NCBI GenBank assembly: GCA_008632985.1
Contig: QPGO01000066.1
Span: forward strand, 1-64,000
Source: Psammoneis japonica
Lineage: Eukaryota
Direction of reading: 5' to 3'
DNA: 64,000 nucleotides
The position numbers and the translations under genes were made by a program. The notes under the pieces are model-generated. The model saw only the letters and a list, made by a program, of their open reading frames with translations, did not search any database and was not told the DNA's origin. Below, piece after piece: positions 1 through 64,000 of the stretch. The stretch's first letter is position 1. The number at the start of each line of letters is the position of its first letter.

Positions 1-2265
1 CCCTTTCATGACGATCCCGCATTGGAATGTCCGCCATGGCCACGGCAGCAGAATTTCCCATGGTGGCACATCGTGCCTTTAATCGTCGACTCTCCTCGCC
101 CCATACCAATCCCTACACATCACTTGTTTATCCCGATATGCGCGGAACCGTGTCGGTCTTGTTGCAAGTTTTGGAACGACGGAATCGAACCAATTATATT
201 AATTTTTTTATCCCTTTGCCGATGTGGTTTTCAACGACGACAACTTCTCAAGAATGCCTTTGAAGCAAAAAACATGAGATTTCATTCCTATTCCTATCTG
301 GTGGAACCGGAAACTCCCGATGATCCCCGTACGATGCGTACGGCCATGGCGAAAATGAAACGCGATGGATTTCGTACTATATTGGTAGCCATGGAATCGC
401 CCTATGAAGAATTGCCACTGTTGGCCAATGTAGCGGAAGAATTGCAAATGAACAATGGAGATTATTTTTGGGTATGGTTTGGTGAATACGAACGTGAGTT
501 TCATCGTGAACGAACAGCCAAGGATCCCAAAAATGTCAATATTACCAAACTCTTGACGGGATCGTCGTGGGTCTTGCCCTTTGAACGGATTTATCGAGAT
601 GATTACTTTTTTGATGAATGGTTCTCCAAGGACAGTAGTTTTGTGGATCTCTTGAATACAATGAACCCATTAACACCAGGTCAACCCGGTTATTACTTTG
701 CCGAACCGGATTTTTTCCAGACAGAGACACCCGAATACGGGACGGGATTCATGTATGATGCCATTATGGCCATTGGTATGGGTGCGTGCATGGCACAAAA
801 CAAGACGGGTAGTGCTCATGTGGAGGGCATTCACAATGTCGACTTTGTCGGAGCATCGGGACGGGTCAATATTTTGGAATCCTACACGCACGCACGAGAA
901 CCGGGTCACATGTCGTGGATTGTCTTTAATGCACTTCCTCCTCAAGATGGCAAACCACATGCCAAACTTCAGTACTCGGATTTGTATCTTGTGGCCAGTT
1001 CCGAACGAGAAACCCTCCAAGATGAGCAATGGATTTCAACCGCTCCCTTGTCTTTGCGAATGGCGATACGGTGGACCGCTCTTGAGGGATGAAGCGGATC
1101 AGAATTATTTGGAAAAGGGCTTTCGAGTCTTTGGTTTGGTACTCATGAGCATTGCACTCGTGGCGGCGGTAGCCGTCATGTTGTGGGTCTTTGTACACCG
1201 CAAGCATGCCGTGCTGCGTGCGGCTCAACCGTACTTTTTATACCTTGTGGCACTCGGATCGGTGTGCTATGCCATTACCATTGCTTTCTTTTCCGTCGAC
1301 GAGAGTTATGGTTGGTCCCAAGATGAGTTGGGCCGTGCTTGCATGGCTGTCCCGTGGTTGCTTTGTATGGGCCACATTATTACCTACGGGGCGTTGTTTA
1401 GTAAACTGTGGCGCGTCAACCGTGTTCTCCAGGCTTCGAGACAAAAGGTGGAATACCATCATGTGGTTTGGCCCTTTGCCATTATGTTTGTTTGTAGTTT
1501 GATTGTCCTTGTTGTTTGGACAGCTGTGGATAGCTTGGAATGGGTGCGAGTCGAGGACGAAGAGACGGGAGAAAGCATTGGCCAATGTGAATCCGAGCAT
1601 ATTGCTGCGTTTGCGGCACCCTTGATTGCCCTGGCGCTGACCGCGTCGCTGTTGACTCTGTACATGGCGTGGAAAACGAGGGACGTGGATCATGCGTATT
1701 CCGAATCGGCCCAAATATTTATTCTTATTGTAGTGGAGCTAGAGATGGTTCTGATTGCGACACCCGTTCTGATTATCCTCTATGATATTTCGACATCCGG
1801 GAGATATGTCGGTGAGTGAAAAATGTCTGCATGACATCTTCTTCTTGTTTACTTTTCGTAACAACCTTTCGCTCACTCTACATATGTTATTCCTCTGCAG
1901 CATTTTCAATTACATTGTGGGTTTTTGCCATGGCACAGCTCATATTGATTATGTTCCCAAAGGTCAAAGCGTACCGCGAGGCAGTCAGTGACACCAATTC
2001 AGATCGTAGTCGAGTAAGAGGGGGCGGGCATGGCGAAGTGAAGGTTACTGGTTTTCGAGAGAAAATGATGAAGAAGGCCTCGTCGCTATTTGCCAGCAAA
2101 GCAAAAGGCCAAATGGCTGCAGAGGGGCAGCAGCCGACAGCGGCGCCAGAGTGCGAAATGAATGGGGGGCGTCATGCAACAGAGACCACAGTACCCGATC
2201 GAAGCTCATTGACGATGCATGTAAATAGTTCAGTGACCGCAGAAGGGTTCACTGACAACTCATGA
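1..2265 (+). CDS. Class C (family 3, GABA-B-like) GPCR, 5' partial: Venus-flytrap/ANF-receptor-like ectodomain plus 7TM
   Basis: ORF 22-1092 gives the ectodomain (YDAIMAIGMGAC, DFVGASGRV). ORF 698-1819 gives the 7TM (VLRAAQPYFL, CMAVPWLLCMGHIITYGALFSKLWRVNRV, LYMAWKTRDV...SES). A GT-AG intron at 1812-1900 joins in frame to the C-tail. Apparent 1-bp frameshifts near 200-230 and 1045. Confidence 0.85.
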
Positions 2266-2621
2266 AAATAGTGCATAATCTGTAAGTTCACACATGTTGT
2301 ACATCCACATAGAATAATCCTGTTTGAATTTAACTGTCCCGGGTGACGCGTCCCCGCCCCGGAATAATTTATGCAGAAGAAGAAAGATTGAAACCTGCGA
2401 GGTACCACAGACTGTAATTCATTGTGCGGAGGCAGAGAGCAAGTCCGTCCATCGTTGCATTCTTTGGGTGAACCACATCAGGACATTTTTCGTTTTGATT
2501 TCTCTCCGTAACGCTTTTCTCTTTTCTTTCGGTAGCTTAAGATGTTGTCAATGTCGGGAGCTATGCTTCTACTCGCCGGTAAAGTGAAACAAGCGACACT
2601 TTTAGGATGGATCTCTATCAA

Positions 2622-3886
2622 TCAAAACCTGTATCGAAGTTTTCGTCTCGCCTCGTTGTTCAAATTTGCCATGTCTTCAATCGCGCGGGTTCTTAGTCCC
2701 TCGGTTAGCTCCAGTGCCTTTTCCTTGCCGACCCTCTCAACAAACGATTCCAGCCATCCCCGAATCTTGTCATTTGTTGCAACAATCTTTTCAATCTCGG
2801 CTTCTCTTGCTTTGTATTGCTCGTCCGATTTTCTACCAATACATTCTTCCCTCGGGCCAATGTAGTGATGGACGCGAAACATGGCTTCTGCATAGGGGAC
2901 AAATGCTCCATGGACGCAAAGATCCTCATTGAGATGATGAGGTGATAGTATTTTACTTGCATCGTATTGCGAAGCGTCCATCAAGGGTTTCCCGGGATAG
3001 CGGTTTTGGTGCGCCTGATGATGGCGGTATCGGAGCGTGTAAAAGTGTTCGGGATCAAACCCGTCGGGACTTGGGAATATGTTTCATTGGGCGAGCTTAC
3101 ATTGTTCCCAAACAACACTCGGGGTACAATCATGCATGGTTTATCGAAATGCCAATATCTGTCAGTCCGGTTCAGCTCGCTGGCCAGGTAGTCAGCCACA
3201 GTTGCCTCTCCAATTTTCGGTAGTCTTGTTCGTGGATGCAATCCATTGTGAATGTCTTCATCGAATTTCATAAGACATTCAGCCCGTTCCGTATAGTTTA
3301 TATCTTGAAAGCAGCAGGGCTCTGCGGACTCATGCTTGTCGTAGTCGTTAAAGACCCAATACTCATCGGGATCAATGAGCACTGTCCATGTTCTGTTTTG
3401 CCTCTTCAACGAGTCGAGGCAGGCTTCCATAAATGCCGTTTGACGTTGCAGAAAAAAATGGAGTCGTTCTTTTCTGTCTGCAGTTGGATTGTAATACTGT
3501 CCCTTTTCTAGATAATCTTGGTCGTGCCACAATTCAATCTTCATGTTTGGTAACGACCGGAACTTTTCCAAAATTGGCTCCGGCGAAATTTTGCTGTACG
3601 GATCGTCCGCAATAATCAAGTGACGAAGAGGCAATACCTCATAATGATATGCTAACCATTCCGGTAATATACGATTATCTTCCTTGACAATAAGACATGC
3701 CGACATTGTAAAGGGAAACTCAGGTTCTGTCGGCGAGCTGGATGATTGGCAGTCTGTCGATTCGCACATTTCATTGCTGGATGGCAAATACAGCCCTATC
3801 CCTTGATGAAATGTACGGGCGACAAAAACTAAATAGACTACGAATGGAAGCAAAAGCCATCGAATGGAGTTTTCCCAGTTTTTCAT
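2622..3886 (-). CDS. Glycosyltransferase family 92 / GT2-like type II membrane protein, paralog 1 (frameshifted near 2980-3050)
   Basis: N-terminal TM, SACLIVKEDNRILPEWLAYHY and WTVLIDPDEY (DxDE) motifs. Colinear with the intact paralog at 5836-7092. The C-terminus is in ORF 2622-2984. Confidence 0.75.
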
Positions 3887-4151
3887 TCTGGCTGTGACTT
3901 TGGCACCGGACAATTTAGAGACGCGTCATCTGATGCCATTGTGGCCAAAAACATTTCTCCCCGCTTTGTGCGAGGGAAAAAGTGAGCGGAATTCCTCTTG
4001 CCAAAGATCTGGAGTATTTTAATATACGTGGCTGAACATTGGATTTGGGAAGGAACGCGCGTCGTGTTCGGACGATGACACGGTGTGTGGATGGACGTTC
4101 ATTTCGACGTTCATTGGCAATGTTTGAATGCACTCTGAAATGATGGCTGTA

Positions 4152-5700
4152 CTTGTGAAACACCAATGTGCTCAATGCCAAACAAAGCATGCTTTGATGA
4201 CTCATCTCCCTCTGATCAACAATCCACCTCAAGAAATGTGCCAATGATCTTAACGCTGTTTTCAACAGGCAGCCGGGGAGGAGATGTGCGCAGGCGTGCC
4301 AGACTCAAGTCGTTAGATGTGATCTTGTTTGCACCTTCACACAGGTGTTGCCAGCTCGCTTTGGGTGGGGGTGATCCCAAGATGTCTCTCATGACAGATG
4401 TCTTGAGACAGCATCTGGCAACTCCACTGAGATGAAGCATGCGCGCAGAGTTTGAGGTGTGCCGCTCATTGACAACACTTGGCAGCTTTGTGTGGGACAT
4501 CTGTTCTGGCTCAAATGAGTGCCCCTGGGGTTTGCTCTGCTGCATCACCAGGCACAGCCACACAGGCACCATTCTGTTGGGCATTCTTGTTTTTGGCTGT
4601 GGGCCTCCAAAGGCAACAGAGTCAGGCCACACACACGGTGGCGTGTGTGGCCAGCGACACAAAACAAGAGCCAGGGCTCGCAGAATGGCCATGTTGGATG
4701 CTCCCAGCTGAAAGGGAAAGAAAAAGCAAACAAATGCAAAACTGACCCCAAAACCACAACATTTTCCAATCCTGGGGGTGTCATGTTTTGAGTCACATCA
4801 GAGCTGCAATTCCAGCCAACTGCAAGTCCTTTTTTTCATCATTTTCTTAGAACAAAACAATTGGCTGGACTTTGCAATGAGTGCAAGCAGACCTGCCTCA
4901 TCTGATGTTGCATCACTTTGACATCTGACAACATGCACAACTGCCCTGTGGCATTGAAAAAGTTTGCACAGCTCCTCCAGCGCCTGAGCATTGTGGCATC
5001 AAACATCTTGGGCACTTTGTGGCCACAGCCTTCAAATGTTGGGACAACTCCTTGAGTTTGGGTTGATGCCCAACAACAAGCTTTGCCCTGCATGGTTGTT
5101 TTCATTGTTGAGTCATCAGCACCATGACAAAAGTTGGGATGAGGTCACCCATGCTGCTGTTTGTTGCATTTGTCATGGTCCACTCTGCCCATGTCAGACA
5201 ATCTCATGTTTTTGCACCTGGGCTTGATGAGGACAGACACATCTTGACATGTTTGCTGCCAATGAAGAGGGCTTGACCACATTGAAAATTCAGGCACAGC
5301 TGTGATTGACAAAATGGGGAGCAGCACTGGCACCTGACCAACCTGCATTCATTTCAAAAGGCTGGCCAGATCAGCCTCTGCAGTTTTCTTGCTTTTCTTC
5401 TGAAGGTGGGTGGGTGCAGCAGCCCCAAAACCCAAGAAGCACATCCCAGCATCAAGCTTGACTTGTGAGGCTGTGTGTTGTGATGGGGCATCAGACCAGT
5501 GCACACTTCATCATGCAAAGCTTTCTCTCTTTGCTGTGTGTTCTTCACTGCCAATTGCCTTGCTTTGTTAACCTCCTTGTGTGCAATGGATGTGATCTTA
5601 TGGAGTCGGACACGGTCCAACAGTCTGTAGCTCAAAAGCATGCCAAAGGAGCGTTGGAATGCTCATGAGAACGATTGTGCAGCAAAGAAGGGATGACGTG
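4152..5700. other. TpA-depleted hypermutated domain 1 (unassigned insertion between the two GT92 paralogs)
   Basis: Only a handful of TA in ~1.5 kb, CpG rare, TG/CA strongly enriched. The flanking genes have normal TA content. Confidence 0.8.
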
Positions 5701-5835
5701 TAACTCCCTGTCAATTTCAATGTTGAGTTCTAGCTTGCAGTTAAACGGGCGACCAATCCGTAGATGGCGGCGCTCGACCAGTGTTTTCTAGCTCTATGCA
5801 TCGTCTCAAAATATCTACTGACGGCAAAAACGGAA

Positions 5836-7092
5836 TCATGATTGATGTCGAAGCCTTCTTCTCACCTCGATATCCAATTTTGCCATGTCTTTAATAGCTA
5901 TGACTCGTTGTTCCTGTGTTAATTCCAGAGCTTTTTTCTTTCCAACTCGCTGTGAAAATAATTTTAGCCATCCTCGAATCTCGTCATTCGTAGCGGCAAT
6001 TCTCCCGATCTCGGCGAGGCGTGATTCATATTGCTCGTCCGATTTTCGACCCTTGCATTCTTCCCTAGGACCAATGTAGTGATGCACTCGAAACAAGGCT
6101 TCTGCATAAGAAGCAAAAGTGTTGTGAACACACAGAGCGTCCGTTATGTGGTGTGGAGACCGTACTTTACTTCCATCATAGCGAGAGGCATCCATCAGTG
6201 GTTTTCCTGGATATCTGTTCTGGTATGGCTGATGATAGCGATACCGAAGTGTATAGAATTGATTTGGATCAAACCCGTCCGGAACTTGGGAGTAAGTTTC
6301 ATTCGGAAGGCTCTCGTTGTTTGAAAATAGAACGCGGGGCAATGTCATGCATGGCTTATCAAAATGCCAGTATCTGTCGGTGCGGTTCAACTCACTGGCT
6401 AAGTAGTGTGCCACCGTAGCCTCCCCGATTTTGGGGAGTCTTGATCGTGGATGCACTCCCTTCTCAATGTCGTCATGAAACTTCTTCGTACATGCAGCGC
6501 GTTCAGAAATGTTTACATGGCGACAGTAGGGCCTAGCTTCCTCATTTTTGTCGTAGTCGTTGAAGACCCAATACTCATCGGGATCAATGAGCACTGTCCA
6601 AGTCCTGTTCTGCCTTTTTAGGGAATTCAGACACGACTGCAAAAATGCCTCTTGACGTCGTAGAAAAAGTTTGAGTCGTTCTGTTCTGTTAGCCGAGGGG
6701 TTAACGTACTGTCCCTTGTTCAGATAATCCTCATCCTTCCACATTTCGATGGTCATATTTGGCAACGTACGAAATTTCTCCAGAACCGGTTCTGGCGACA
6801 TTTTGCTGTAGGGATCTACCGCAACAATCAAGTGACGAAGAGGCAACACTTCATAATGATATGCTATCCATTCAGGCAAGAGGTGATTGTCCTCCTTGAC
6901 AATGAGACAAGCCGACATGTCAAACGGGAAATCAGTTGGTGGCGAGGGGGATGATGATTCGCAGTCCAGAGATTCACACCTATCTTGGGTGTATTGTAAA
7001 TACCAATCGAGCTGAAACGTACTGGCGAAGAGAACAAAGTAAACGAACAATGGGATGAAAACCCATCGTAAGACGTATTCCCAGTTCTTCAT
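5836..7092 (-). CDS. Glycosyltransferase family 92 / GT2-like type II membrane protein, paralog 2
   Basis: Intact ORF starting MKNWEYVLRW (upstream ATG at 7134 possible). Motifs SACLIVKEDNHLLPEWIAYHY, LIDPDEY and RVHHYIG. Confidence 0.8.
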   Translation of the reverse strand: MKNWEYVLRWVFIPLFVYFVLFASTFQLDWYLQYTQDRCESLDCESSSPSPPTDFPFDMSACLIVKEDNHLLPEWIAYHYEVLPLRHLIVAVDPYSKMSPEPVLEKFRTLPNMTIEMWKDEDYLNKGQYVNPSANRTERLKLFLRRQEAFLQSCLNSLKRQNRTWTVLIDPDEYWVFNDYDKNEEARPYCRHVNISERAACTKKFHDDIEKGVHPRSRLPKIGEATVAHYLASELNRTDRYWHFDKPCMTLPRVLFSNNESLPNETYSQVPDGFDPNQFYTLRYRYHQPYQNRYPGKPLMDASRYDGSKVRSPHHITDALCVHNTFASYAEALFRVHHYIGPREECKGRKSDEQYESRLAEIGRIAATNDEIRGWLKLFSQRVGKKKALELTQEQRVIAIKDMAKLDIEVRRRLRHQS

Positions 7093-7630
7093 TTTTCCTT
7101 GGGTGCTTTGAAGAGCAATTATAGCTAGCAGCATGAATTTGTGAGACTCTCATTCATGTGTTACGATCTTTTGACAGCCGCGTCGCGGGGATTTGTCGAA
7201 GATTCCAGATTTCAATCCCGAATTGAGAATCATAGAGTCTAATCCCGCGAACTCGTTCAAGTCCCGCAATTTGGAACTATTAGAGTACGTTTATTTTAAA
7301 TTGACTGAACCGACGCCCAACTCTCCATTTCACATTCCAGCAAGCTATTAGGGCCTAACTTTACTACTAGAGTAGCTCTAGAGATTATACTACGTTCTCG
7401 AAGCGTTGTGGCGATGATGCGTGTCATCTCTATGCCAGGCCTATGTCACTCTCATACCTCGAGGCCAACAGATGATTGCACTTCTGCTGTGACAATTTTT
7501 CAGGAAGAGTAGTGAGTATCTCTAGTTTGTTCATAGTTGGCAGGATGATGAAAGCCTTTTGGTGTGACTGTGATTATAGATATATGTAGGGTTCTGAAGT
7601 TTTCGATATAGCACACACAAAGACAACAAT

Positions 7631-9709
7631 CTACTCGAGAGCACCAGTCTTCTCAAAGAATTCCAACAGAGGACTCAAATGATACCGCAAGTTCTGAATC
7701 CCAAATCCAATACGCAAGTATCTAACGCCATTCACAATTTTATAGTCCAATCCATATGGGAGAGACGACACCTCTTTTGATACCGGGATTGCCAAGGTAT
7801 TGGACTCGGAAACGGCTGCTAGCTGTGACTCGGATAGTTTGGCGCGTTTTACAAATTCAGCCTTGATTGTTTGAACGTATTCGTGCTGAGCTGCAACGGA
7901 CGGAAGTGACTTGACAATACGTGATGCAATAAAGGCGGCTTCAACCCATGATGGTGTGCCACCGTCCCACTCGAGACCGTCATCGTACAGCAGACGGTTT
8001 GTCTTGGTATCTACTGTCTTGTTTTCCTCAAGTCCACTGAGGTATGCTGTCCACCCACTAGACGGTTCTCGAATCAATCGATCGCTTGAGCGAGAATATG
8101 TCATGAAACCGAGACCTTCTCCACATCGAGCATGCTTGATGAGCGATCCGACAAAAAAAACGTTTGGACGAGTCGCCAAGGAATTTAGGTGGAGCGGAAT
8201 GTTTGCAACTCCTTGGGTTACGTCGACTATAACAATAACACTTGTAGGAATGCTTTGTATCCATTCCACTGGCATGACGCGTTGAGTGCAAGAATTGACG
8301 AGAGAGACCAGAACAAGCTGTTGAATGCATTCGTGCTCCTTCTTTTCTTCTTGAACGTGCGAATTGACAATGCTACACACCAACTCATCTGCGGGTACGC
8401 GAGATATGGAGGCTCCTTGCAACACGAGAATGGACGCAGCTCGTTCCAGTGTTACAAATTCGTCGTCCGTGAGTATTACATTCAACTTTGGAGAGGCCAC
8501 GAGACGAACGGACGTCATGATTCTTGAGAGTACTTCCGTGACGCTCGAACCGAGTCCAAATCCAACGACGGTACTGTCATTCAGACCGAGCAATACACTC
8601 AACTCATGACAGAACGAGGGGCGGGTTTCATGATAATAGTGTTCCCAAATGGCTGATCGTTTGTTTCGGCGAGTCTCTAAAAAGTCTGATCGAGCTAGCT
8701 CGTACTCCTTGGGCTGAAAGCCGACCGAATGAGTTCCAAATTCGCACCCTGGGTCCACAAACACGTCCAAGTAGTGACTCGCAAGTGGGTATGTTTCGTA
8801 GTCATATAGCTGGTGCATCTCAATTCCGATACCTACAATGGGCGAACGAAGTGACCCCAACGCCTTGAGCAATCTTGAATTATGCAATCGACGGAGTACT
8901 CGATCTACGAGAATTGTGTTGGGTGTGCCTTTTGTACCACTCGTAATACCGATTGCGGTCATTGCGGTGACAACATGATCAAACCAACAACGGGAGACGG
9001 CGTCAAGAAGATCAATAAACGCTTCGGCAACGCGTCCCGCTGGTGTCCTTGTCAACATCGCATTCGAGAGTTCTTCATCTGAGAATGACTTGAAGTAAAA
9101 TTCCAATCCGCCCGTCTTTGCCGTCAAGGGCATCATGGCTGGTGAATTACCTCCTGAGACTCCCGCAAGACTTGGAACGTAAAGCAAGTATTTAATGCGA
9201 TCTAGCTTTGCAACTCCGCAAACTAGGCTTCCAACGGCATTCCATCCGTTGGCGGCATAACGGCACTCTTGCTCAATCTGTTCAACGTGGGTGTCCGACA
9301 AGTCATTCAAGCCATTTGACTCTTCAACCAAATGGCAGATTCGTTCCAAGCTTGGCTTGAGAGCATGAAGTATGAGTTCGATCCGTTGGTGATGCGACAC
9401 AAAGTGTTCTCGAAGACTGTGAATCTCTGCCTCGCTAAGCTTGCCTTGACAGCGTTGTTCGGGAAGTCGGACGTTGTCATACCAACGAATTCTCGAATAA
9501 AGAGTCGTGGGAAGTGCCACAACAGGCATGTCAGCCCAGCAATGCGGTGTGGGGCAGCATTCGCATGACAAGCTGTCCCAAACGGAGCGATACGACGTGA
9601 GCTCTGCTGCTTCCACAAGGGCGTCGTAGGCTACCCAACTCTTGTAATAGTCCGCAGCGCTTGGTTCTTTCCCTGAATTCATAGTATTCGAATACTTCTT
9701 TGGTGTCAC
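7631..9709 (-). CDS. PLP-dependent fold-type I (class V aminotransferase / kynureninase-like) protein with long N-terminal extension
   Basis: 692-aa ORF (first ATG at 9682). Motifs TDDEFVT, VDVTQGVANIP, FFVGSLIKHARCGEGLGF (putative PLP lysine), WDGGTPS and YLRIGFG. Confidence 0.7.
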   Translation of the reverse strand: MTPKKYSNTMNSGKEPSAADYYKSWVAYDALVEAAELTSYRSVWDSLSCECCPTPHCWADMPVVALPTTLYSRIRWYDNVRLPEQRCQGKLSEAEIHSLREHFVSHHQRIELILHALKPSLERICHLVEESNGLNDLSDTHVEQIEQECRYAANGWNAVGSLVCGVAKLDRIKYLLYVPSLAGVSGGNSPAMMPLTAKTGGLEFYFKSFSDEELSNAMLTRTPAGRVAEAFIDLLDAVSRCWFDHVVTAMTAIGITSGTKGTPNTILVDRVLRRLHNSRLLKALGSLRSPIVGIGIEMHQLYDYETYPLASHYLDVFVDPGCEFGTHSVGFQPKEYELARSDFLETRRNKRSAIWEHYYHETRPSFCHELSVLLGLNDSTVVGFGLGSSVTEVLSRIMTSVRLVASPKLNVILTDDEFVTLERAASILVLQGASISRVPADELVCSIVNSHVQEEKKEHECIQQLVLVSLVNSCTQRVMPVEWIQSIPTSVIVIVDVTQGVANIPLHLNSLATRPNVFFVGSLIKHARCGEGLGFMTYSRSSDRLIREPSSGWTAYLSGLEENKTVDTKTNRLLYDDGLEWDGGTPSWVEAAFIASRIVKSLPSVAAQHEYVQTIKAEFVKRAKLSESQLAAVSESNTLAIPVSKEVSSLPYGLDYKIVNGVRYLRIGFGIQNLRYHLSPLLEFFEKTGALE

Positions 9710-10838
9710 AGCTTCTCCAGACTTCTACAATCCCGCAAATTGTGAGAACACTAAAAAACGAGGAGACATCCAATGAAACCAGAATTCTGTTTAGTCGTGG
9801 GCGTGTCAACCGGTCTTGCCAGCACTTGGGGACCACGTATGACATTGCCATAAACGCGACCGCACACTAAATCGAGTTCTCAACGCAACGTCTGACACGT
9901 GACATCGCAAGTAGTTCACACCAACACCGCTTGTTGTCAATGGCTGATTGCGCTTGTGAGTACCAAGCCATTTATATCGACTCCTTCCTACTCACGAAAC
10001 ACACAAAGCTCAATTTGTGGGATTGTCGCAAACACGAAAACTCTGACCGCGTCACTGTTTGTCTGTGTGACCACTATCTCGTAATTGCGCTTGCAGCATT
10101 TATGGAGAGTCCCTGTGATCTAAGCTTGAGAGGGATCTGTTGCAAACGGCATGCAACGCAGAAACGAACGACGCCAGTGGCCTCCATGCCGCGAGAAAAA
10201 TCCAATGCAGTGTGGCGGTTCGTTGCCAACATGGCATCTTCTGAAAATGGTCAGACTGCGAAAGCATGAGTGTGCTGATGACACTTTCTGACATTGTGGA
10301 GAGAACGCGGAACCGGCCAACGGAAACGTTGTTTCCCTTCGCACATCGCGTTTCGGTCACCAAAGGTAACTTATCTCTCCTCTCCATTTCGAAATTTCGA
10401 ATTGGGCCGGCTGCTAATGAGTATACTGAAATTTGAATACAAATTTATAGCAGTTCCCGTGAGTGGTTGTATATACTTATTATGCAACAAGGATGTCTAT
10501 TTCGGTCACTATCAAATATATAATGCTTATATTAGATGACGACGAACCTTTTTTTCATGAAATTTTCTAATTGCACGGCTCATTGCGCGCCAACGCGCCA
10601 ATTTTGTGTCCGTTCAGACGACAACGATAGCCCAACGCATACGATATACTCCTCACGACTGATGAAAGTATAACCGTCCTCAGAAACGCGCGCCACATTT
10701 TGTCTCTTGCACAGAAAAAATCAATCACTGACCTACTTCAACGGTCATATTGTTGCTGTTTGTTGTTTCAGTTTTAGCGTTCTTTTACAACAGAGTTGCT
10801 TTGCACATGCACTGGGGTAACATCCACATACAGCGAAA

Positions 10839-12335
10839 ATGATGGAAGACGACTGGGACTTTTCTGTTCCAACCAGTACGAGTTGTGACATTGGTGATCC
10901 GATCGAGTCGTCACGCGATAATGCAAATAACGCAACCTACACATCACCGATCCAAGAATTGGCAGCATCCGTGGTGCAATCCGTTACGGATTTTGCCTTG
11001 CCGTGGTCCAACAATGACGACGGATCGCTTTGTAACAAGGCTCGCAAGAACTTGGAATGCCGAGAAGGAAACAACTCCTTCATTAGCGACGCCACATACT
11101 TTGTCAAAATGACAGCCAATTACACCATGCAACAACAACAGGATACCGAACAAGAGGACGAAGTATCTCATGACTCTCCACCGTCAGTGATTTATACACC
11201 ACCAAGAAATCAAGGATCACAAGACGATGAACTACCAGAACTGGAACGTATGTCTCCCGATTCCACGTCACCAGAGGAAGAAGATGAAGAAACCAGAGAA
11301 GAAGAACACTCGGTAGAGTCCACTCCACCACCGGCTCCGTCTCATCCACCGCCAAGGATTACTGCTGACGCTGACGATGAAAAGTCGGGCGATGATTCCG
11401 ATTCTGGATTGCCAATGCCGCCACCGCCTCCCCCGATTCGGTTGGTAAAGAACCATCGTCAGCAGCGACACGAAACCGAGACTCGCAATCTCGCGGACAA
11501 TGTTCGCCGCGATGTGTCTATAATGGATCCGCCATTGAATATTGTAAACGAAGAAGAATCCATTGATTCCGAGTCTTCCGGACTACCCATTCCACCACCT
11601 CCTCCGCTTCCTTTTGCCACAAATCAACAACGACACGAGACGGAATCTCCCAACCCGGTGGATACTATGCGCCGCGATGTGTCCATCAGGGACACTGCAC
11701 CGTCTCCACCGCCGTCTCGGGCACCTCCCAAGACTATAACGGTGGGCGATGGAGACTCCATGTATTCCGATTCCTCCGGACTCCCCGTTCCACCGCCGCC
11801 GCCACGTCCGCTCCACGTTGCGGAAAGCAAGACCCGCGAGAGGAATGTTCACAATCAAGCTCTACCGCGCCATGTGACATTCAAGGATGACGTGGCTCCA
11901 CCATCGCCCCTATCGGATTCACCACCAAGGGATAGTACTGATACTCTTGACAATGCCAAGTCATTCGATTCGGACAGTTCCGGATTGCCAGTTCCACCGC
12001 CGCCTCTTGGCCAACAACGACACGAGGTGCGCCATTTCGTGCAAGATATTCGCCGTGATGTATCCGTCATGGACTTGCCATTGCGCAACACCACAAATCT
12101 CGGCTTGAAGAAGAAATCAAGTCGGAGGAAGAAATCCCAGAAGCGCGTCCAATTTGCCCAACCCGTCGTGACGGACATTAAACTACGTCCCATTTCAACA
12201 CGGGAGGAAAAGAAACGGCTCTTTTTTACATGGGAGGAACTGACAAGATTAGCCATGGAGCGGGCTTGGGAAGAAACAGAAATTATTACTCTTGACCAGC
12301 GACAATCGCTGGGAGTAGGAAACGGTGAAATATGA
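10839..12335 (+). CDS. Proline-rich low-complexity protein with four DS(D/E)SSGLPxPPPP repeats and a C-terminal RVxF-like motif
   Basis: 498-aa ORF. Repeated SGLPxPPPP...QQRHE...RRDVS units, then KRVQFAQPVVT near the C-terminus. Confidence 0.75.
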   Translation: MMEDDWDFSVPTSTSCDIGDPIESSRDNANNATYTSPIQELAASVVQSVTDFALPWSNNDDGSLCNKARKNLECREGNNSFISDATYFVKMTANYTMQQQQDTEQEDEVSHDSPPSVIYTPPRNQGSQDDELPELERMSPDSTSPEEEDEETREEEHSVESTPPPAPSHPPPRITADADDEKSGDDSDSGLPMPPPPPPIRLVKNHRQQRHETETRNLADNVRRDVSIMDPPLNIVNEEESIDSESSGLPIPPPPPLPFATNQQRHETESPNPVDTMRRDVSIRDTAPSPPPSRAPPKTITVGDGDSMYSDSSGLPVPPPPPRPLHVAESKTRERNVHNQALPRHVTFKDDVAPPSPLSDSPPRDSTDTLDNAKSFDSDSSGLPVPPPPLGQQRHEVRHFVQDIRRDVSVMDLPLRNTTNLGLKKKSSRRKKSQKRVQFAQPVVTDIKLRPISTREEKKRLFFTWEELTRLAMERAWEETEIITLDQRQSLGVGNGEI

Positions 12336-12577
12336 AAGATTACTACGCATTACACGCTTAAACATTTGCCCTAATACATGAAAAATAGAACGATCTTTAA
12401 TGCATTTGGATGCTGGCTCATGTATTTTGCTCTCTAGAGAGTATGATGAATACGTTGCATGTCTACATGAAGTCTCATTGGCGCGTTTTCTCTTGCCTAT
12501 GCCCGTAGTTTGTAGCTTGTCGTTTCATGCAGCAAAAACGTTCTATGTTACTGTATGTACACGATTCTATGTATATA

Positions 12578-13697
12578 TCAATTCTTTCTCGAGTACTCTC
12601 CTCCCGCCACAAGACTCACGATATTTGAGATGCTCTTTCTCTTGCTGAGTGTTCTTCCCGATTGAATCTTTTGAATTTCCTTTTGAATCAAATATTGCCT
12701 CCATGCGTCTCTGTATTGGGTATTAAAGACACCGCCCACTGCATAGGCTGGAGCGATTCGAGCAATGCGTGCCGAAACGACCGAAGTAAAGCCCTGCAGC
12801 AGAAATCGTGTGCGATCTCGAAAGGCCGCCATTCTAGTCGAGTTTTCCATGGGTCGATTGTAAAAGTCCAGTCCCAACATTTGAATGGGCCCCACGACAA
12901 ATTGGGTCGCAATGGGACACGCCACTTGGGAAACGCGCTTGGCTGTTACCGGATCCATGTCGGCCTCTTCTTGGAGAGTCTTGCCGAGCATGTCGGGTAG
13001 AATAAAGGATGATCCCACCACTAGACAATCTCGGGTCGCCCAGAGTGCATAGGTAATGTAAGGCATGCTGGCCACTCCAGAAGTGCCATACATGCGGGCA
13101 TAGGCTCTATCTTTCCACAGTGACGCCAAGGAATTCACACTGTGGTCCTGCAAACACGCCAAACTGACCAAACGATACTGAACTACTCTTGTGCTTCTCG
13201 GATGAATTGTGTTGTTTGGATTGCATTTCTTCATGGTGCAAATGCTCAGCAACCGTCTTGAGGGAATTCGCCGTGGCATACGTGGCAGCGTAGACACCCC
13301 ACATCATGAGAAAGGTCGGACTCTTGATAAAGGTGATTGGATTGCGCACCATGTGGGACACCGATTGGATGGCTGATGCAAATATCGATTTCTGCGTCCC
13401 TGCCGAGTGTTGCACAATGGCTTTGTCAACGACACACATAAACGGCGCGACGCCAAAGGTCACTCCGGCTGCCACGGCAACATCTCCAAAGATTCGTTCC
13501 TTTAAATTTCCAGAGTGCAAAAGGCGGGTGTAGGTTTCAGATATTTTTGTGTTTTGCCGTTGAATGCCATTCAAATTTCTTGGAGGCAAATTATTTGAGA
13601 TGGTGTTGCTACTTCTTGAAAAGTCATCCGCTACAACAGAAGTTCCAAGCACTTGTTGTTGCTCCCGCGACATGATAGGATCTTGTGGATTTCTCAT
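12578..13697 (-). CDS. Conserved hypothetical membrane protein (frameshift near 13145)
   Basis: ORFs 13107-13805 and 12578-13297 join into one protein (APFMCVVDKAIVQ, WGVYAATYATANS, LWKDRAYARMYG, ALWATRDCLVVGSSF). Confidence 0.65.
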
Positions 13698-14117
13698 GGC
13701 TATATCTTTCTTGTACACGAAAAGCTTCTTTTGAATTGTGAGCAAGCAAGACAGGCCTAAGGTATTCAGCAATTGAATTCGAGCAACAATTCTCTCGCAG
13801 GCCAAAATGATGTTCTACACTCTTTCGTCCTTGTATGGGTCTAGTTGTTCTTGGGATGAGTGAACTGATTCTTGTAAGGTCGAAGAAAGGAAAGCACGAG
13901 ATTCATTCAGAATTCGAACAACAGATTGTTCTCAGGCCGAAATGCTCGTCAAAATGTGAGCAGTATGAACAAGTTGGTCACTTCAGTAGAACTCACGTGA
14001 GACCACAGTATGTGACGTAATCATTTCTGTGAACAAACTTCTGACGTGTCCGTTGAGTCATGGGTGTTCGAACTATGAATAATGAGTTCTTGTGCTTTCT
14101 CATGAGTCGATGTTAGT

Positions 14118-14185
14118 TAGATAGATACATACTGTAGAAAGATAGACAGATGCTGTAGATAGATAGATAGATCGATAGAAGATAG
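14118..14185. repeat. Imperfect (TAGA)n microsatellite
   Basis: Runs of tagatagata are visible in the intergenic region. Confidence 0.7.
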
Positions 14186-14439
14186 ACCGGCACTTGTGAG
14201 TTTGCCGGATCATGGTGTACTTCGTCTTCTAGAGTTTCATTCGACTTTTTTCAGTTCAAAAAGTGCCACGCCGGCCGATGTGGGAACTGATGGACTCCGT
14301 ATGAATTCGTGTGTTCCGTAGATAGGATGTGTTGTCAAAGATACATTAAATTCGTTTAGTAAGTAAGTAAAAAATGCAATAACAGCGGAAGCACGGGGGC
14401 GAATGTGAAGGTCGGACATGTGAGACGTCACAACGCCTC

Positions 14440-17055
14440 TCACGTTTCTGCAAACACTTCGACCATCTTCCCATTGCTTGACCTGGCCAGTTCTCGAGCA
14501 ACTGCCATCAAAAAATCGAACTCCACCTGCTTGAATGCACAAAGACTAACTTTCTTGAGTTCGTCATACCCTTCAAATTTCGCGATCCTTTCAACTGCAA
14601 TCTTTAAGGGCCTTTCCAAGTCTCCGCCAGCGCGGTGCCCTGCACTGATTAAGGAGAATCCAATCGCCTCTATGCCTTTATCCTTTGCGCAACCAAGGCT
14701 AAAGTCGTAAGCAGAACGGAGCAAGTAGTCCTTCTCAGTCAAGGTATCTTGACTGTCTCCCTTGGCATAGGACGGGCCAACCGCAAAGATGACGTACTCA
14801 ACGTTGAGATCCCCGTAGAACCGTTTTTCGATTGCGGGGCCAATAATTCTGGCTTGACCTGTCGGACACCGTATGTCGTCATCGGTCGATTCATCATCAA
14901 GCCGTTTCACGTGACGATGAAATTCACGACCTCCGGCTTCGTGGACAGCACCAGCCACCGACTGCAAGCATGGGCTACGGCAGGTTTCATTGGTGGTGCA
15001 AACAATGGCAGACGTTCCTTCCGAATTCAGATTTGAAAAGTCTGTCACTGCTGAGCGAGTGATACTTAATGTGAATTCGGGGTCTGCGTCCCCGTTTGAA
15101 ATAGTAAACGAATTCGTAGATCGTGACCATCCTTGAGTCCGCCCGGGTGAAGAAGAATCCTGATTGTCTCCTGAGACAGACTTTGGACTACAAGCTTGGT
15201 GTTCATCGTTTCGCCCCCCTTCAGCTTTTTCCTCGGCAATCTTTTCGTTCCTGATTTTTTCTTTGAGAATTTGCATCTCTGCACTGAGCACTTTGGCCCG
15301 GTCATGTTGCCCCAATTTATCTTCTTCGTCTCTGCGCACGTACAATTCTTTAAATCTCAAATCGAGCTCTTCCATTGGAGGGAGCACTTTTCGCAACTGC
15401 GCTAACTCATCCAATTCTACCTTCAGTTCAGCTGCTTGTCCGGGGTCCCCATCTTCTCGAGCATCCATGTACTGTCCATGGATTCGTTTCCACTGTCGTT
15501 CCAAATCGACGCGAGTGGTAAAGTTACCCCTTGGAAACTCTTTTCGTTCTGCTATTTTGATCAATTCTTCGTACTGCTTTGTAGTTATGACCTCCGCCTT
15601 AAAACAAATCCTTTGCGGGTTCCCCTCTCCAATCAGGGAGAATATATCCAAGCATCGTTTGGACATGGCGTCACAGACCCGTGTCGCAAAGGCATGGGGG
15701 TGGGGTTCTGGTTGGAGGGGAACCAGCAATTTCGCAAACGATTCTGGTGAAGCAATCTTCGTAGAATGCCCATTGCGCACAAGCTTGCACCGGCTGCCAA
15801 ACAGTAGAGCAGAAGCAAGCATCGTCAAAGGGCCTGGATCCAAACGGATTTTCGGTCCAAGGTTCTCGGATCGTATCTCTTGGCCAGAGGGATTCACGAG
15901 AACAATCGAAGTTTGAGATGGGTCGGCACGCATAATCTCAAGGGCGCAACGTAACTTTTGCGTTGATTGATTGGGCACACCTCGGCCATCGATGAATATG
16001 AGGGGTTTTCGCATACCACGTAACTGGCGTGCAGCATCATGGCAGGTTGCCAAGAATCCATCACTATCTTGCCGAACGTCGTATCGAATTATACCCTCCA
16101 TGACATCAGAAAGCGCCTCCAATGCATGAGTACCAGGGCACAGTTGCTGGGCAGATGGCAACCAAAAGATCTCATTGAAGAGAAACGCATCCTTGCGTTC
16201 ACCAATATAGGAACATACCGCTTTAGCTAGGGTTGACTTCCCAATTCCTGGCTCTCCAGAAATTTGAATGAATTTGTGGTCCTTGAGATTGCGAATAACG
16301 TCGTACATGGCCATCTCCCGACCAAAGATTTCGTCTGGAAACAAAGGCAGCAGCGCTTCTGCCTGAGGTGTGACGGATGTTCCGACATTGAAAGGCGGCT
16401 GGCTTTCGAAAAAGATCTGTACGTTGTGATAAGGGCTTGCTTCTGGCATCTTTGGTAGAAGCTCAAACTTGGAACTAGAGCCTCCCATTAGTCCCACAGC
16501 TTTCGTGGCCACGTTGAACGCCTGCCGCAAGTGCTGCCCACAGGCAAGGTGCAGATACAAGTTTTGTGTAAAATAAACACCCTCTGAATCTACTACTGCA
16601 TCATTACAGCAAACCACATGGGGTATTCCAGCTTCAACAAAAGCCTGTCCGACTTCAAGAGAGTTGCACGACGTTACAACAACAAGCTTCAAATGCTTTG
16701 GACCACTCGCGAAAAACTCCTTCAGCTCATCCACTTTCAGCGGGTGCACCGTCCCGACATCTTCCAGAGAAATGCAATCCTTTCCGCCGTGGCCATAGTA
16801 GTGTAACACACGGCTGTCAGACGCTGCGAGGATCGCCGAGAGCCTGAACACGGATGCCTTTTCAAACGATACTTGAATCCTGCGAGAGGTTTTGCTCTCT
16901 GCTTCGTCGATCGCTCTCAACAGCGATAGCTTTCCGTGTTCATAATCCGGCGGTTGAACAAATGGTTTGAGCTTTTGATCGTGCTTGTCTTTGTAAACTA
17001 AAGGGTGTGATTGAAGAACAATTATCCGATCACAAACGGCTTTCGTTTCTTCCAT
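14440..17055 (-). CDS. CHAT (caspase-like) domain + STAND/NB-ARC-like P-loop ATPase + coiled coil + macrodomain protein
   Basis: VLHYYGHG and VVVTSCNS (CHAT His/Cys positions), IFGRE...ISGEPGIGKST (Walker A), LIFID (Walker B), and VAGAVHEAGG...CPTGQARI...VIFAVGP...IGFSLISAG (macrodomain). Likely start MEETKAV at 17055; the upstream ORF extension runs into repeat DNA. Confidence 0.8.
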   Translation of the reverse strand: MEETKAVCDRIIVLQSHPLVYKDKHDQKLKPFVQPPDYEHGKLSLLRAIDEAESKTSRRIQVSFEKASVFRLSAILAASDSRVLHYYGHGGKDCISLEDVGTVHPLKVDELKEFFASGPKHLKLVVVTSCNSLEVGQAFVEAGIPHVVCCNDAVVDSEGVYFTQNLYLHLACGQHLRQAFNVATKAVGLMGGSSSKFELLPKMPEASPYHNVQIFFESQPPFNVGTSVTPQAEALLPLFPDEIFGREMAMYDVIRNLKDHKFIQISGEPGIGKSTLAKAVCSYIGERKDAFLFNEIFWLPSAQQLCPGTHALEALSDVMEGIIRYDVRQDSDGFLATCHDAARQLRGMRKPLIFIDGRGVPNQSTQKLRCALEIMRADPSQTSIVLVNPSGQEIRSENLGPKIRLDPGPLTMLASALLFGSRCKLVRNGHSTKIASPESFAKLLVPLQPEPHPHAFATRVCDAMSKRCLDIFSLIGEGNPQRICFKAEVITTKQYEELIKIAERKEFPRGNFTTRVDLERQWKRIHGQYMDAREDGDPGQAAELKVELDELAQLRKVLPPMEELDLRFKELYVRRDEEDKLGQHDRAKVLSAEMQILKEKIRNEKIAEEKAEGGRNDEHQACSPKSVSGDNQDSSSPGRTQGWSRSTNSFTISNGDADPEFTLSITRSAVTDFSNLNSEGTSAIVCTTNETCRSPCLQSVAGAVHEAGGREFHRHVKRLDDESTDDDIRCPTGQARIIGPAIEKRFYGDLNVEYVIFAVGPSYAKGDSQDTLTEKDYLLRSAYDFSLGCAKDKGIEAIGFSLISAGHRAGGDLERPLKIAVERIAKFEGYDELKKVSLCAFKQVEFDFLMAVARELARSSNGKMVEVFAET

Positions 17056-17352
17056 CTTCAGAGTCTGCGTCGATGGCAGTGGGGAAAACCGAGTCAATGT
17101 ATGATATTGCAGAATGTGAGGCTTCGTGCCTACAACGAACTGGTATTTTCTGACCTTGTGCTTGTCGCTTTTGTTTGCTGCGCTCCCCTCAGTGTCTATG
17201 ATGCTTGATGCTTGCTTTTTGTTACGGATGAGAACAAAAATCTTTCGATGTGTTCGCGGATATCTTTCATGGTACAAACTCCCGTCCATTTCTACGCAGG
17301 GACAGATTCCCGCACAAATTCTCACCGATGCGAGCAGGCAGCTCGCTCGCTC

Positions 17353-17440
17353 CAGAGGTGCATAAATCGTCTGTTGTCGCCCCGCGTGCAACGCACGAAT
17401 GCGCGTGTGCGAACGACAACAGACGATTTATGCACCTCTG
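17353..17440. mobile_element. 88-bp MITE with perfect 27-bp TIRs, hAT-like
   Basis: CAGAGGTGCATAAATCGTCTGTTGTCG ... CGACAACAGACGATTTATGCACCTCTG. GGCAGCTC occurs on both sides, the left copy followed by extra GCTC units. The homologous segment near 22050-22080 lacks the insert. Confidence 0.75.
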
Positions 17441-20099
17441 GGCAGCTCCTCCTCCACCTTGTTTTACAGTGTCTGTGGCTGTGCAACAAAATGGCACGGG
17501 CAAGGTGAGTCCAGAGTTCAAGAACTCCAGTGGCATGAAACTGCTGATCTCTGCCATGCCCACATTCATCTCCAAGATCGCAGTTTGAAAGTGAGTTCAA
17601 AGTTGTCCCCCACCCAAACACAAAACCAGCTGCCCTTTTTCAGCAGCACTGTCAGCCAGTGTGAAGGTCACTCCCCTCCAACACGCTGGAGCCACCCCAC
17701 TGAGGCTGTGAGCCTGTGAGAATCTAAGCCATCAAGCAGCACCTTTAAAACCTCACTCCAAAATCTGTGAATCACCTTTGCACAAGCACTTTGAACCCCC
17801 CTCCTCCAGCATCTTCAGCCTTCAGCGTCAATGCATGTCAACCATCAGAGCGGCCTCAAAATCATTGCACGCCACACCCCATCATCTTGGTCAAGTCACC
17901 AAAAAAAGTGAGGTGCTTCATTGAGTCAATCAGTGCAGTGCTCTGCCAGCATGCAACTTTCGCGCAGCTGCCCTGTCAATGGCGCAATTTTTTCTAGAGA
18001 GTGGGCAGCCAGCATGAGTTGTGCGCTGCAGTGTCACAGGGGCTGGGCTCTGCAAAAAGTGGCAGAACACATGCCTTCAATCCAATTGTGCATTTGAGCT
18101 TGAGACATCTGCCCAAAGATGTGACAGCTTTTGCAAGAGTTGCACCCAAATTTGTTTGATCTGCAAGAGAGTCAAGAACAAGCTGATTGGCTGGTCTTGA
18201 TGACCCACAGCTGGCAGGTGAGGCTCAAACCTGGCAGGGCTGTCTGGACTCAAAACAATCAAAAGTGTTCCAAAGGCTCACACAGAATTGAAAATGAGAA
18301 CTTGCTTCAAAAAAGTTGTGCAAACCTGTGCTGTCATGGGAGGAGACAACAGCAGCCTCCCATGCAACAGAGCCCATTGAAGGAGAAAGCCAAGTGCTGT
18401 GCCTTGCCAGCCACAGCAACAAGGGCGGTGGGTGAGTGCTGTGCAAGAAAACAGCCTTTTGAAAAAATGGGTGAGGGGGAGCTGCTCCACAAACTGACTT
18501 GTGTTGAGCTGACTCATCTGCAACAATGACCCAGGTGTGATCATGTGACAAGGCCAAAGGCATCAAAGAGTGCTTTCTTGGTGTTGGTGTTGCTGCGGTG
18601 CTGGCTGGGGCAGTGCAAAAAATCACCTTTCACTCTCAAAAGAAAAATTTGAAAATGTGTTTTTTTCAATGGGAATCTTTCAAAAATGACCTTTGATGCA
18701 CTGCAGAATCCACATGGCTTTGGACTGAAACGGCTCTGGTGTTCACACAAATTGTGCAAAAATGAACTTGACTGTTGTTGGGTCAGGCGCACTTTGCAAA
18801 TGTGTTGAAGCAAAATGTGCCTGACCACACAACAGCAAAGTCCATTTTTTTTTTGCCAAGAGCCAAATTTCACCTGAGACAGACAAACAAACTTGTCAAC
18901 AATCAGTCTTGGCAGTGCTGCTTGGCACAGTTTCTGTGCAATGACTCTGCAGTGTAAAGATTGCTGTTGATGGCACACTGGGCCAAAATGGTGTGTTGTG
19001 CTGGCACTGCATTGCAAAAACCCGGTGCTCAGCTTTCTTCATGAGGTGAGGACAGAGGAGCTGGTGCAGCAAGTTGACAAAATGCAGCAGCTGTTTGACA
19101 AACAAGGGCACCACAAAGACATTGAACAAATCCTGTCTTTGCCAGCCAACATTGAAACGACAAAGTCCCCAAAGAGCTGCCATTGTTGAGCAACTGGGGC
19201 TTGTTGTGTGGAAATGGCTGTGTCCAAGAGTGCGCTGTGACACAACAGAGAGGTGGTTTTGCAGGTTTTTTTAAGCAAGCCAGTGCCACCACAATGTGTG
19301 AGAGCCCAGGACTCAAAAAGTGCACTCACACTCTGCCTGCACAACAAAAATCACACTGACAAAGTGAAGGCAGTTGCAGCTGTTGAAAGATTCTTGAAGG
19401 TGAAGGTGACAGGTTGGGCCAGAGCTCTGACAAGCTCAAGCTGCAAAAACAAATGCAAGGCAAAGAGGTGCCGCTGCTCATGGAGGCTGTCAACCAGGAG
19501 ACTGCAATCTGATTCATTGTTTTTTTGTTTCTTGGCTGGGGTCTTTTGTGCATCCAAATTGCTCAGCAAAAAGAAATCTCCATGGGAGATCCTCCCTCTG
19601 TCTTGAACCACAGATCAAGTCAAGTTGCACATGATGCATTGACAAAAATGGATCCTTCACAAGTCACATGGCCAAGTTGCAGACATTCAGATTGGGTGTT
19701 TGTCAAGTGACGAACTGCTTGCAGCTGGAGAGGATCAAGCACAACATGCCTTTGCTCAGTCCATGTGCGCACACATGTTTGCAGATGCAGAATTTGGGTG
19801 ATGTCCATCGACCTCAGTGGTGCACTCAAAAAAGAATTTTGGTGCACAGCATTCATGTGGAGTGCAGATTCCCTTGCCGTGTTCTACAAAAGAGAGAAGT
19901 GCAACAAGCAGCAGGTGATTTGCCCCGGATCCACAATGATCCCGGCACAGCTCAACTCATTGTCAATGTCTCTCAGGCTGTTTAGATGGACTGATCCCAA
20001 AGTTTCTGAATGTGCAGTGTGTGCTTTCTGCAAATGTTGTCTGGCAAGTTGCGGAACAGCATTTGTTCGAAATGCGGGGGTTTGTTTGTCATTTTAGGA

Positions 20100-21050
20100 A
20101 ATTGACCCTCAGCACATTTACACTCAAGAATGGCTCCATCAAGATGGTCATTTCTCCTGATCACAAGTCCCAAGCAGACAACGCTTCCAAAAAATAAGAA
20201 AAAGAGACGTTGTTCTTCAAAAGAGGATCTTGATCAAGGGCTGTTCCACCACCCCTTTCCATTGATGTTAGAAATGTGAGAAGCTTGAAACCACACACTC
20301 CAACCTTTTTCAGAGACTGGTTGACAGGTGCCATTTGATGCACAAGATCCCCATCAAATTGAAGTGCAGTGCACTCAGGGTGGAACTTTTGCAAAAGATG
20401 AAATCTGCTCTTGTTCAGAGCCTTTGTCCGAACCTGTGCTCGGCTCACACCGGAGTGTTCCAGATCATTGGCGTTGATTGAATCTTGAGCTTCAAAAACC
20501 GCAAATTTGTTGACAATCTTTCCATCAGGGATGCAAACCAGTTGCACATGTGCAGCCCAATGGAAGTCAATGATTTCTTCACTGGAATCAAACTCTGTGA
20601 TTGGTCCATCAAAGAGCATTTGTGCCTTGCCCTTGGTGAAGAACTGTGAGAGTTCTTTGCTGGGAATTGCCTTCTGATAAAAAACCTTGTCATCTTGGCA
20701 TCAAGAGAACTTGAGCACAAACAGATGATCATCTGGAGAATGCTTCAATGGGTGCAAGGGGAATTCTTCTTCTTCCGTCCACGAGATTCTTCCCACAGAT
20801 GGCACCACAAGCTTCCGGAATGTTTCCTCTGTTGTCATGCCTGTAGAGTTCATGGCAAACTGCATGTCTTCCAAGGTCCATTCATTGGCACACAAGCACC
20901 GCCAGACGTCCTGAAGATTGTTGCCAAACACACCGTGCATCAAGTGTTTGTTGGCAAACAGGAGCAAACGGCCTGGCATCATGGTGTCAACAAAGCTGCT
21001 CTCAGAGACAAGTTTGAATGCTGTGCTTTTGCCATCACCTGAATGAGCTG
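20100..21050 (-). pseudogene. Decayed ORF of an unknown protein, interrupted by in-frame TGA stops; partial second copy at ~36720-36870
   Basis: ORFs 20701-21132 and 20161-20619 lie in the same frame. LLKNNVSFSYFLEALSAWDL is matched by LLEKNVSFAHFLEALSSWDL in ORF 36488-36958. Confidence 0.5.
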
Positions 21051-24000
21051 ACCTCACACATTTGTTGGGAGGTGTCATGGTTTCAATGTGGGTTGAATGA
21101 CACCTTTGGCTTGTGGGGTTCAATTGAAACATTGCGGTGCTGTGTCAAGCAGCAACAGGCAACAGCAATGTGGCAACAGCCACACGCAGCAGCAGGCAGC
21201 GCCTCACGAACGAGACTTCTGTCATTTGTTCCCACCAGTCTCATTGCACAACATTGCATCTCCACAGGGTCCCGTCCCCGTTTGTCTCACGACTTGCAGG
21301 TGTTTGCATCAAGATGACTGGGCTGACTTCTTTCCTTCTTCTTGCACACACTCTTGAGGGGCACGTTGAATGGAAAGTTTAAAATTTGCAACCACATCCA
21401 CAACATCTTTTGGGTGGATTGGGGCACTCATGGCCACATTGCTTGCATGTGCCCGGGGTGTTGCGGAGCTGTTGGCAAGAGAGTTTGGCGCCATTCACAG
21501 CACAGGGGGGAGGGGTTGGGCTTGCTCCTCATGGCTGATGGCCACGCACTGGTCTTGGCACCACACCTTCTTGTTCTTGGTGCCCAGGCCATTTTACCCA
21601 GGAGAGTGTGAAGAACAGACCCAAGTTTCTCACCACTCAATTTGGCAACACTTCTGATGTCAATGACGTGCAGCAATGCTGCCCACAGCTGTGTGCAAGA
21701 GCTGTGCCAGTTTTGTGAGTTGGTGCTCTGACCCCTGTCCATGGCTGTGCATTGCTGCATGAAGTGGTGCAAATTTGAAGATTGGGTTGAATTGTCAGAT
21801 TGGCCACTGGCAGTTGCAGACAGTGGAGGGTTTGGTGGCCTTGGCTGACAAGTCTTGCTGAAAGCTTGTCACATGCTTCCTTGCTGCACTCCTTGTCCTT
21901 GCTTGTTGTTGCAATGTGAGGCAAGGTGAGAACAATCTTTCCATGCACATGCCATGATGTTGTGTTCTCTGCATGACTTTCTTGGTGCAAAACTCCTGTG
22001 AATTTCTGCATGGGGAACAAATCGTCATCCCGCCCAAATTCTCACCAATGCGGGCAAAGCAGACAGCTCCTCCTCCAGCTTGTTTTTCTTTTTTTGCTGT
22101 GTGCAACATGGGATGATCCACAGTTCAAGAACTCTTGTGGCATGAAACTGCTTCAGGGAGTGCACCACATGCCTCTCTGCATTTCCTCCATGGGGTTCTG
22201 TGCACAGTGTGAGGAGCAGAGGTCAGGAGTGCAGGCAGGGGGACACAACAAGAAGCTGCAGCTGGCATGTGTGGGAAATGATGCCAAACGTTGGTGGGGG
22301 CAGGAGTTTCTCTCCTAAAATCATTTCACTGACAAATCTTTCATGCCCACCCTCATTTCCAAGATCACAGTTTTTGACTTCAAAGGTGTCCCAAGGTGCC
22401 GCGCCACACCACTTTGTTGCTTGGGTTGTTGTGCTGCCTCTCTTTCTCCAAAATCGAGTTGCCAAATGCCATCACCACAACCAAGTTTTTCAAAATGTGA
22501 AATGCTTTGCTGTGCCATTTCAGTGCCATGCAATTGTTGTGCACCAATGCCACCCATGATGTTTTTCCAGAACCCAGCTTCTGGCTCTGCGTGCACCAGT
22601 TGTTGGCTTTGTGGCAGTGCTCTGCAGCATGAGAGGAGTCTGGCTCCACAAAAGCAGGGTTCACACACCTTTGATCCACAGATGCCCTTGAGCATGAGAC
22701 ATCTGCTTGAAGTCACACTGGCTTTTGGCAGAGTTGTTTCTAGATTTGTTGGATCTGTGACAAGAGCAAAGAACAAGCTGGTTGGCTGGTCTTGAAAATC
22801 TGCAGCCAACTTGCAAGGCACACAGACCTGTGCAGGAAAGAGATCTTTGATTCTCCTTGAGAGTTTCAGCACAAACATGAGCCACAAGGCAGCTGTGTGG
22901 GTTTGTGGAGCAAGCCAGCACTCCTGGAGTGTGTGAGAGCCAAGACTCAAAAAGCACTTTTGCTGCCTGCACCACAAAAATCACACTGCTGATGATGTGA
23001 AAGCAGCTGCCAATGACAATGAGGAGCATGTTTTTAAAAGAAATGCTGAGAGTGGAAGTGAGCTGAAAAGCACAATGAGAGGGCTGCAAAGAAAGAGCAA
23101 GTGACAAGCTGCCAGCATTGACAAATGATGCACAGCCAGAAATTTCAGGGTCAAAGTCATTGAGGAAAAAGAAGAGAGCCCAAAAATTCATTGTGGGCAT
23201 TGTTCGAGAATCAGCTGCTTCTGACGGAGCTGTTGGTTGCTGTTGGTGGCTGTTGGCTGGCTCTCCTTCTCTCTCTTGGTCTTGCAAGGAGCATCAAAAA
23301 GCCACACACTGGAAATGCAGGGGTGCAAAGAAGGACCCCACATCAAGATTCCAAATTTGCCAAGACTTGTGAGTCCTCGTTTGAAGATCATTAGCGGGGT
23401 TTTGAGCAGGCCAACAGAGTGCGCTGTGTCAAGAGCAAAGATGCAAACACACTTCTCATCTTCACAACAGCTTTGGAAAAAAGACTTCTGTGATGCAGGC
23501 AAGGGGATCAAATGAAAGATGCAGCGATGCAGTGGATGAGCAAAGCAGCAGATGACTGAAAAAGCAAAGACACCAGGCATCACCCCAGGACTGTCAACCA
23601 GGAGATTGCAATCTGATTTCTGTTGTCATTTTTCATTTTTTGTGCTGAAAATGACAGTTTCTCATTTTTGGGGTTCAGCGTGGGTGCAGCAGGGTGAAAG
23701 TGTGCTCAAGCAAGATCACAGTGAGCTCCTTTTTGTGCACATGTGTGCGACGCTGTTGCGAAGTCACCAGAAACAATTTGGAGTGCTTCGCATCTCACTC
23801 AGCCATTGTGACAAATGGGGTCACTTGAAAAAACTGCGGATGCGTTGAGCAAGCAAAGAGCACTGCAATCTCTCCACAACATCACATGTGAAACTCCCTC
23901 CACTCTGTTCCTTGCAATGGCTCAAAGGATCTCCTGAAGATCTCACACACAACTTTGACCTCTGTGTGTTGATTCAACCAAATTGTCTGGGATGTGTTGT

Positions 24001-24899
24001 TCATGTCACTCCCGCCAAAAACAACACCTTTTGCCTTGAAGGCCGTGATTTCAACAAGCATTGCATCTCCACAGCCTTTGAAGACTTTGAACACAACACG
24101 TGGGCCGCGGATGAGTTTGCGGCACTTGTTTTGCATTCAAATCTACAGTGGCGACTAAATGCACATAGAATGAGTGCTGAAAAATGCCAGTGTGCCACGT
24201 AAAAAGTGCGCTGTGATGACGCACTCCACACACAAGCATCAATCATCAACCCTCTCTTTTTGGCATTGGAGCAAGGATCGGAACATTGTTGTGTTGCACA
24301 CAACTCCAAGTGAAGGCAAAGCCATTGTCAGCTTCCTGTGCATTGCAATGATCCCTTTTGTCATGTGTGTTGCTTCTGCCAAAGGCATGTCTGTTTGCTC
24401 TCTCTTGGATTGTGTGATCGCTGCTCTTCAGGACCTCCTGCTGTCCACAACGAAAAGATTCTGATGCAAGAACAAGAAGATTCACTGAGTGCATTTTTTC
24501 TTCTATTTCTTCCACCAAAGTTCTCTGTCTCTTCAGTTTGACTTGTCAACAATGTTGCAATTGCTGCTTGTTGAATCAATTGCATGCTGCTGAGCACTCC
24601 ATGAAACTTTTTCGCTCCTCCTCCACATTGTTTCCTGGTCTCTTCTTTCACAGTCGCTTCTTCCACCTTTTGACCACACTGATGACAATCCTCCTGACGC
24701 CTTTGGCCAGCTTGATTGAAGCTTTCTTTTCTCATTGTGACAGCTTTGCCATGGCAGCAGTGCAAGAAAGCAAGGATGATCAGTTGGTGGTGGTGGATGG
24801 ATGTGGCCAGGAGAACAGCTTGGCTCCTGGCGCGAGCTCATCAACAGTTGGAGAAATCTCACATGACAGCAAGAGCAACAGAGAGGCATTGTTCACTCT

Positions 24900-26120
24900 C
24901 ACAATGTCTCAATGTGTGCGCCAAAAAACAATGATGCCTTTGAGTTATCCTCGTCCTCACACCCAACCCCACTCCTCATCTCCTTGCAAAGATTGCGTCC
25001 TTCAAAGTGGTGGATCACACTTTGCATCTCTTGGCATCCAATGGCTCACATGTGGCGTCAATTGTGATGGATTAGATCCACAGCTGGACTTCAGTTGTGG
25101 CAGCAGTGATGAGATCATGGTTGTCAACATTCAAAGCAACAACAATCAAAGTCCGTCTTGCTCGCAGAATGGACGCAGCTTGCACAAATGCACAAACCAT
25201 GCCAAATTGGGCTCATTTGGAGGCTTTGCTGATGTGGAAGCAGACACTAGAATTCTGTTCCATTGCAACAGTTCTTCAGCTTTTGGACTGTTGGCTGAGG
25301 CATTGACCCCCAGGCAAGGTGGCCTCATGTGCCAATGGAACTCAAACTCTGTCACCCAAACAATTGGCATGTTTTACCAGGATTTTTCTGCAAGGAATTT
25401 GTCTCACGTTCCACAGATTGCAATTTCTCTCAATGCACTGCCACTGATTTTTGCACTGGTTCATTTCAAGTTGGCTCGTGTGTGATTCCCTCCTTCCCCT
25501 CTGTGTCCACAGAGGTGTCTCCAATTCCATCTGCTGGTGTGTCAAGACCAGAGACACCAAGGCCCACACCAAGATCCACATCACAATCCACTCCAAGGCC
25601 CACGCCAAGGCCCACAGATGCGCCTGCTCCAACAATCTTGGGTGCAGCCGTGTCAAGTGGACTTTGCAGCAGCAGATCCCGATGGACAAGTGGTGCCTCA
25701 ACGGATGTGAGCGGTGTGTCAAGCACTCAGGCCTGTGTTGAAGAACGCAGCAGTCATCAAGGTGGCAGTCTTGCATTCACCATGTTCTTTCCCTCCTGTC
25801 AAGAGGCACCACATGGTGTTCATGCTTTGCATCCACCCCGAAAGTTGAAGCTGGCACAACTGAGGATGGATGCTGGTGTGGATCTTTTCATGCTGTGAAT
25901 TTGGAATGCCCGGACATGTGAGTGTGCTGTTTTCTTGGACTTGCGCTGCATTGCACATGCCAGATGATCAACTGACAAATGCAGCATCTCTGTTGTTCGC
26001 TTGCACTCAGGTTTGATGCATCACCAACCACAAATCCTTCTCCCTTGATGCCCACACCAAGGCCCAACCTGTCTCCCTTGCTCCCCAATTCAACTCCATC
26101 TGGGACTCCTGGCTCCAAAG
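24900..26120 (+). pseudogene. Decayed surface/secreted protein remnant with Pro-Thr repeats
   Basis: RPETPRPTPRSTSQSTPRPTPRPTDAPAPT and SPTTNPSPLMPTPRP segments, with frameshifts and the TpA-loss signature. Confidence 0.4.
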
Positions 26121-26228
26121 AGTTGGGTCAAAGGCCCGCATCACACCTGCGCCCCAGAGATTTTACAACGATGGCTGGCAGTTTTGGATTGATGACCCAC
26201 CTGTTGTTTGTGTGAATGTGAAGACATC

Positions 26229-26681
26229 TGCAACACACAGCCACCAACAAGAGTCAATGCATCACGGCGACGTGTTGCAGCCTTTAAATGTCACAAAGGG
26301 CGTGACAAAAATGACCTTTTGTCTGCATGCATGCTGCGTTGTGAATTCACAGCGGAGTGGTTCATCGCAACCATTGGGCAGGAGGCCAGGGGTTCGAAAC
26401 CCTGAGTGGGAGTTGTCTGCAGCAACGTTGATCACTGTCGAAAGCGCAAAACTCTGTGCAGTTCTGCATGTTCCTTCGTGCGCACCGGTGCCCACACTGT
26501 TCCGCCAAAACCGTGCAGCGTCAGTGCACGTTAGCAAAGAGCCGCATGGACGCGTGACACATGGGGAGGAGTGCAACACACAGCTGCCAACAAGAGTCAA
26601 TGCATCACGGCGACGTGTTGCAGCCTTCAAATGTCACAAAGGGCATGACAAAAATGACCTTTTGTCTGCATGCATGCTGCA
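26229..26681 (+). mobile_element. TRIM-like non-autonomous LTR element (110-bp terminal repeats) with an internal tRNA-like segment
   Basis: Direct repeats 26229-26338 and 26572-26681 start with TG and differ at 4 sites. Polypurine tract GGGGAGGAG at 26563-26571. CATC flanks both ends. Confidence 0.8.
26343..26412 (+). ncRNA. tRNA-like / Pol III internal promoter (degenerate; not a functional tRNA call)
   Basis: A-box-like CAGCGGAGTGG at 26350 (TAGC... before TA>CA), a GCG/CGC D-stem, and B-box GGTTCGAAACC at 26391 with a T-stem. Confidence 0.55.
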
Positions 26682-28122
26682 CATCATCTGTCAAGGTCGT
26701 TGGTCACAGAGGGTCTTGTTTGTTGTGCTTGCTGTTGGTGACAGGCAAGATCACATGTCGCACCATGCCGCACTGCATGCAAACATTGGCAAAGACATTT
26801 GCACCCAGTTGTCCAGGGACTGCCGCACTCTGCACTGGCATCAACTGCAGCATGCCAACTGACGGCTCTGGGATCACAGGGTTGAGAAGGTGATCACATC
26901 ATAGAGAGACTGCACTGGCACACAACAACATGATGTGAAGTGAGAAAAAATGGATTGACTCAAATCATCCGCGGAGTTCATGCATGCATTGCAAAAGTTC
27001 CAGTCATGGCATTCTGTGAAAGGGGTCTCTTTTTGTCGGTCACCACCTTTTGCAAGGTCTGACGAGACAAAGACTTCAGTGATGAAAAACTGCTCTTGTT
27101 GTGTCTTGTAGAATCATTGATGCCACACATCAGAAAAACAGGGTGCACGACACTGCACTCTTCCCTTCCATGATTTGAGTCCTGAGAATCATGTGGGGTT
27201 CAAAAATTCAAAAAGGTTTTGGAGGCAAAGAAGGGAAACCCAAGTGTTGGGGAAAAAACCCTTTGCCTCAAGTCCGATGCAGAACAATGCACCAAACATT
27301 AAGTCGTTCCACCACATGAGGTGCACATTGAACCACAAGTGTGCCATTGGCATGTGCTGGAACAATGGGATGCAGACCATGTGCTCATGGCTTGAGCTTG
27401 GCAGGATCAGTGGATTTGACAAGGATTTGTCCACCAACTTGAAAATCGCAGGATTGTTGTTTGAAATTTGCTCTGCAGAGATTAGTGTTGACAATTGCTT
27501 GGCGATGTTCTTGAACAGCGGCAAGATCTGTCAGAGCTGGTGGGCCCAGTGTCATGTTGCATTGAAATGCCATTGCACCCGGCAAAATCTTGAGAGCACA
27601 GGATGCCGCACATTGCATTGCATGCATTGCTGTTGCCAATGTGTTGTCCACCATTTGATTGGCTTGTCCAATGTTCTGTGGAGGACAAACATGAAGTGAA
27701 GTGCACAAGATGTTCCCAACAGTTTGATGCACGCATTTGCATGCCACATTGGCTTGTGGGTTCCATGAAGTTGTCGGTGCATTGTCCACTCCTGCCTGTT
27801 GCAACATTGATTGAAATTCTTCTCCAATGAATTCTCCACCATTGTCATGAATGCAATGGTTGGGACGAGGATGACAAGACAACCAACAATTTTCAAATTG
27901 CTGAGCAATGTGAGACAAGGTTTTGTTTTCAATGCAAATGAGTTTGGCAACATTCAAGACAGCATCAACACAAGTCAAAGCATTGAACTCAATCTCATGG
28001 CCCTGGATGTCAATCTTCCAAGGACCAATGAGGTCAGCTGCTGCTTCATTCCATGGTGGCAAAGGTGCTTCACACTCAGGCAGGTTCCCACATCCAGGTC
28101 CCAAAGTTTTCAAACGTTGACA

Positions 28123-28518
28123 GATGCGTTCCAGACGCAGGTGGGAATCCGTGCGACATTGGGCCCGTGGACTTCTACGTGCGAGCTCCGCAGCAAAATT
28201 GTGCGGCAATTAAAATGTCAATGATCGCCAACAGAAAATGAGGCAATTTTGCGAATGCACAAACTCGCACATGATTGAAGTGCATCATTTTTTACTCAGC
28301 CAGTTGCATTCTTCAGACATTGAAGAATGTAACTGGTGCATTGTTGTTTCTATAAATTTGTCACATAAAACGTCTGGGGCTTCGCAAAACAGCGAGTCTG
28401 GACAATTTTTTTTAAATGTCACACGTAGAAATCCACGCACGAAACATGCGACGGATGACAAAAATTGTTGTTGTCACACGTCAGTGCTGCGAGCTCCCAC
28501 CCAGGGCTGGAACGCGTC
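28123..28518 (+). mobile_element. MITE family A copy 1 (396 bp), inserted in the Gypsy integrase
   Basis: Termini GATGCGTTCCAG...GGTGGG and CCCAC...CTGGAACGCGTC, with 4-bp TSD GACA. Removing it restores ...ADCQRLKTLGPG. Confidence 0.88.
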
Positions 28519-28689
28519 GACAATCAGCACAATGGGAATTTTCACAATTCTGATGCAGGACAGGATGATGAAAATGCGCGCCAACAGCAGAGTGCATTTG
28601 ATGCACTCCCGCATGATCCCATGACACCACCGTGTCATGTTGGGCAACAAAGCAGTTGGTGTGCAGATTTTCCACAAGGTTGGAGGATC

Positions 28690-29086
28690 GACGCGTTCCA
28701 GCCCCAGGTGGGAGCTCGCAGTGCTGTCGTGTGACAACAACAATTTTCATCATCCGTCGCATGTTTCGCACGTAGATTTCTATGTTGATGTTTAAAAAAA
28801 ATTGTCCAGACTCGCTGTTTTGCGAAGCCCCAGACGTTTTACATGACAAATTTATAGAAACAACAATGCACGCCAGTTGCATTCTTCAATGTCTGAAGAA
28901 TGTAACTGGCTGAGTAAAAAATGATGTGCTTCAATCATGTGCGAGTTTGTGCATTCGCAAAATTGCCTCATTTTCTGTTGGCGATCATTGACATTTTAAT
29001 TGCCGCATGATTTTACTGCGGAGCTCGCACGCAGAAGTCTGCGGGCCCAATGTCACATGGATTCCCACCTGTGCCTGGAACGCGTC
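28690..29086 (-). mobile_element. MITE family A copy 2 (397 bp), opposite orientation, inserted in Gypsy pol
   Basis: Termini GACGCGTTCCAG / CTGGAACGCGTC with 4-bp TSD GATC. Removing it restores ...HPNDPPTLWKIC. Confidence 0.88.
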
Positions 29087-31557
29087 GATCATTTGGATGA
29101 ATGCAACAACAAATCACAGGGCACTGATTCACATGTTCAACAATGAAGTGCTTGGGATGCTGTTGTTGCATGTCACTCAGTTCTCCATCAACAAATTGAT
29201 GTTCTTGGATCCGCTGCACAGTTGTTGGGTTCTGCATTTCATCAAGGGAAGGACAGCTCAAGAACAATTCACACAATTTGGGATCATCCACAAAGAAGGA
29301 GCAGAAGGGAGATGGTTCTTCATGACGACAGTAAAAATGAGATGCGAGGTCTGGTTTGTTGATTTCCTCTTCTTTGTGAGGCAACAGAGCAGTGTCAATC
29401 ACCTTAAAATTAATCAGTTTGCCCTTGTTTGGAGCGCACTTCCCTTCCGCAGGAGGTTCCATGCAAGGCAATTGTGAAAAACAATCAGCCAACAGGTTGT
29501 CCTTGCCGTCAATGCATTTGACGGTTAGAGTGAAGTCTTCCAAGAAGAGTTGCCACCTGAGCACTTGTTGAGAATTGAGTGTGCAAAAGGTGAGATTTTT
29601 ATGATCGGCAAAAACAGCACAATCAGTTCCAAGTGACATGGTGCGAAACTCTTTGAAACACATTGCCACGTCCAACAGTTCCTTTTCAATGGTGGAACAA
29701 CTTTGTTGCACTGCACTGAGCTTTTGCAACCAACAGGCCACTGGCTTTCTGTCTTGCATGATCACGGCTCCCATCTGACAGTCCAAGAAATCAGCACAAA
29801 TGTGGAAGGGCTTGTTGTGATCTGGATGAACCCAAAGGGTGCCATCCAGCATCAATGTCTTCACATCTTCAAAAGCTTGTTGATGCTCAGGAGTCCACTC
29901 CAGTTTGCTCTTGCCTGTTAACTTCATAAGCAGAGCAAGCACATGAGAGCAACGGGGGGCCACATGTTGCAACAACAGGCAATGGCTCTGAAAAAAGATC
30001 GCAGTTGTGTCATGGTTTGTGGAGGTTGCATTTGCAGCACTGCATCTGCTTTCATTTTCCATGGTCGAACTCCTGCAGGCACAAGCCAATGGCCCAGAAA
30101 ATCCATCTCTTGGATGCACCACTTGCATTTGAGCGGATTGACCTTGAGATCATTTTCCTCTAGCGCAGATGACAACTCATCAAATCAACGCATGTGAGCA
30201 CAAAACGAATCATCAAATTGAGCAATGTCATCAACACAGGTCTCAACATCAAGTCCATTCGCCACTTTCTTGATGACAGCTTGAGTGACATCAGGAGCAG
30301 TTTTCAAACCCATGGCCAGTCAACAGCATCAAAACTTCCCAAACAGAGTGACAATGGCACACAAATCATTGGATTCTTTGTCCAGTTCAATGTGGCAGCA
30401 GAACATGGTGAGGTCCAATTTGGTCAAGCATTTGCATCCCAAATGCCGGTGAACAACATCTTGAATTGTTGGCAAAGGGCACACCTTCTGCTTGAGCACT
30501 TTGTTCAACTCTCGGAAATCAGATGCCCATCAAACTCGTCCATCTTTCTTGGGAGTTGCAAAAGTTCTAGCCACCCATTCCATTGGTCCGCTGGTTCCAA
30601 GACACCAACACATCACACAAGTGTTGCAGTTCTTTCTTGAAAACTGCTTTGTCTTATTTGGACACTTCACAAGCTTTAGAGTGGAAAGGCGTTGCATTGG
30701 GATCAACTTCCAAGTGGACGGTCTCGTGTGGATGTCTGCCAAGTGTTCCATCAAAAAGGGTTTCATGCTTCTCAAGCACGGTTTGGAGCTCATTGCGTTG
30801 CTTGTGAGTCAAATGAGTTTGAGATTGCACTGCCTTTGCAATTGACACCTTCTTGCACTTGGCGTCCAACACAAACAATTGACCTTGCAGGTCCTCATCG
30901 TCTTTGTCTTCCTGGTGATCATCAAGCACATCCAACCAGTTCTGAGCTGAGTTCCAGTGATTGGATTGCTTCATCGGGATCAACACATCCAGCCATTTCA
31001 TGATCTCAAACAAAAAATCAAGTGCTGTTCCAGCCTTGGAAAGGAAGTCTTGGCCCAACATCATGTCACATTTGCACGGAGTGTCAAAAACTTGAGCAGC
31101 AATGCCATCAACTTGTTTGGACTTGTCAAATTTGGGTGACACCCAGATGATTCTTCATGACAACACATTGGGAGGATTCGCATTGTCCAGCCACCATCTG
31201 GAAGCTCAGTTGTCCCTCATCATTCATGGTCAGATTGGCTCCCTTTGGCAGAACTTGAGAATGAACAAGGGTGTCAACACCCCCTGAATCCAACAACATG
31301 CGCAACATCCTCTCACTTTCTTGATTTTGAATTGCACGTGCTGCCATCAACGTTGCAGGCACCCCATTCAATGTTTTGGGAGTTGCAGTTTTTGGGGTTG
31401 GTGCAGCACACTCCAAAGCACCACCCAAATTTTCTTCATTCATGGCATGAGATTCCATCAGGTCTCCCACATCTTCTTCAACATTAAAACACATGTTCTC
31501 ACATGAAACACAAAAAGATTGAGTGACACACTCCAACTCAGGCACTTCCGTCCCTTG

Positions 31558-32721
31558 TCAATTGTGCCAACTTTGTTGGCCTTGAGGGAAACAACCACTC
31601 TGATTGCACCCATTTCCACCTTGCATCTTGCAAGGCCCTCCTTGATCAAAATGGTGCAACTCCATTTGCCAGCCACCAGGAGGAGCTGCTCCAGCTGGAT
31701 TTCCATGGCCTTGGGCATCACCACTGGCTTGGGTGCCATTTTGATTTTGACAATGGGATCCATTTCCCTGAGAATTCTGGGAATTGTTGCAGTTGCCGTG
31801 ACCTCGGCCTCCACAACTGCCTTGGTTGCCGCAGCCTCCTTGACCATGACCTTGGAAGTCACCACAACCTCCTTGGCCTTGCTGTCCTCTTCCTTGATGA
31901 TTCCCTTGTTGGCCTCCACCACGACCTCCACCATGACCTCCTCCACGGTCTGACCTTGGTTGACCATTTTGGCTTTCCGGATTCAGGGTGCAATCCTTCC
32001 ACTTGTGATTGTGGTCAGTGTGCACTGGACACTTGGCTTCCAGGTCAACTCCACCGCTGTTGCCTGGAAGATGCCTTGAAGCTTGAGATGAAGGACCACT
32101 GCTGATCCTCTTCTTGTCTTGCTTCTTGTTGCTGCTCTTGTTGGCAAAGAATCTCTTGTTGTTCATGTGACTGCTGATCTCAACAAGGCTGTCGTTGGCT
32201 GTCGAACATCCCACACAAGCACGCATTTCACGCCAAGGACAAGGAAAACTCTTGAACGTCATTTTTTTCTTCTGGGCCTCGTTGGCTTGGGGAGCATTTC
32301 CTGGCAACTTGTTGACATGGCAAATCAAGGTTTCCATGCAATCAGCATGTGCCTGTGCTTCCAATTTGAACAGTTTTTTCAAGGTCAGCAGATGCTCAAT
32401 CATGGTGTCATGCGCTTCATCATCACAATGGGGCAAATAAAAACGATTTGTCTCCTGATCAAAATGCACAACAGTCTTGTCAGCATCATCAACAGGATCA
32501 GTCAAATTTGCCTGCTTGTCCTCAGCTGCATCAGCCAACACTTCTTTGAAATTGTCAAACAATTCCTCTCCGGTTGCAAACTCAAATTTCACGGCAATTT
32601 TACAAAAACAATCTTCAACAAATGACAAGGCTTCAACACCATGAGCACCATCAAAACATGGACACTTCCTTGTATGAGCACTGCCATCATCATGCAACTG
32701 AGTCAACTTCACCTCCTCCAA
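31558..32721 (-). pseudogene. gag: Gypsy gag remnant
   Basis: 387-aa ORF with a CPVHTDHNHKWKDC zinc-knuckle-like motif and a Gly/Gln-rich tail, just inside the 5' LTR. It contains a single Tyr. Confidence 0.75.
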
Positions 32722-35700
32722 ATCAGAATGTTCAAACTCAGCTTCATGGCTGGTGCAAGGATGTTTTCAATGATTCACTCATTGTGGAAAATAGAACACA
32801 GTTGCTCAACAGTCCTTTCCAGGGACTCTGCCTTTGACTCCAAATGACGTGCTTGGCTTGCCAAATTCTGTTTGTGTCATTTACGCTGTTGCACTTGTTT
32901 CTGATGCTCAACAACCCAAACTGCTGCTCTTGCTCGCAGTTCTCATTTCTCACATTCAGTCAATTTATTTGCATTGTTTCCAGTCTCCATCCAGTTCTTT
33001 AAATTGACCGCAATTACAGTGCAAGGTCCAACAAGATAAAGACTTCAGTGACAACAAAATTGCAAGCAAAAGACCAAGGTGACGAGGTCACTTTCGGCGA
33101 AGCCCGTTGCAACAGCTCTCGTCATGTCTCACAGAATCACCAATGCTGTGTGTCAGAAAAATGGGGTGTGCGACACTGCACCTTTGCCGCACAGCACACT
33201 GCACAACAGAACCAAAGAACATTTCAATTGAGTCATGGCACTCTAATCTGTCAAAGGTTGCAGCAAAGTGTTGCAGGGCCCCATGTCGCAAATCACCACA
33301 CAATGATGAAGCAAGACAACATGCATCATGTCCCAATTCCCACCGGCACTCTCCTCTCTCCCATTGTTCACTGGTTGCGCTTTGTTTGGCTTTGTTCATT
33401 TTTCAATGCACATGGATGGCCACAGTCAGGCGGGTGAGGCATTCCCAGCAGTGGTGACTTTGTCAAGCGCAGCAAAGAAGAAGAAGAAGAGAAGAAACAC
33501 AATGGCACCAAAGTGCTCCAAAAAACTTCCCATGACAACAATGATGCATCTCCTCACAAGAAGAAGAAGAAGAAGAAGAAGAAACAAAGAAAGGCAAAGA
33601 CACCTCTTAGCACCACCAAACCAAAAACAGTTCATGACTTGCATCGCACGCATCAAAAAAGCAAAAGGAGTGTGGTTTGGACAAAATGCTGCCAACAAAC
33701 AATGGACGTGCAGTGTCAGCAAGCTGTGGTGATGATTCTGGCAAGAGGAGGCAAAAATGCATCTCACACCAAGACAATCTACAAGCAACTGCCCTGCACA
33801 AACAACAGCAGCAACAAAAATGCCAGGACGTCAATGGTGCAAAAGATTGGAGTGGGCACACAGGCAGACACTGAGGAAAAGACAAGAAGTGCAAATTTCA
33901 CAGTGGCACAAATCAAAGCAGATGCTCCCAGGAGCTGCAAGAAGAGAAGGTTGAGGGGGGGGGGAGAAAATTGTGATGAAGAAGCTGGTGTTGACATCAA
34001 CCACATTCCCCTGGAGCCTTTGCTTGCTGTCATCTGCCTGACACTTCCACAAGCAGTGTTGGCAATGAGCCAATGAACACTTGGCTCACAAAGTGCCAAA
34101 GCTTTCAGCGCACACTTTGTGCACTTAATTTTGGCCTGGCTGCAAAGTGTTTGTGCTTTTCAGTGTGTGCTTTGCAGCTGACATCATCCAACATGACACT
34201 CACATTGAGCGCCAATTTTGCACATCTGCAACCTGGTTCATTCTTTGGACATTTCTCATCTGATGTGAGCCCTTGAGCTTCAGTCATTTGCAGAGCTGAT
34301 GTCATCATTTTGTGGTTTGACTGGAGCTCTGAAGCTCAGGCATGCTGCAGCAAGTGTTGTTGACATTGCACATCACCCATCACAACACATGCAGGCTGGT
34401 TGCACTTGGAAATCAAGTGTGTTTGCATGCATCAGAGTCAGGCCAAAAATGACAGACCAGCCATCCAATGTTTCATCTGATTCATTGCAGTCAGACCACA
34501 CACCATTTGACCAATTTGCCACATGCAACATGGGGGAATTCAAGCACGGCATTGCTTCTTTCTTGTTGTGATCATTTGACCAGGAGAATGAAAGCAACAT
34601 TTGGAATGAGTGATCTCACAAGCACAGTGCCCACATGTCAATGATTTTCTTGCCAAAGCAATCTGATGCATTGCAGTTTGTTTTTTGCAAAATGAAATTC
34701 TGGCTGTTGTCATCTGCTGGTGTTCTGTGGATGTTGGAGTTTTTGTTGATTGTGCTCATGTTGAAAAGGAAAATGATGCTCACAGCATCTTCAAATGAAG
34801 CATTTGTCCCTTTTTGATTGGATTGGCACAGTTGATGTGCTCTCCTGATGTCAGAAGGGCTTGGTTGACTGCTGCACCTGTTCTTGCATGGGCCGCACAT
34901 TGACAGTTGTGCTTGATTGCCGGGACAGGGACTGTGCAATGGCACATGATGGGGGCAATGCTGGGAGCATCAATGTGACAACAAATCAAGTTTTTACAAC
35001 CCGCAATTCATGGAGAAGGATCTTCTTTTGAAGAATCTGTGAAACAAGTGTGCAAGAGCTCATCATGTTGGAAATCAAAAAGTCAACATTCTGTGCTTTG
35101 GTTTGACAAAATGTGCACTCACTGCCAAAGAACAAATCTGTCATTCATTGCCAGCGGATGTTTCCCATGCTTTTTTGCTTTTGTTTGACTAAAAAATTGC
35201 TGCTGATTTTCCTTCAAGCCAAAGGATCTCTTCTTCTTGGTGATTCAATTGTGTCAAGTTGTTTCAGGTCTGACTCCTGCAAAATGGGAATTGTTGTGTG
35301 AGGTTTGAGTGCTGCAGTGCAAACCAAAAAGGGATCATGCTTGTTGTGCAAAACTGTGGTGGATGTTCATGGTGGAAAGTGGAGGCCCACTGTTCAAGGG
35401 ACCATGAATGGATGCAACACACAAAGGTCAATCAAGATTTTGATTCCTTTTGTTTTGAACAACCCCCCCAACAAACCAAGGAATGTCTTCTCAGCGCCAA
35501 TTGCATCAGATGAGGCTCTTTGTGGACTGCACATGGTGGAATCTGCAAACTAGTTGCTGCAAGAAAATGCAGTTGGACTGGACACTTGCGAAGCTCTTGG
35601 TTTCTCCACTGCAAGAAACATTCCTGAAATGCCAGTTGCTCATGTGACACTTTGACGGACAAGGTGCAAGCTCCTTCAGAACTCATTTTTGTGGCACTGG

Positions 35701-37249
35701 AAGCTGCCAAACACAATGCTTGGCAGCAAGCCACCTCCATGGGTGTTCCTCTCTCTGTCTTGGATCAAGCACTGAATCAATTGCAAGTGATGCACTGCCA
35801 GAAATGATCGTCACAGTCTCTTGCACTGTGCAGGCACAAGGAACGCCGCCACCCAACTTGGATTCTTCACAAGTCAGATTGGTCAAGTCTTGGACATTCA
35901 ATTTGGGCATTTAAGTGACAAACAGCTTGCAGCTTGGGTGGACAAGAACAAAATGTGTTGGCGCAGTCTGCATGAGCATGCACACATGCAGCATTTCCAT
36001 TTTCACAGGGCGCTTGAGATGGAATCAGGAAAAAGCATGTTGCAGCCTCTGTGCATTGTTTGAATTCAATTGTGAGTTGGGCCATGTCACGCATGCTTGT
36101 GCATCACACTTTGGAGAAACGCATTGTTTGGAACCAAATCTGCTTTCTCAACAACACTTCACAAGGTTTCTTGGTTGATCTCTCTCTCTCTTGAGTGTGC
36201 AGAAAGATTGGATCTCTTGCAGTCCTGACAGTGCAGCATTTAAGTGTCCAGCAAACCTTGTGAATGGACTGTTTTTGCTGCCAAGCCTGCAGTGATGTGC
36301 TCTAAAATGAGAATCTCAGCATGCGTCATTTGCATCAAATGCATTTGTTTGCCACTGTGCATTCTGTAAAAAGACACAGATGAGCTTCAATCAGTGGATC
36401 AATCATTGAAAGTCATTGTGGAGATGTGCACTGGCAACACAATGAAGTCCAATGGGTTCTGACAGATTTGGATGGTGCCTTTCATTGTCATGAGATGGAA
36501 GGATTGTTGGAGTTGGTGACACAAATGTGGGTGCAATGCCAATGGTGTTGATGAGCCCTGCACAACTCAACTCCTTGTTGATGTGTGCTCACCTGCTTGG
36601 ATGGGAGGATGCCAAAGTTTTGGAACAGTGGATTGTGCTTGCTGCATGTTGAGGCAAGCAGCTGCACCATGCAAACACTGCCAATGTGTGGTTTGTTTGC
36701 AACCCAATCCTCAGTGCATTGTGCACTCAAGAATGACTCCATCAAGAAAACAACCATGTCTCCAAATCGCAAGTCCCAAGAAGACAAGGCTTCTAAAAAA
36801 TGAGCAAAAGAGACGTTTTTCTCCAAAAGTGAATCTGGATCAAGCTCTTCTCCACCATCCATTGACTGCAGTGTCATGGCAAGGTTGAAATCCCACACTC
36901 TGTCAACCACCCAAGCAGAGACTTTCCAAACAAAGCTCAACAGAATTGCACTTGTCATCCCACCACATGATTGGATTCCTGCAACAATTCCTCATGATGG
37001 TTTGATTGACAGTGCACCATTGGAAAAGGTGTGCCTGAATGGGTGTGGTGACATCTTTGTGTCTCCATCACTTCAGCACCCAGTTTGACACGCCAGCATT
37101 GGCACAGTCTGCTGTGCTCTTGGATGCCCCTTCTGTTGGATGGACAATTGCCTGCAGGAGTTGCTCCTTTGTCAGTTCCTTGATGTTTTCATGATCTGTT
37201 TCAGGGGGCAGAGCCGTCTGATGCTCCATCCATCTCACCAAGTCAACAA

Positions 37250-37860
37250 CACACCCAAAACAGGCCAGTCCATTGTTGTGCAGTCTGTGTCTCCATTGTC
37301 AGCCCCCAGTGTTGTGCGCCAATCTGAGCATCATCTGCTGCACCCTCTGACTCTCCATCCATTGGGTCCAGTCAACCACCAACAGGAGTGGTGCTTTTGT
37401 CAGATCTGTGGACAGCAGCACACTGCTGTCCTTCTGCTTTGAGCTGCATGCCAAGCAAAGCTCTGAGCAGAGCCGCTGCTGCTGACAAACCTTCTGCTGC
37501 TCTGTCTGCTGCACCAAATCAATGTCCAACAGGCCTGTCATCTGGCTCTGCACTGTCTTTGTCTCAATCTGTGGTTCTCAGCAATGTGACATCATCTGCT
37601 GTGCCCCACCCAACATGCTCCTTCTGTTGTGCCTGGTCAACCACATGCATGCAGGACTTGTGCATTTGTCTGTTCCAAGCCAACCCCCATCAGAGAAATC
37701 TGGTGTCATGCCATCTTTCTCTCCATCCATGGTTCCCAGCAGCACTGTGCCAACATCAGCATCATCTGCTGCACCCTCTGACTCTCTCTGTCTGTTGTGG
37801 GTCCAGTTGTTTGCTGCACCCTCCACCACACCTTCTGTTGGGGTCCAGTCAATCACCTGC
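37250..37860 (+). pseudogene. Decayed Pro/Ser-repeat surface-protein remnant
   Basis: PSQPPSEK...PSFSPSMVPSSTVPTSASSAAPSD, with an internal duplication of gcatcatctgctgcaccctctgactctc. Confidence 0.35.
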
Positions 37861-39251
37861 ATGACTTTTGCCTTTTTTGTCAGCTTTCTTGGTGGTGCCA
37901 TCATCTGTTTTGGGCAGTGCATGCCAAATGAATCTCTGACAGGCGAATCTGGTTTCATGTTGTCTTTTTGTTTCTGTCTGCAGTTGCTGTTGAGATGTCA
38001 CTGTGCAACGGAAGCTGTCATCTCTGCTTTCAATGCACCTCCCTTTGTCCCTTGCTCTCTCTCACAATGTTCTCAATGCAACTTTTTTCAAGTGAGGCAT
38101 GAAAGTGGTGCTCTCATCACTGCAAATGCAAGGATGATGTTGTTGTGCTGCAGCAACAAACATTTGAACAACACACATGGTCAGTGCCACCCAACACAAA
38201 CAGCAACTTTCTCAAAAGCTCACTGGCACCTTCTCAAAGAGCTGCACAACTTTGCTGCTTTTGATTTCCTTTTTGGCCACAGCCGCCCCCAAAAATCCAA
38301 ACAGCCTTGGACAAGCATTTTCCATTTCAAACACTTGAGCTGGACCACAAAGCAGTGCAAAGTCATCCAGGACAGCAGAACACATTGCACATGCTCTGGG
38401 TGTGGCCAGGGAGCTCCACCCAGTTTTCTCAAACACCCAAGAAGCAAACTGCCATGACAAAGATGTTTGTCATTTGAGCAATCTAAAACGAAGCACTGGC
38501 ATCTGTTGAAAACCAGACTGAAATCTTGGGGCTGCTGTTGTTGCCTTTTTGTGTGTTTGTCATTGATGTTGTTGGAGCACACCATTGCTTTTACTGATGT
38601 GTGCTTCAGTGCCAGGCAGAGCACATGACAGTTTTGTTTGCTTGAAGAACTGACAAAACCTTGAGCCTCTGTGGCTCAGCATGTCAGCTGAGACAGAAAA
38701 TCAATTGGTTGGACTTTGCCACTTTGTTTGCTGCCATTGATGTGGAGCTTGGTGGACTTTATGGAGCTTTTCACTGACATGAGCCAGCACCTCAAAGTGC
38801 ACAGTCAAGTCACAACTGCAGCTCCCTCACTGAGAAACGTTTGTCAGTGGCATGTGCAAAGGTGGTGGATTTGACAGCCCTTTGTGTGTCAGAGAGTGCT
38901 GACTCAGTCTCAGCCACAGAACAATGCTCTGCCAAAATCCAAAAAGGAGGGTGAAGAGGAAGTGATGGTGAAGGTGGAAAGGAAAAAGACATGTAGAAGT
39001 TGCCTTTGAGTGGAAGGGGAAAGACAAAAATAGAATGTATGATGGGCAAGAAAAGCTCTTGTAAGTGGCCAAAGAATTTTCTTATTATATGTGTGTGTAG
39101 TAACTGCTGCCTTGGAAACTCTAACATGCATCATCGGGGTTTGCAATTTGCCTGTATGTGTCACGTTAATCGTCGGAATTGTGAACTCACATCATTTCTT
39201 TTTCCCCTCCTCATGAATCGCCATTAAATTTCTGACTAACCTCTTGCCAGA

Positions 39252-40912
39252 CTACTTGGTGGTTCGGAGGAGAGTGCGCTTCTTCTTTCCGCAAGTTGAC
39301 TGGGCGTAAGTTGACTGCAGAGCATCTTTTTCTTCCTCTTCAATGACGCCATCCTCAACAAGATCCTCGAGTTTGTGAGCAGTACAGCTAACATAATTGC
39401 CGTGGTTCTTCCAGTCACCATTGCACGGGCAATCCGCGTCAACAAGCAAAGTAATTTGGGCATTCGAGCATCCGTGCTCATTAGCGGTTGCACCGACTGC
39501 AGTGCCGGGACATTTGTCAATGCATTCCGACACACCATCGCTGTCTTCGTCGCCGCAATAGAAGAGGTCGTCAAGAATGGCAACATTTGAATCATATCTC
39601 CCGAGCGAAGACAGTGAGTTTTTAGTGCACACTGTTGTTGGGTTACAGCAACCATATCCACCTACTACGCATCCAGGGTGATCGTTATGAGATGAACACC
39701 CCGCGGCGATTTTCGGTGTTGGCGTCATGCCCAGATCAAGGACAGCAAGGGATATTCCGAATCTCATGGTGACATCCCAAGTCGGATCACGTCGAATCAA
39801 ACGGATCTCCTTGATGTCCAGTGAACCAGGCTCAAATGAAATGATCACAAATGCGCCAGTCGAATACTGCGTCCAGGCAGGATCGATGTTGTCGGGAAAA
39901 CCAGGGACTGGATCATAGTCGCCAGACTTGAATTTATTGGCGCCCACAAGTAGCTCGTTTTGCCCATCCAAGTTGAGATCACCTGCAGCGACACCTGTTC
40001 CAAAACCAGTGCCTAAAAAATCCCCCACGTTCGCAAGACTGTACGCTTGTGCTTCCGATATTTCTTTGACACTTTGTAGTATTCCAGCCTGGTCAATGGA
40101 CAAGATCCAGACAAAACCGTCCCCTCCAACCGCGTAGTCCTGAATTCCGTCTCCATTTATGTCGCCAAGGCTACAAATCTTCCTGGTACCAAAGCCAACC
40201 GTGCTTAAACCTTGGGATAACAAAGGAAAACGGAACAGCGTGAGTCGGAAAACGGGTTCCGCCAGGAAATTACCCAGTGAAACCACAGCTACAGCATCCA
40301 AACAAGGTTTGGGAACTTACCGGATGGAAACTGGTTAGAAGATATTGTTTCCGTTTTGACAACCGAGGGATCACCTGAAGTGACGTGGCCCATGAACAAG
40401 AGCTGCAAGTTTCCTTCATTATCTCCCACGATGATATCATCGACACCGTCGCCATCAAAATCTGCAGTTGCCAGAGAAGAATATCCCCATTCGCCGCCAA
40501 ACCCGTCAGGTGTGGACAGGAAGTAATCCAACACTTCGGGAACTCCAGTAGAAGCGTCAAGGTGATAAAAATGAATACGCCCCAATGAGCCGACCGCTAA
40601 ATACACCTCAGCGGTGCCTGTGAAATGCCCCGCCGTAATCGAGGAACCAAAGTGCCCTCCAGCTCCAGATGGTGGTTCATCATAATCATCGCTGTGATCC
40701 TCCGTTCCGTCCGGACGGAGGAAGGTAACACCGAATCCTTGGGTGCCGTGATGACTAACGGCAAGCACATCGTACCCCGCAATAATCTCATCCCCACCAA
40801 CGAATGCCATGTCATCTGCGCCGTTTCTCTTGTCGTCATACGTCAAGATCGTAGGCGTTGCTAGAGCCTCCGTCGCCAACACCGTCATAAGTACCAAAGC
40901 CGTATGCTTCAT
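39252..40912 (-). CDS. Secreted FG-GAP (integrin-alpha-like propeller) protein with TSP3-like repeat and C-terminal Cys module (frameshift near 40295)
   Basis: Signal peptide MKHTALVLMTVLATEALA. Repeats ADFDGDGVDDIIVG, GDINGDGIQDYAVG and GDLNLDGQNELLVGA. Then DEDSDGVSECIDKCPGT and CPCNGDWKNHGNYVSC. Confidence 0.8.
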
Positions 40913-41841
40913 GTCAATCGATTTGTCTTTCGGGCCTCAGTTAGTTTCTTCTTTTTGTGCTGCACTTTCCTTTGATGCGTTATTATAGCGACATACAATA
41001 TAGCATATATACAAGTGAGATATAAAGTAGAGTCGAAACAACATAACGCACATTAACGATCAACAACGCAATTGTCCCAACTGTTCTCCATGCTCATTCT
41101 ACACAAGTCACTTGCCTCTCTAGAGATAGGGCGTCAGTCCAATTGAGTTTGATCGTTTTGAGTGTTCTCCTCCTTCTTTGTTAGGATTACCACACGTTGT
41201 GGTGGTCTGAATTGACTTTTTCTGTTTCGATTTTATGTAGCGCTGAGTTTTCCGTTTTGTTTTTGTTTTTTTTTTATGCGAGAGACAAAGAAACGAATGT
41301 AGCGATGTTGCGATCGATCACTTTTGTGGGCTTCGCATTTCCTGGAAAAGAACATTCTTTGGTAGGAAACATACCGGCACCATTCTGTTATTTCACCGCG
41401 AGCTCAGTCGTCCATCGGTGTGTTTCCCACTTTGTTTCGCTTTCTGCGGAATTTTCTTGAGTCACGATAACGAGCTCACGATAGCCTTGGCTTCGGATTG
41501 GTCAAAACAACATGTGTGTTGTCACCGCCGGAACATGTGTGTTGTCACCAACGAGAACTCTGTGTTTTTTGAAAAACGGAAAACGGCGAGCACCAGTGTC
41601 TCTCGATCACCCGAGCGGATCTGATTGAAAGATTTTCATCATTGAAATTCGAAATACACGAAGAGTGCATTGAATTTTCACACTCTCTAATGACGTGATC
41701 TGGACGTGATCTTTTATTGTTTCCAATTCATCTCTTCATTTCATCGCAACCATCATGACGTCGTTCATCTGCTTGCTGCTCTCTGCAGCATCGCTGGTCC
41801 TTTCGTCTCTGCTTCAAGTCCATGCCGACCACGAGTCCTTT

Positions 41842-43496
41842 TGCACCAAGCCAGCTCTGTGTCTGATCTCAAAGTGAGCAAGAGAGGTCATTGCTGTGCA
41901 AAAGTGAAAATTGTGAGGAGTTGTCTGGCACTCGTTTGTTCTGCTCGGAGTCTGAACCTGAGTCAGCTTCGGCAAACTGCTCTGAGTCAGGTCTCGAAGA
42001 TGTCTTTTGGATCTTTGAGAGCCGATGTTTGCAGAGTGCAGGTGAGCGCATTGCACTTGCTTCCCCAAGAATGTTGCATCCTCACCCACGTCGGGTGGGA
42101 AATGTTCTAGATGCCAGGCGGATTGTGGGGATCCTGTTGTCAATTTCTGTGAAAGACAATTCGCCCGGTTGCTCCAGCTCCTCCAGGTGCGTGACCTGAG
42201 TGCATCTCGGATTGTTTTCAAGAAAATGGATTTTTGGCTTGGCGAGTCAACACCAGCTCTGCACGGCCCTCTTCATGCGGGTTGTTTTCATCTTCCACGG
42301 GAGTTTCTTTGTTTGCGTTGTCGAAGTCCCTGACGGCATCACCACGCACTGAGTCACGCGTCACATCAAATTTTGCTCGTTCTGTTTCACAAGGCTCATT
42401 TTGGGCGATGTGGTTTATTTCTTCCTGGAAACGGCACCACTCTTCGGGTTTGTTGTTTTCCGTTCCGGCGAAGCACTTGATTTTACATTCCGTGATGCCC
42501 GAATCTTCTTGCACTCAGGGTCATCTTAGAGAGCGTGAGTGACAAACTCTGCTTTGCTTAATTTTTTTGTCTGTTTTTCTGGGAGAATTGAAATCGGCAG
42601 AACAACGTGAGACACATTTCAGCAATGCGCTTCCAAGCGACAATTTGCGTTGATCTGCACTGCTGTCGTTTGCGAGATCAAAACGCTGCAAGTGATGTCA
42701 CTGTGCACCAAGCCAGCTCTACGTCTGATCTCAAAGTGAGTGAGAGAGGTCATTGCTGTGCAAAAGTGAAAATTGCAAGGAGTTGTCTAGTGCTCGTTTG
42801 TTCTGCTCGGAGTCTGAACCTGAGTCAGCTTCGGCGAACTGTTCTGAGTCAGGTTCGAAGATGAACGCTTTCAGTCGATCAAATGGGGGACTGCTGTGGA
42901 ACCTGGTATGAATTCATGCACATGCTTCACCGTGTTGTAAAATTGACAGCATGACGAAAGCACGGTGGAAAGCCACAACTGCTTCTGACCACATTTGACA
43001 ATTGGAAGAACACTCCACATAATGACAGTTGTCCTTTGACATGTCTGACAATGAGTTGCGCTAGTTTGATGTCGGAATAGAAGTCATTCGTCGATCACAG
43101 CTCTGCAAAGCATCGCCAGATAATTGCCAGCGATTTGCACGGCAATTTGGCGAGTAATTTCCCGTGCTTCACCGTGGTGAACTTGGGAATTGTCCAAAAC
43201 AGTCCTTTTGACAAAATTCGGAACGAAAGCTTCTGCACACATGAGAAAACATGCATCTAGGACAAGCTAGATGACGTCACTTTCCTTCCAATTATCATTT
43301 GGACGTTCTCCGCCACTTGCCTTTGTCATCGTGCTTTCACCACATGATTTTGATTTACAAGACGGTGAAGCACGGTCCGCAGAATTCTGCGCTGTTTGAG
43401 TGCCGCAGTCCCCCACTTGCCCGATTTCGAAAAACTGAAAGCGTTCATGTCTTTTGGCAAAGAGCCGATGTTTGTAGAACAGGTGAGCGTGTTGCA
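41842..43496 (-). mobile_element. Internally deleted LTR retrotransposon (LTR - gag-like fragment - LTR)
   Basis: LTRs at 41842-42055 and 42704-43496 (the latter split by a MITE) read TG...CA. TSD CCTTT at 41837-41841 and 43497-43501. Pyrimidine tract after 42055; gag-like ORF at 42218-42514. Confidence 0.85.
42863..43446. mobile_element. 584-bp non-autonomous DNA element nested in the LTR, 2-bp AT duplication
   Basis: TIRs GAACGCTTTCAGT / ACTGAAAGCGTTC and subterminal GGGGGACTGC / GCAGTCCCCC. The uninterrupted sister LTR reads CGAAGATGTCTT. Confidence 0.8.
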
Positions 43497-46400
43497 CCTT
43501 TTCGTTTGATTTTGGTTGGCACCATCAAACCGGTTTGACGGAATGAGCATTGCCCGACGACGAACCCCCCATTGACACGGATCCGGGAGACTTTCCAAAC
43601 GAAGCTCAATTCAATTGCTCATCTAAAGATTGGATTCCCGTGACACTTCCTCATGATGGTTTGATTGCCAGTGCACCATCGGAACAGGCGGGTCCGATTG
43701 GTTGTTCGGGAAAGTCGTGCATTGCTCGGCATGCACTGTGGCATCGAAAGAAGTTCTCTCCACCCCAAACGCGGAACTCGTCCAGTGTGTGGCTTGACTT
43801 TGAAGGAGCCTTTCGCAACACGACGGTGCACTTGAATGGTGTCAAGGTACAAAATCATGAATGTGGCTGTGCACCGTTTCGTGTCCGACTCGACGACAAG
43901 GTTACGTTCGGAAGAAGCTCCTCCTCAACGAATGTTGTTGCCGTTATTGTGATCCCGACAATGGGGATCAAGGCTCTCGGGATGGTGGTGTGAAGGCGGT
44001 GGCTTGCATCGATCCGTCAATTTGATCAAGATGCACAAGATTCACATTGAACCGGATGGGCTGTTTGCGCACAGCAGCAACATTACGAAAAGCAAGCCAT
44101 TGCGAATGTTCGAGTTACGATTGAAAACCAATCAAACGAACAAGCAAGCATCTGTGTCGGTTTCAGTTTACAGCATCCCAACGGTGCATTGGCTAGGAGC
44201 ACAAGAGCAATCAAACGTTGCTTTCAGCTGCGCAAGGCTCGACAACGACTGCAACCCAAGCTTGTGGAGCTTGTCCAATCCGACCCTCTACTCTGTTGTC
44301 ACCAAGGTTTTGGACTGCAACGACCACTCGAGTGTCTTGGATTCATCTACAGTCACTCACGGTTTCCGAACACAGTGCTACGATGCCAATCCAGGGTTCT
44401 TTCTCAATGGCCAGCGCTGCAAAGACCGTGGATTTGGTCAACAATTTTGCCGTGGTGGGCATGGCGGCACCGGATCGCATCAAGCTGTTTCGTGCCCAGG
44501 CATTGCGGTCGATCGGTGGCAATGCACGGCGCATGCCGGTTTGTCCGCGGTTTCCCCAAGTCTGCCACGTTTTGGTTCCGAACACAATGGCTCCTGCCGA
44601 TCCCAGACGGACGGCATGACAAGACATTTTTCACCCACGGCAAGTACGAAGTGCACATTGTCGAGTTGTGGGAATCTCCCGACAGTTGGAATGAAACCAA
44701 GGGCAACACTGCGCGGGTCATTCATGCACACTCGGATGCTCCATTCATTGAGTCACTAGTCAATGGCAAATCTCAAGGATCCAAACCTGTCATTCCAATG
44801 TCAACAGGACCGGGATCCGATGCCGAGTGGACCAACGTGCCACAGGAGGCTTGTTGACTGACTGCGGTTGCTCACGACGACATTGGAGACAGCTCGCCCA
44901 AGACAATTGATTCACCAATGCCAAAGCAAGTAGACTTACGATTAGCATTGATGCACCGCCTGAAGAAACAGGAACTGGCAAGGTTTTGCTTTTGGATGGT
45001 CAAGATGCTGCTTTGCTCAGAGTGTCCGTGTTGGATGAAAACAATCGACTCTTGATTGTGGCAACAAGCAATGTAATGTTTCAGGTCATCAGTGGTCCAG
45101 GCATTGTTCAGGGTGCGGGAAATGGTGATGCTCATGGTCACGAACCCAACAACGCTCCTTGGCATTCTGCGCACCACAGCTTGGTCAGGGCCGTAATTTG
45201 GGTCACGTCTGTTGCAGGACGATCGGAGAAGGAGAGAGCTGCGCTACAACAAGTCGATGTTGATGGTCCCATGAGTGCGATTGCTCAAAAGGACGTGTCA
45301 AGTTATCTCCACGAAAGTGACACAGTTGTGGAAGCTTGATCTCCAGGTTTCGCGCCTGTGAGAGTGACAATTCCGACCACGGTTGATGCATCCGAGTCTT
45401 CCGTCTTGTCCGTTGCGGAATCTACGGCTGGCAATCCAGTTGACTTTTTCGGAAGATCGACAGAGATTGTGATGGATTCATTCTATGCTGAGGAGTGGTG
45501 TAAGATTCCTGTAGTTTTGCAGTGTTGGCACTCTCATGATGGGGCCCAGGCGTCAATCTTTAAGAACAAAGAAGCTGCCTCCATTGTCCTCAGGGCGAGA
45601 CCGGCAGTTTGCATCAAATGGGCAATTGGTGAGCTCTGACATGACACAGTGCCATCTTGGGATGGAAGATTCCATCCAAATTTTTTCTTGGCTCCGCACC
45701 ATGTGGTTTTGGTGTGCAATGCTCATCTGTGTGTCCAGCCAGCAGACGGGCTGTTAGATCCTTGTGTGAGGTGCACTTGTCAACTTTTGAATGACAATTG
45801 TTGGACTGTGTGCATCTGTCAGGCAGCAAAAACCACCCTGTCTTCTTGCCAAAAACTGCCCTTCTTGCAGTTGACACGATGCAGCTTTCCTGAGAAATGC
45901 TGGCACTTGAGTTGTCACAACCTTGCATCAACAACAGTCTTCAGGCTGGGGGGCAAAGGAGACAGCACATGGCAACAAATGTTGTCATCATGCTCTGTGT
46001 TGTCTTGTGATGGGACAAAGAAAAGCAGGAGCTGCCAGCTGTCACTGACTTCATTTGGCAGAAATGGGTTGAGCACATTTTTCATGTTAGCAAGTGCAGC
46101 TGTGTGTTTTTTTGCACACACAATGCAAGAAGTCAAGTGCATTGACTTTGTTGTGATCATTGATTGACTCATTTCTGCAAGACCAGCAAGGCCAAAAATT
46201 GAGCATGGCATTTAAAAATGCTGCACAACTGTGTGCTGTCAACTTGGCAGCTGCCTTGGAGTGCCAGCTTGGCTTGCAAGCTTCAAGGTGCTTCTGCCTT
46301 CTGCCCAATGCGTCATCAGCAGCAAAAGAAGAGAACATCATCAGCAGCCAGCAAAAAAAGCCCAGGAGAAAGAGCAGGGCTTGGCAGCACTTTGCATTTT

Positions 46401-49148
46401 CTGCCTTGGTCATGGCCAGCTGCGTGGCAGACACCCACCACCTGTTGAGCGCAAGATGAGCTGTGCAGCGCCGTCTTTGTCAGCGCCAGTTGCACCTCTT
46501 CCATTGCCCCAATTTTTGCCACCCACCAGCAAAAGAACATGGGAGGTCAGGCAAATGTTGCAAGCCTGCAAAAACATTGCCAGTGAAGGCTCAGCAAGGT
46601 CAAAGATGGCAAGGACAAGCAAAGTTTTTCTCGTTCCGGGTGGGTTGCAGGCCCGCTGACAAGCCCCCCTGCAACAGACTTTGCTTTCCAGAGAGAGCTC
46701 AGCACATCTTTCAAGCAAGGAATGGAGTTGCCAAGCTCTGCTGCCCCCGCTCAGACAGCTCTGCCAAGAGTCAAACAACGTTGGCTTGTTTTTGGTCTTG
46801 AAAAAGTCTTGTGCAAAAAAAGTGCCGCAGCCCCACAAAAGAGTGCAGAGCACACTCTCATCTCTTTTCATTGGCACAGCTCCAAACACTGATCTGCTTG
46901 GCTCCACAGAGGTGAGCGAAGGGAAGAAGCCGTTTCACCAGCAGCTGTGTGTGCACAGCTGCGGTGCGCAAGATCCAGCTCCAGCAAGAGGGGCCTGACC
47001 AATGAAAGCTCTGACCAGCCACAAGAAATTCTGAGGGGGTCGAGAGGAGCAAAAGCCTGCTGGTGGCGCCAGCAATGCTGCTCATTGCTGAGAATCAGTG
47101 AGAAACCTTTGGTGGCAACCTCACACATCTGACACGCACACTGCTGGCGCATGCAAGGTGTGGAGGCAGATCGGCATTTTTTTACCTGGTGTGGGCAGAA
47201 GGTTTTGATTGACTCAACTCGAGCGAAGCGAGAGGAGTCATCTTGCAAAAGCAACCCAGATGTCAAAGTGGGGAGAACTGACAACTGCACAAGCACCCAT
47301 CACCAAAGGCAGCTGCACTCAAGGACAAGGAATGGCATGCAAAGCAAAATGCAACATGCAGACAAGGAGCTTGTGCAGAGAAACAGGGTGTCCAGCCAGC
47401 ACACCAGCACCAGCAGAGGAGGCTGCAAAAGGAGGCAGAGCACAGGAGCACAAAGAAGCAAGAACAGAAGCCACCACAGAGGGGGGGAGAGCCTGCACAG
47501 AGGACAGTGGCATGTGGTGTGCCTTGAAGAACCAGGTGGAAGGGGTGAACAAACAGTTGTGAGATGCTTTGCAGCACAACCCAGCAAAAGCTCATGCTGC
47601 CCCAGCAGCCCAGCCAAGAATCTTTGTGTGTTGTCCATGACCAAGCAGCACCATGAAAAGTGTTTTCAACACCACTTTGGGGTGTGACCCAGTTGTCATT
47701 GAGAGCTGCCTCACAAAAAACTGCTCCAGTGCTTGTCGACGAATGTCCAAGAAGTGCACGCGCGAAAGCTCGCCGGAGCTTGCTGAAGATGTCTCTCTGC
47801 TGCTGTGCACTGCTTCTGTCAAATGAGAGCACAAGCATGTGCTCCATGACCTCTTTGCAGAGCTGGGCAATCATCTTTGCAGCTTTGGTGTTTGGTGCAG
47901 CAGAGCTCCCAGCACAAGAATGCCTCTCTTTGCTGAGAGGCTCCAAGGCCATGGGAACAGCAGCAGTGTCAGCAGCAAAAAGCAGCTCTGCTGTGTGTTG
48001 GAGCAGCAAGCAGCCAGAGCAACAACAACAAAAGCAAAGAAAAGAAGAAAAGAGCAGAAGTTCACAGGCGTGCAGCATCTGAGGTGGGGCCAGAAATGAT
48101 TTCCAGCGTGTGCCAGTGCAAGGCAAGCAGCGGCAAAAGCAGGGTGGGAAAGCAAAGGCTTGCTTTGGTGAGGATGGCATGGGCAAAGTCAAGAAGCCAC
48201 ACAGAGAGAAACAAGCCAACTTGGTGCAGTCTTGGCACCAGGTGGTGGCCAAAGAGTGCACACCATTGTGCGCAGCAACTGCTTGTCAGGTGCCAGCCAA
48301 CAAGAGGGCTCAGCAGCGGCAGTGCTGGCCAGCTCCCAGCTGCCAGAGCTCAGCCAGCCTCTCACATTGACAACTCAGAACACTCTGTGGCAGAGTTGAA
48401 AAGCAAAATGCTTTGATCACTGTGTGCAGCATGGCGGCAGGAAGGAAGTGGGTGAGACAAGCTTGAGGTGAGCGAGTTGAGCTTGCTCTCCTCTCTCACA
48501 CACTGCAAAAGAAGAAACAACAACAGAGAGACAGGAAACAAGCAACAGCTGACAACAGCAATTCTTTCTGCTTGGGATGCCGTCACATTTTCTATGTTCA
48601 CTGTCCTCGTTGCTTGCGTGAGACTGGCGACATTTGTGCCACAAGATCTGTCTTCTCCGAGCGCGCTGCCGCATGACGGCGTTTTAAAGCTGTGTTTGAC
48701 TAACTTGATTAAAATGACAAAGGGGCAATGTGTGATGACTCAAAAAATTAACCCATTAAGTAAGTAACAATTCGCCTTTATGTACCGTACATAAGGCGCA
48801 ATTACTTAAAAAGGATGACCTTCCACGTCAGCGCTGTCGTTATGTACGGTATCCCACACTGTTTGACGACCTGCCGGCAGATCAAGCCTGCAAAATGCAG
48901 ACAAGAGCAGCTGTTCGTCACCGCGTGCGCGCGCCCCCCGCCCCAACGCGTGCGGTCATTGTCAAAAAGTCAATAGTCACTGCGGTCATCCGCGAATGCG
49001 GGTCACAAATCACAAGAAGCAAAAGGCTCGCGGATGTTGCAATGGCTACGAAGCTCGCTGTGAGCGCACTTTTCTCGGCTCTGCTAGCTACGAGAGAGAC
49101 TGTGCCTTTGTTGTGCAACTCCTCTTTCATTCGTCTTTCCCAATCAGC

Positions 49149-51370
49149 ATGGATAATCCTTCCAAAAAGATTCCCCATAAGTCTTCCAGGATTCAGAATC
49201 ATCATGACGGCGAAGACAGTCGAAGCATTCCCGGCCAGGAACAAGTAGAGCGGATCAAAACCACAGGAGAATCAGGCTGTGACGAAGAAGCTGCTTCTCC
49301 TCGTGTTCACAAGAAAAAGAAACACAAGAAAAAGAAGAAGCACAACGACGCCGCTCGGCAACAGGAACAAGACAAAGATTATTTGACAGAAGAACAATTT
49401 AACGGTACTTTGGCAACTGTTGTTGCGCCAACCTCCAGGTCGATAAGCGTCCATGAGTTGCATCGTGAGCATCGTCAAAAAAGAAAGGAGCGCGAGATGA
49501 ACAAAAGGCAGGCGAAGCACGATGAGGCTTTTCTAAACAAAGATAGCATCCGTGCACCGTCAACACTGTCACTAGCAAGACGTGCCGATGTTGATGCAAG
49601 CAAGAGGCGTCAGAAACGAATCTCACACCAAACCGCTTTGCGTGCAAACGCCCTATCTATATACACCACAACGTCAGTTACAAGAAAATCAGAATGAACA
49701 AGATGATATACTTGGCGAGGAAGAAAATGAAGACGGCATCGAAGAAGTTCCCATTGATCTCAACGATATCCCCGACATTGCTCCTGGGGTCTTTGCTATT
49801 GATGAGCAAGGTGGAGAAGTTATGCGGGGACGAGGTAAACACAACATAACAACAATATCAGAAATCGAGGCTGGCGGACAATGTGCAACCGAAAAGAACA
49901 GTTGGTTTCTACCTGCTCTCGAACTTGTGAATGCTCCTCGAGACAACGGAGAGAGGGTTGCGGATGACAACGAAACCAAACGACGTCGCAAGCGTGCTGT
50001 TATTTTGGTGGGAGTTTTTGCCGTGGTGGTAATTCTTGCGATCGCAGTTGCGACCCCGGTTTCTTTGTCTACAAGTAGCAATGAGAAAGCAATTCCGGCA
50101 CCTACACATTTGCCTACGCAATCACCCACTGTGGAACCTATTTCAGTCATCCCTGCCGATTGGCAACCCGTTGGCCAAGTCTTGCATGGAAGTTTTGCCG
50201 AAGAGAGGTTTGGACAATCAGTCTCATTGTCTCGAGACGGAACTACCATGGCGGTGGGAACAGATCAACGTGGTACTGAATATCCGGGCTATGTGTCCGT
50301 TCATCGATACAGTGAGGCCAACGAAACATGGAAGCGTATCGGTCAAGCATTGGTTGGTCAATCCGCCAATGATAGGTTAGGTAGCCCCGTGTCGTTAAAT
50401 GGCAACGGAACAATTGTTGCTGTTAAAGTATCATGGGAAACACTTGGTGTTACCGCACCTCACGCAGGCCGTGTTCGAGTATTCGAATACAACCCTTTCT
50501 CAGCCCGTTGGGTCCAACTCGGAAGTGATATTGTTGGACAAGCCTTTGAAGATGGATTTGGTGACTCTTTGTCTCTTTCAGATGTGGGAGACATTCTTGC
50601 GGTGGGAGCTCATAATGAAGACACAAAAATGGCGCGAGCTCAGGGTCCGTTCGATTGTTTCGCCACAACCGCGATACTTCGTCCTGGAACCAACTTGGAC
50701 AGACGCTTATTGGTCAAGCTGTAGATGATTGGTTTGGTTTTTCAGTTTGCTTGAGTGGATCAGGGACTGTAGTCAGCGTTGCATCAGGAGGACATGACGC
50801 AGGTGGAAACACTACAGCCGGTCAAGTGTCAGTGTTCGAATACAGTGCCTCATCATTTCTGTGGTCTCTATTGGGTAATCCAATTCGTGGAGACGTTGAG
50901 GATACTGAGTTTGGATACGTCATTTCTCTTGATGACAGCGGCTTGGTGGTGGCGGTGGCGCTCCAGGAAAGAACGAGGAAGTGCTGGTGTATGCCCACGA
51001 CCGTGCAACGTCCACATGGGAAAAACGTGGTCAATCACTACGTGTGCTAGCGCAACAGCCTGGTAATCAATTTGGATACTCTGTATCTTTGAGCGGAAAT
51101 GGGGATGTCTTGGCAATTGGTGGTGGGTTGGGTGAAGTCGATGGATCGACAAGAGCAGGTCAAGTTAGAATTTTCCAACACGACACCAACACTTCCAGGT
51201 GGACCCAAGTAGGCGATCCTTTAAACGGTGAGGATGATTTTGATTGGTTTGGTTTCTCTCTGTCATTATCGGTAGACGGAAACATTGTTGGAGTCAGCGC
51301 ACCTGTACGTGACGTCAATAACGAAAATTGCAGATCCGCATATGTATTCAAGGTCAAGGTACACAAATAG
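49149..51370 (+). CDS. Single-pass membrane protein with Lys-rich N-terminus and extracellular FG-GAP-like repeats (apparent frameshifts near 49650, 50630, 50975)
   Basis: TM segment AVILVGVFAVVVILAIAVA and a PT linker. Repeats FGQSVSLSRDGTTMAVG, FGDSLSLSDVGDILAVGA and FGYSVSLSGNGDVLAIG are spread across ORFs 48996, 49582, 50655 and 50981. Confidence 0.75.
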
Positions 51371-51523
51371 ATGGGGCACCGCTTTATTTAGTTTTAACAT
51401 TCAGTCTCGCTCTTGTCGTTTATGAATATGGAATCATTTATTGGCATCGCTTACGCGTAGATACATACTATCGTTTAGCGTTATGAATGATTGCACGACA
51501 TGCAAAGGTATCCAATTGGTAAA

Positions 51524-52107
51524 TCACTCTAAAGTTTTCTTTCCCTCGCTTGCTACTTCTCTGCTTTTTATCTTGGTGTCGCCACATAATGATACAAATT
51601 TGATAGTCACAACAGGAGCCGTTTCATCGACCACGTCGTCTAGATAGACATCCTTATCTCCACAGAGTGCAGTCCGTTTGTAAGTGACCTGTGTTCCAGG
51701 AGGAACGATGATGTTGACATCTCCACAAAGTAGCTTCACAATCACTAGATTGAGTTCGGCGTGAGGAGGTAGTTTAGCTTCACACAAGTCAATATTGGTA
51801 TCGCCGCAGAGGGTCACATAGGTATTGCGTCCGGGCTTGATGCGCTGGCCTCGGATGTTCGTGTCGCCGCATAGTATGCAATCGAATGCATCGGAAAATT
51901 CCTTGTTGTCATCGTCATCGACTGAGTGAATTGAAAAGACAAGCTTGCCAAGATGAGTTCACTGAATTATCATTCATGAAATAACTTTGTCAAGAATGGC
52001 TCTTACATACCTGCTTGTGCCGAAGTTGGTTCGGCAATCACAACGACCTCCGGTTCGACTTTTGCTGACTCTTGCTGCTCCTGGGATGTCATGGTAACGT
52101 ATGGCAT
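51524..52107 (-). CDS. Small LiaF/DUF2154-like beta-repeat protein, two exons
   Basis: Repeated LCGD motifs (CGDTNI, LCGDVNIIVPPG). A GT-AG intron at 52010-51922 joins MPYVT...SAQA to VDDDDNKEF in frame. Confidence 0.7.
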
Positions 52108-52650
52108 AGCTCTTGCTCTGTAAGATTGAAATAGAATGTAGTAGTGATTTCGCGTTGTTTGAGATTTATGAGCAAGGCGTCTCAAATGCAATTGCTGACT
52201 CGTGGGATGGGTTCGCAATTTTGGTTCGAACATTCTTGTCTGTTCTTGTGCAATTTTGTGAGCGCGAGTTTTCAACATGGGGGATTCATTCATTTTATGA
52301 TAACCAGCCACGAGGAATAAAGGATCCAACGCACCAGCGAAAACGTCTATCCCTATCCCTATGGCTTCGATGCAAGATACACAACTCCAATTTCATTCTT
52401 TCCAAGAGCATGGCTTAGATGTTCGAGTTTGACCTTGTGTTAGGCATCTTGCTAGAGTGAACCTCTCAATAGGAAGGATAAAGTGGCCAGTCGAGCCATT
52501 CGACAAACATTAAATAGCGACCAGTGGCACGCTGATTAGAGAAACGGTTTAGTTTGGTTGAAGCAAATCTTTCTAACTGTGCTTCACACGAAAACCTGAT
52601 CCATCGCAGTGATACACAAGCTGTCAGCGCCATAGCTTAAAACTTTGACC

Positions 52651-53391
52651 ATGGAGAAACAGGTGCATCAGGAAAGCGTTTACTCCGAACTTACTCGGGA
52701 GAGCTCAAGGGCGGAGCAAATGGCATACATGCGAGATAGCCTTGGACTGAACGAGAAAACAGCGGCACTTCTCTACAGAGCCGAGCGACTACAAGAAAAA
52801 GGGCAACTCAAACAGGCCCTCAAATACTATCAGCAGGTTTTGAAGGCTCAACCAGACTGTACGGAGGCGACTGAGAATGCCCGCATGACCCAAGAACTTC
52901 TGAACGATCAAGAACCACCTGAACCGAAGCTTCCCAGGGTTAAGGAGAACTCACGCTACACAATTACCGAAATGGACGTGCAGTGGAAATGTTGCTCCAT
53001 GACACAAAGCGGTAGAGAGCCAGACATTGATCACGCCGCTCGAAATGAAGCCATGATAAAGCTGTCCGAGATTGGTCACAGTCGTTCCATTCTCAAGTTA
53101 CTCGACAACAAGCTTCTGGACGAAGACTACTACGAGTACACAGATATGCCAATTTGGTACGGGCGAGCGCGCTTTCAAGTCACACTCATTCCTGACAAGG
53201 ACAACTCTGACGACCTTGCCAAGGATTTGTCAAACTTGTCGCTCCCCGAAAGAGAAGCAAAGAAGAAATATTGGCACCAAATTTTGAGCAGATCATCAAC
53301 GGCGTTGAATCGATTTCATCCGTTTCCAAATTTGCCGATGCCGAGAGCGAGCGAACCTGAGCCCGTGAGTCTCGGCGTCGAGAATGAATAA
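52651..53391 (+). CDS. TPR-containing hypothetical protein
   Basis: Intact ORF with the TPR-like segment LYRAERLQEKGQLKQALKYYQQVLKAQPDCTEA. Confidence 0.7.
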   Translation: MEKQVHQESVYSELTRESSRAEQMAYMRDSLGLNEKTAALLYRAERLQEKGQLKQALKYYQQVLKAQPDCTEATENARMTQELLNDQEPPEPKLPRVKENSRYTITEMDVQWKCCSMTQSGREPDIDHAARNEAMIKLSEIGHSRSILKLLDNKLLDEDYYEYTDMPIWYGRARFQVTLIPDKDNSDDLAKDLSNLSLPEREAKKKYWHQILSRSSTALNRFHPFPNLPMPRASEPEPVSLGVENE

Positions 53392-53467
53392 CAAACTTAC
53401 CCATTGTAGAGCACTTACACGTGTTGTAAACACGACTTGTAGACACCTGGATACCTTGTACTCCTCT

Positions 53468-54434
53468 TTACTTGTGTCTGTGACCAAACGAAACGTGATC
53501 TGGTACAGATAGTGAAGCTTTCGCTTGAAAATCGTTTGCGACGCAATCCATATCGATATCCATAGCCTCATCCGTGCCATTTGTTGCAGTAGTACGCTTA
53601 TTGGTCTCAACGAACGCTTCGTCGTCATGCAAAAAGGCACAAGCATCACCTCGCCAACAACCCTCCTTGGTCGCAAAGAATCGACAGGGTATTTTTGCTC
53701 GTTTCTCTCGTCGTGCTTGTCGTCGATGTTCTCGTTTCTGTCTATGCTTTTCGTCCTCTGCGTTTTTGATATGCCCTCTATAGCATGCACATCACTAGCA
53801 GCAGCGGGCTTGTTGTGTTTGTGCTTCTTTTTCAGCCATTTTCTCTTTTTCAAGCTCACTCTTTTTGATTATCCGAATCACCATAATGCTGACTCTTTGG
53901 TAGAAAACGAAACCATTTTGGATATCCGTGAGACTGTTGCAAATGCTCATGCCGCGTTTGTGTTGATGCAAACGTAGCAGGACACGTTTCCACCACGCAC
54001 TTGTAGTGTGCCTTTTGTTTGGCCAGGGCAGCTTCAAAGTAGGAATCGTGTGCCTCTTGTAAATGCAAATCCAACAAGTGTTCGCTCGACAAGACTGTAT
54101 GGCATTCGTGACAGGTCCGTACATGATGTGATTCGTAGTGATTTTCACACGCCTGCATGGATGGGAACCGTTCTCGACAAGCTGGACACGGGAAATCGTC
54201 CAAAACATCTGCATTGCATGGTACGTCTGATTCATGATTCATGCTACTGTCGTTCTGAATATAGTAGTAAGTTTCTTCTACTGCAAACTTTGTAAAGATA
54301 CCCGGTTCTTCGTTGTGAAACACCAGTTGATTTCCTGTCGAGAAAAAGATGTCGTCAAGGGACCGTCGTTTCCTTTGACAGCATGGATCAGTAGCAATAG
54401 TGTCACATGGTGCTGTTTGAGCATTGTTGGGCAT
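53468..54434 (-). CDS. C2H2 zinc-finger protein, ZNF511-like (C-terminus frameshifted)
   Basis: CPAC...HYESHH, CHEC...LLDLHLQEAHDSYF and CVVETC...HLQQSHGYPKWFRF. A tail SVPDHVSFGH lies in a shifted frame ending TAA at 53468. Confidence 0.75.
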
Positions 54435-55899
54435 TGTATCGTAAATCAAAAAAGAGCAAATGGCAAGGTTTTGTTTGTTAGAGTTGCGCCATGGCGTGTG
54501 ATAACGTTTGAGAGATTTATTCGAATGTTTTACGATGTTAGGAATCTGTGCTTCACCCAGATCCTGAATGGCCTTTTCTTTCACAATCTTGTTGGAGCAA
54601 CTTTGATGACAACTCATCTCTTAGAACTGCCCCAACCAACACCATTGCTCAACATAAGATCTGATTCTTTGACTCTCGGCTTTGATGTTGTGTGACATGA
54701 CCCTTCCTGCCTCCTCCTCTCCTCTCTCTGCACCAAAGACAGTGTGCCAAAAACTCTTCTTCAGCAAGAGCAGCTCTGGCTTGGAAATGTTGGCACCGGC
54801 TCAGGCGCACAAAGGAGTTGTCCACTTTACAGGGTCAGTGCAGGAAGCAAGCTCCATGAGAATGCAGCAGCAAAACTCACCCATGGAGGAGGAGGCAGCG
54901 CGGTCTTTTGACTCTGCACTCCCGGAGATTTGCCTCTCCTCTCCTCAAGGCAGCAGACGACACTCCCGGAAACTTGCCTCAGCTCCTGAAGGCAGTGGAG
55001 GACCAAGAGAGTGAAAATGGCAGTGCCAAAGATGAAATGGTGCTGATGATCCCAAAGGACCCAGCCACAGCAGCTTGTGATGATGGCTGTGTTGTGGAAG
55101 TCTCCTGGGTTGAAGATCCTGGGCAGATGTCAAGCTGGGGCTGACCCAAGCGCTTGGGGAGAAGCGTGTCAGCAGTCAGAGCTGTGCCACACAAGACACA
55201 AGGATGATGCACAAGGCAGTTGTGGGAGCGCTTTCCAAGGAGGCAAAAGAGGAAGCAAAGATCTGGCTTGGAGAAAGCGGGCGAGGCTGGAGCCCATGTC
55301 TCTGGCAACCTGCTCTTGAAGGCTGCAACTGGTGAGAGCAGTTGTCTTGACACTGATGCCACCACTGGCACCAACCACACAAAACTTGCTAGTTTCAACC
55401 CTTGCTTGCCAACAATTGGATGTGGCACAATCAAGTTCAGCACATGTGTCTCCCTGCTCCTGGCAGTGCTCACCTCACAAGGCGAGACTGCTGAAGACTT
55501 GCCCACTGATTTGTTCCAGAGATGCTTGGCTGTGCCTGACAAGGTCTTTGTCTGTGACTCACAACTGATGAGGACGTGCAAAACTGCAACAAAAAGATCT
55601 GGATCCTCGCTTTCATGATGAGAGACTTTTCCAGGAAGCGTTGTCTTTTCTCATCTTGTGCGCTGCCAGTTGAGCAAACGGACAGTGCACAGTGCATGCT
55701 TGAAAAGAAAAAAGTGTGGAGTAAAAATAAAAACAAACAACAAAAACCAGACGCAAAGAACGAGATCTTATGTCCCAAGCAAATCGGCATCAAGATGATG
55801 GCACAGAAGAGCAATTTTTCCTTGCATTGGTCCTTCTGTCTCTGTGACAGGCTCACTTGCATTCTGTCTCCTGATGCTCCAGTGTGCTGGCAAAAGGAA

Positions 55900-56549
55900 C
55901 CATTCCGGCAGATGCAGGGATGGTGCAACAACGTGCATTCGCAGCCATCTGTCAAGGCATTCAGACTGGCATGGATGATGTTTTGGTCGACACCGGCAGT
56001 CGTCCAAACTTTGCCTGTGGCAGAATTCACAAAGTCCATGGTCACGCAAGTGTTGGCGCCGGCGACAACCGGCGAACCCAAGAGACGGACAACGCAGCTC
56101 ATAGAGACAACATTGTTCAACTGCGGGAAGCATGGAAGAAGGGCTTTCTTCAGTGCTGACGCCAACGTGTCAACCGGACCAAGAGCTTGCCCGCTCTGTT
56201 TGAAAAACGTGCAGATTGTAAGAACAGTCAACAAGCATGAGCGGAAGGCAAACCATTCTTGTGCTTTCTGTCGGCAACTCACCTCCTTGACAATGATTTG
56301 CGACGTTTCAACTGTGATTGTCACTCGTGAGAGCTTCTCCTCTAAGCCATCCTCAATGTGACAATGCCTCCGATGCCATTCCAAGGCACGGGGCACGCTC
56401 GGAACGACCACACTGCAGTTGTGGACATGGAACGGGAACATGTGCTTGATCGCTGCATGGCAAACCATGAGTTGGAAAGAAGCATTGGCAACCTCAAAGG
56501 GAAAGCCAATGGATTCAAGCCATCTGGCATGCTGGACAACCCCAGTCAC
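55900..56549 (-). pseudogene. Citramalate/isopropylmalate synthase C-terminal (LeuA allosteric) domain remnant with an intron at 56282-56196
   Basis: LESIGFPFEVANASFQLM, GPVDTLASALKKAL and WTTAGVDQNIIHASLNALTDGCEC match CimA/LeuA C-terminal motifs with Tyr>Cys changes. Confidence 0.7.
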
Positions 56550-57824
56550 TCACCCATTGGAGCCATCTTGCTCGGTGACCCCCGCATCCCTGAGGTTGTC
56601 CACGACATTGCATCGCTGGACAAGAGGGCTCTTGGGAAAAGCAGCAGACCATGGAAAATCTGTGATTCTGTCGACAATGCTTTGTCCAGAGACGCAAGGA
56701 GGGCTGGTCACTCCTGCGTTGTTCAACTGTGGGCGCAACTTGTGGCCAAGCAGAGGCATCTCAGGCCCAGAGCCATGACTGCTGGTGCAAGCTTGGACGA
56801 GCGCAGCGTTTTTGCAACTCAACTCGATCTCATGCTGAACAAAAGAGATGAAGGATGCATGTGAGATTGGTGCGTCAACCCTGCACAAACTTTCTTTGCT
56901 TCTCCTGCTTGCATCGACATCTGGTTTGTTTGCCATCATCCCATCTAAAATGCAACAGAATTGCAAAAGGTGCAACGGTTCATGGCCGTGTGATGCATTT
57001 CCATGGCGCAGCTCTTTCAAAGCAGAGACTTGTTCACAGACAAATGGGTGCTTTGCTGGCACACTAGAGTCTGGCCGTTGAACGTGGTCTTTGTGACAAC
57101 ACTGTTGAACAAAGTCTAGCATGTGTGGATGCCAAGCATTGGGATCAGCCAAAGTGGGCGATGGTTTCTCACAAATGAGATGGGAGACTGTGCATGGGCT
57201 GCAGTCTTGATGAGGGGGTTGTTCACCTTGTGCCATTTCAATGACGGTGGTGATGGCAGTGGACCATGTGTCAGCTTTGTGGCCATTGCAGGGAATCTTT
57301 TGAAAGACTTCTGGAGCCATCCAGTGTGGAGAACCAACAAGTGTCTGGCACTCACAAAGAGTTCTTGCATGTCTGGCAGTGGATGAACCCAAATTGGCTA
57401 ATTTGGCTTCCCCGTTCTTGGTGATCAAAATGTTGTCTGCCTTGATGTCACGATGGCAAACCTCCGGGACTGCCTTGGCATGCAAGCATTCTAGAGCTGC
57501 AACCACCGAGGCACACACATGTTGAATGCAGACTTCTGGCATTGGCTTTCCAAGCAATTTTTGGCATCTCTCGACAAGCATCAATGAGGTTCCGAGCTCA
57601 CAGCACTCCATGACGATCCACCTTTCAGTTCTCGAAGCATCGACAAAGGACTCGACGCACTCGACAATGAACGGACATTGCGTTTGTCGCAGCACTCTGG
57701 CCTCTGGCTCATCTGTGCTGTCTTGTGACTTGCCACCATGAATCAGAATGATTTTCGCAGCATGGTGTGCCAATGTCTTTTTGTTTTGAACCAAATGTGC
57801 GTGACCAAAAGACCCTGTGCCCAA
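56550..57824 (-). pseudogene. STE20-like Ser/Thr kinase pseudogene
   Basis: GTGSFG, AAK, WIVMECC, HRDIKADNIL and GSPHWMAPE are present, but DFG is degenerate (ANLG). No Tyr in 424 aa. Confidence 0.85.
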
Positions 57825-58147
57825 AAATCCTTGAAATCATGTGCTTGGGTTTAGGGTTGGGAGTCTGGACAGCAGAAGAGAAGGAAACAAAATGAGATGG
57901 TCAAATCGCAGCCGTCGCTGATTCACATGAGGAACAGTGCTCCTCTTTCCCTCCCACAAAGCACTGTCAGGGATGCACGACTCCAATGACACATGCATTC
58001 ATCGATGAAAGAGTGTCAGCACATAGACTCTTGTTAGAAGAATCATGATTTGCAGGGCAATTGGAGTGTCTCAGCATGCATTTCAACAGGGAGAGCATGC
58101 TTGGCAGCATGCTGGCTGGCACTGTGTTCATCGCGACTTCACTTCAT

Positions 58148-59421
58148 CTATGTTGTGTGTTGCACGCAGCCATGACTTGTGACTCTCAAGTGGGCGATTG
58201 TTCCCTCGGGACAGTGATCACAAACGCAAAGAACGGATGCCCACAGTTGCTCCCCCTGCAAATGTCGACTGCCATTTTCAAGGCCTTGGTCTTCAGCGAC
58301 CCTCTCAGCCATTGCTGGAAAGAAGCTCGCATCCTCAAAGTTGGCGAGTGGGGAGTTTGGAGGTTGTGGTGCAAGCTCCCAACCGCGTTGAGAGAATTCA
58401 CGATCAACACCGGCCACGAGAAGCTCATCAATGTGCTGTGTTGTGTTGTCCAACTGGAGCCAAAGATGCACTCGTTTTCCCGCATTGTTCTCCACCCTCT
58501 GAGCAACTGCTTCCAACTTTGCCAACAGAATGTTGTGCGTGCAATCCCACAGAGAAAACTTTGGATTGCTTTCCATCCCCGAATTCGATCCAGTGACCTC
58601 CCAATTCTAAAAGTGCTCCTCGCCTTTGCGACACAACAAGATCTCCAGGAGCTTTGGACAATGGCATGTTCCATCAGCTCTGTGTGCACGGTGATGCGAG
58701 TTCTTCTTCGCCTTCACCTTTCCACAGGCACGAGCACAATCGACCTTGCACGCACACCCCCCTCTCTGAAAATTGTTTTTGGCAGGAGCGAATGCTGCTG
58801 TCACAAGTCCCAAGACCTCATCAATGTGATTTTTGTGGTGTGCAGCATGAGCCTCCGGCGCACAGCTGCCAAGGAATGGAACGTTTTTGTTGAATTGGCA
58901 AACCACCAACAAGCAGAATCACTTTTCATTCATGTGCACAATCAGAACTTGTGTCAGCAATGCCACCATCTTGGCCCCGCGCCAAAAGACATGCCAAGCA
59001 ATTGACCAATTCTTTTGTGTTGCTGAACACAAGCAGCAGTGAGCACAGGAAGGATCCGAGCACTGGCATGTGATGAATCCGGCAGCAACACAACAAAATG
59101 CATCAACGTCACATGAGTCATGGGTTTCACATTCGTGTTTCTGCCCACGACCAACGAGGCAAGCTTTCTCCAAGTTGTCCATCCATTGGTCTTCCTCAAG
59201 ATTCTCCCAACCTTGCCCATCAAGAATGCACTTTGTTGTTTCAATGTTTTGGCTCCTTGGACAAACGGCCCATGGTTCTCTGCAGCAAGCAACTCAAACA
59301 ATTGTTTTAACTCACCATCGTCAAACCGTTCCCTGAGAATCAAGATTCTTTGATGCCGCTTGACGCACTCACATGGAGCACGCACCTGCTCCCACTTTTT
59401 GTTGGAATTGAATGCTGTCAC
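58148..59421 (-). mobile_element. Decayed Tc1/mariner transposase (plant/oomycete DD39D-like)
   Basis: VHMNEK*F (cf. VHIDEKWF), HKNHIDEVLGL, QLDNTTQH (cf. QQDNAxPH) and QPPNSPLANFEDASFF (cf. QPPNSPDLNVLDLGFF). TIRs not identified. Confidence 0.75.
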
Positions 59422-60297
59422 ACACCAGCATCATGCCGCTTCTTCCTCAATGCGTCATTGTTTCGTGCTCAAGAATGCGTTTGTGTGTCCTGCCAATCGT
59501 CTTTTTCATTGAACCCCAAGCGTGCGCATGATCAGCCAGTGGATTTGCCCCTGCATGGATCTTGGATGGAGTCAATGCATTTGTGATGTTTTGAGTGTCA
59601 CACAGCAGCCTTCTCTCAAGTGTCAACAAATGAGATTTCGGTTTTGGGACCGGATGACCGGCAATTGCAGCCTCCACCTGGCACATCCACCCTTTCTCCT
59701 TCGATTGACCTTGTCTGAGGTGCTCCACCACTGGATGCTTCCTCCCACCACCGCTCATCAACCAATCTTTTGCTTTTAGAAGAGCACCAGCAATGCCCCC
59801 AGGTCTTTGTTGTGTTTCCGTCGCTCTTGTGTTTCCACCATTGATGCCGCAGAGTTGAGCTTGTTCATTGTGTTCTGTCATCAATGTCGATGGTCGTCGA
59901 GTTTCATTTGGTGATCGCCGACGAGCACTCACAGCCAATGAGACGCCGGGTTGAGTCTCCCCAGAACAACATCAAAACTGAGACTGTTGTTGATTGCATG
60001 CCTCACATGCACTGGGCCATTGGCAGCATTGAATTCCGTGATGCAGCTGGTTCCACCTTCACTGTCGGGCCATCCCGTGTGGTGTTCCGGCACCACCTGC
60101 ACCCAATGCACCAATTGAGTGGACGCTTGGATGCAGTGGAGGAGGGTCCATGATGTGGTGTCATCGCACACAAAGTTGCAGTTGACAGCATGAGCAACAT
60201 GTCTCATCGTTGGTGCGGCGGCAGCAGTTCCATGCGTTTTGATGATGTTGGGTCATGGGTCGTGGATGCTTTTCCCTCCGAGACTGCTTGTGCAGAA

Positions 60298-60662
60298 GAT
60301 GGGTTCCAGTCCAAGGTGGGACTTTTTGTGACATTGGGCCCACAAAATTCTGCGTGCGAGCTCCGCAGCAAAATTGTCAAGCAATGGATGCATCAATGAT
60401 TGCCAACAGAAAAAGAGGCAATTTTGCAAATGTGTCTCCTCCTCAACACTTGAAGTGCATTCTTTGAAGAACACACCCAGTGCATTTTCATTGTCACAAA
60501 TGCAGACAACAGAAAGCCTTTGGCTTTGTAAAACAGGCAGTGTGGAACAATTTTTTATAACAGAACATGTGGAAATGTGCATGCAAAACATGCGACGGAT
60601 GACAAAAAATAATTGTGTCACAGTTCAGCAGTGCGAGGTCCCACCTGGAGCTGGAACGCGTC
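60298..60662 (+). mobile_element. MITE family A copy 3 (365 bp, diverged subfamily)
   Basis: Termini GATGGGTTCCAG...GGTGGG and CCCACC...CTGGAACGCGTC with 4-bp TSD AGAA. Internal blocks are shared with 28123-28518. Confidence 0.82.
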
Positions 60663-60779
60663 AGAAGCGGCACCTCGGCACACAGCCCAACCAAAAAGAA
60701 TGACACGGTGTTTCACCATGGACAATTGTCGCTTGCTGGAGGAAGCACCAAGAACCTCCAACTTTGCTTTTTGGTTGCT

Positions 60780-61200
60780 CTGGTTGCAATCAAAACAGTG
60801 CCAAAAAACAAAAGCAACTCACCGCAAAAACTTGCACACCACATTCCAAAATGATGCATGGTGGATTTTTGGGAGAAAAAACTGGGTTGAAATTGATGTG
60901 TCGGCTGGCCTGGTTGATCGCAAAGCAAAGTGCACTTAATTATCCATTCATGACCAAGGCATGACTCACACAGGAACATGTAGAAAATGTGCTGAGCTCC
61001 TCATTCTGCACTTTTTCGATGATCTGGATGCGATCGAAACAGTGCCAAAACACCTGGACCAATTGACCACCAACACTTTTGCAGAAAATGGTGAATTGCA
61101 TGACAGATCTTTGGGAGAAAAGACCGGGTTGAAATTGAGGGCCATGCTGAACTTGTTGAATGGAAGACAAAGCACACTTGGCGGCCCAAAAAGTGCACTT
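60780..61200. repeat. Two degenerate direct-repeat units
   Basis: aaacagtgccaaaa...tttgggagaaaa...gggttgaaattga occurs near 60790-60897 and again near 61037-61138. Confidence 0.5.
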
Positions 61201-61707
61201 GCGACTGAAAAGCACACTTGCGACTGAATGCCGCACGCAGAGTTGCACACATGGTCATCTGGCACATTGGAAAAGGTGCACTTCAATTGCACTTGAGTGC
61301 ACTTGTTTGTCTTTCCTCCATGAGCCATGATGCAGGATGCAGAATTTAGAATGCAAACCGTGCAAACCGGGAAGAATCATCGCACTTTTTTCATTCACGT
61401 GAGCCTCAGTCGTGAGTCAAATTGAATCATCATCGCGCTCGTCGATCGATGAAACGGCGGCGTCGTACTGTAGTCGTAGCATTCTACGCAATCTTGGAAT
61501 TTCAAATTATGACGCTATCGATGTTCTTTGTTACGTCATTACTTCAACTCCTTCGTCTGTTCTTCGCGACTGCTCACAAAATCATCGCGTGTCAAAGAAG
61601 TTTTCAGCGAGAGAAACCGGCTGTTTCAGCGACTTATTGACATCACTTTCTCTCCTCTTTTCTGTTGATGTCTCGAGTGTATGCAACAGACGAGTAATAT
61701 ATTGGCC

Positions 61708-62636
61708 ATGACACGACTGTACCTTCTTGTTCTTATTGTGAGCCTTGTCCATCATGTGCATGGTAGACATCATGTAGTAGCCTTTGCGGCTCAAGTTCCC
61801 AAGACCAAGCAGCAGCAGCAACAAATGCCAAATGTCGCTGTTGAGCAAAGAAAAGCCGGCATGACGGGATTGCGTTTTGAAGCCTCGACCGAATACGCTA
61901 CTCAACCCGCCAAGTATTCTCCAGATGTACTCGAAAAGATCTTTTTCAGCGACGAAAATCGCAATCAAATTCTGGCCGGCAAGAGTCATAATCGTGTCGA
62001 GCTCTTACAAACTCCCAATCTCGAGCTCTATCATCTATGGCAAGTAGAGGCGAGCAAGAATTCTTCCAGAGATGAAGCAGAAGCACTACCTCAAGTGGGC
62101 GACCCCATTTTACGAGTCACAACGACGGCCATTCGGTTTCCAGGGCTAACGTTGAAAACCATTGCACCGTGGGATGCAAAACGAATTTCCACAGAAAACA
62201 ATGCCTTGGAGCTGCAAATTACCCTCATTACGGATGAGTTGCAGGCGATGGACCCAAACCACTGGTGTGGGTGTTTCATCAATTGGCGGGTACCGCACAC
62301 GACGGCAAAAACAATATCCATCTTCCCTTTTTTCCCAAGAATAACAAACCCAAGACTACTACTTCTTCTTCCGAACGCAGAACACACTCAACCAATACCA
62401 TTTCGCCATTCCGACGGATTCGGGAGTATTTTCCAGTCAAGAGCATGCTCAAGATTGACATGAGTTTTCCCTCATTGTTGTTAAATATATTGCCCGTCAG
62501 CAAGGAAATGGCCGAACAGCAAGGCAATCGGGCCATTCAAAATGTTGTCGAACGAGACATTGGTCCTTCGCTCGAAGCACTCCGACAACGGTACTTGGAT
62601 TCGATGGAAGAAAAGATGGAACAAGATCAAGAATAG
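61708..62636 (+). CDS. Conserved hypothetical protein with N-terminal signal peptide, possibly plastid-targeted (frameshifted)
   Basis: Hydrophobic leader followed by VVAFAAQ. Segments RFPGL, LVWVFHQLAG and FPSLLLNILPVSKEMAEQQG are spread across ORFs 61681 and 62265. Confidence 0.6.
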
Positions 62637-62906
62637 ACTTATGTATAGATAACATGATACACAATATCTATAGAGAGAACATTGCTTTTTAACGAAAGAC
62701 TTTAGTTTGCCTCTATTTCCCAATATACACAGTTTGGAGAGTACAGTAGTTAGCGGAGATTCTGAGTTGCGGCGCTCAAGCGGAGATTACAGCTCGCCTC
62801 ATCAATAGATTTGCTGGATTATTATTCCCCTTGCCCACATATTGTTGTATGGCGGTCTATGGAAGATAATACATTTTTTAAAAGATTGAGTAGCATCTAT
62901 TTTCTT

Positions 62907-64000
62907 TTAAAGCTTGTTGCTGAATTTATAATAGCGGCGGTTTCGAGTCACGCCGAAACGCAAGAATGCTGCTAAACGCAAGAGACGTGAGTGCCGGTGA
63001 CAACTTGCGCCTTTTGGGTTCTCGTGGTTGCGACAAGACAGTAGTAGTAGTAGTTGTTGGCTCGCATTAGCCTGTTCCAAATCATGACAACTCCTCGTCT
63101 GCAGCACCAATGGTTCGTGTTGCTGTGCAAATCCCGTTTCAATCAATTTTGCCGTATGTTCCAATGTCGGACATTGATTATGAATTTTGCATGCCATTTG
63201 ATTGGCTGCCTCTTGATGGGACACATCCGACAAGACGGTACAAATGGCTTGTTTCAACATTTTGGGAGTAGCTCGTTTGGCCGATACGACTTGAGCCACA
63301 CCCAATTCCGCCAATCGCGCCGCCACACCGGGTTGATCATTGCCAATGGGTATTGCCACCATGGGTATACCACACGTCAAGGCTTCGAGTGCCGTATTCA
63401 TGCCGGCATGAGTTATAACCAAATCGGCCTTGCGCAACAATTCGAGTTGAGGTGCAAAATCCAACACAATGCAATTGTCTGGGATATTATCGGCGTCATC
63501 AAGAGTAGCTCCTTTACGACCTAGCGATAAGATGAGCTGTACATCCAAATTTCGACAAGCCTCGGCGACAATGGTGTAAATGTCCATGATGCGATTCTGG
63601 ACCGTTCCCAACGAGGCATACACAATTGGTTTGTTCGTGTCAATCACGTTCCAATCAAACGGTAAAGTCGCATCGTCCTTTCGATCCATATCATGCCACG
63701 GTTGACTGTAATAAAAGTGACTTGGCAAATTCGTTCTCGGAAAATCCGCAAACTCGGGTATTTGAGCAATCTGAAAGAGTCCCTGACTTTGTGCATCGTT
63801 ATACCCGTATTTGCGCAATCCGTGCTTGGCACGGTAGCGATTGACGAGTCGATACAAGGACGGAGCCGCCACGGCGACAATGGCCAAATTGGCCACCCTA
63901 TTACGTATACGACGTAGCACGTCTCGTTTGCCGTGTGGCGGACGCCATGTTGTAATAAAGGGTGGTACAGAGGAATCCAAATGCAGCGGCAGTGCGGTGC
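62907..64000 (-). CDS. UDP-glycosyltransferase (GT1, MGT/CrtX-like), 5' partial; true stop may be near 63050
   Basis: IVYASLGTVQN and FAPQLELLRKADLVITHAGMNTALEALTCGIPMVAIPIGNDQPGVAARL (UDPGT signature). Confidence 0.85.
   Translation of the reverse strand, partial: TALPLHLDSSVPPFITTWRPPHGKRDVLRRIRNRVANLAIVAVAAPSLYRLVNRYRAKHGLRKYGYNDAQSQGLFQIAQIPEFADFPRTNLPSHFYYSQPWHDMDRKDDATLPFDWNVIDTNKPIVYASLGTVQNRIMDIYTIVAEACRNLDVQLILSLGRKGATLDDADNIPDNCIVLDFAPQLELLRKADLVITHAGMNTALEALTCGIPMVAIPIGNDQPGVAARLAELGVAQVVSAKRATPKMLKQAICTVLSDVSHQEAANQMACKIHNQCPTLEHTAKLIETGFAQQHEPLVLQTRSCHDLEQANASQQLLLLLSCRNHENPKGASCHRHSRLLRLAAFLRFGVTRNRRYYKFSNKL

Follow-up and report, generated by a model that had tools for sequence, protein, structure and literature searches.

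Loss of TpA in favour of TpG and CpA within islands of mobile and dead DNA of the diatom Psammoneis japonica

TA-poor domains and their borders

The stretch of DNA analysed here, called the window, comprises positions 1 to 64,000 of contig QPGO01000066.1 (64,000 nt) of Psammoneis japonica. The genes in it run long without interruption, and the organism-named relatives are all pennate diatoms (3 of 3, ~29-57% identity). The TA-poor segments obtained by two-state segmentation on TA positions are listed below with their observed/expected ratios (O/E).

4026..5568, no strand: TA-poor island 1; TA O/E 0.04, CG 0.27; flanked by two tandem glycosyltransferase paralogues
17466..28175, no strand: TA-poor domain 2a; TA O/E 0.05, CG 0.27; mostly unrecognisable sequence
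29015..38993, no strand: TA-poor domain 2b; TA O/E 0.05, CG 0.20; most of a retroelement, repeat block C and a GH2 fragment (36918-37046)
41483..48684, no strand: TA-poor domain 3; TA O/E 0.14-0.21 and CG 0.8-1.0 in the left part to ~45.5k, 0.02-0.03 and 0.22-0.25 in the right part
54656..61465, no strand: TA-poor domain 4; TA O/E 0.07, CG 0.51

Domains 2a and 2b are separated by a less depleted insert of 839 nt (28176-29014), and together they form one of four domains (4026-5568, 17466-38993, 41483-48684 and 54656-61465) that total ~36 kb of the 64 kb. An earlier note, made from the sequence alone, had described four TA-poor domains with normal genes between them, and the edges found by segmentation lie at most 130 nt from those it gave. 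TA O/E is 0.04-0.12 in the four domains versus 0.55-0.65 in the intervening genes; in 1-kb windows it is 0.00-0.14 over 18-27k, 29-38k, 46-47k and 55-60k versus 0.41-0.74 in the genic flanks. When the expectation is taken from the window's own normal segments (40.2 TA per kb), the observed and expected numbers of TA are 4 versus 62 in 4026-5568, 35 versus 431 in 17466-28175, 36 versus 401 in 29015-38993, 52 versus 290 in 41483-48684 and 28 versus 274 in 54656-61465 (Poisson P 8e-22 to 2e-135 per segment). The O/E of TG and CA rises up to 1.5-1.9 in the domains (1.5-2.2 in depleted 1-kb windows versus 1.0-1.4 in the genic flanks), almost equally for the two strands (TG 1.77, CA 1.82 in the deep domains), while G+C is unaltered at ~0.48 and the O/E of AA/TT is nearly constant (1.15 to ~1.24).

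These domains are also poor in CG (O/E 0.20-0.60 versus ~1.0 outside), which the earlier sequence-only reader had not noticed. At the ten borders examined, the TA and CG densities change ~40-250 nt apart or closer, and a CHAT-STAND-Macro ORF starts ~40 nt downstream of the left edge of domain 2a. The hypermutation does not extend beyond discrete islands of mobile and dead DNA, and the adjoining genes are untouched. A domain search finds nothing recognisable in island 1, and no viral sequence is recognised in the window.

Direction and place of the base changes

The features within the domains are as follows, the short peptide motifs being located by motif search.

17751..20302, + strand: old repeat block A, with diverged relatives B (22351-23162) and C (35626-36902)
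27051..33190, - strand: hypermutated Ty3/gypsy LTR retrotransposon, LTR starts 27051 and 33021
27388-28209, - strand: integrase remnant of this element (rve E 0.002, under the Pfam cut-off)
28118..29091, no strand: high-copy foldback (hairpin) element inserted in the retroelement; TA O/E 0.27, CG 1.01
29016-30149, - strand: RNase H of the retroelement (RT_RNaseH E 1e-18)
29730-29741, - strand: VACW
29817-29828, - strand: HPDH
~30104-30700, - strand: reverse transcriptase (RT) of the retroelement (Ty3 RT 4ol8, E 8e-12)
30227-30238, - strand: CVDD
30380-30400, - strand: CCHIELD
31561-32766, - strand: long upstream ORF of the retroelement
43547..45336, + strand: GH2 beta-galactosidase-like pseudogene in three reading frames (7cwd, E 4e-13)
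43983-44012, + strand: WWCEGGGLHR
55473..56549, - strand: ORF with a LeuA_dimer-like remnant, without Tyr, directly downstream of the kinase ORF
56553..57836, - strand: STE20/SLK-like protein kinase pseudogene (E 6e-40), without Tyr, with NLG in place of DFG
57309-57329, - strand: PHWMAPE
57480-57494, - strand: LECLH
60293-60668: second copy of the foldback element

The earlier note had read Cys or His in place of Tyr in conserved motifs; the search covered the seven that are four letters or longer, and all seven are located. The kinase ORF and the adjacent ORF contain no Tyr at all (0/428 and 0/359 residues), and Cys and His account for 5.8-6.9% and 4.5-6.1% of the Tyr-less ORFs, versus ~2% and ~3% of four normal ORFs. 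Six alignment columns have Tyr in 50% or more of 119 kinase homologues, and the pseudogene keeps Tyr in none of them (4 Cys encoded by TGC, 1 His by CAT, 1 Phe), whereas it retains the residue in 84 of 137 other conserved columns (Fisher P 0.004). The five aligned tyrosines of the Ty3 RT are likewise all lost (3 Cys, 2 Phe), and WWCEGGGLHR of GH2 aligns with RWYSGSGIYR of the solved chain, so that its two Tyr are replaced by Cys and His. The direction of change is TpA to TpG or CpA on both strands, mutational and in situ, as the note had proposed; it is borne out by these replacements in the kinase, Ty3 RT and GH2 and by TG/CA swaps between repeat copies. Some viruses and phages avoid particular dinucleotides, and the domains might be foreign DNA with an inherited composition, or DNA under selection against TA, without any hypermutation. 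This is highly improbable, because conserved Tyr is Cys or His in three unrelated protein families, because element copies differ by TG/CA swaps while other genomic copies keep TA, and because the kinase is not under selection, having lost DFG and 53 of 137 other conserved residues. Its frame stays open because TAA and TAG are removed by the process.

The two LTRs of the retroelement, and the copies of the repeats, differ almost only by transitions, many of which are adjacent TG/CA swaps. A 78-position LTR block contains 55 identities, 21 transitions and 2 transversions; copies of the retroelement elsewhere in the genome have TA where the window reads CA; and reads of the public run X1 join 32999 to 27051. 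The variation across genomic copies in the X1 data consists of 339 transition places versus 83 transversion places. The arms of the foldback element, which has a summed word depth of 19000-37000 in X1 and is younger than its host retroelement, are 92% alike; over 428 columns they show 36 transitions and 7 transversions, among them 9 adjacent CA/TG swaps. The old repeats A, B and C differ chiefly by transitions, with 17, 12 and 10 adjacent CA/TG swaps in 400, 288 and 375 aligned columns, as compared with 3 in 1271 columns for two normal paralogues, and a single site is CA, TA and TG in three repeat copies. The base changes happened in place, after duplication or insertion, and the comparison of copies that the note had proposed gives, within the window's repeats, a predominance of transitions and TG/CA swaps. 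If the dsRNA of an element were edited from A to I by an ADAR-like enzyme and then reverse transcribed, copies would arrive already mutated; ADAR does prefer a 5' U, as also cited in a preprint (Mettrop et al., bioRxiv 10.64898/2026.01.13.699255 (2026)). However, the LTRs of one insertion, identical at integration, are now 21 transitions apart in 78 nt and the strands are about equally affected, so that RNA editing is already contradicted and is the least probable of the explanations considered. In addition, kinase, GH2 and unclassified DNA are affected as much as the retroelement, and the TA borders coincide with those of CpG decay.

The note had asked for a check against reads. An 8849-nt contig derived from X1 (word depth ~60) spans 17413-26258 and agrees with the window at 8840 of 8849 positions (6 substitutions, 3 indels), although X1, whose platform is not on record, is possibly the same sample as the assembly, so that the check is not fully independent. 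Because this contig reproduces 17413-26258, the TA-free sequence is present in the reads, as in the assembly. That errors of sequencing or base calling on heavily modified DNA produced the pattern is hardly credible, although X1 may be the assembly's own data: each TA site is resolved consistently to one of TG or CA, CpG decay in the domains is accompanied by the frameshifts and indels that are typical of old dead DNA, and the corresponding signature in the alga Bigelowiella natans came from Illumina data (10.64898/2026.01.13.699255, in the part of the preprint consulted).

Order of the two processes and their probable mechanism

TA loss precedes CpG loss. In 41483-45500 and the foldback element, TA is x0.14-0.49 of expectation while CG is x0.90-1.03. 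CpG decay is active in the depleted domains, since eight of the nine single differences between the window and the X1 contigs there are CpG<->TpG/CpA; the ninth, at 27301, is TpA>TpG and is the lone candidate for a new TpA change. With coding DNA as a stand-in for ancestral composition, TAT and TAC remain at x0.04 and x0.06 versus x0.16 and x0.21 for TAG and TAA, and the product with the strongest gain, in each of three separate sets of domains, is TGC (x1.5-1.9); this suggests that the process prefers TA with a pyrimidine 3' of it. For TAT, target losses and product gains balance poorly in the partly mutated set. When only TA>TG/CA and CG>TG/CA are simulated on the window's normal DNA, TA, CG, TG, CA and G+C are reproduced, but ApT and GpC only in part (0.92 and 1.14 versus 0.81 and 1.27 observed, the observed values being compatible with a 3' pyrimidine preference).

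The domains are probably best explained, as a whole, by TpA hypermutation together with slower CpG decay in islands of mobile and dead DNA. These islands hold the Ty3/gypsy retroelement, repeats of high copy number, older diverged repeats and defunct copies of cellular-type genes. The DNA would arrive first, and two context-specific transition processes would then act in place and halt within ~40-250 nt of neighbouring genes. The fast one would convert TpA to TpG or CpA (A>G on either strand), favouring TA plus pyrimidine; the slower one would be ordinary CpG to TpG/CpA decay, as expected from cytosine methylation. Jointly they would drive all TA and CG into TG/CA with unchanged G+C content. 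The domains are presumably methylated at cytosine and silenced, as their CpG decay suggests, and the TpA process may be targeted through the chromatin state that carries CpG methylation rather than by sequence repetition as such. The targeting of repeats, as the note had it, is not borne out: when X1 matches down to 85% identity are counted, ~8.8 kb of the depleted DNA (17413-26258) has the depth of a single copy, and the main B. natans target is also single copy (10.64898/2026.01.13.699255, as far as the preprint was available).

The TpA process is probably enzymatic; most likely, a putative deaminase of the TadA/ADAT type converts adenine in DNA to hypoxanthine. As the note had remarked, the window has no obvious effector gene; no candidate enzyme is found among its ORFs and domains. 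The note's other candidate, error-prone repair synthesis by a Y-family polymerase of the Pol eta type at WA in repaired heterochromatin, is very unlikely. Errors of Pol eta favour A:T pairs in WA, notably TA, with A>G the commonest, but its spectra include a large share of transversions. Transversions are rare here (21 transitions to 2 in the LTR block, 36 to 7 in the foldback arms) and 230 of 231 changes are transitions in B. natans, according to the consulted part of the preprint, and the O/E of AA/TT hardly moves.

Unlikely, though less so, is a modified thymine, acted on in R-T-A by a TET/JBP-type oxidase or other enzyme and read as T>C. A>G on one strand is T>C on the other, giving identical sequence data, and a T-A-Y preference reads equally as R-T-A; 5-hydroxymethyl- or 5-formyluracil, for example, mispairing with G or misrepaired, would yield T>C. 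5-Formyluracil miscodes with G, and the 5-hydroxymethyluracil of dinoflagellate DNA favours TpA and TpC sites, but 5-hydroxymethyluracil pairs normally with A. Modified thymine in diatoms or chlorarachniophytes was not seen in the material examined, and adenine deamination is preferred, also without proof, by the authors of the preprint (10.64898/2026.01.13.699255, in its consulted part).

Comparison with known systems

The note had regarded the process as undescribed. The preprint on the chlorarachniophyte B. natans (10.64898/2026.01.13.699255), in the part consulted, followed integrated viral DNA by mutation accumulation and measured A>G/T>C hypermutation at TpA only: two viral regions gained 231 de novo mutations, of which 230 are A>G/T>C, every one of the 230 on TpA, at a rate of ~6e-7, 1000x background; the genome contains 124 TpA-poor, CpA+TpG-rich clusters, and an ADAT2-like deaminase is proposed. 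On that source, the window is a case of a kind of process reported once before, in an unrelated alga; no diatom report of TpA hypermutation was found in the literature searched. By analogy, the window's TpA process would be of the same kind. In both, TpA alone is affected and becomes TpG or CpA by strand, nearly all changes are transitions, discrete non-host or mobile regions lie beside normally mutating genes, and long-term TpA-poor, CpA+TpG-rich clusters are enriched in reverse transcriptase and DDE. The lineages differ (Stramenopiles versus Rhizaria), as do the targets (retroelement, repeats and dead cellular-type genes versus viral insertions). The depletion is far deeper in the window (TA O/E 0.04-0.12 over 36 of 64 kb versus Rho 0.45 in the B. 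natans NCLDV region), and the rate was measured directly in B. natans, whereas the window is known from its sequence footprint alone. CpG co-depletion with common borders and the probable 3' pyrimidine preference belong to the window; CpG has 0 occurrences in the preprint's main text, which also lacks trinucleotide, context and flanking.

The note had set aside both RIP and 5-methylcytosine decay. Neither explains the TA loss, but CpG decay does occur alongside it, and the two share their domains and borders. RIP of ascomycete fungi is also a dinucleotide-specific burst of transitions in mobile or duplicated DNA that spares neighbouring genes; however, it changes C to T at CpA and makes TpA, stop codons and AT-rich DNA, whereas in this other lineage TpA and stop codons are both lost and G+C holds at ~0.48. 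CpG decay of methylated transposons by 5-methylcytosine deamination, including diatom transposons, matches the CG O/E of 0.2-0.6, the TG/CA gain and the CpG polymorphism between the window and X1, but it is unable to remove TA, and both 41483-45500 and the foldback element have lost TA while keeping their CG. Animal APOBEC3 (C>U on cDNA) and ADAR (A>I on RNA) likely share the logic of inactivating an invader by context-specific base deamination. Those enzymes work ahead of integration, on single-stranded cDNA or RNA, and one strand bears the marks, whereas integrated double-stranded DNA is marked here on both strands after insertion. Because TAA and TAG disappear, the process makes no stop codons, and proteins are therefore disabled through the replacement of all codons for Tyr and of many for Ile, Leu and Val. 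Long spurious ORFs also result, in each of the six frames.

TA-poor domains and their contents

Dinucleotide observed/expected (O/E) ratios were calculated in 1-kb windows, and the TA positions were analyzed by two-state segmentation. In the 1-kb windows, the TA O/E ratio is 0.00-0.14 over large parts of the window and 0.41-0.74 in the genes between them, and the O/E ratios of TG and CA increase from ~1.2 to 1.5-2.2 in the TA-poor parts. The segments are as follows.

TA-poor segments from the two-state segmentation (no strand), with TA counts observed and those expected at the density of TA in the normal segments of the window
4026-5568: TA-poor, 4 observed, 62 expected
17466-28175: TA-poor, 35 observed, 431 expected
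28176-29014: less depleted insert, 839 nt
29015-38993: TA-poor, 36 observed, 401 expected
41483-48684: TA-poor, 52 observed, 290 expected
54656-61465: TA-poor, 28 observed, 274 expected

The Poisson P values of these deficits range from 8e-22 to 2e-135, and the TA O/E ratio per segmented domain is 0.04-0.12, as compared to 0.55-0.65 in the flanks. The domains occupy 57% of the window, and the domain coordinates proposed in the earlier note agree with the segmentation to within ~130 nt. These domains are also poor in CG (O/E 0.20-0.60), a depletion that the earlier note does not report, while the G+C content is unchanged at 0.46-0.50. The neighbouring genes have normal TA, and the change is confined to discrete regions with borders sharp to ~40-250 nt. 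On both strands together, 129 TAA and 93 TAG are present in 36.2 kb of the domains; the normal DNA has 459 and 435 in 26.9 kb. The domains overlap 190 of the window's 275 ORFs of at least 90 aa, with long frames in all six reading frames; this surplus arises because TAA and TAG have been lost.

The absence of TA is unlikely to be an artefact of base calling or sequencing, because contigs rebuilt from the reads of X1, a public sequencing run, reproduce the TA-free sequence. X1 contains 96% of the words sampled from 13000-22999. When its contigs were compared with the window over 13000-32999, an 8849-nt contig with a word depth of ~60 was found to span 17413-26258 with six substitutions and three indels. 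This result indicates that the TA-free sequence is in the reads at normal single-copy depth. The earlier note had regarded TA in the raw reads at these positions as the mark of an artefact; the X1 contig agrees with the TA-free sequence instead, X1 being a run of unrecorded platform that is possibly the assembly's own sample.

Few families are matched by a Pfam scan of the domains, ~20 kb of which is without any recognisable family, and Rfam and tRNA scans give no matches. The repeated elements are as follows.

Repeated elements in the TA-poor domains
LTR starts at 27051 and 33021, minus strand: Ty3/gypsy LTR retrotransposon (RT_RNaseH, E 1e-18; rve, E 0.002)
17751-20302, 22351-23162 and 35626-36902, no strand: old repeat, three copies of one family (self-comparison)
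28118-29091, and also 60293-60668, no strand: foldback (hairpin) element with nested inverted arms 92% alike (X1 depth and arms)

The order of RT, RNase H and integrase between the LTRs fits Ty3/gypsy, and every part is degraded. The RT matches the solved Ty3 RT 4ol8 (E 8e-12), and the integrase (rve) match is weak, below the Pfam cut-off. The foldback element at 28118-29091 is inserted within the Ty3/gypsy element, and its family is very abundant, with a summed word depth in X1 of 19000-37000, as compared to ~60 for single-copy DNA. The targets comprise this retroelement and high-copy repeats, and also remnants of cellular type: a STE20/SLK-like kinase (E 6e-40 to solved kinases), a GH2 glycosidase spread over three reading frames, and a LeuA_dimer-like remnant detected with Pfam. 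Two GH2 fragments are present.

The word-based protein search with the mutated kinase gives one match (33% identity), probably because of its mutation load. A metagenome scan with the RNase H ORF gives one locus only, at 27% identity, which is of no help in the search for unmutated copies; a 355-aa ORF in depleted DNA is not recognised by the protein atlas. Self-BLAST after purine/pyrimidine recoding gives mostly noise, since E-values do not hold for an alphabet of two letters, and only matches with E below ~1e-20 were kept. The matches of the depleted segments to nearby normal genes are short and weak, and unsuitable for polarisation.

Two further repeat structures are present. The stretch at 25673-27006 is very high-copy (summed X1 depth 30000-36000) and contains a direct repeat of 130 nt (26209-26339 and 26551-26682, 96-97% identity). 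Tandem-like internal repeats are located at 37055-38059 in deep TA-poor DNA beside a GH2 fragment, overlapping a 323-aa ORF; 37267-37381 and 37697-37816, for example, are 87% identical in purine/pyrimidine coding.

Direction and sequence preference of the change

The earlier note had read conserved peptide motifs as carrying Cys or His in place of Tyr, and had proposed a repeat-targeted change of TpA to TpG/CpA. The seven motifs that were searched are all present at the places reported. The observation is confirmed, and its mutational reading is supported. Tyr is absent from the kinase ORF (0 of 428 residues) and the adjoining ORF (0 of 359), and the Cys and His contents of these two ORFs are two to three times those of four normal ORFs. 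A full HMMER search of 1.8 billion proteins supplied 119 homologues for alignment with the kinase. In six columns, at least half of the homologues have Tyr, and the kinase retains it in none of these (four Cys encoded by TGC, one His encoded by CAT, one Phe), whereas the residue is kept in 84 of 137 other conserved columns (Fisher P 0.004). The DFG motif reads NLG, indicating that the kinase gene is dead despite its open 428-aa frame. Likewise, the five aligned Tyr residues of the Ty3 RT are replaced by three Cys and two Phe, and two Tyr of the solved GH2 chain lie opposite Cys and His. Whether Cys or His results follows no clear pattern with the base preceding the Tyr codon in ~14 cases.

Copies that were once identical differ in the same way. 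The LTR pair was compared over a 78-nt block and the LTR starts only, since the alignment degenerates to noise beyond ~200 nt; of the 78 positions in this block, 55 are identical, 21 differ by a transition and 2 by a transversion. Between the foldback arms, 36 transitions and 7 transversions are counted, and half of these transitions sit in nine adjacent CA/TG swaps. Such a swap is expected when an ancestral TA (or CG) has become TG in one of the copies and CA in its counterpart. The old repeats have 17 swaps in 400, 12 in 288 and 10 in 375 aligned columns, and two normal paralogues have 3 in 1271 despite 332 differences. One site is in three states, CA, TA and TG, in three copies. Retroelement copies elsewhere in the genome, as represented in X1, have TA where the window reads CA, and the variable places among the X1 copies comprise 339 transitions and 83 transversions, older divergence included. 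The possibility that the domains have simply inherited a foreign composition, with no hypermutation, is contradicted by the Tyr to Cys/His pattern in dead genes and by the TG/CA swaps between copies. Repair synthesis of the polymerase eta type, which the earlier note named as a candidate source of the TpA changes, is disfavoured, because transversions are scarce.

The O/E ratios of TG and CA in the deep domains are 1.77 and 1.82, indicating that both strands are about equally hit. ADAR-type editing of RNA followed by retrotransposition would leave A>G changes on a single strand, the transcribed one, and these would already be there when the element integrates. Editing of RNA before reverse transcription is therefore contradicted by this strand symmetry, by the divergence of the LTR pair after insertion, and by the fact that the kinase and GH2 regions, which are non-retroelement DNA, are also affected. 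When TA>TG/CA and CG>TG/CA were simulated on the window's normal DNA, the TA, CG, TG, CA and G+C values were reproduced. ApT (0.81) and GpC (1.27) are only partly reproduced, but the fit improves when the simulation favours TA before a pyrimidine.

The surviving TA dinucleotides also depend on the 3' neighbour. TAT and TAC survive at 0.04 and 0.06 times the expectation, as compared to 0.16 for TAG and 0.21 for TAA, and this ranking is identical in three separate domain sets. For tetranucleotides, the values are 0 for ATAT, 0.013 for ATAC and 0.03 for GTAC, as compared to 0.33 for TTAA, 0.35 for CTAA and 0.40 for CTAG. The most enriched product is TGC/GCA. These results point to 5'-T-A-Y as the preferred target, with the expectation taken from coding DNA and the gain and loss of TAT poorly balanced in the partly mutated set.

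CpG decay and the proposed mechanism

At the ten borders examined, the switch in TA density and that in CG density lie ~40-250 nt or less apart. At the left edge of the largest domain, the TA-dense DNA ends at 17465 and the CG-dense DNA at 17424; this edge is ~40 nt upstream of the start of a 995-aa ORF with CHAT, STAND and Macro domains. Eight of nine single differences between the window and the X1 contigs in depleted DNA are CpG<->TpG/CpA, and one is TpA>TpG. CpG decay is therefore ongoing in depleted DNA. Methylation-driven CpG decay shares with these domains the loss of CpG and the gain of TpG/CpA. It does not cover the whole signature, because CpG decay is unable to remove TA, and TA is lost where CG is intact: in 41483-45500 and the young foldback element, the TA trinucleotides are at 0.14-0.49 times the expectation, while CG is at 0.90-1.03. 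Thus, TA loss is ahead of CpG loss. We infer that the domains are cytosine-methylated chromatin, and that the TpA process is likewise directed to them and runs faster than the decay of methylated CpG.

Enzymatic conversion of TpA in double-stranded nuclear DNA, aimed at domains, is the best supported explanation. The most likely chemistry is deamination of adenine to hypoxanthine, which would be read as G, on either strand, with ordinary methyl-CpG decay running alongside. Modification of thymine at R-T-A instead of adenine is indistinguishable from it by sequence. Fungal RIP converts C to T at CpA (or another CpN), yielding TpA and AT-rich DNA, whereas here TpA is lost and the G+C content stays at 0.46-0.50. 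Fungal RIP also requires duplicated sequence in long, highly similar copies. Here, old repeats are depleted, yet the ~8.8 kb at 17413-26258 is single copy at 85% or higher identity in X1, although heavy mutation may itself have erased an earlier similarity.

Relation to Bigelowiella natans and the neighbouring genes

The process that the earlier note called unrecognised has since been described, with its direction measured directly, in a preprint on the chlorarachniophyte Bigelowiella natans (Mettrop et al., bioRxiv 10.64898/2026.01.13.699255), the only description of TpA hypermutation found in the literature searched. As given in the available part of this preprint, 231 of 302 nuclear single-nucleotide mutations in 15 mutation-accumulation lines fall in integrated giant-virus and virophage regions. 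Of these 231, 230 are A>G or T>C changes, every one of them on TpA. The rate is ~6e-7 per site per generation, 1000 times the background, and only some lines show the hypermutation. The preprint also reports 124 clusters of windows in the genome that are poor in TpA and rich in CpA+TpG, with an enrichment of reverse transcriptase and DDE domains; its authors suggest a DNA adenine deaminase similar to ADAT2 and liken the process to RIP, and its main text does not mention CpG. The window resembles B. natans in the TpA-only change to TpG/CpA on either strand, in the near-exclusive transitions (21:2 and 36:7 over transversions here), and in the confinement to discrete regions beside normal host genes. 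The B. natans rate was measured in mutation-accumulation lines, whereas here the comparison of the window with X1 yields a single TpA>TpG change. Reports of TpA hypermutation were not found in the diatom literature searched, including the available parts of PMC2806351 on retrotransposons and PMC6604790 on mutation accumulation in Phaeodactylum.

Near-identical proteins were not found in a database of 5.8 billion proteins that includes MMETSP and EukProt entries, the best matches being 33%, 44% and 71% identical. The three relatives named by organism are all from raphid pennate diatoms: Mayamaea pseudoterrestris (57%), a Bacillariaceae MAG (52%), and Fistulifera solaris, which belongs to the same cluster as a 29% match. 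Judged from these few named relatives, the window is probably from a diatom, and very unlikely from B. natans. With exons averaging 159 bp and 7.8 introns per gene, B. natans is intron-rich, and its G+C content is 45% (Table 1 of PMC12730881), whereas the normal parts of the window contain uninterrupted ORFs of 437, 504, 697 and 995 aa.

The present case appears to extend a system of the B. natans type to a second, distant and much-studied lineage, and adds an imprint that is far deeper, a connection with domains of CpG decay that are presumably methylated, and a candidate 3' sequence preference. If the organism is a diatom, the mutational defence known from one rhizarian alga is also at work in a group that is among the most abundant and most studied of eukaryotic phytoplankton, here with enough strength to remove nearly all TA from over half of the 64 kb. 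The process may then be a eukaryotic defence that is ancient or has evolved repeatedly, and that mirrors fungal RIP. The chances seem to us evenly balanced that diatoms, and by extension several SAR lineages, have a chromatin-aimed DNA base-editing defence that converts TpA to TpG/CpA in silenced, methylated DNA at a higher rate than that of methylated-CpG decay, is aimed by the signal of methylation and not by repetition, and has remodelled a sizeable share of the genome into TA-free, stop-poor DNA, the 3' pyrimidine preference being the footprint of the editing enzyme. The link to putatively CpG-methylated domains provides a handle on targeting, and the preference for TA followed by a pyrimidine can be used against candidate enzymes. 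Tools for transformation and genome editing exist for diatoms, so that the question of an enzyme editing adenine or thymine in nuclear DNA is directly testable. In practice, the false ORFs of TA-poor domains are a hazard for gene prediction, the domains conceal homology from word-based searches, as for the mutated kinase, and dating of transposable elements by LTR divergence would be distorted in them.

The neighbouring genes described are as follows.

ORFs beside the TA-poor domains
14440-17427, minus strand: uninterrupted 995-aa ORF, CHAT protease + STAND NTPase + Macro (domain architecture)
2620-3889 and 5834-7095, no strand: tandem glycosyltransferase paralogues (Glyco_tranf_2_4; relative named GT92), 74% DNA identity
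10821-12335, plus strand: 504-aa ORF without Pfam family, at least three internal repeats of ~170-190 nt
7631-9724, minus strand: 697-aa ORF without Pfam match, normal TA (protein atlas, language-model features)

The CHAT-STAND-Macro ORF has an NLR-like architecture of the immunity type, with no functional link to hypermutation implied. TA is normal in both glycosyltransferase paralogues, between which the 1.5-kb TA-poor island is located. The internal repeats of the 504-aa ORF have 69-nt cores at 11459, 11624 and 12005. The 697-aa ORF may resemble class V aminotransferases/cysteine desulfurases by its language-model features, which is a lead only; its relatives, at 52-71% identity, are found in diatoms and metagenomes.

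Follow-up and report, generated by a model that had tools for sequence, protein, structure and literature searches.

Hypermutation targeted at TA dinucleotides is rare, and one alga is so far on record. In the mutation accumulation experiment on Bigelowiella natans (Mettrop et al., bioRxiv, 2026; 10.64898/2026.01.13.699255), two integrated viral regions are reported to have acquired 231 mutations, of which 230 were A>G or T>C and fell without exception on TpA, and the preprint describes TpA-depleted, CpA- and TpG-enriched clusters that are enriched in reverse-transcriptase domains. This integrated viral DNA is the closest precedent for the locus analyzed here, a stretch of 64,000 nucleotides that we call the window. 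The two systems, the viral one as described in the preprint, both change A:T to G:C at TpA to give TpG or CpA, form depleted/enriched clusters at the 1-kb scale, and act on single-copy DNA, and the targets of both include reverse-transcriptase as well as unannotated sequences.

The window contains a large hypermutated tract (Table 1) with 0-6 TA per kb, as compared to ~40 per kb in the normal parts. The tract also has 4-21 CG per kb (0.07-0.5 of expectation) and ~81-135 per kb each of TG and CA, while the four YpR dinucleotides sum to ~242 per kb, the same as in normal DNA. By the cut-offs used for B. natans in the preprint (TpA o/e <= 0.43, CpA and TpG o/e >= 1.52), 21 consecutive 1-kb segments (18001-39000) pass. 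The genes in the window have long, intron-poor frames. Given these frames and a host glycosyltransferase for which no relative above 44% identity was found among 5.8 billion protein clusters, the organism is probably not B. natans.

A dead Ty3/gypsy-type element in the tract

The tract encloses a dead Ty3/gypsy-type retrotransposon on the minus strand (27051-33180), with the domain order RT-RNaseH-integrase, a polypurine tract and a 5-bp target duplication. The gypsy LTR pair proposed in the first-pass annotation is real, with slightly shifted limits and a shared duplication. The coding remnants vary in quality. The integrase core aligns with residues 307-607 of the relative P0002 at 55% identity (tblastn) and has a weak match to Pfam rve (E = 0.0022, 18.6 bits vs a cut-off of 32.6), 24 relatives were found for the RNase H region, and 30150-30660, when translated directly, contains 5 stops. 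The Gag-like frame had no match in a Pfam search.

Table 1. Positions of the tract, the element and its parts in the window
Feature	Position	Strand	Remark
Hypermutated tract enclosing the element	17500-39000		~21 kb; edges sharp within ~250 bp
Target-site duplication CCTTT, left copy	27046-27050		read directly; same as 33181-33185
3' LTR, 107 nt, TG..CA ends	27051-27157	-	76.6% identity to 5' LTR over 107 columns
Polypurine tract GGAAGGGAAGAG (element strand)	27158-27169	-	read directly; adjoins 3' LTR
Integrase core region, degenerate	27274-28203	-	tblastn with PF00665-bearing relatives
MITE-like insertion copy 1, within integrase region	28111-28530	+	far less mutated than the element
Integrase zinc-finger piece, between both MITE-like insertions	28531-28679	-	aligned with residues 269-295 of P0002 and 384-445 of P0011
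MITE-like insertion copy 2, in opposite orientation to copy 1	28680-29098	-	92% identical to copy 1
RNase H region and linker	29100-29957	-	Pfam RT_RNaseH_2 E = 1e-18, RT_RNaseH E = 6.8e-17
Reverse transcriptase region, frame breaks and stops	29957-30872	-	tblastn with PF00078-bearing relatives P0007, P0012, P0013, P0016, P0017
Gag-like open frame, 402 aa, Gly/Gln-rich	31558-32766	-	position and composition only
5' LTR, 161 nt, TG..CA ends	33020-33180	-	~54 nt without counterpart in 3' LTR
Target-site duplication CCTTT, right copy	33181-33185		read directly; same as 27046-27050

The kb containing the two MITE-like insertions has 18 TA and 46 CG per kb, and copy 1 itself 21 and 62 per kb. A contig from another copy of the retrotransposon family jumps 28072-28553, across copy 1, in a way that resembles an empty site, and there is a contig jump of 28615-29098 that spans copy 2. 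In these younger insertions about half of the TA is gone and the loss of CG is slight. They differ from each other by 30 transitions and 2 transversions. Although only 8% apart, they have double differences of the TG/CA kind at 9 places, along with 21 common CG and 7 common TA, which requires very hot sites or an earlier family history; by our own reading of the alignment, 5 of the 9 lie in R_Y contexts.

Direction and timing of the changes

Alignment of the LTRs over 107 columns gives 25 differences, of which 23 are transitions and 2 are transversions. As many as 22 of these differences interconvert YpR dinucleotides, which make up 59 of the 107 columns (binomial P = 5e-4), in agreement with the earlier remark that the pair differs almost only at YpR sites. 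The LTR strings quoted in support of that remark, including CACACA versus TGTGTG (27124-27129 and 33147-33152), were all found as written. The dinucleotide differences comprise 9 TG/CA, 1 CG/CA, 1 CG/TG, and 2 CA/TA. TA is retained in one of the two copies at 2 sites, and CG at 3. Since half-converted and unconverted CG sites of the pair number 3 and 2, respectively, we infer a CG origin for about 2-3 of the 9 TG/CA sites and a TA origin for the others.

The coding remnants inform on direction. At 20 positions where the relatives conserve Tyr, the element has 13 Cys (TGY), 4 His (CAT), 2 Phe, and 1 Thr. Because no Tyr is retained and Cys or His has taken its place at 17 of them, the resolution of ancestral TA into TG/CA, originally suggested for the LTRs, is supported when the element is taken as a whole. 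It is only part of the story, as the 99 amino-acid replacements explicable by one transition include 38 of TA type and 43 of CG type (18 are other). Of 34 conserved Arg positions, 10 are still Arg in the element (with a CGN codon in 8 cases), 10 are Gln or His, and 10 are Cys or stop, and 20 of 28 CGN codons were converted to one of the latter classes. In the comparison with other family copies, 12 of the 40 difference rows listed, out of 1091, have CG where the window copy has TG or CA, 6 are sites with the opposite product (TG here and CA in nearly all other copies, or the reverse), and none of the 40 shows TA. The other copies may have mutated independently or may descend from one already mutated copy. 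CG ancestry, named beforehand as the case that would count against TA, applies to part of the sites without being the sole cause.

The element retains few TA (3 in 1060 nt, 21 in 4082 nt), as do its flanks, with 4 in each of 26000-27045 and 33186-34200. The flanks are single-copy by depth (59, vs 500-3400 summed over the element). Since the LTRs share one target duplication and single-copy DNA outside the element is equally TA-depleted, the mutations are post-insertional, as the first-pass annotation had claimed; the strand coordination suggested along with this is not supported (see below). The signature is also present in MITE-like DNA elements and a kinase pseudogene. The changes thus occurred in place, after insertion, from TA and CG to TG/CA. 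Between 41.5 and 45.5 kb there are 0-5 TA per 250 bp and a normal number of CG (10-20 per 250 bp). TA loss and CG loss are therefore separable processes, and the MITE-like insertions, which lost much TA and little CG, point the same way.

Sequence context and possible causes

The survival of TA depends on its neighbours: 0.04-0.05 for TAY, 0.15 for TAG, 0.22 for TAA, 0.01 for RTAY, and 0.49 for TTAA (survivors, chi-square P = 3e-22). Overall, survival is ~0.1 for TA and ~0.3 for CG, the latter ranging with its flanks from 0.19 (TCGA) to 0.83 (GCGC). The products obey the context rule, with CA gained at ATAA-type sites and TG at CTAC-type sites, and the 13:4 ratio of Cys over His fits T-A-Y alone (P = 0.39 against an expectation of 70%). 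The preference is not uniform, since the TA surviving at 42001-45000, within the TA-only zone, are not poor in TAC (both strands pooled: TAG 24, TAC 20, TAA 19, TAT 7).

We think it likely that two context-specific transition processes hit the whole tract in place after the insertion of the element. The faster one would change TpA to TpG or CpA, i.e., A:T to G:C on either strand, with a strong preference for A before a pyrimidine. The slower one would change CpG to TpG or CpA, favouring T or A before C, and is most likely the deamination of putatively methylated cytosine in silenced DNA. Both would share one sink, TG/CA. With every site resolved separately in the two copies, the once-identical LTRs would come to differ chiefly in having TG or CA. 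Judged by analogy and by the context preference, a TadA/ADAT-like enzyme may deaminate adenine in DNA at the TA step, and a silent chromatin state may be what targets the tract. In the table of a review (PMC10661471), the ADAR context is 5'UAG and that of TadA/ADAT2 is 5'ACG, and T-A-Y fits the latter better.

A less probable origin of the TA step, yet one that deserves consideration, is modified thymine (5-hydroxymethyluracil, 5hmU, or a base-J-like derivative) at the TpA of silenced DNA, which would pair wrongly with G and so produce T>C at R-T-A. Its predicted outcome is identical to that of adenine deamination, as a change of A at T-A-Y and a change of T at R-T-A in the complementary strand would be indistinguishable in sequence. 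In dinoflagellates, 5hmU is described as replacing thymine mainly in TA and TC, and its loss as de-repressing transposable elements (PMC11572971). However, TC is not visibly affected here (T>C before C in 0 of the 18 replacements classed as other). Moreover, neither such a modification nor an enzyme for it is known from the organism, and 5hmU:A pairs are not known to be strongly mutagenic.

It is doubtful that neighbouring TA sites were resolved on the same strand, in processive single-strand tracts, as the first-pass annotation had proposed; such runs were the hallmark that it had looked for, and strand-coordinated mutation clusters are on record in vertebrates (PMC4866542). The observation on the LTRs is accurate: the left LTR has TG at the first four of the 9 TG/CA sites and CA at the remaining five. 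These two runs have P = 2/126 = 0.016 given the composition and 0.035 unconditionally (at most one switch), both values being uncorrected for a pattern picked by eye, post hoc. The LTR pair departs in this from the other repeat pairs (Fisher P = 0.02): the pattern does not recur in nine such pairs, which together give 12 neighbours of the same type and 19 switched ones (6 and 9 among those at most 26 nt apart, counted by hand). The runs test on TG versus CA outcomes, put forward as a check, leans slightly towards coordination at TA-type polarised sites of the pol region (n = 38; 13 runs vs 17.4 expected, z = -1.69), but not at CG-type sites (n = 43, z = +0.56) nor at all 81 (z = 0.0). The lag-1 autocorrelation of TG/CA in the tracts (0.029) is nearer to simulations of TA-only coordination (0.023-0.038) than to independence (0.009 +/- 0.011), but it is 0.038 in normal DNA of the window, and the 0.06-0.12 predicted by joint coordination of TA and CG over at least 10 bp is not seen. 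Adjacent YRYR products are of the same type in 53% of cases (z = 1.9), a figure inflated by (TG)n/(CA)n repeats, and the Cys:His ratio is already explained by T-A-Y. Any tract signal would be erased by many sparse rounds of mutation. Strand processivity is unnecessary for explaining the data.

We give very little credit to ADAR-like A-to-I editing of the element RNA before reverse transcription, where the mutations would have arrived with the copy. The preference of ADAR for a 5' U/T suits TA (PMC10661471; 10.64898/2026.01.13.699255), but editing is contradicted by the differences between LTRs of one insertion, which it cannot produce, and by the single-copy flanks, MITE-like DNA elements and kinase pseudogene that bear the same signature. 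Moreover, the strands are hit about equally and the 3' neighbour is Y rather than G.

Equally improbable is an artefact by which modified TA and CG bases of silent DNA are mis-called in a genome that keeps them, even if palindromic modified sites read off either strand would yield exactly TG or CA. The window letters are no local assembly slip, since a public DNA run has contigs of single-copy depth (56-73) that match them over pieces of 452-728 nt, with 0-2 differences. This run is not a mere copy of the assembly, having CG where the window has CA at the flank sites 26920 and 26984. The element also carries frame breaks and stops, and the B. natans precedent was measured by Illumina reads (10.64898/2026.01.13.699255).

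Finally, the decay of methylated CG as the source of every TG/CA difference, which would account for the CG deficit of the tract, the CG-type replacements, the 12 listed rows with CG in other copies and the 3 LTR sites keeping CG in one copy, is ruled out by the Tyr codons and the TA-only zone, and also sits badly with the deeper depletion of TA and the 2 LTR sites that keep TA in one copy.

Comparison with known systems

The editing of LTR retrotransposons by vertebrate APOBEC is alike in being a deaminase-type hypermutation of LTR retroelements, but is described as acting on C in single-stranded cDNA during reverse transcription, with G>A on one strand (PMC4866542). In the window, TA (and CG) are the targets, both strands are affected after integration, and runs are not demonstrable. 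The decay of 5-methylcytosine at CpG in silenced repeats resembles the CG>TG/CA changes in the same tracts, best seen in the Arg codons. Here, it would be only the slower half of the change, with a marked flank preference and a putative methylation.

Repeat-induced point mutation (RIP) of fungi is similarly regional, dinucleotide-specific and defence-like, wrecking transposable elements in place by transitions and entering their flanks, a comparison also drawn in the Discussion of the B. natans preprint (10.64898/2026.01.13.699255). Its direction, as described, is the opposite: RIP changes C:G to T:A, mostly CpA to TpA, and raises TpA, whereas in the window TpA is destroyed and CpA/TpG increase. 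In addition, no dependence on duplication is seen in the window, where single-copy flanks are hit.

Relative to B. natans, as reported in the preprint, the window is near saturation (TA o/e of 0.0-0.1, against 0.45 in the NCLDV region), and the changes cover about half of its 64 kb, as compared to 124 clusters in a genome of 95 Mb. The terms CpG, LTR, retrotransposon, trinucleotide, and processive are absent from the main text of the preprint. The window differs from that report in that the process can be seen on an LTR pair with its target-site duplication, accompanied by CpG loss and with a readable T-A-Y preference.

Extent and composition of the tracts

The dinucleotide composition of the window is bimodal. 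Normal DNA, with its usual TA content, stands beside tracts, i.e. hypermutated stretches poor in TA and rich in TG and CA (Table), and the four YpR dinucleotides (TA, CG, TG and CA) sum to the same ~242 per kb in both. TpA o/e is 0.0-0.1 in the tracts, with CpA and TpG o/e of 1.5-2.2. The tract edges are sharp: across 17.5 kb, TA/CG counts per 250 bp fall from 6/21 to 2/2, and across 39.0 kb they rise from 2/1 to 13/5. If clusters are defined as in B. natans, by at least three consecutive 1-kb windows with TpA o/e of at most 0.43 and CpA+TpG o/e of at least 1.52 (TG and CA being scored separately here, not summed), they are found in 21 consecutive windows (18001-39000), and also at 46001-48000 and 55001-61000.

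Features of the window, with positions, strands and remarks
Feature	Position	Strand	Remarks
Normal DNA			TA ~40 per kb, CG ~55 per kb, TG and CA each ~75 per kb
Tracts	~4.0-5.8 kb, 17.5-39 kb, 45.5-48.5 kb, 55-61 kb		TA 0-6 per kb, CG 4-21 per kb, TG and CA each ~81-135 per kb; figures for 17.5-39 kb omit the kilobase containing the MITE insertions
Paralogous glycosyltransferase genes	2634-3887, 5848-7093		74% identical DNA, normal composition
Insert between these paralogues	4001-5800		1.8 kb, fully hypermutated; 0 TA and 0 CG in 5000-5499
CHAT/STAND/Macro frame	14443-17427	-	995 aa, unbroken; CHAT protease, STAND NTPase and Macro domains
109-nt direct repeat	26229-26337, 26572-26680		spacing 343 bp, 96% identical
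Target-site duplication CCTTT	27046-27050, 33181-33185		identical on both sides of the element
3' LTR	27051-27157	-	starts TG, ends CA
Polypurine tract GGAAGGGAAGAG (element strand)	27158-27169	-	adjoins 3' LTR
Integrase	28203-27274	-	tblastn of relatives; Pfam core weak
MITE-like copy 1	28111-28530		integrase zinc-finger region
MITE-like copy 2	28680-29098		inverted relative to copy 1, 92% identical, ~150 bp away
RNase H	29957-29100	-	tblastn of relatives and Pfam
RT	30872-29957	-	tblastn of 24 database relatives
5' LTR	33020-33180	-	starts TG, ends CA
Extra piece of 5' LTR	33052-33110		~54 nt
TA-only zone	41.5-45.5 kb		TA 0-5 per 250 bp; CG normal, 10-20 per 250 bp
Glyco_hydro_2-like frame	43953-44756		in TA-only zone
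LeuA_dimer-like frame and unannotated frame, beside the kinase	55473-56549, 58049-59002	-, +	0% Tyr
Protein-kinase frame	56553-57836	-	428 aa; Pfam Pkinase E = 2e-39; 0% Tyr
MITE-like copy 3	60297-60662

One stretch, the TA-only zone, has lost TA and kept CG, and it looks like either an earlier stage or a domain struck by the TA process alone. Because TA is low and CG normal there, TA loss is a separate process, one that is ahead of CG loss. The composition of the young MITE-like insertions (TA 21-24 per kb, CG 57-62 per kb) fits this order. Biased gene conversion was rejected as an explanation, since GC is not raised in the tracts (0.44-0.53) and TA alone is affected among A/T contexts.

The near-absence of TA over tens of kb leaves no Tyr codons and almost no TAA or TAG stops, and the loss of these stops opens frames of 100-400 aa in all six frames, by which gene finders would be misled into over-calling genes. 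Thirty open frames of 100 aa or more overlap 26.5-33.7 kb, and the open frames of the tracts abound in Cys, His and Gln and contain no Tyr. Pfam searches of 24 further open frames in or beside the tracts gave none with a transposon or viral domain (0/24); a conotoxin match to one frame was below the cut-off and was taken as noise from the Cys enrichment. The tracts contain the gypsy element, MITE-like copies and repeats, plus unannotated DNA and a Tyr-free protein-kinase frame, in which Cys or His occupies the usual kinase Tyr positions. Since the three frames at 55473-59002 all lack Tyr, the process also struck non-transposon genes, be they pseudogenes, duplicates or foreign DNA. In normal DNA there are frames that run unbroken for 995, 697, 504 and 437 aa. 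The longest has an immune-receptor-like architecture and terminates less than 100 bp from the border of the 21-kb tract. Between the glycosyltransferase paralogues, also in normal DNA, there are few TG/CA double differences (TG in one copy, CA in the other): 3, compared with 51 single-step YpR differences. No relative of the host glycosyltransferase exceeded 44% identity in the protein collection searched, and the family's only named relative, a distant one, is from the diatom Fistulifera. Together with the share of the window that the tracts take up, these features suggest a species that is probably not B. natans.

A gypsy-type element and the direction of change

The main tract encloses an element that is, judged from its sequence, a degenerate LTR retrotransposon with the Ty3/gypsy order RT - RNase H - integrase. 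It has direct LTRs of the TG..CA type, and its target-site duplication lies within the 4-6 bp range of this group. RNase H-like Pfam domains were found in its frames (E = 1e-18 and 6.8e-17), the integrase core match is weak and below the cut-off (E = 0.0022), and the RT part is interrupted by frame breaks and 5 stops. The only named relative of the RT, again a distant one, is from the diatom Ditylum; such diatom relatives are no more than a hint of the lineage. By eye, no tRNA primer-binding site is recognisable next to 33019, and no second DNA-level copy of the family was found within the window. The extra piece of the 5' LTR retains 4 CG and partly resembles the LTR start; the ~54-nt length difference reflects either an insertion or partial duplication in the 5' LTR or a deletion in the 3' LTR.

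The changes arose after insertion, as the first-pass annotation had proposed: the two LTRs of one insertion differ, and the DNA beyond the target-site duplication is equally TA-poor, with 4 TA in each ~1 kb of flank. The further proposal, that the LTRs differ almost only at YpR sites, was borne out as well. The 107 aligned columns contain 25 differences; 23 are transitions, and 22 swap one YpR for another, against 59 YpR columns among the 107 (P = 5e-4). Counted as dinucleotides, they comprise 9 TG/CA, 1 CG/CA, 1 CG/TG and 2 CA/TA differences. Divergence between LTRs does not serve as a clock in such tracts. LTR sites have no outgroup, and the ancestral share of CG was estimated from a per-copy CG conversion of ~0.71 (20/28 CGN). 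The LTR pair retains CG in one copy at 3 sites and in both copies at 2, which implies ~10 ancestral CG sites, such that among the 9 TG/CA sites ~2-3 would be CG-derived and roughly 6-7 TA-derived. A 6-bp micro-inversion, which would make TGTGTG of CACACA in one step, was set aside as unsupported. In the 109-nt repeat, the four differing bases make one each of CA/CG, CA/TA and CA/TG.

The direction of change was read from the element frames aligned to relatives, at 482 positions with at least four relatives aligned and at least 60% agreement. None of the 20 conserved Tyr is kept: 13 are now Cys (TGY), 4 His (CAT), 2 Phe and 1 Thr, so that 17 of the 20 codons show the A:T>G:C change at TpA that gives TpG or CpA. 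A functional reverse transcriptase and integrase cannot be without every conserved Tyr; TA must therefore have been present formerly and then destroyed. Of the 34 conserved Arg, 10 remain (8 with a CGN codon), 10 became Gln or His, 10 Cys or stop, and 4 something else. Overall, 99 of the 191 changed positions are explicable by one transition, divided into 38 TA>TG/CA, 43 CG>TG/CA and 18 of any other kind. Two processes, TA>TG/CA and CG>TG/CA, thus operate in the element. The ancestral TA proposed initially stands in kind, on the lost Tyr and the 38 TA-type replacements, and fails as the sole source; conversely, the CG ancestor named as the opposing case is real for the 43 CG-type replacements, and the TA source stands beside it.

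One public DNA run, and no RNA run among those listed, contains the stretch, and it allowed a comparison with other copies. Depth is 59 in the flanks (single-copy), sums to 500-3400 in the element and reaches a summed 17,000-118,000 in its MITE-like parts, against ~60 for single-copy DNA, which suggests that the MITE-like family has hundreds to thousands of copies. Its members are ~400 bp long with terminal inverted repeats; copies 1 and 2 lie head to head, and contigs of other copies of the gypsy family skip each of the two insertions. Unique-depth contigs have 0-2 differences from the window over 452-728 nt. Two sites in single-copy flank, 26920 and 26984, have CG in the run where the window has CA (depth 54.2 of 54.2), which looks like a strain or haplotype polymorphism of CpG-decay type. 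The near-identical unique contigs and these two differing sites argue against a base-calling artefact, and also against the run simply duplicating the assembly. All run contigs together differ from the window by 878 transitions and 213 transversions. Among the 40 listed of these 1091 difference rows, 12 have CG in other copies and TG or CA in the element, 3 are reversed, 12 make up 6 TG/CA flips and 13 are other changes; none of the 40 listed has TA in other family copies. At the 6 flips the element differs from nearly all other copies. Either the other copies descend from one that was already mutated, or TG and CA interconvert via short-lived TA or CG.

Strand choice and sequence context

The first-pass annotation had further read the LTR differences as processive tracts on single strands. 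The pattern on which this reading was built is present as described: taken in order, the 9 TG/CA sites read four TG then five CA in the left LTR and the mirror image in the right, hence 2 runs (P = 2/126 given composition, 0.035 unconditional, both uncorrected for selection by eye). The generalisation is not supported. TG/CA double differences in nine other repeat pairs of the window have 12 same-type and 19 switched neighbours, and all 81 polarised pol sites give z = 0.0, while the 38 TA-type sites form 13 runs where 17.4 are expected (z = -1.69) and the 43 CG-type sites give z = +0.56. By inspection, TG and CA are no more unbalanced per kb in the tracts than they are in normal coding DNA, and this measure was dropped as a test. 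Adjacent YRYR gains are 14.3 per kb for TGTG and CACA against 12.5 per kb for TGCA and CATG (z = 1.9), the same-type class being inflated by simple TG/CA repeats. At lag 1, the TG/CA series has an autocorrelation of 0.029 within the tracts, compared with 0.038 for normal DNA. When conversion of the window's normal DNA was simulated, independent strand choice gave 0.009 +/- 0.011, coordination of TA alone 0.023-0.038, and coordination of TA and CG 0.06-0.12. Joint coordination of TA and CG is excluded by the observed 0.029; for TA outcomes alone, this tract-wide test over 64 kb has low power. The LTR run is a single post hoc hint of strand coordination.

MITE-like copies 1 and 2, only 8% apart, share 21 CG and 7 TA and yet have 9 TG/CA double differences. 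By our own reading of the alignment, five of the nine have R_Y contexts, where both strands are hot; this helps to explain the double differences and does not settle them. Copy 3 also has TG or CA at these sites, so that it does not polarise copies 1 and 2.

The survival of TA in tracts relative to normal DNA depends on the 3' neighbour, at 0.04-0.05 for TAY (A followed by a pyrimidine), 0.15 for TAG and 0.22 for TAA (chi-square P = 3e-22), with extremes of 0.01 for RTAY and 0.49 for TTAA. The products follow: CA is gained where TAY is on the lower strand only, and TG where it is on the upper only. The rule is not uniform, as surviving TA in the TA-only zone is not poor in TAC. CG survives least where T or A precedes the C (TCGA 0.19) and best in GCGC (0.83). 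A T-A-Y preference also predicts that Tyr codons give more Cys than His, because the coding strand always reads TAY and the opposite strand only where a purine precedes; the observed 13:4 agrees with the 70% expectation (P = 0.39).

A 3' pyrimidine preference discriminates between candidate deaminase families. A review table gives 5'UAG for ADARs and 5'ACG for TadA/ADAT2 (PMC10661471), and T-A-Y lies nearer to the TadA/ADAT2 context than to that of ADARs. A chemical alternative, in which the TA step passes via thymine modification, is a fair one: passages of a report on dinoflagellates place 5hmU preferentially in TA and TC and describe it as helping to silence transposons (PMC11572971).

Comparison with known hypermutation systems

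Hyperediting of RNA by ADAR followed by reverse transcription would give alike LTRs, changes on one strand and a 3' G, whereas here the LTRs differ at 25/107 columns, the flanks are affected, both TG and CA are produced and the 3' neighbour is a pyrimidine. Clusters of the APOBEC/kataegis type have same-strand neighbours more often than by chance; here the LTR pair shows 2 runs in 9 sites and the nine other pairs 12 same against 19 switched. Fungal RIP changes C:G to T:A and raises TpA while lowering CpA and TpG, the opposite of what the tracts show (TpA o/e 0.0-0.1, CpA/TpG 1.5-2.2). It is also confined to duplicated sequence, whereas flanks of single-copy depth (59) are equally depleted here (26.5-33.7 kb covered).

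In a full-text search of the literature, the only report of directed A:T>G:C hypermutation of a genome at TpA was a 2026 preprint on B. natans (10.64898/2026.01.13.699255). According to its main text, 231 of 302 new nuclear mutations in mutation-accumulation lines fell in integrated giant-virus and virophage regions, and 230 of those 231 were A>G or T>C changes, every one at a TpA site, with a rate of ~6e-7 per site per generation in some lines only, a de novo rate ~1000-fold above that of the remaining genome. The same text describes 124 TpA-depleted, CpA+TpG-enriched clusters, an enrichment of RT and DDE domains in TpA-poor coding sequences, and an ADAT2-like DNA adenine deaminase as the authors' proposal. 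Insofar as its main text goes, CpG, LTR, retrotransposon, trinucleotide and processivity are not mentioned (10.64898/2026.01.13.699255).

The window is a new, saturated instance of this very recently described kind of hypermutation. Beyond the text of the preprint, the LTR pair and the conserved codons show that TA was changed to TG/CA and that this happened after insertion, and there is in addition a 3' pyrimidine preference and a slower, separable CpG decay. We regard it as possible, though rather doubtful, that TpA-directed DNA editing is a main genome defence in a second organism besides B. natans, erasing nearly every TA from transposons, pseudogenes and single-copy surroundings in sharp domains, with a T-A-Y motif pointing to a TadA/ADAT-like DNA adenine deaminase, and preceding CpG methylation decay independently of it. 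If so, DNA adenine editing would be a widespread protist defence, similar to RIP and opposite in direction, possibly with the short same-strand bursts hinted at by the LTR pair. In B. natans the 124 clusters are spread over 95 Mb, whereas tracts make up about half of this 64-kb window. The preprint describes an early stage, not yet saturated, and the end state is seen in this window.
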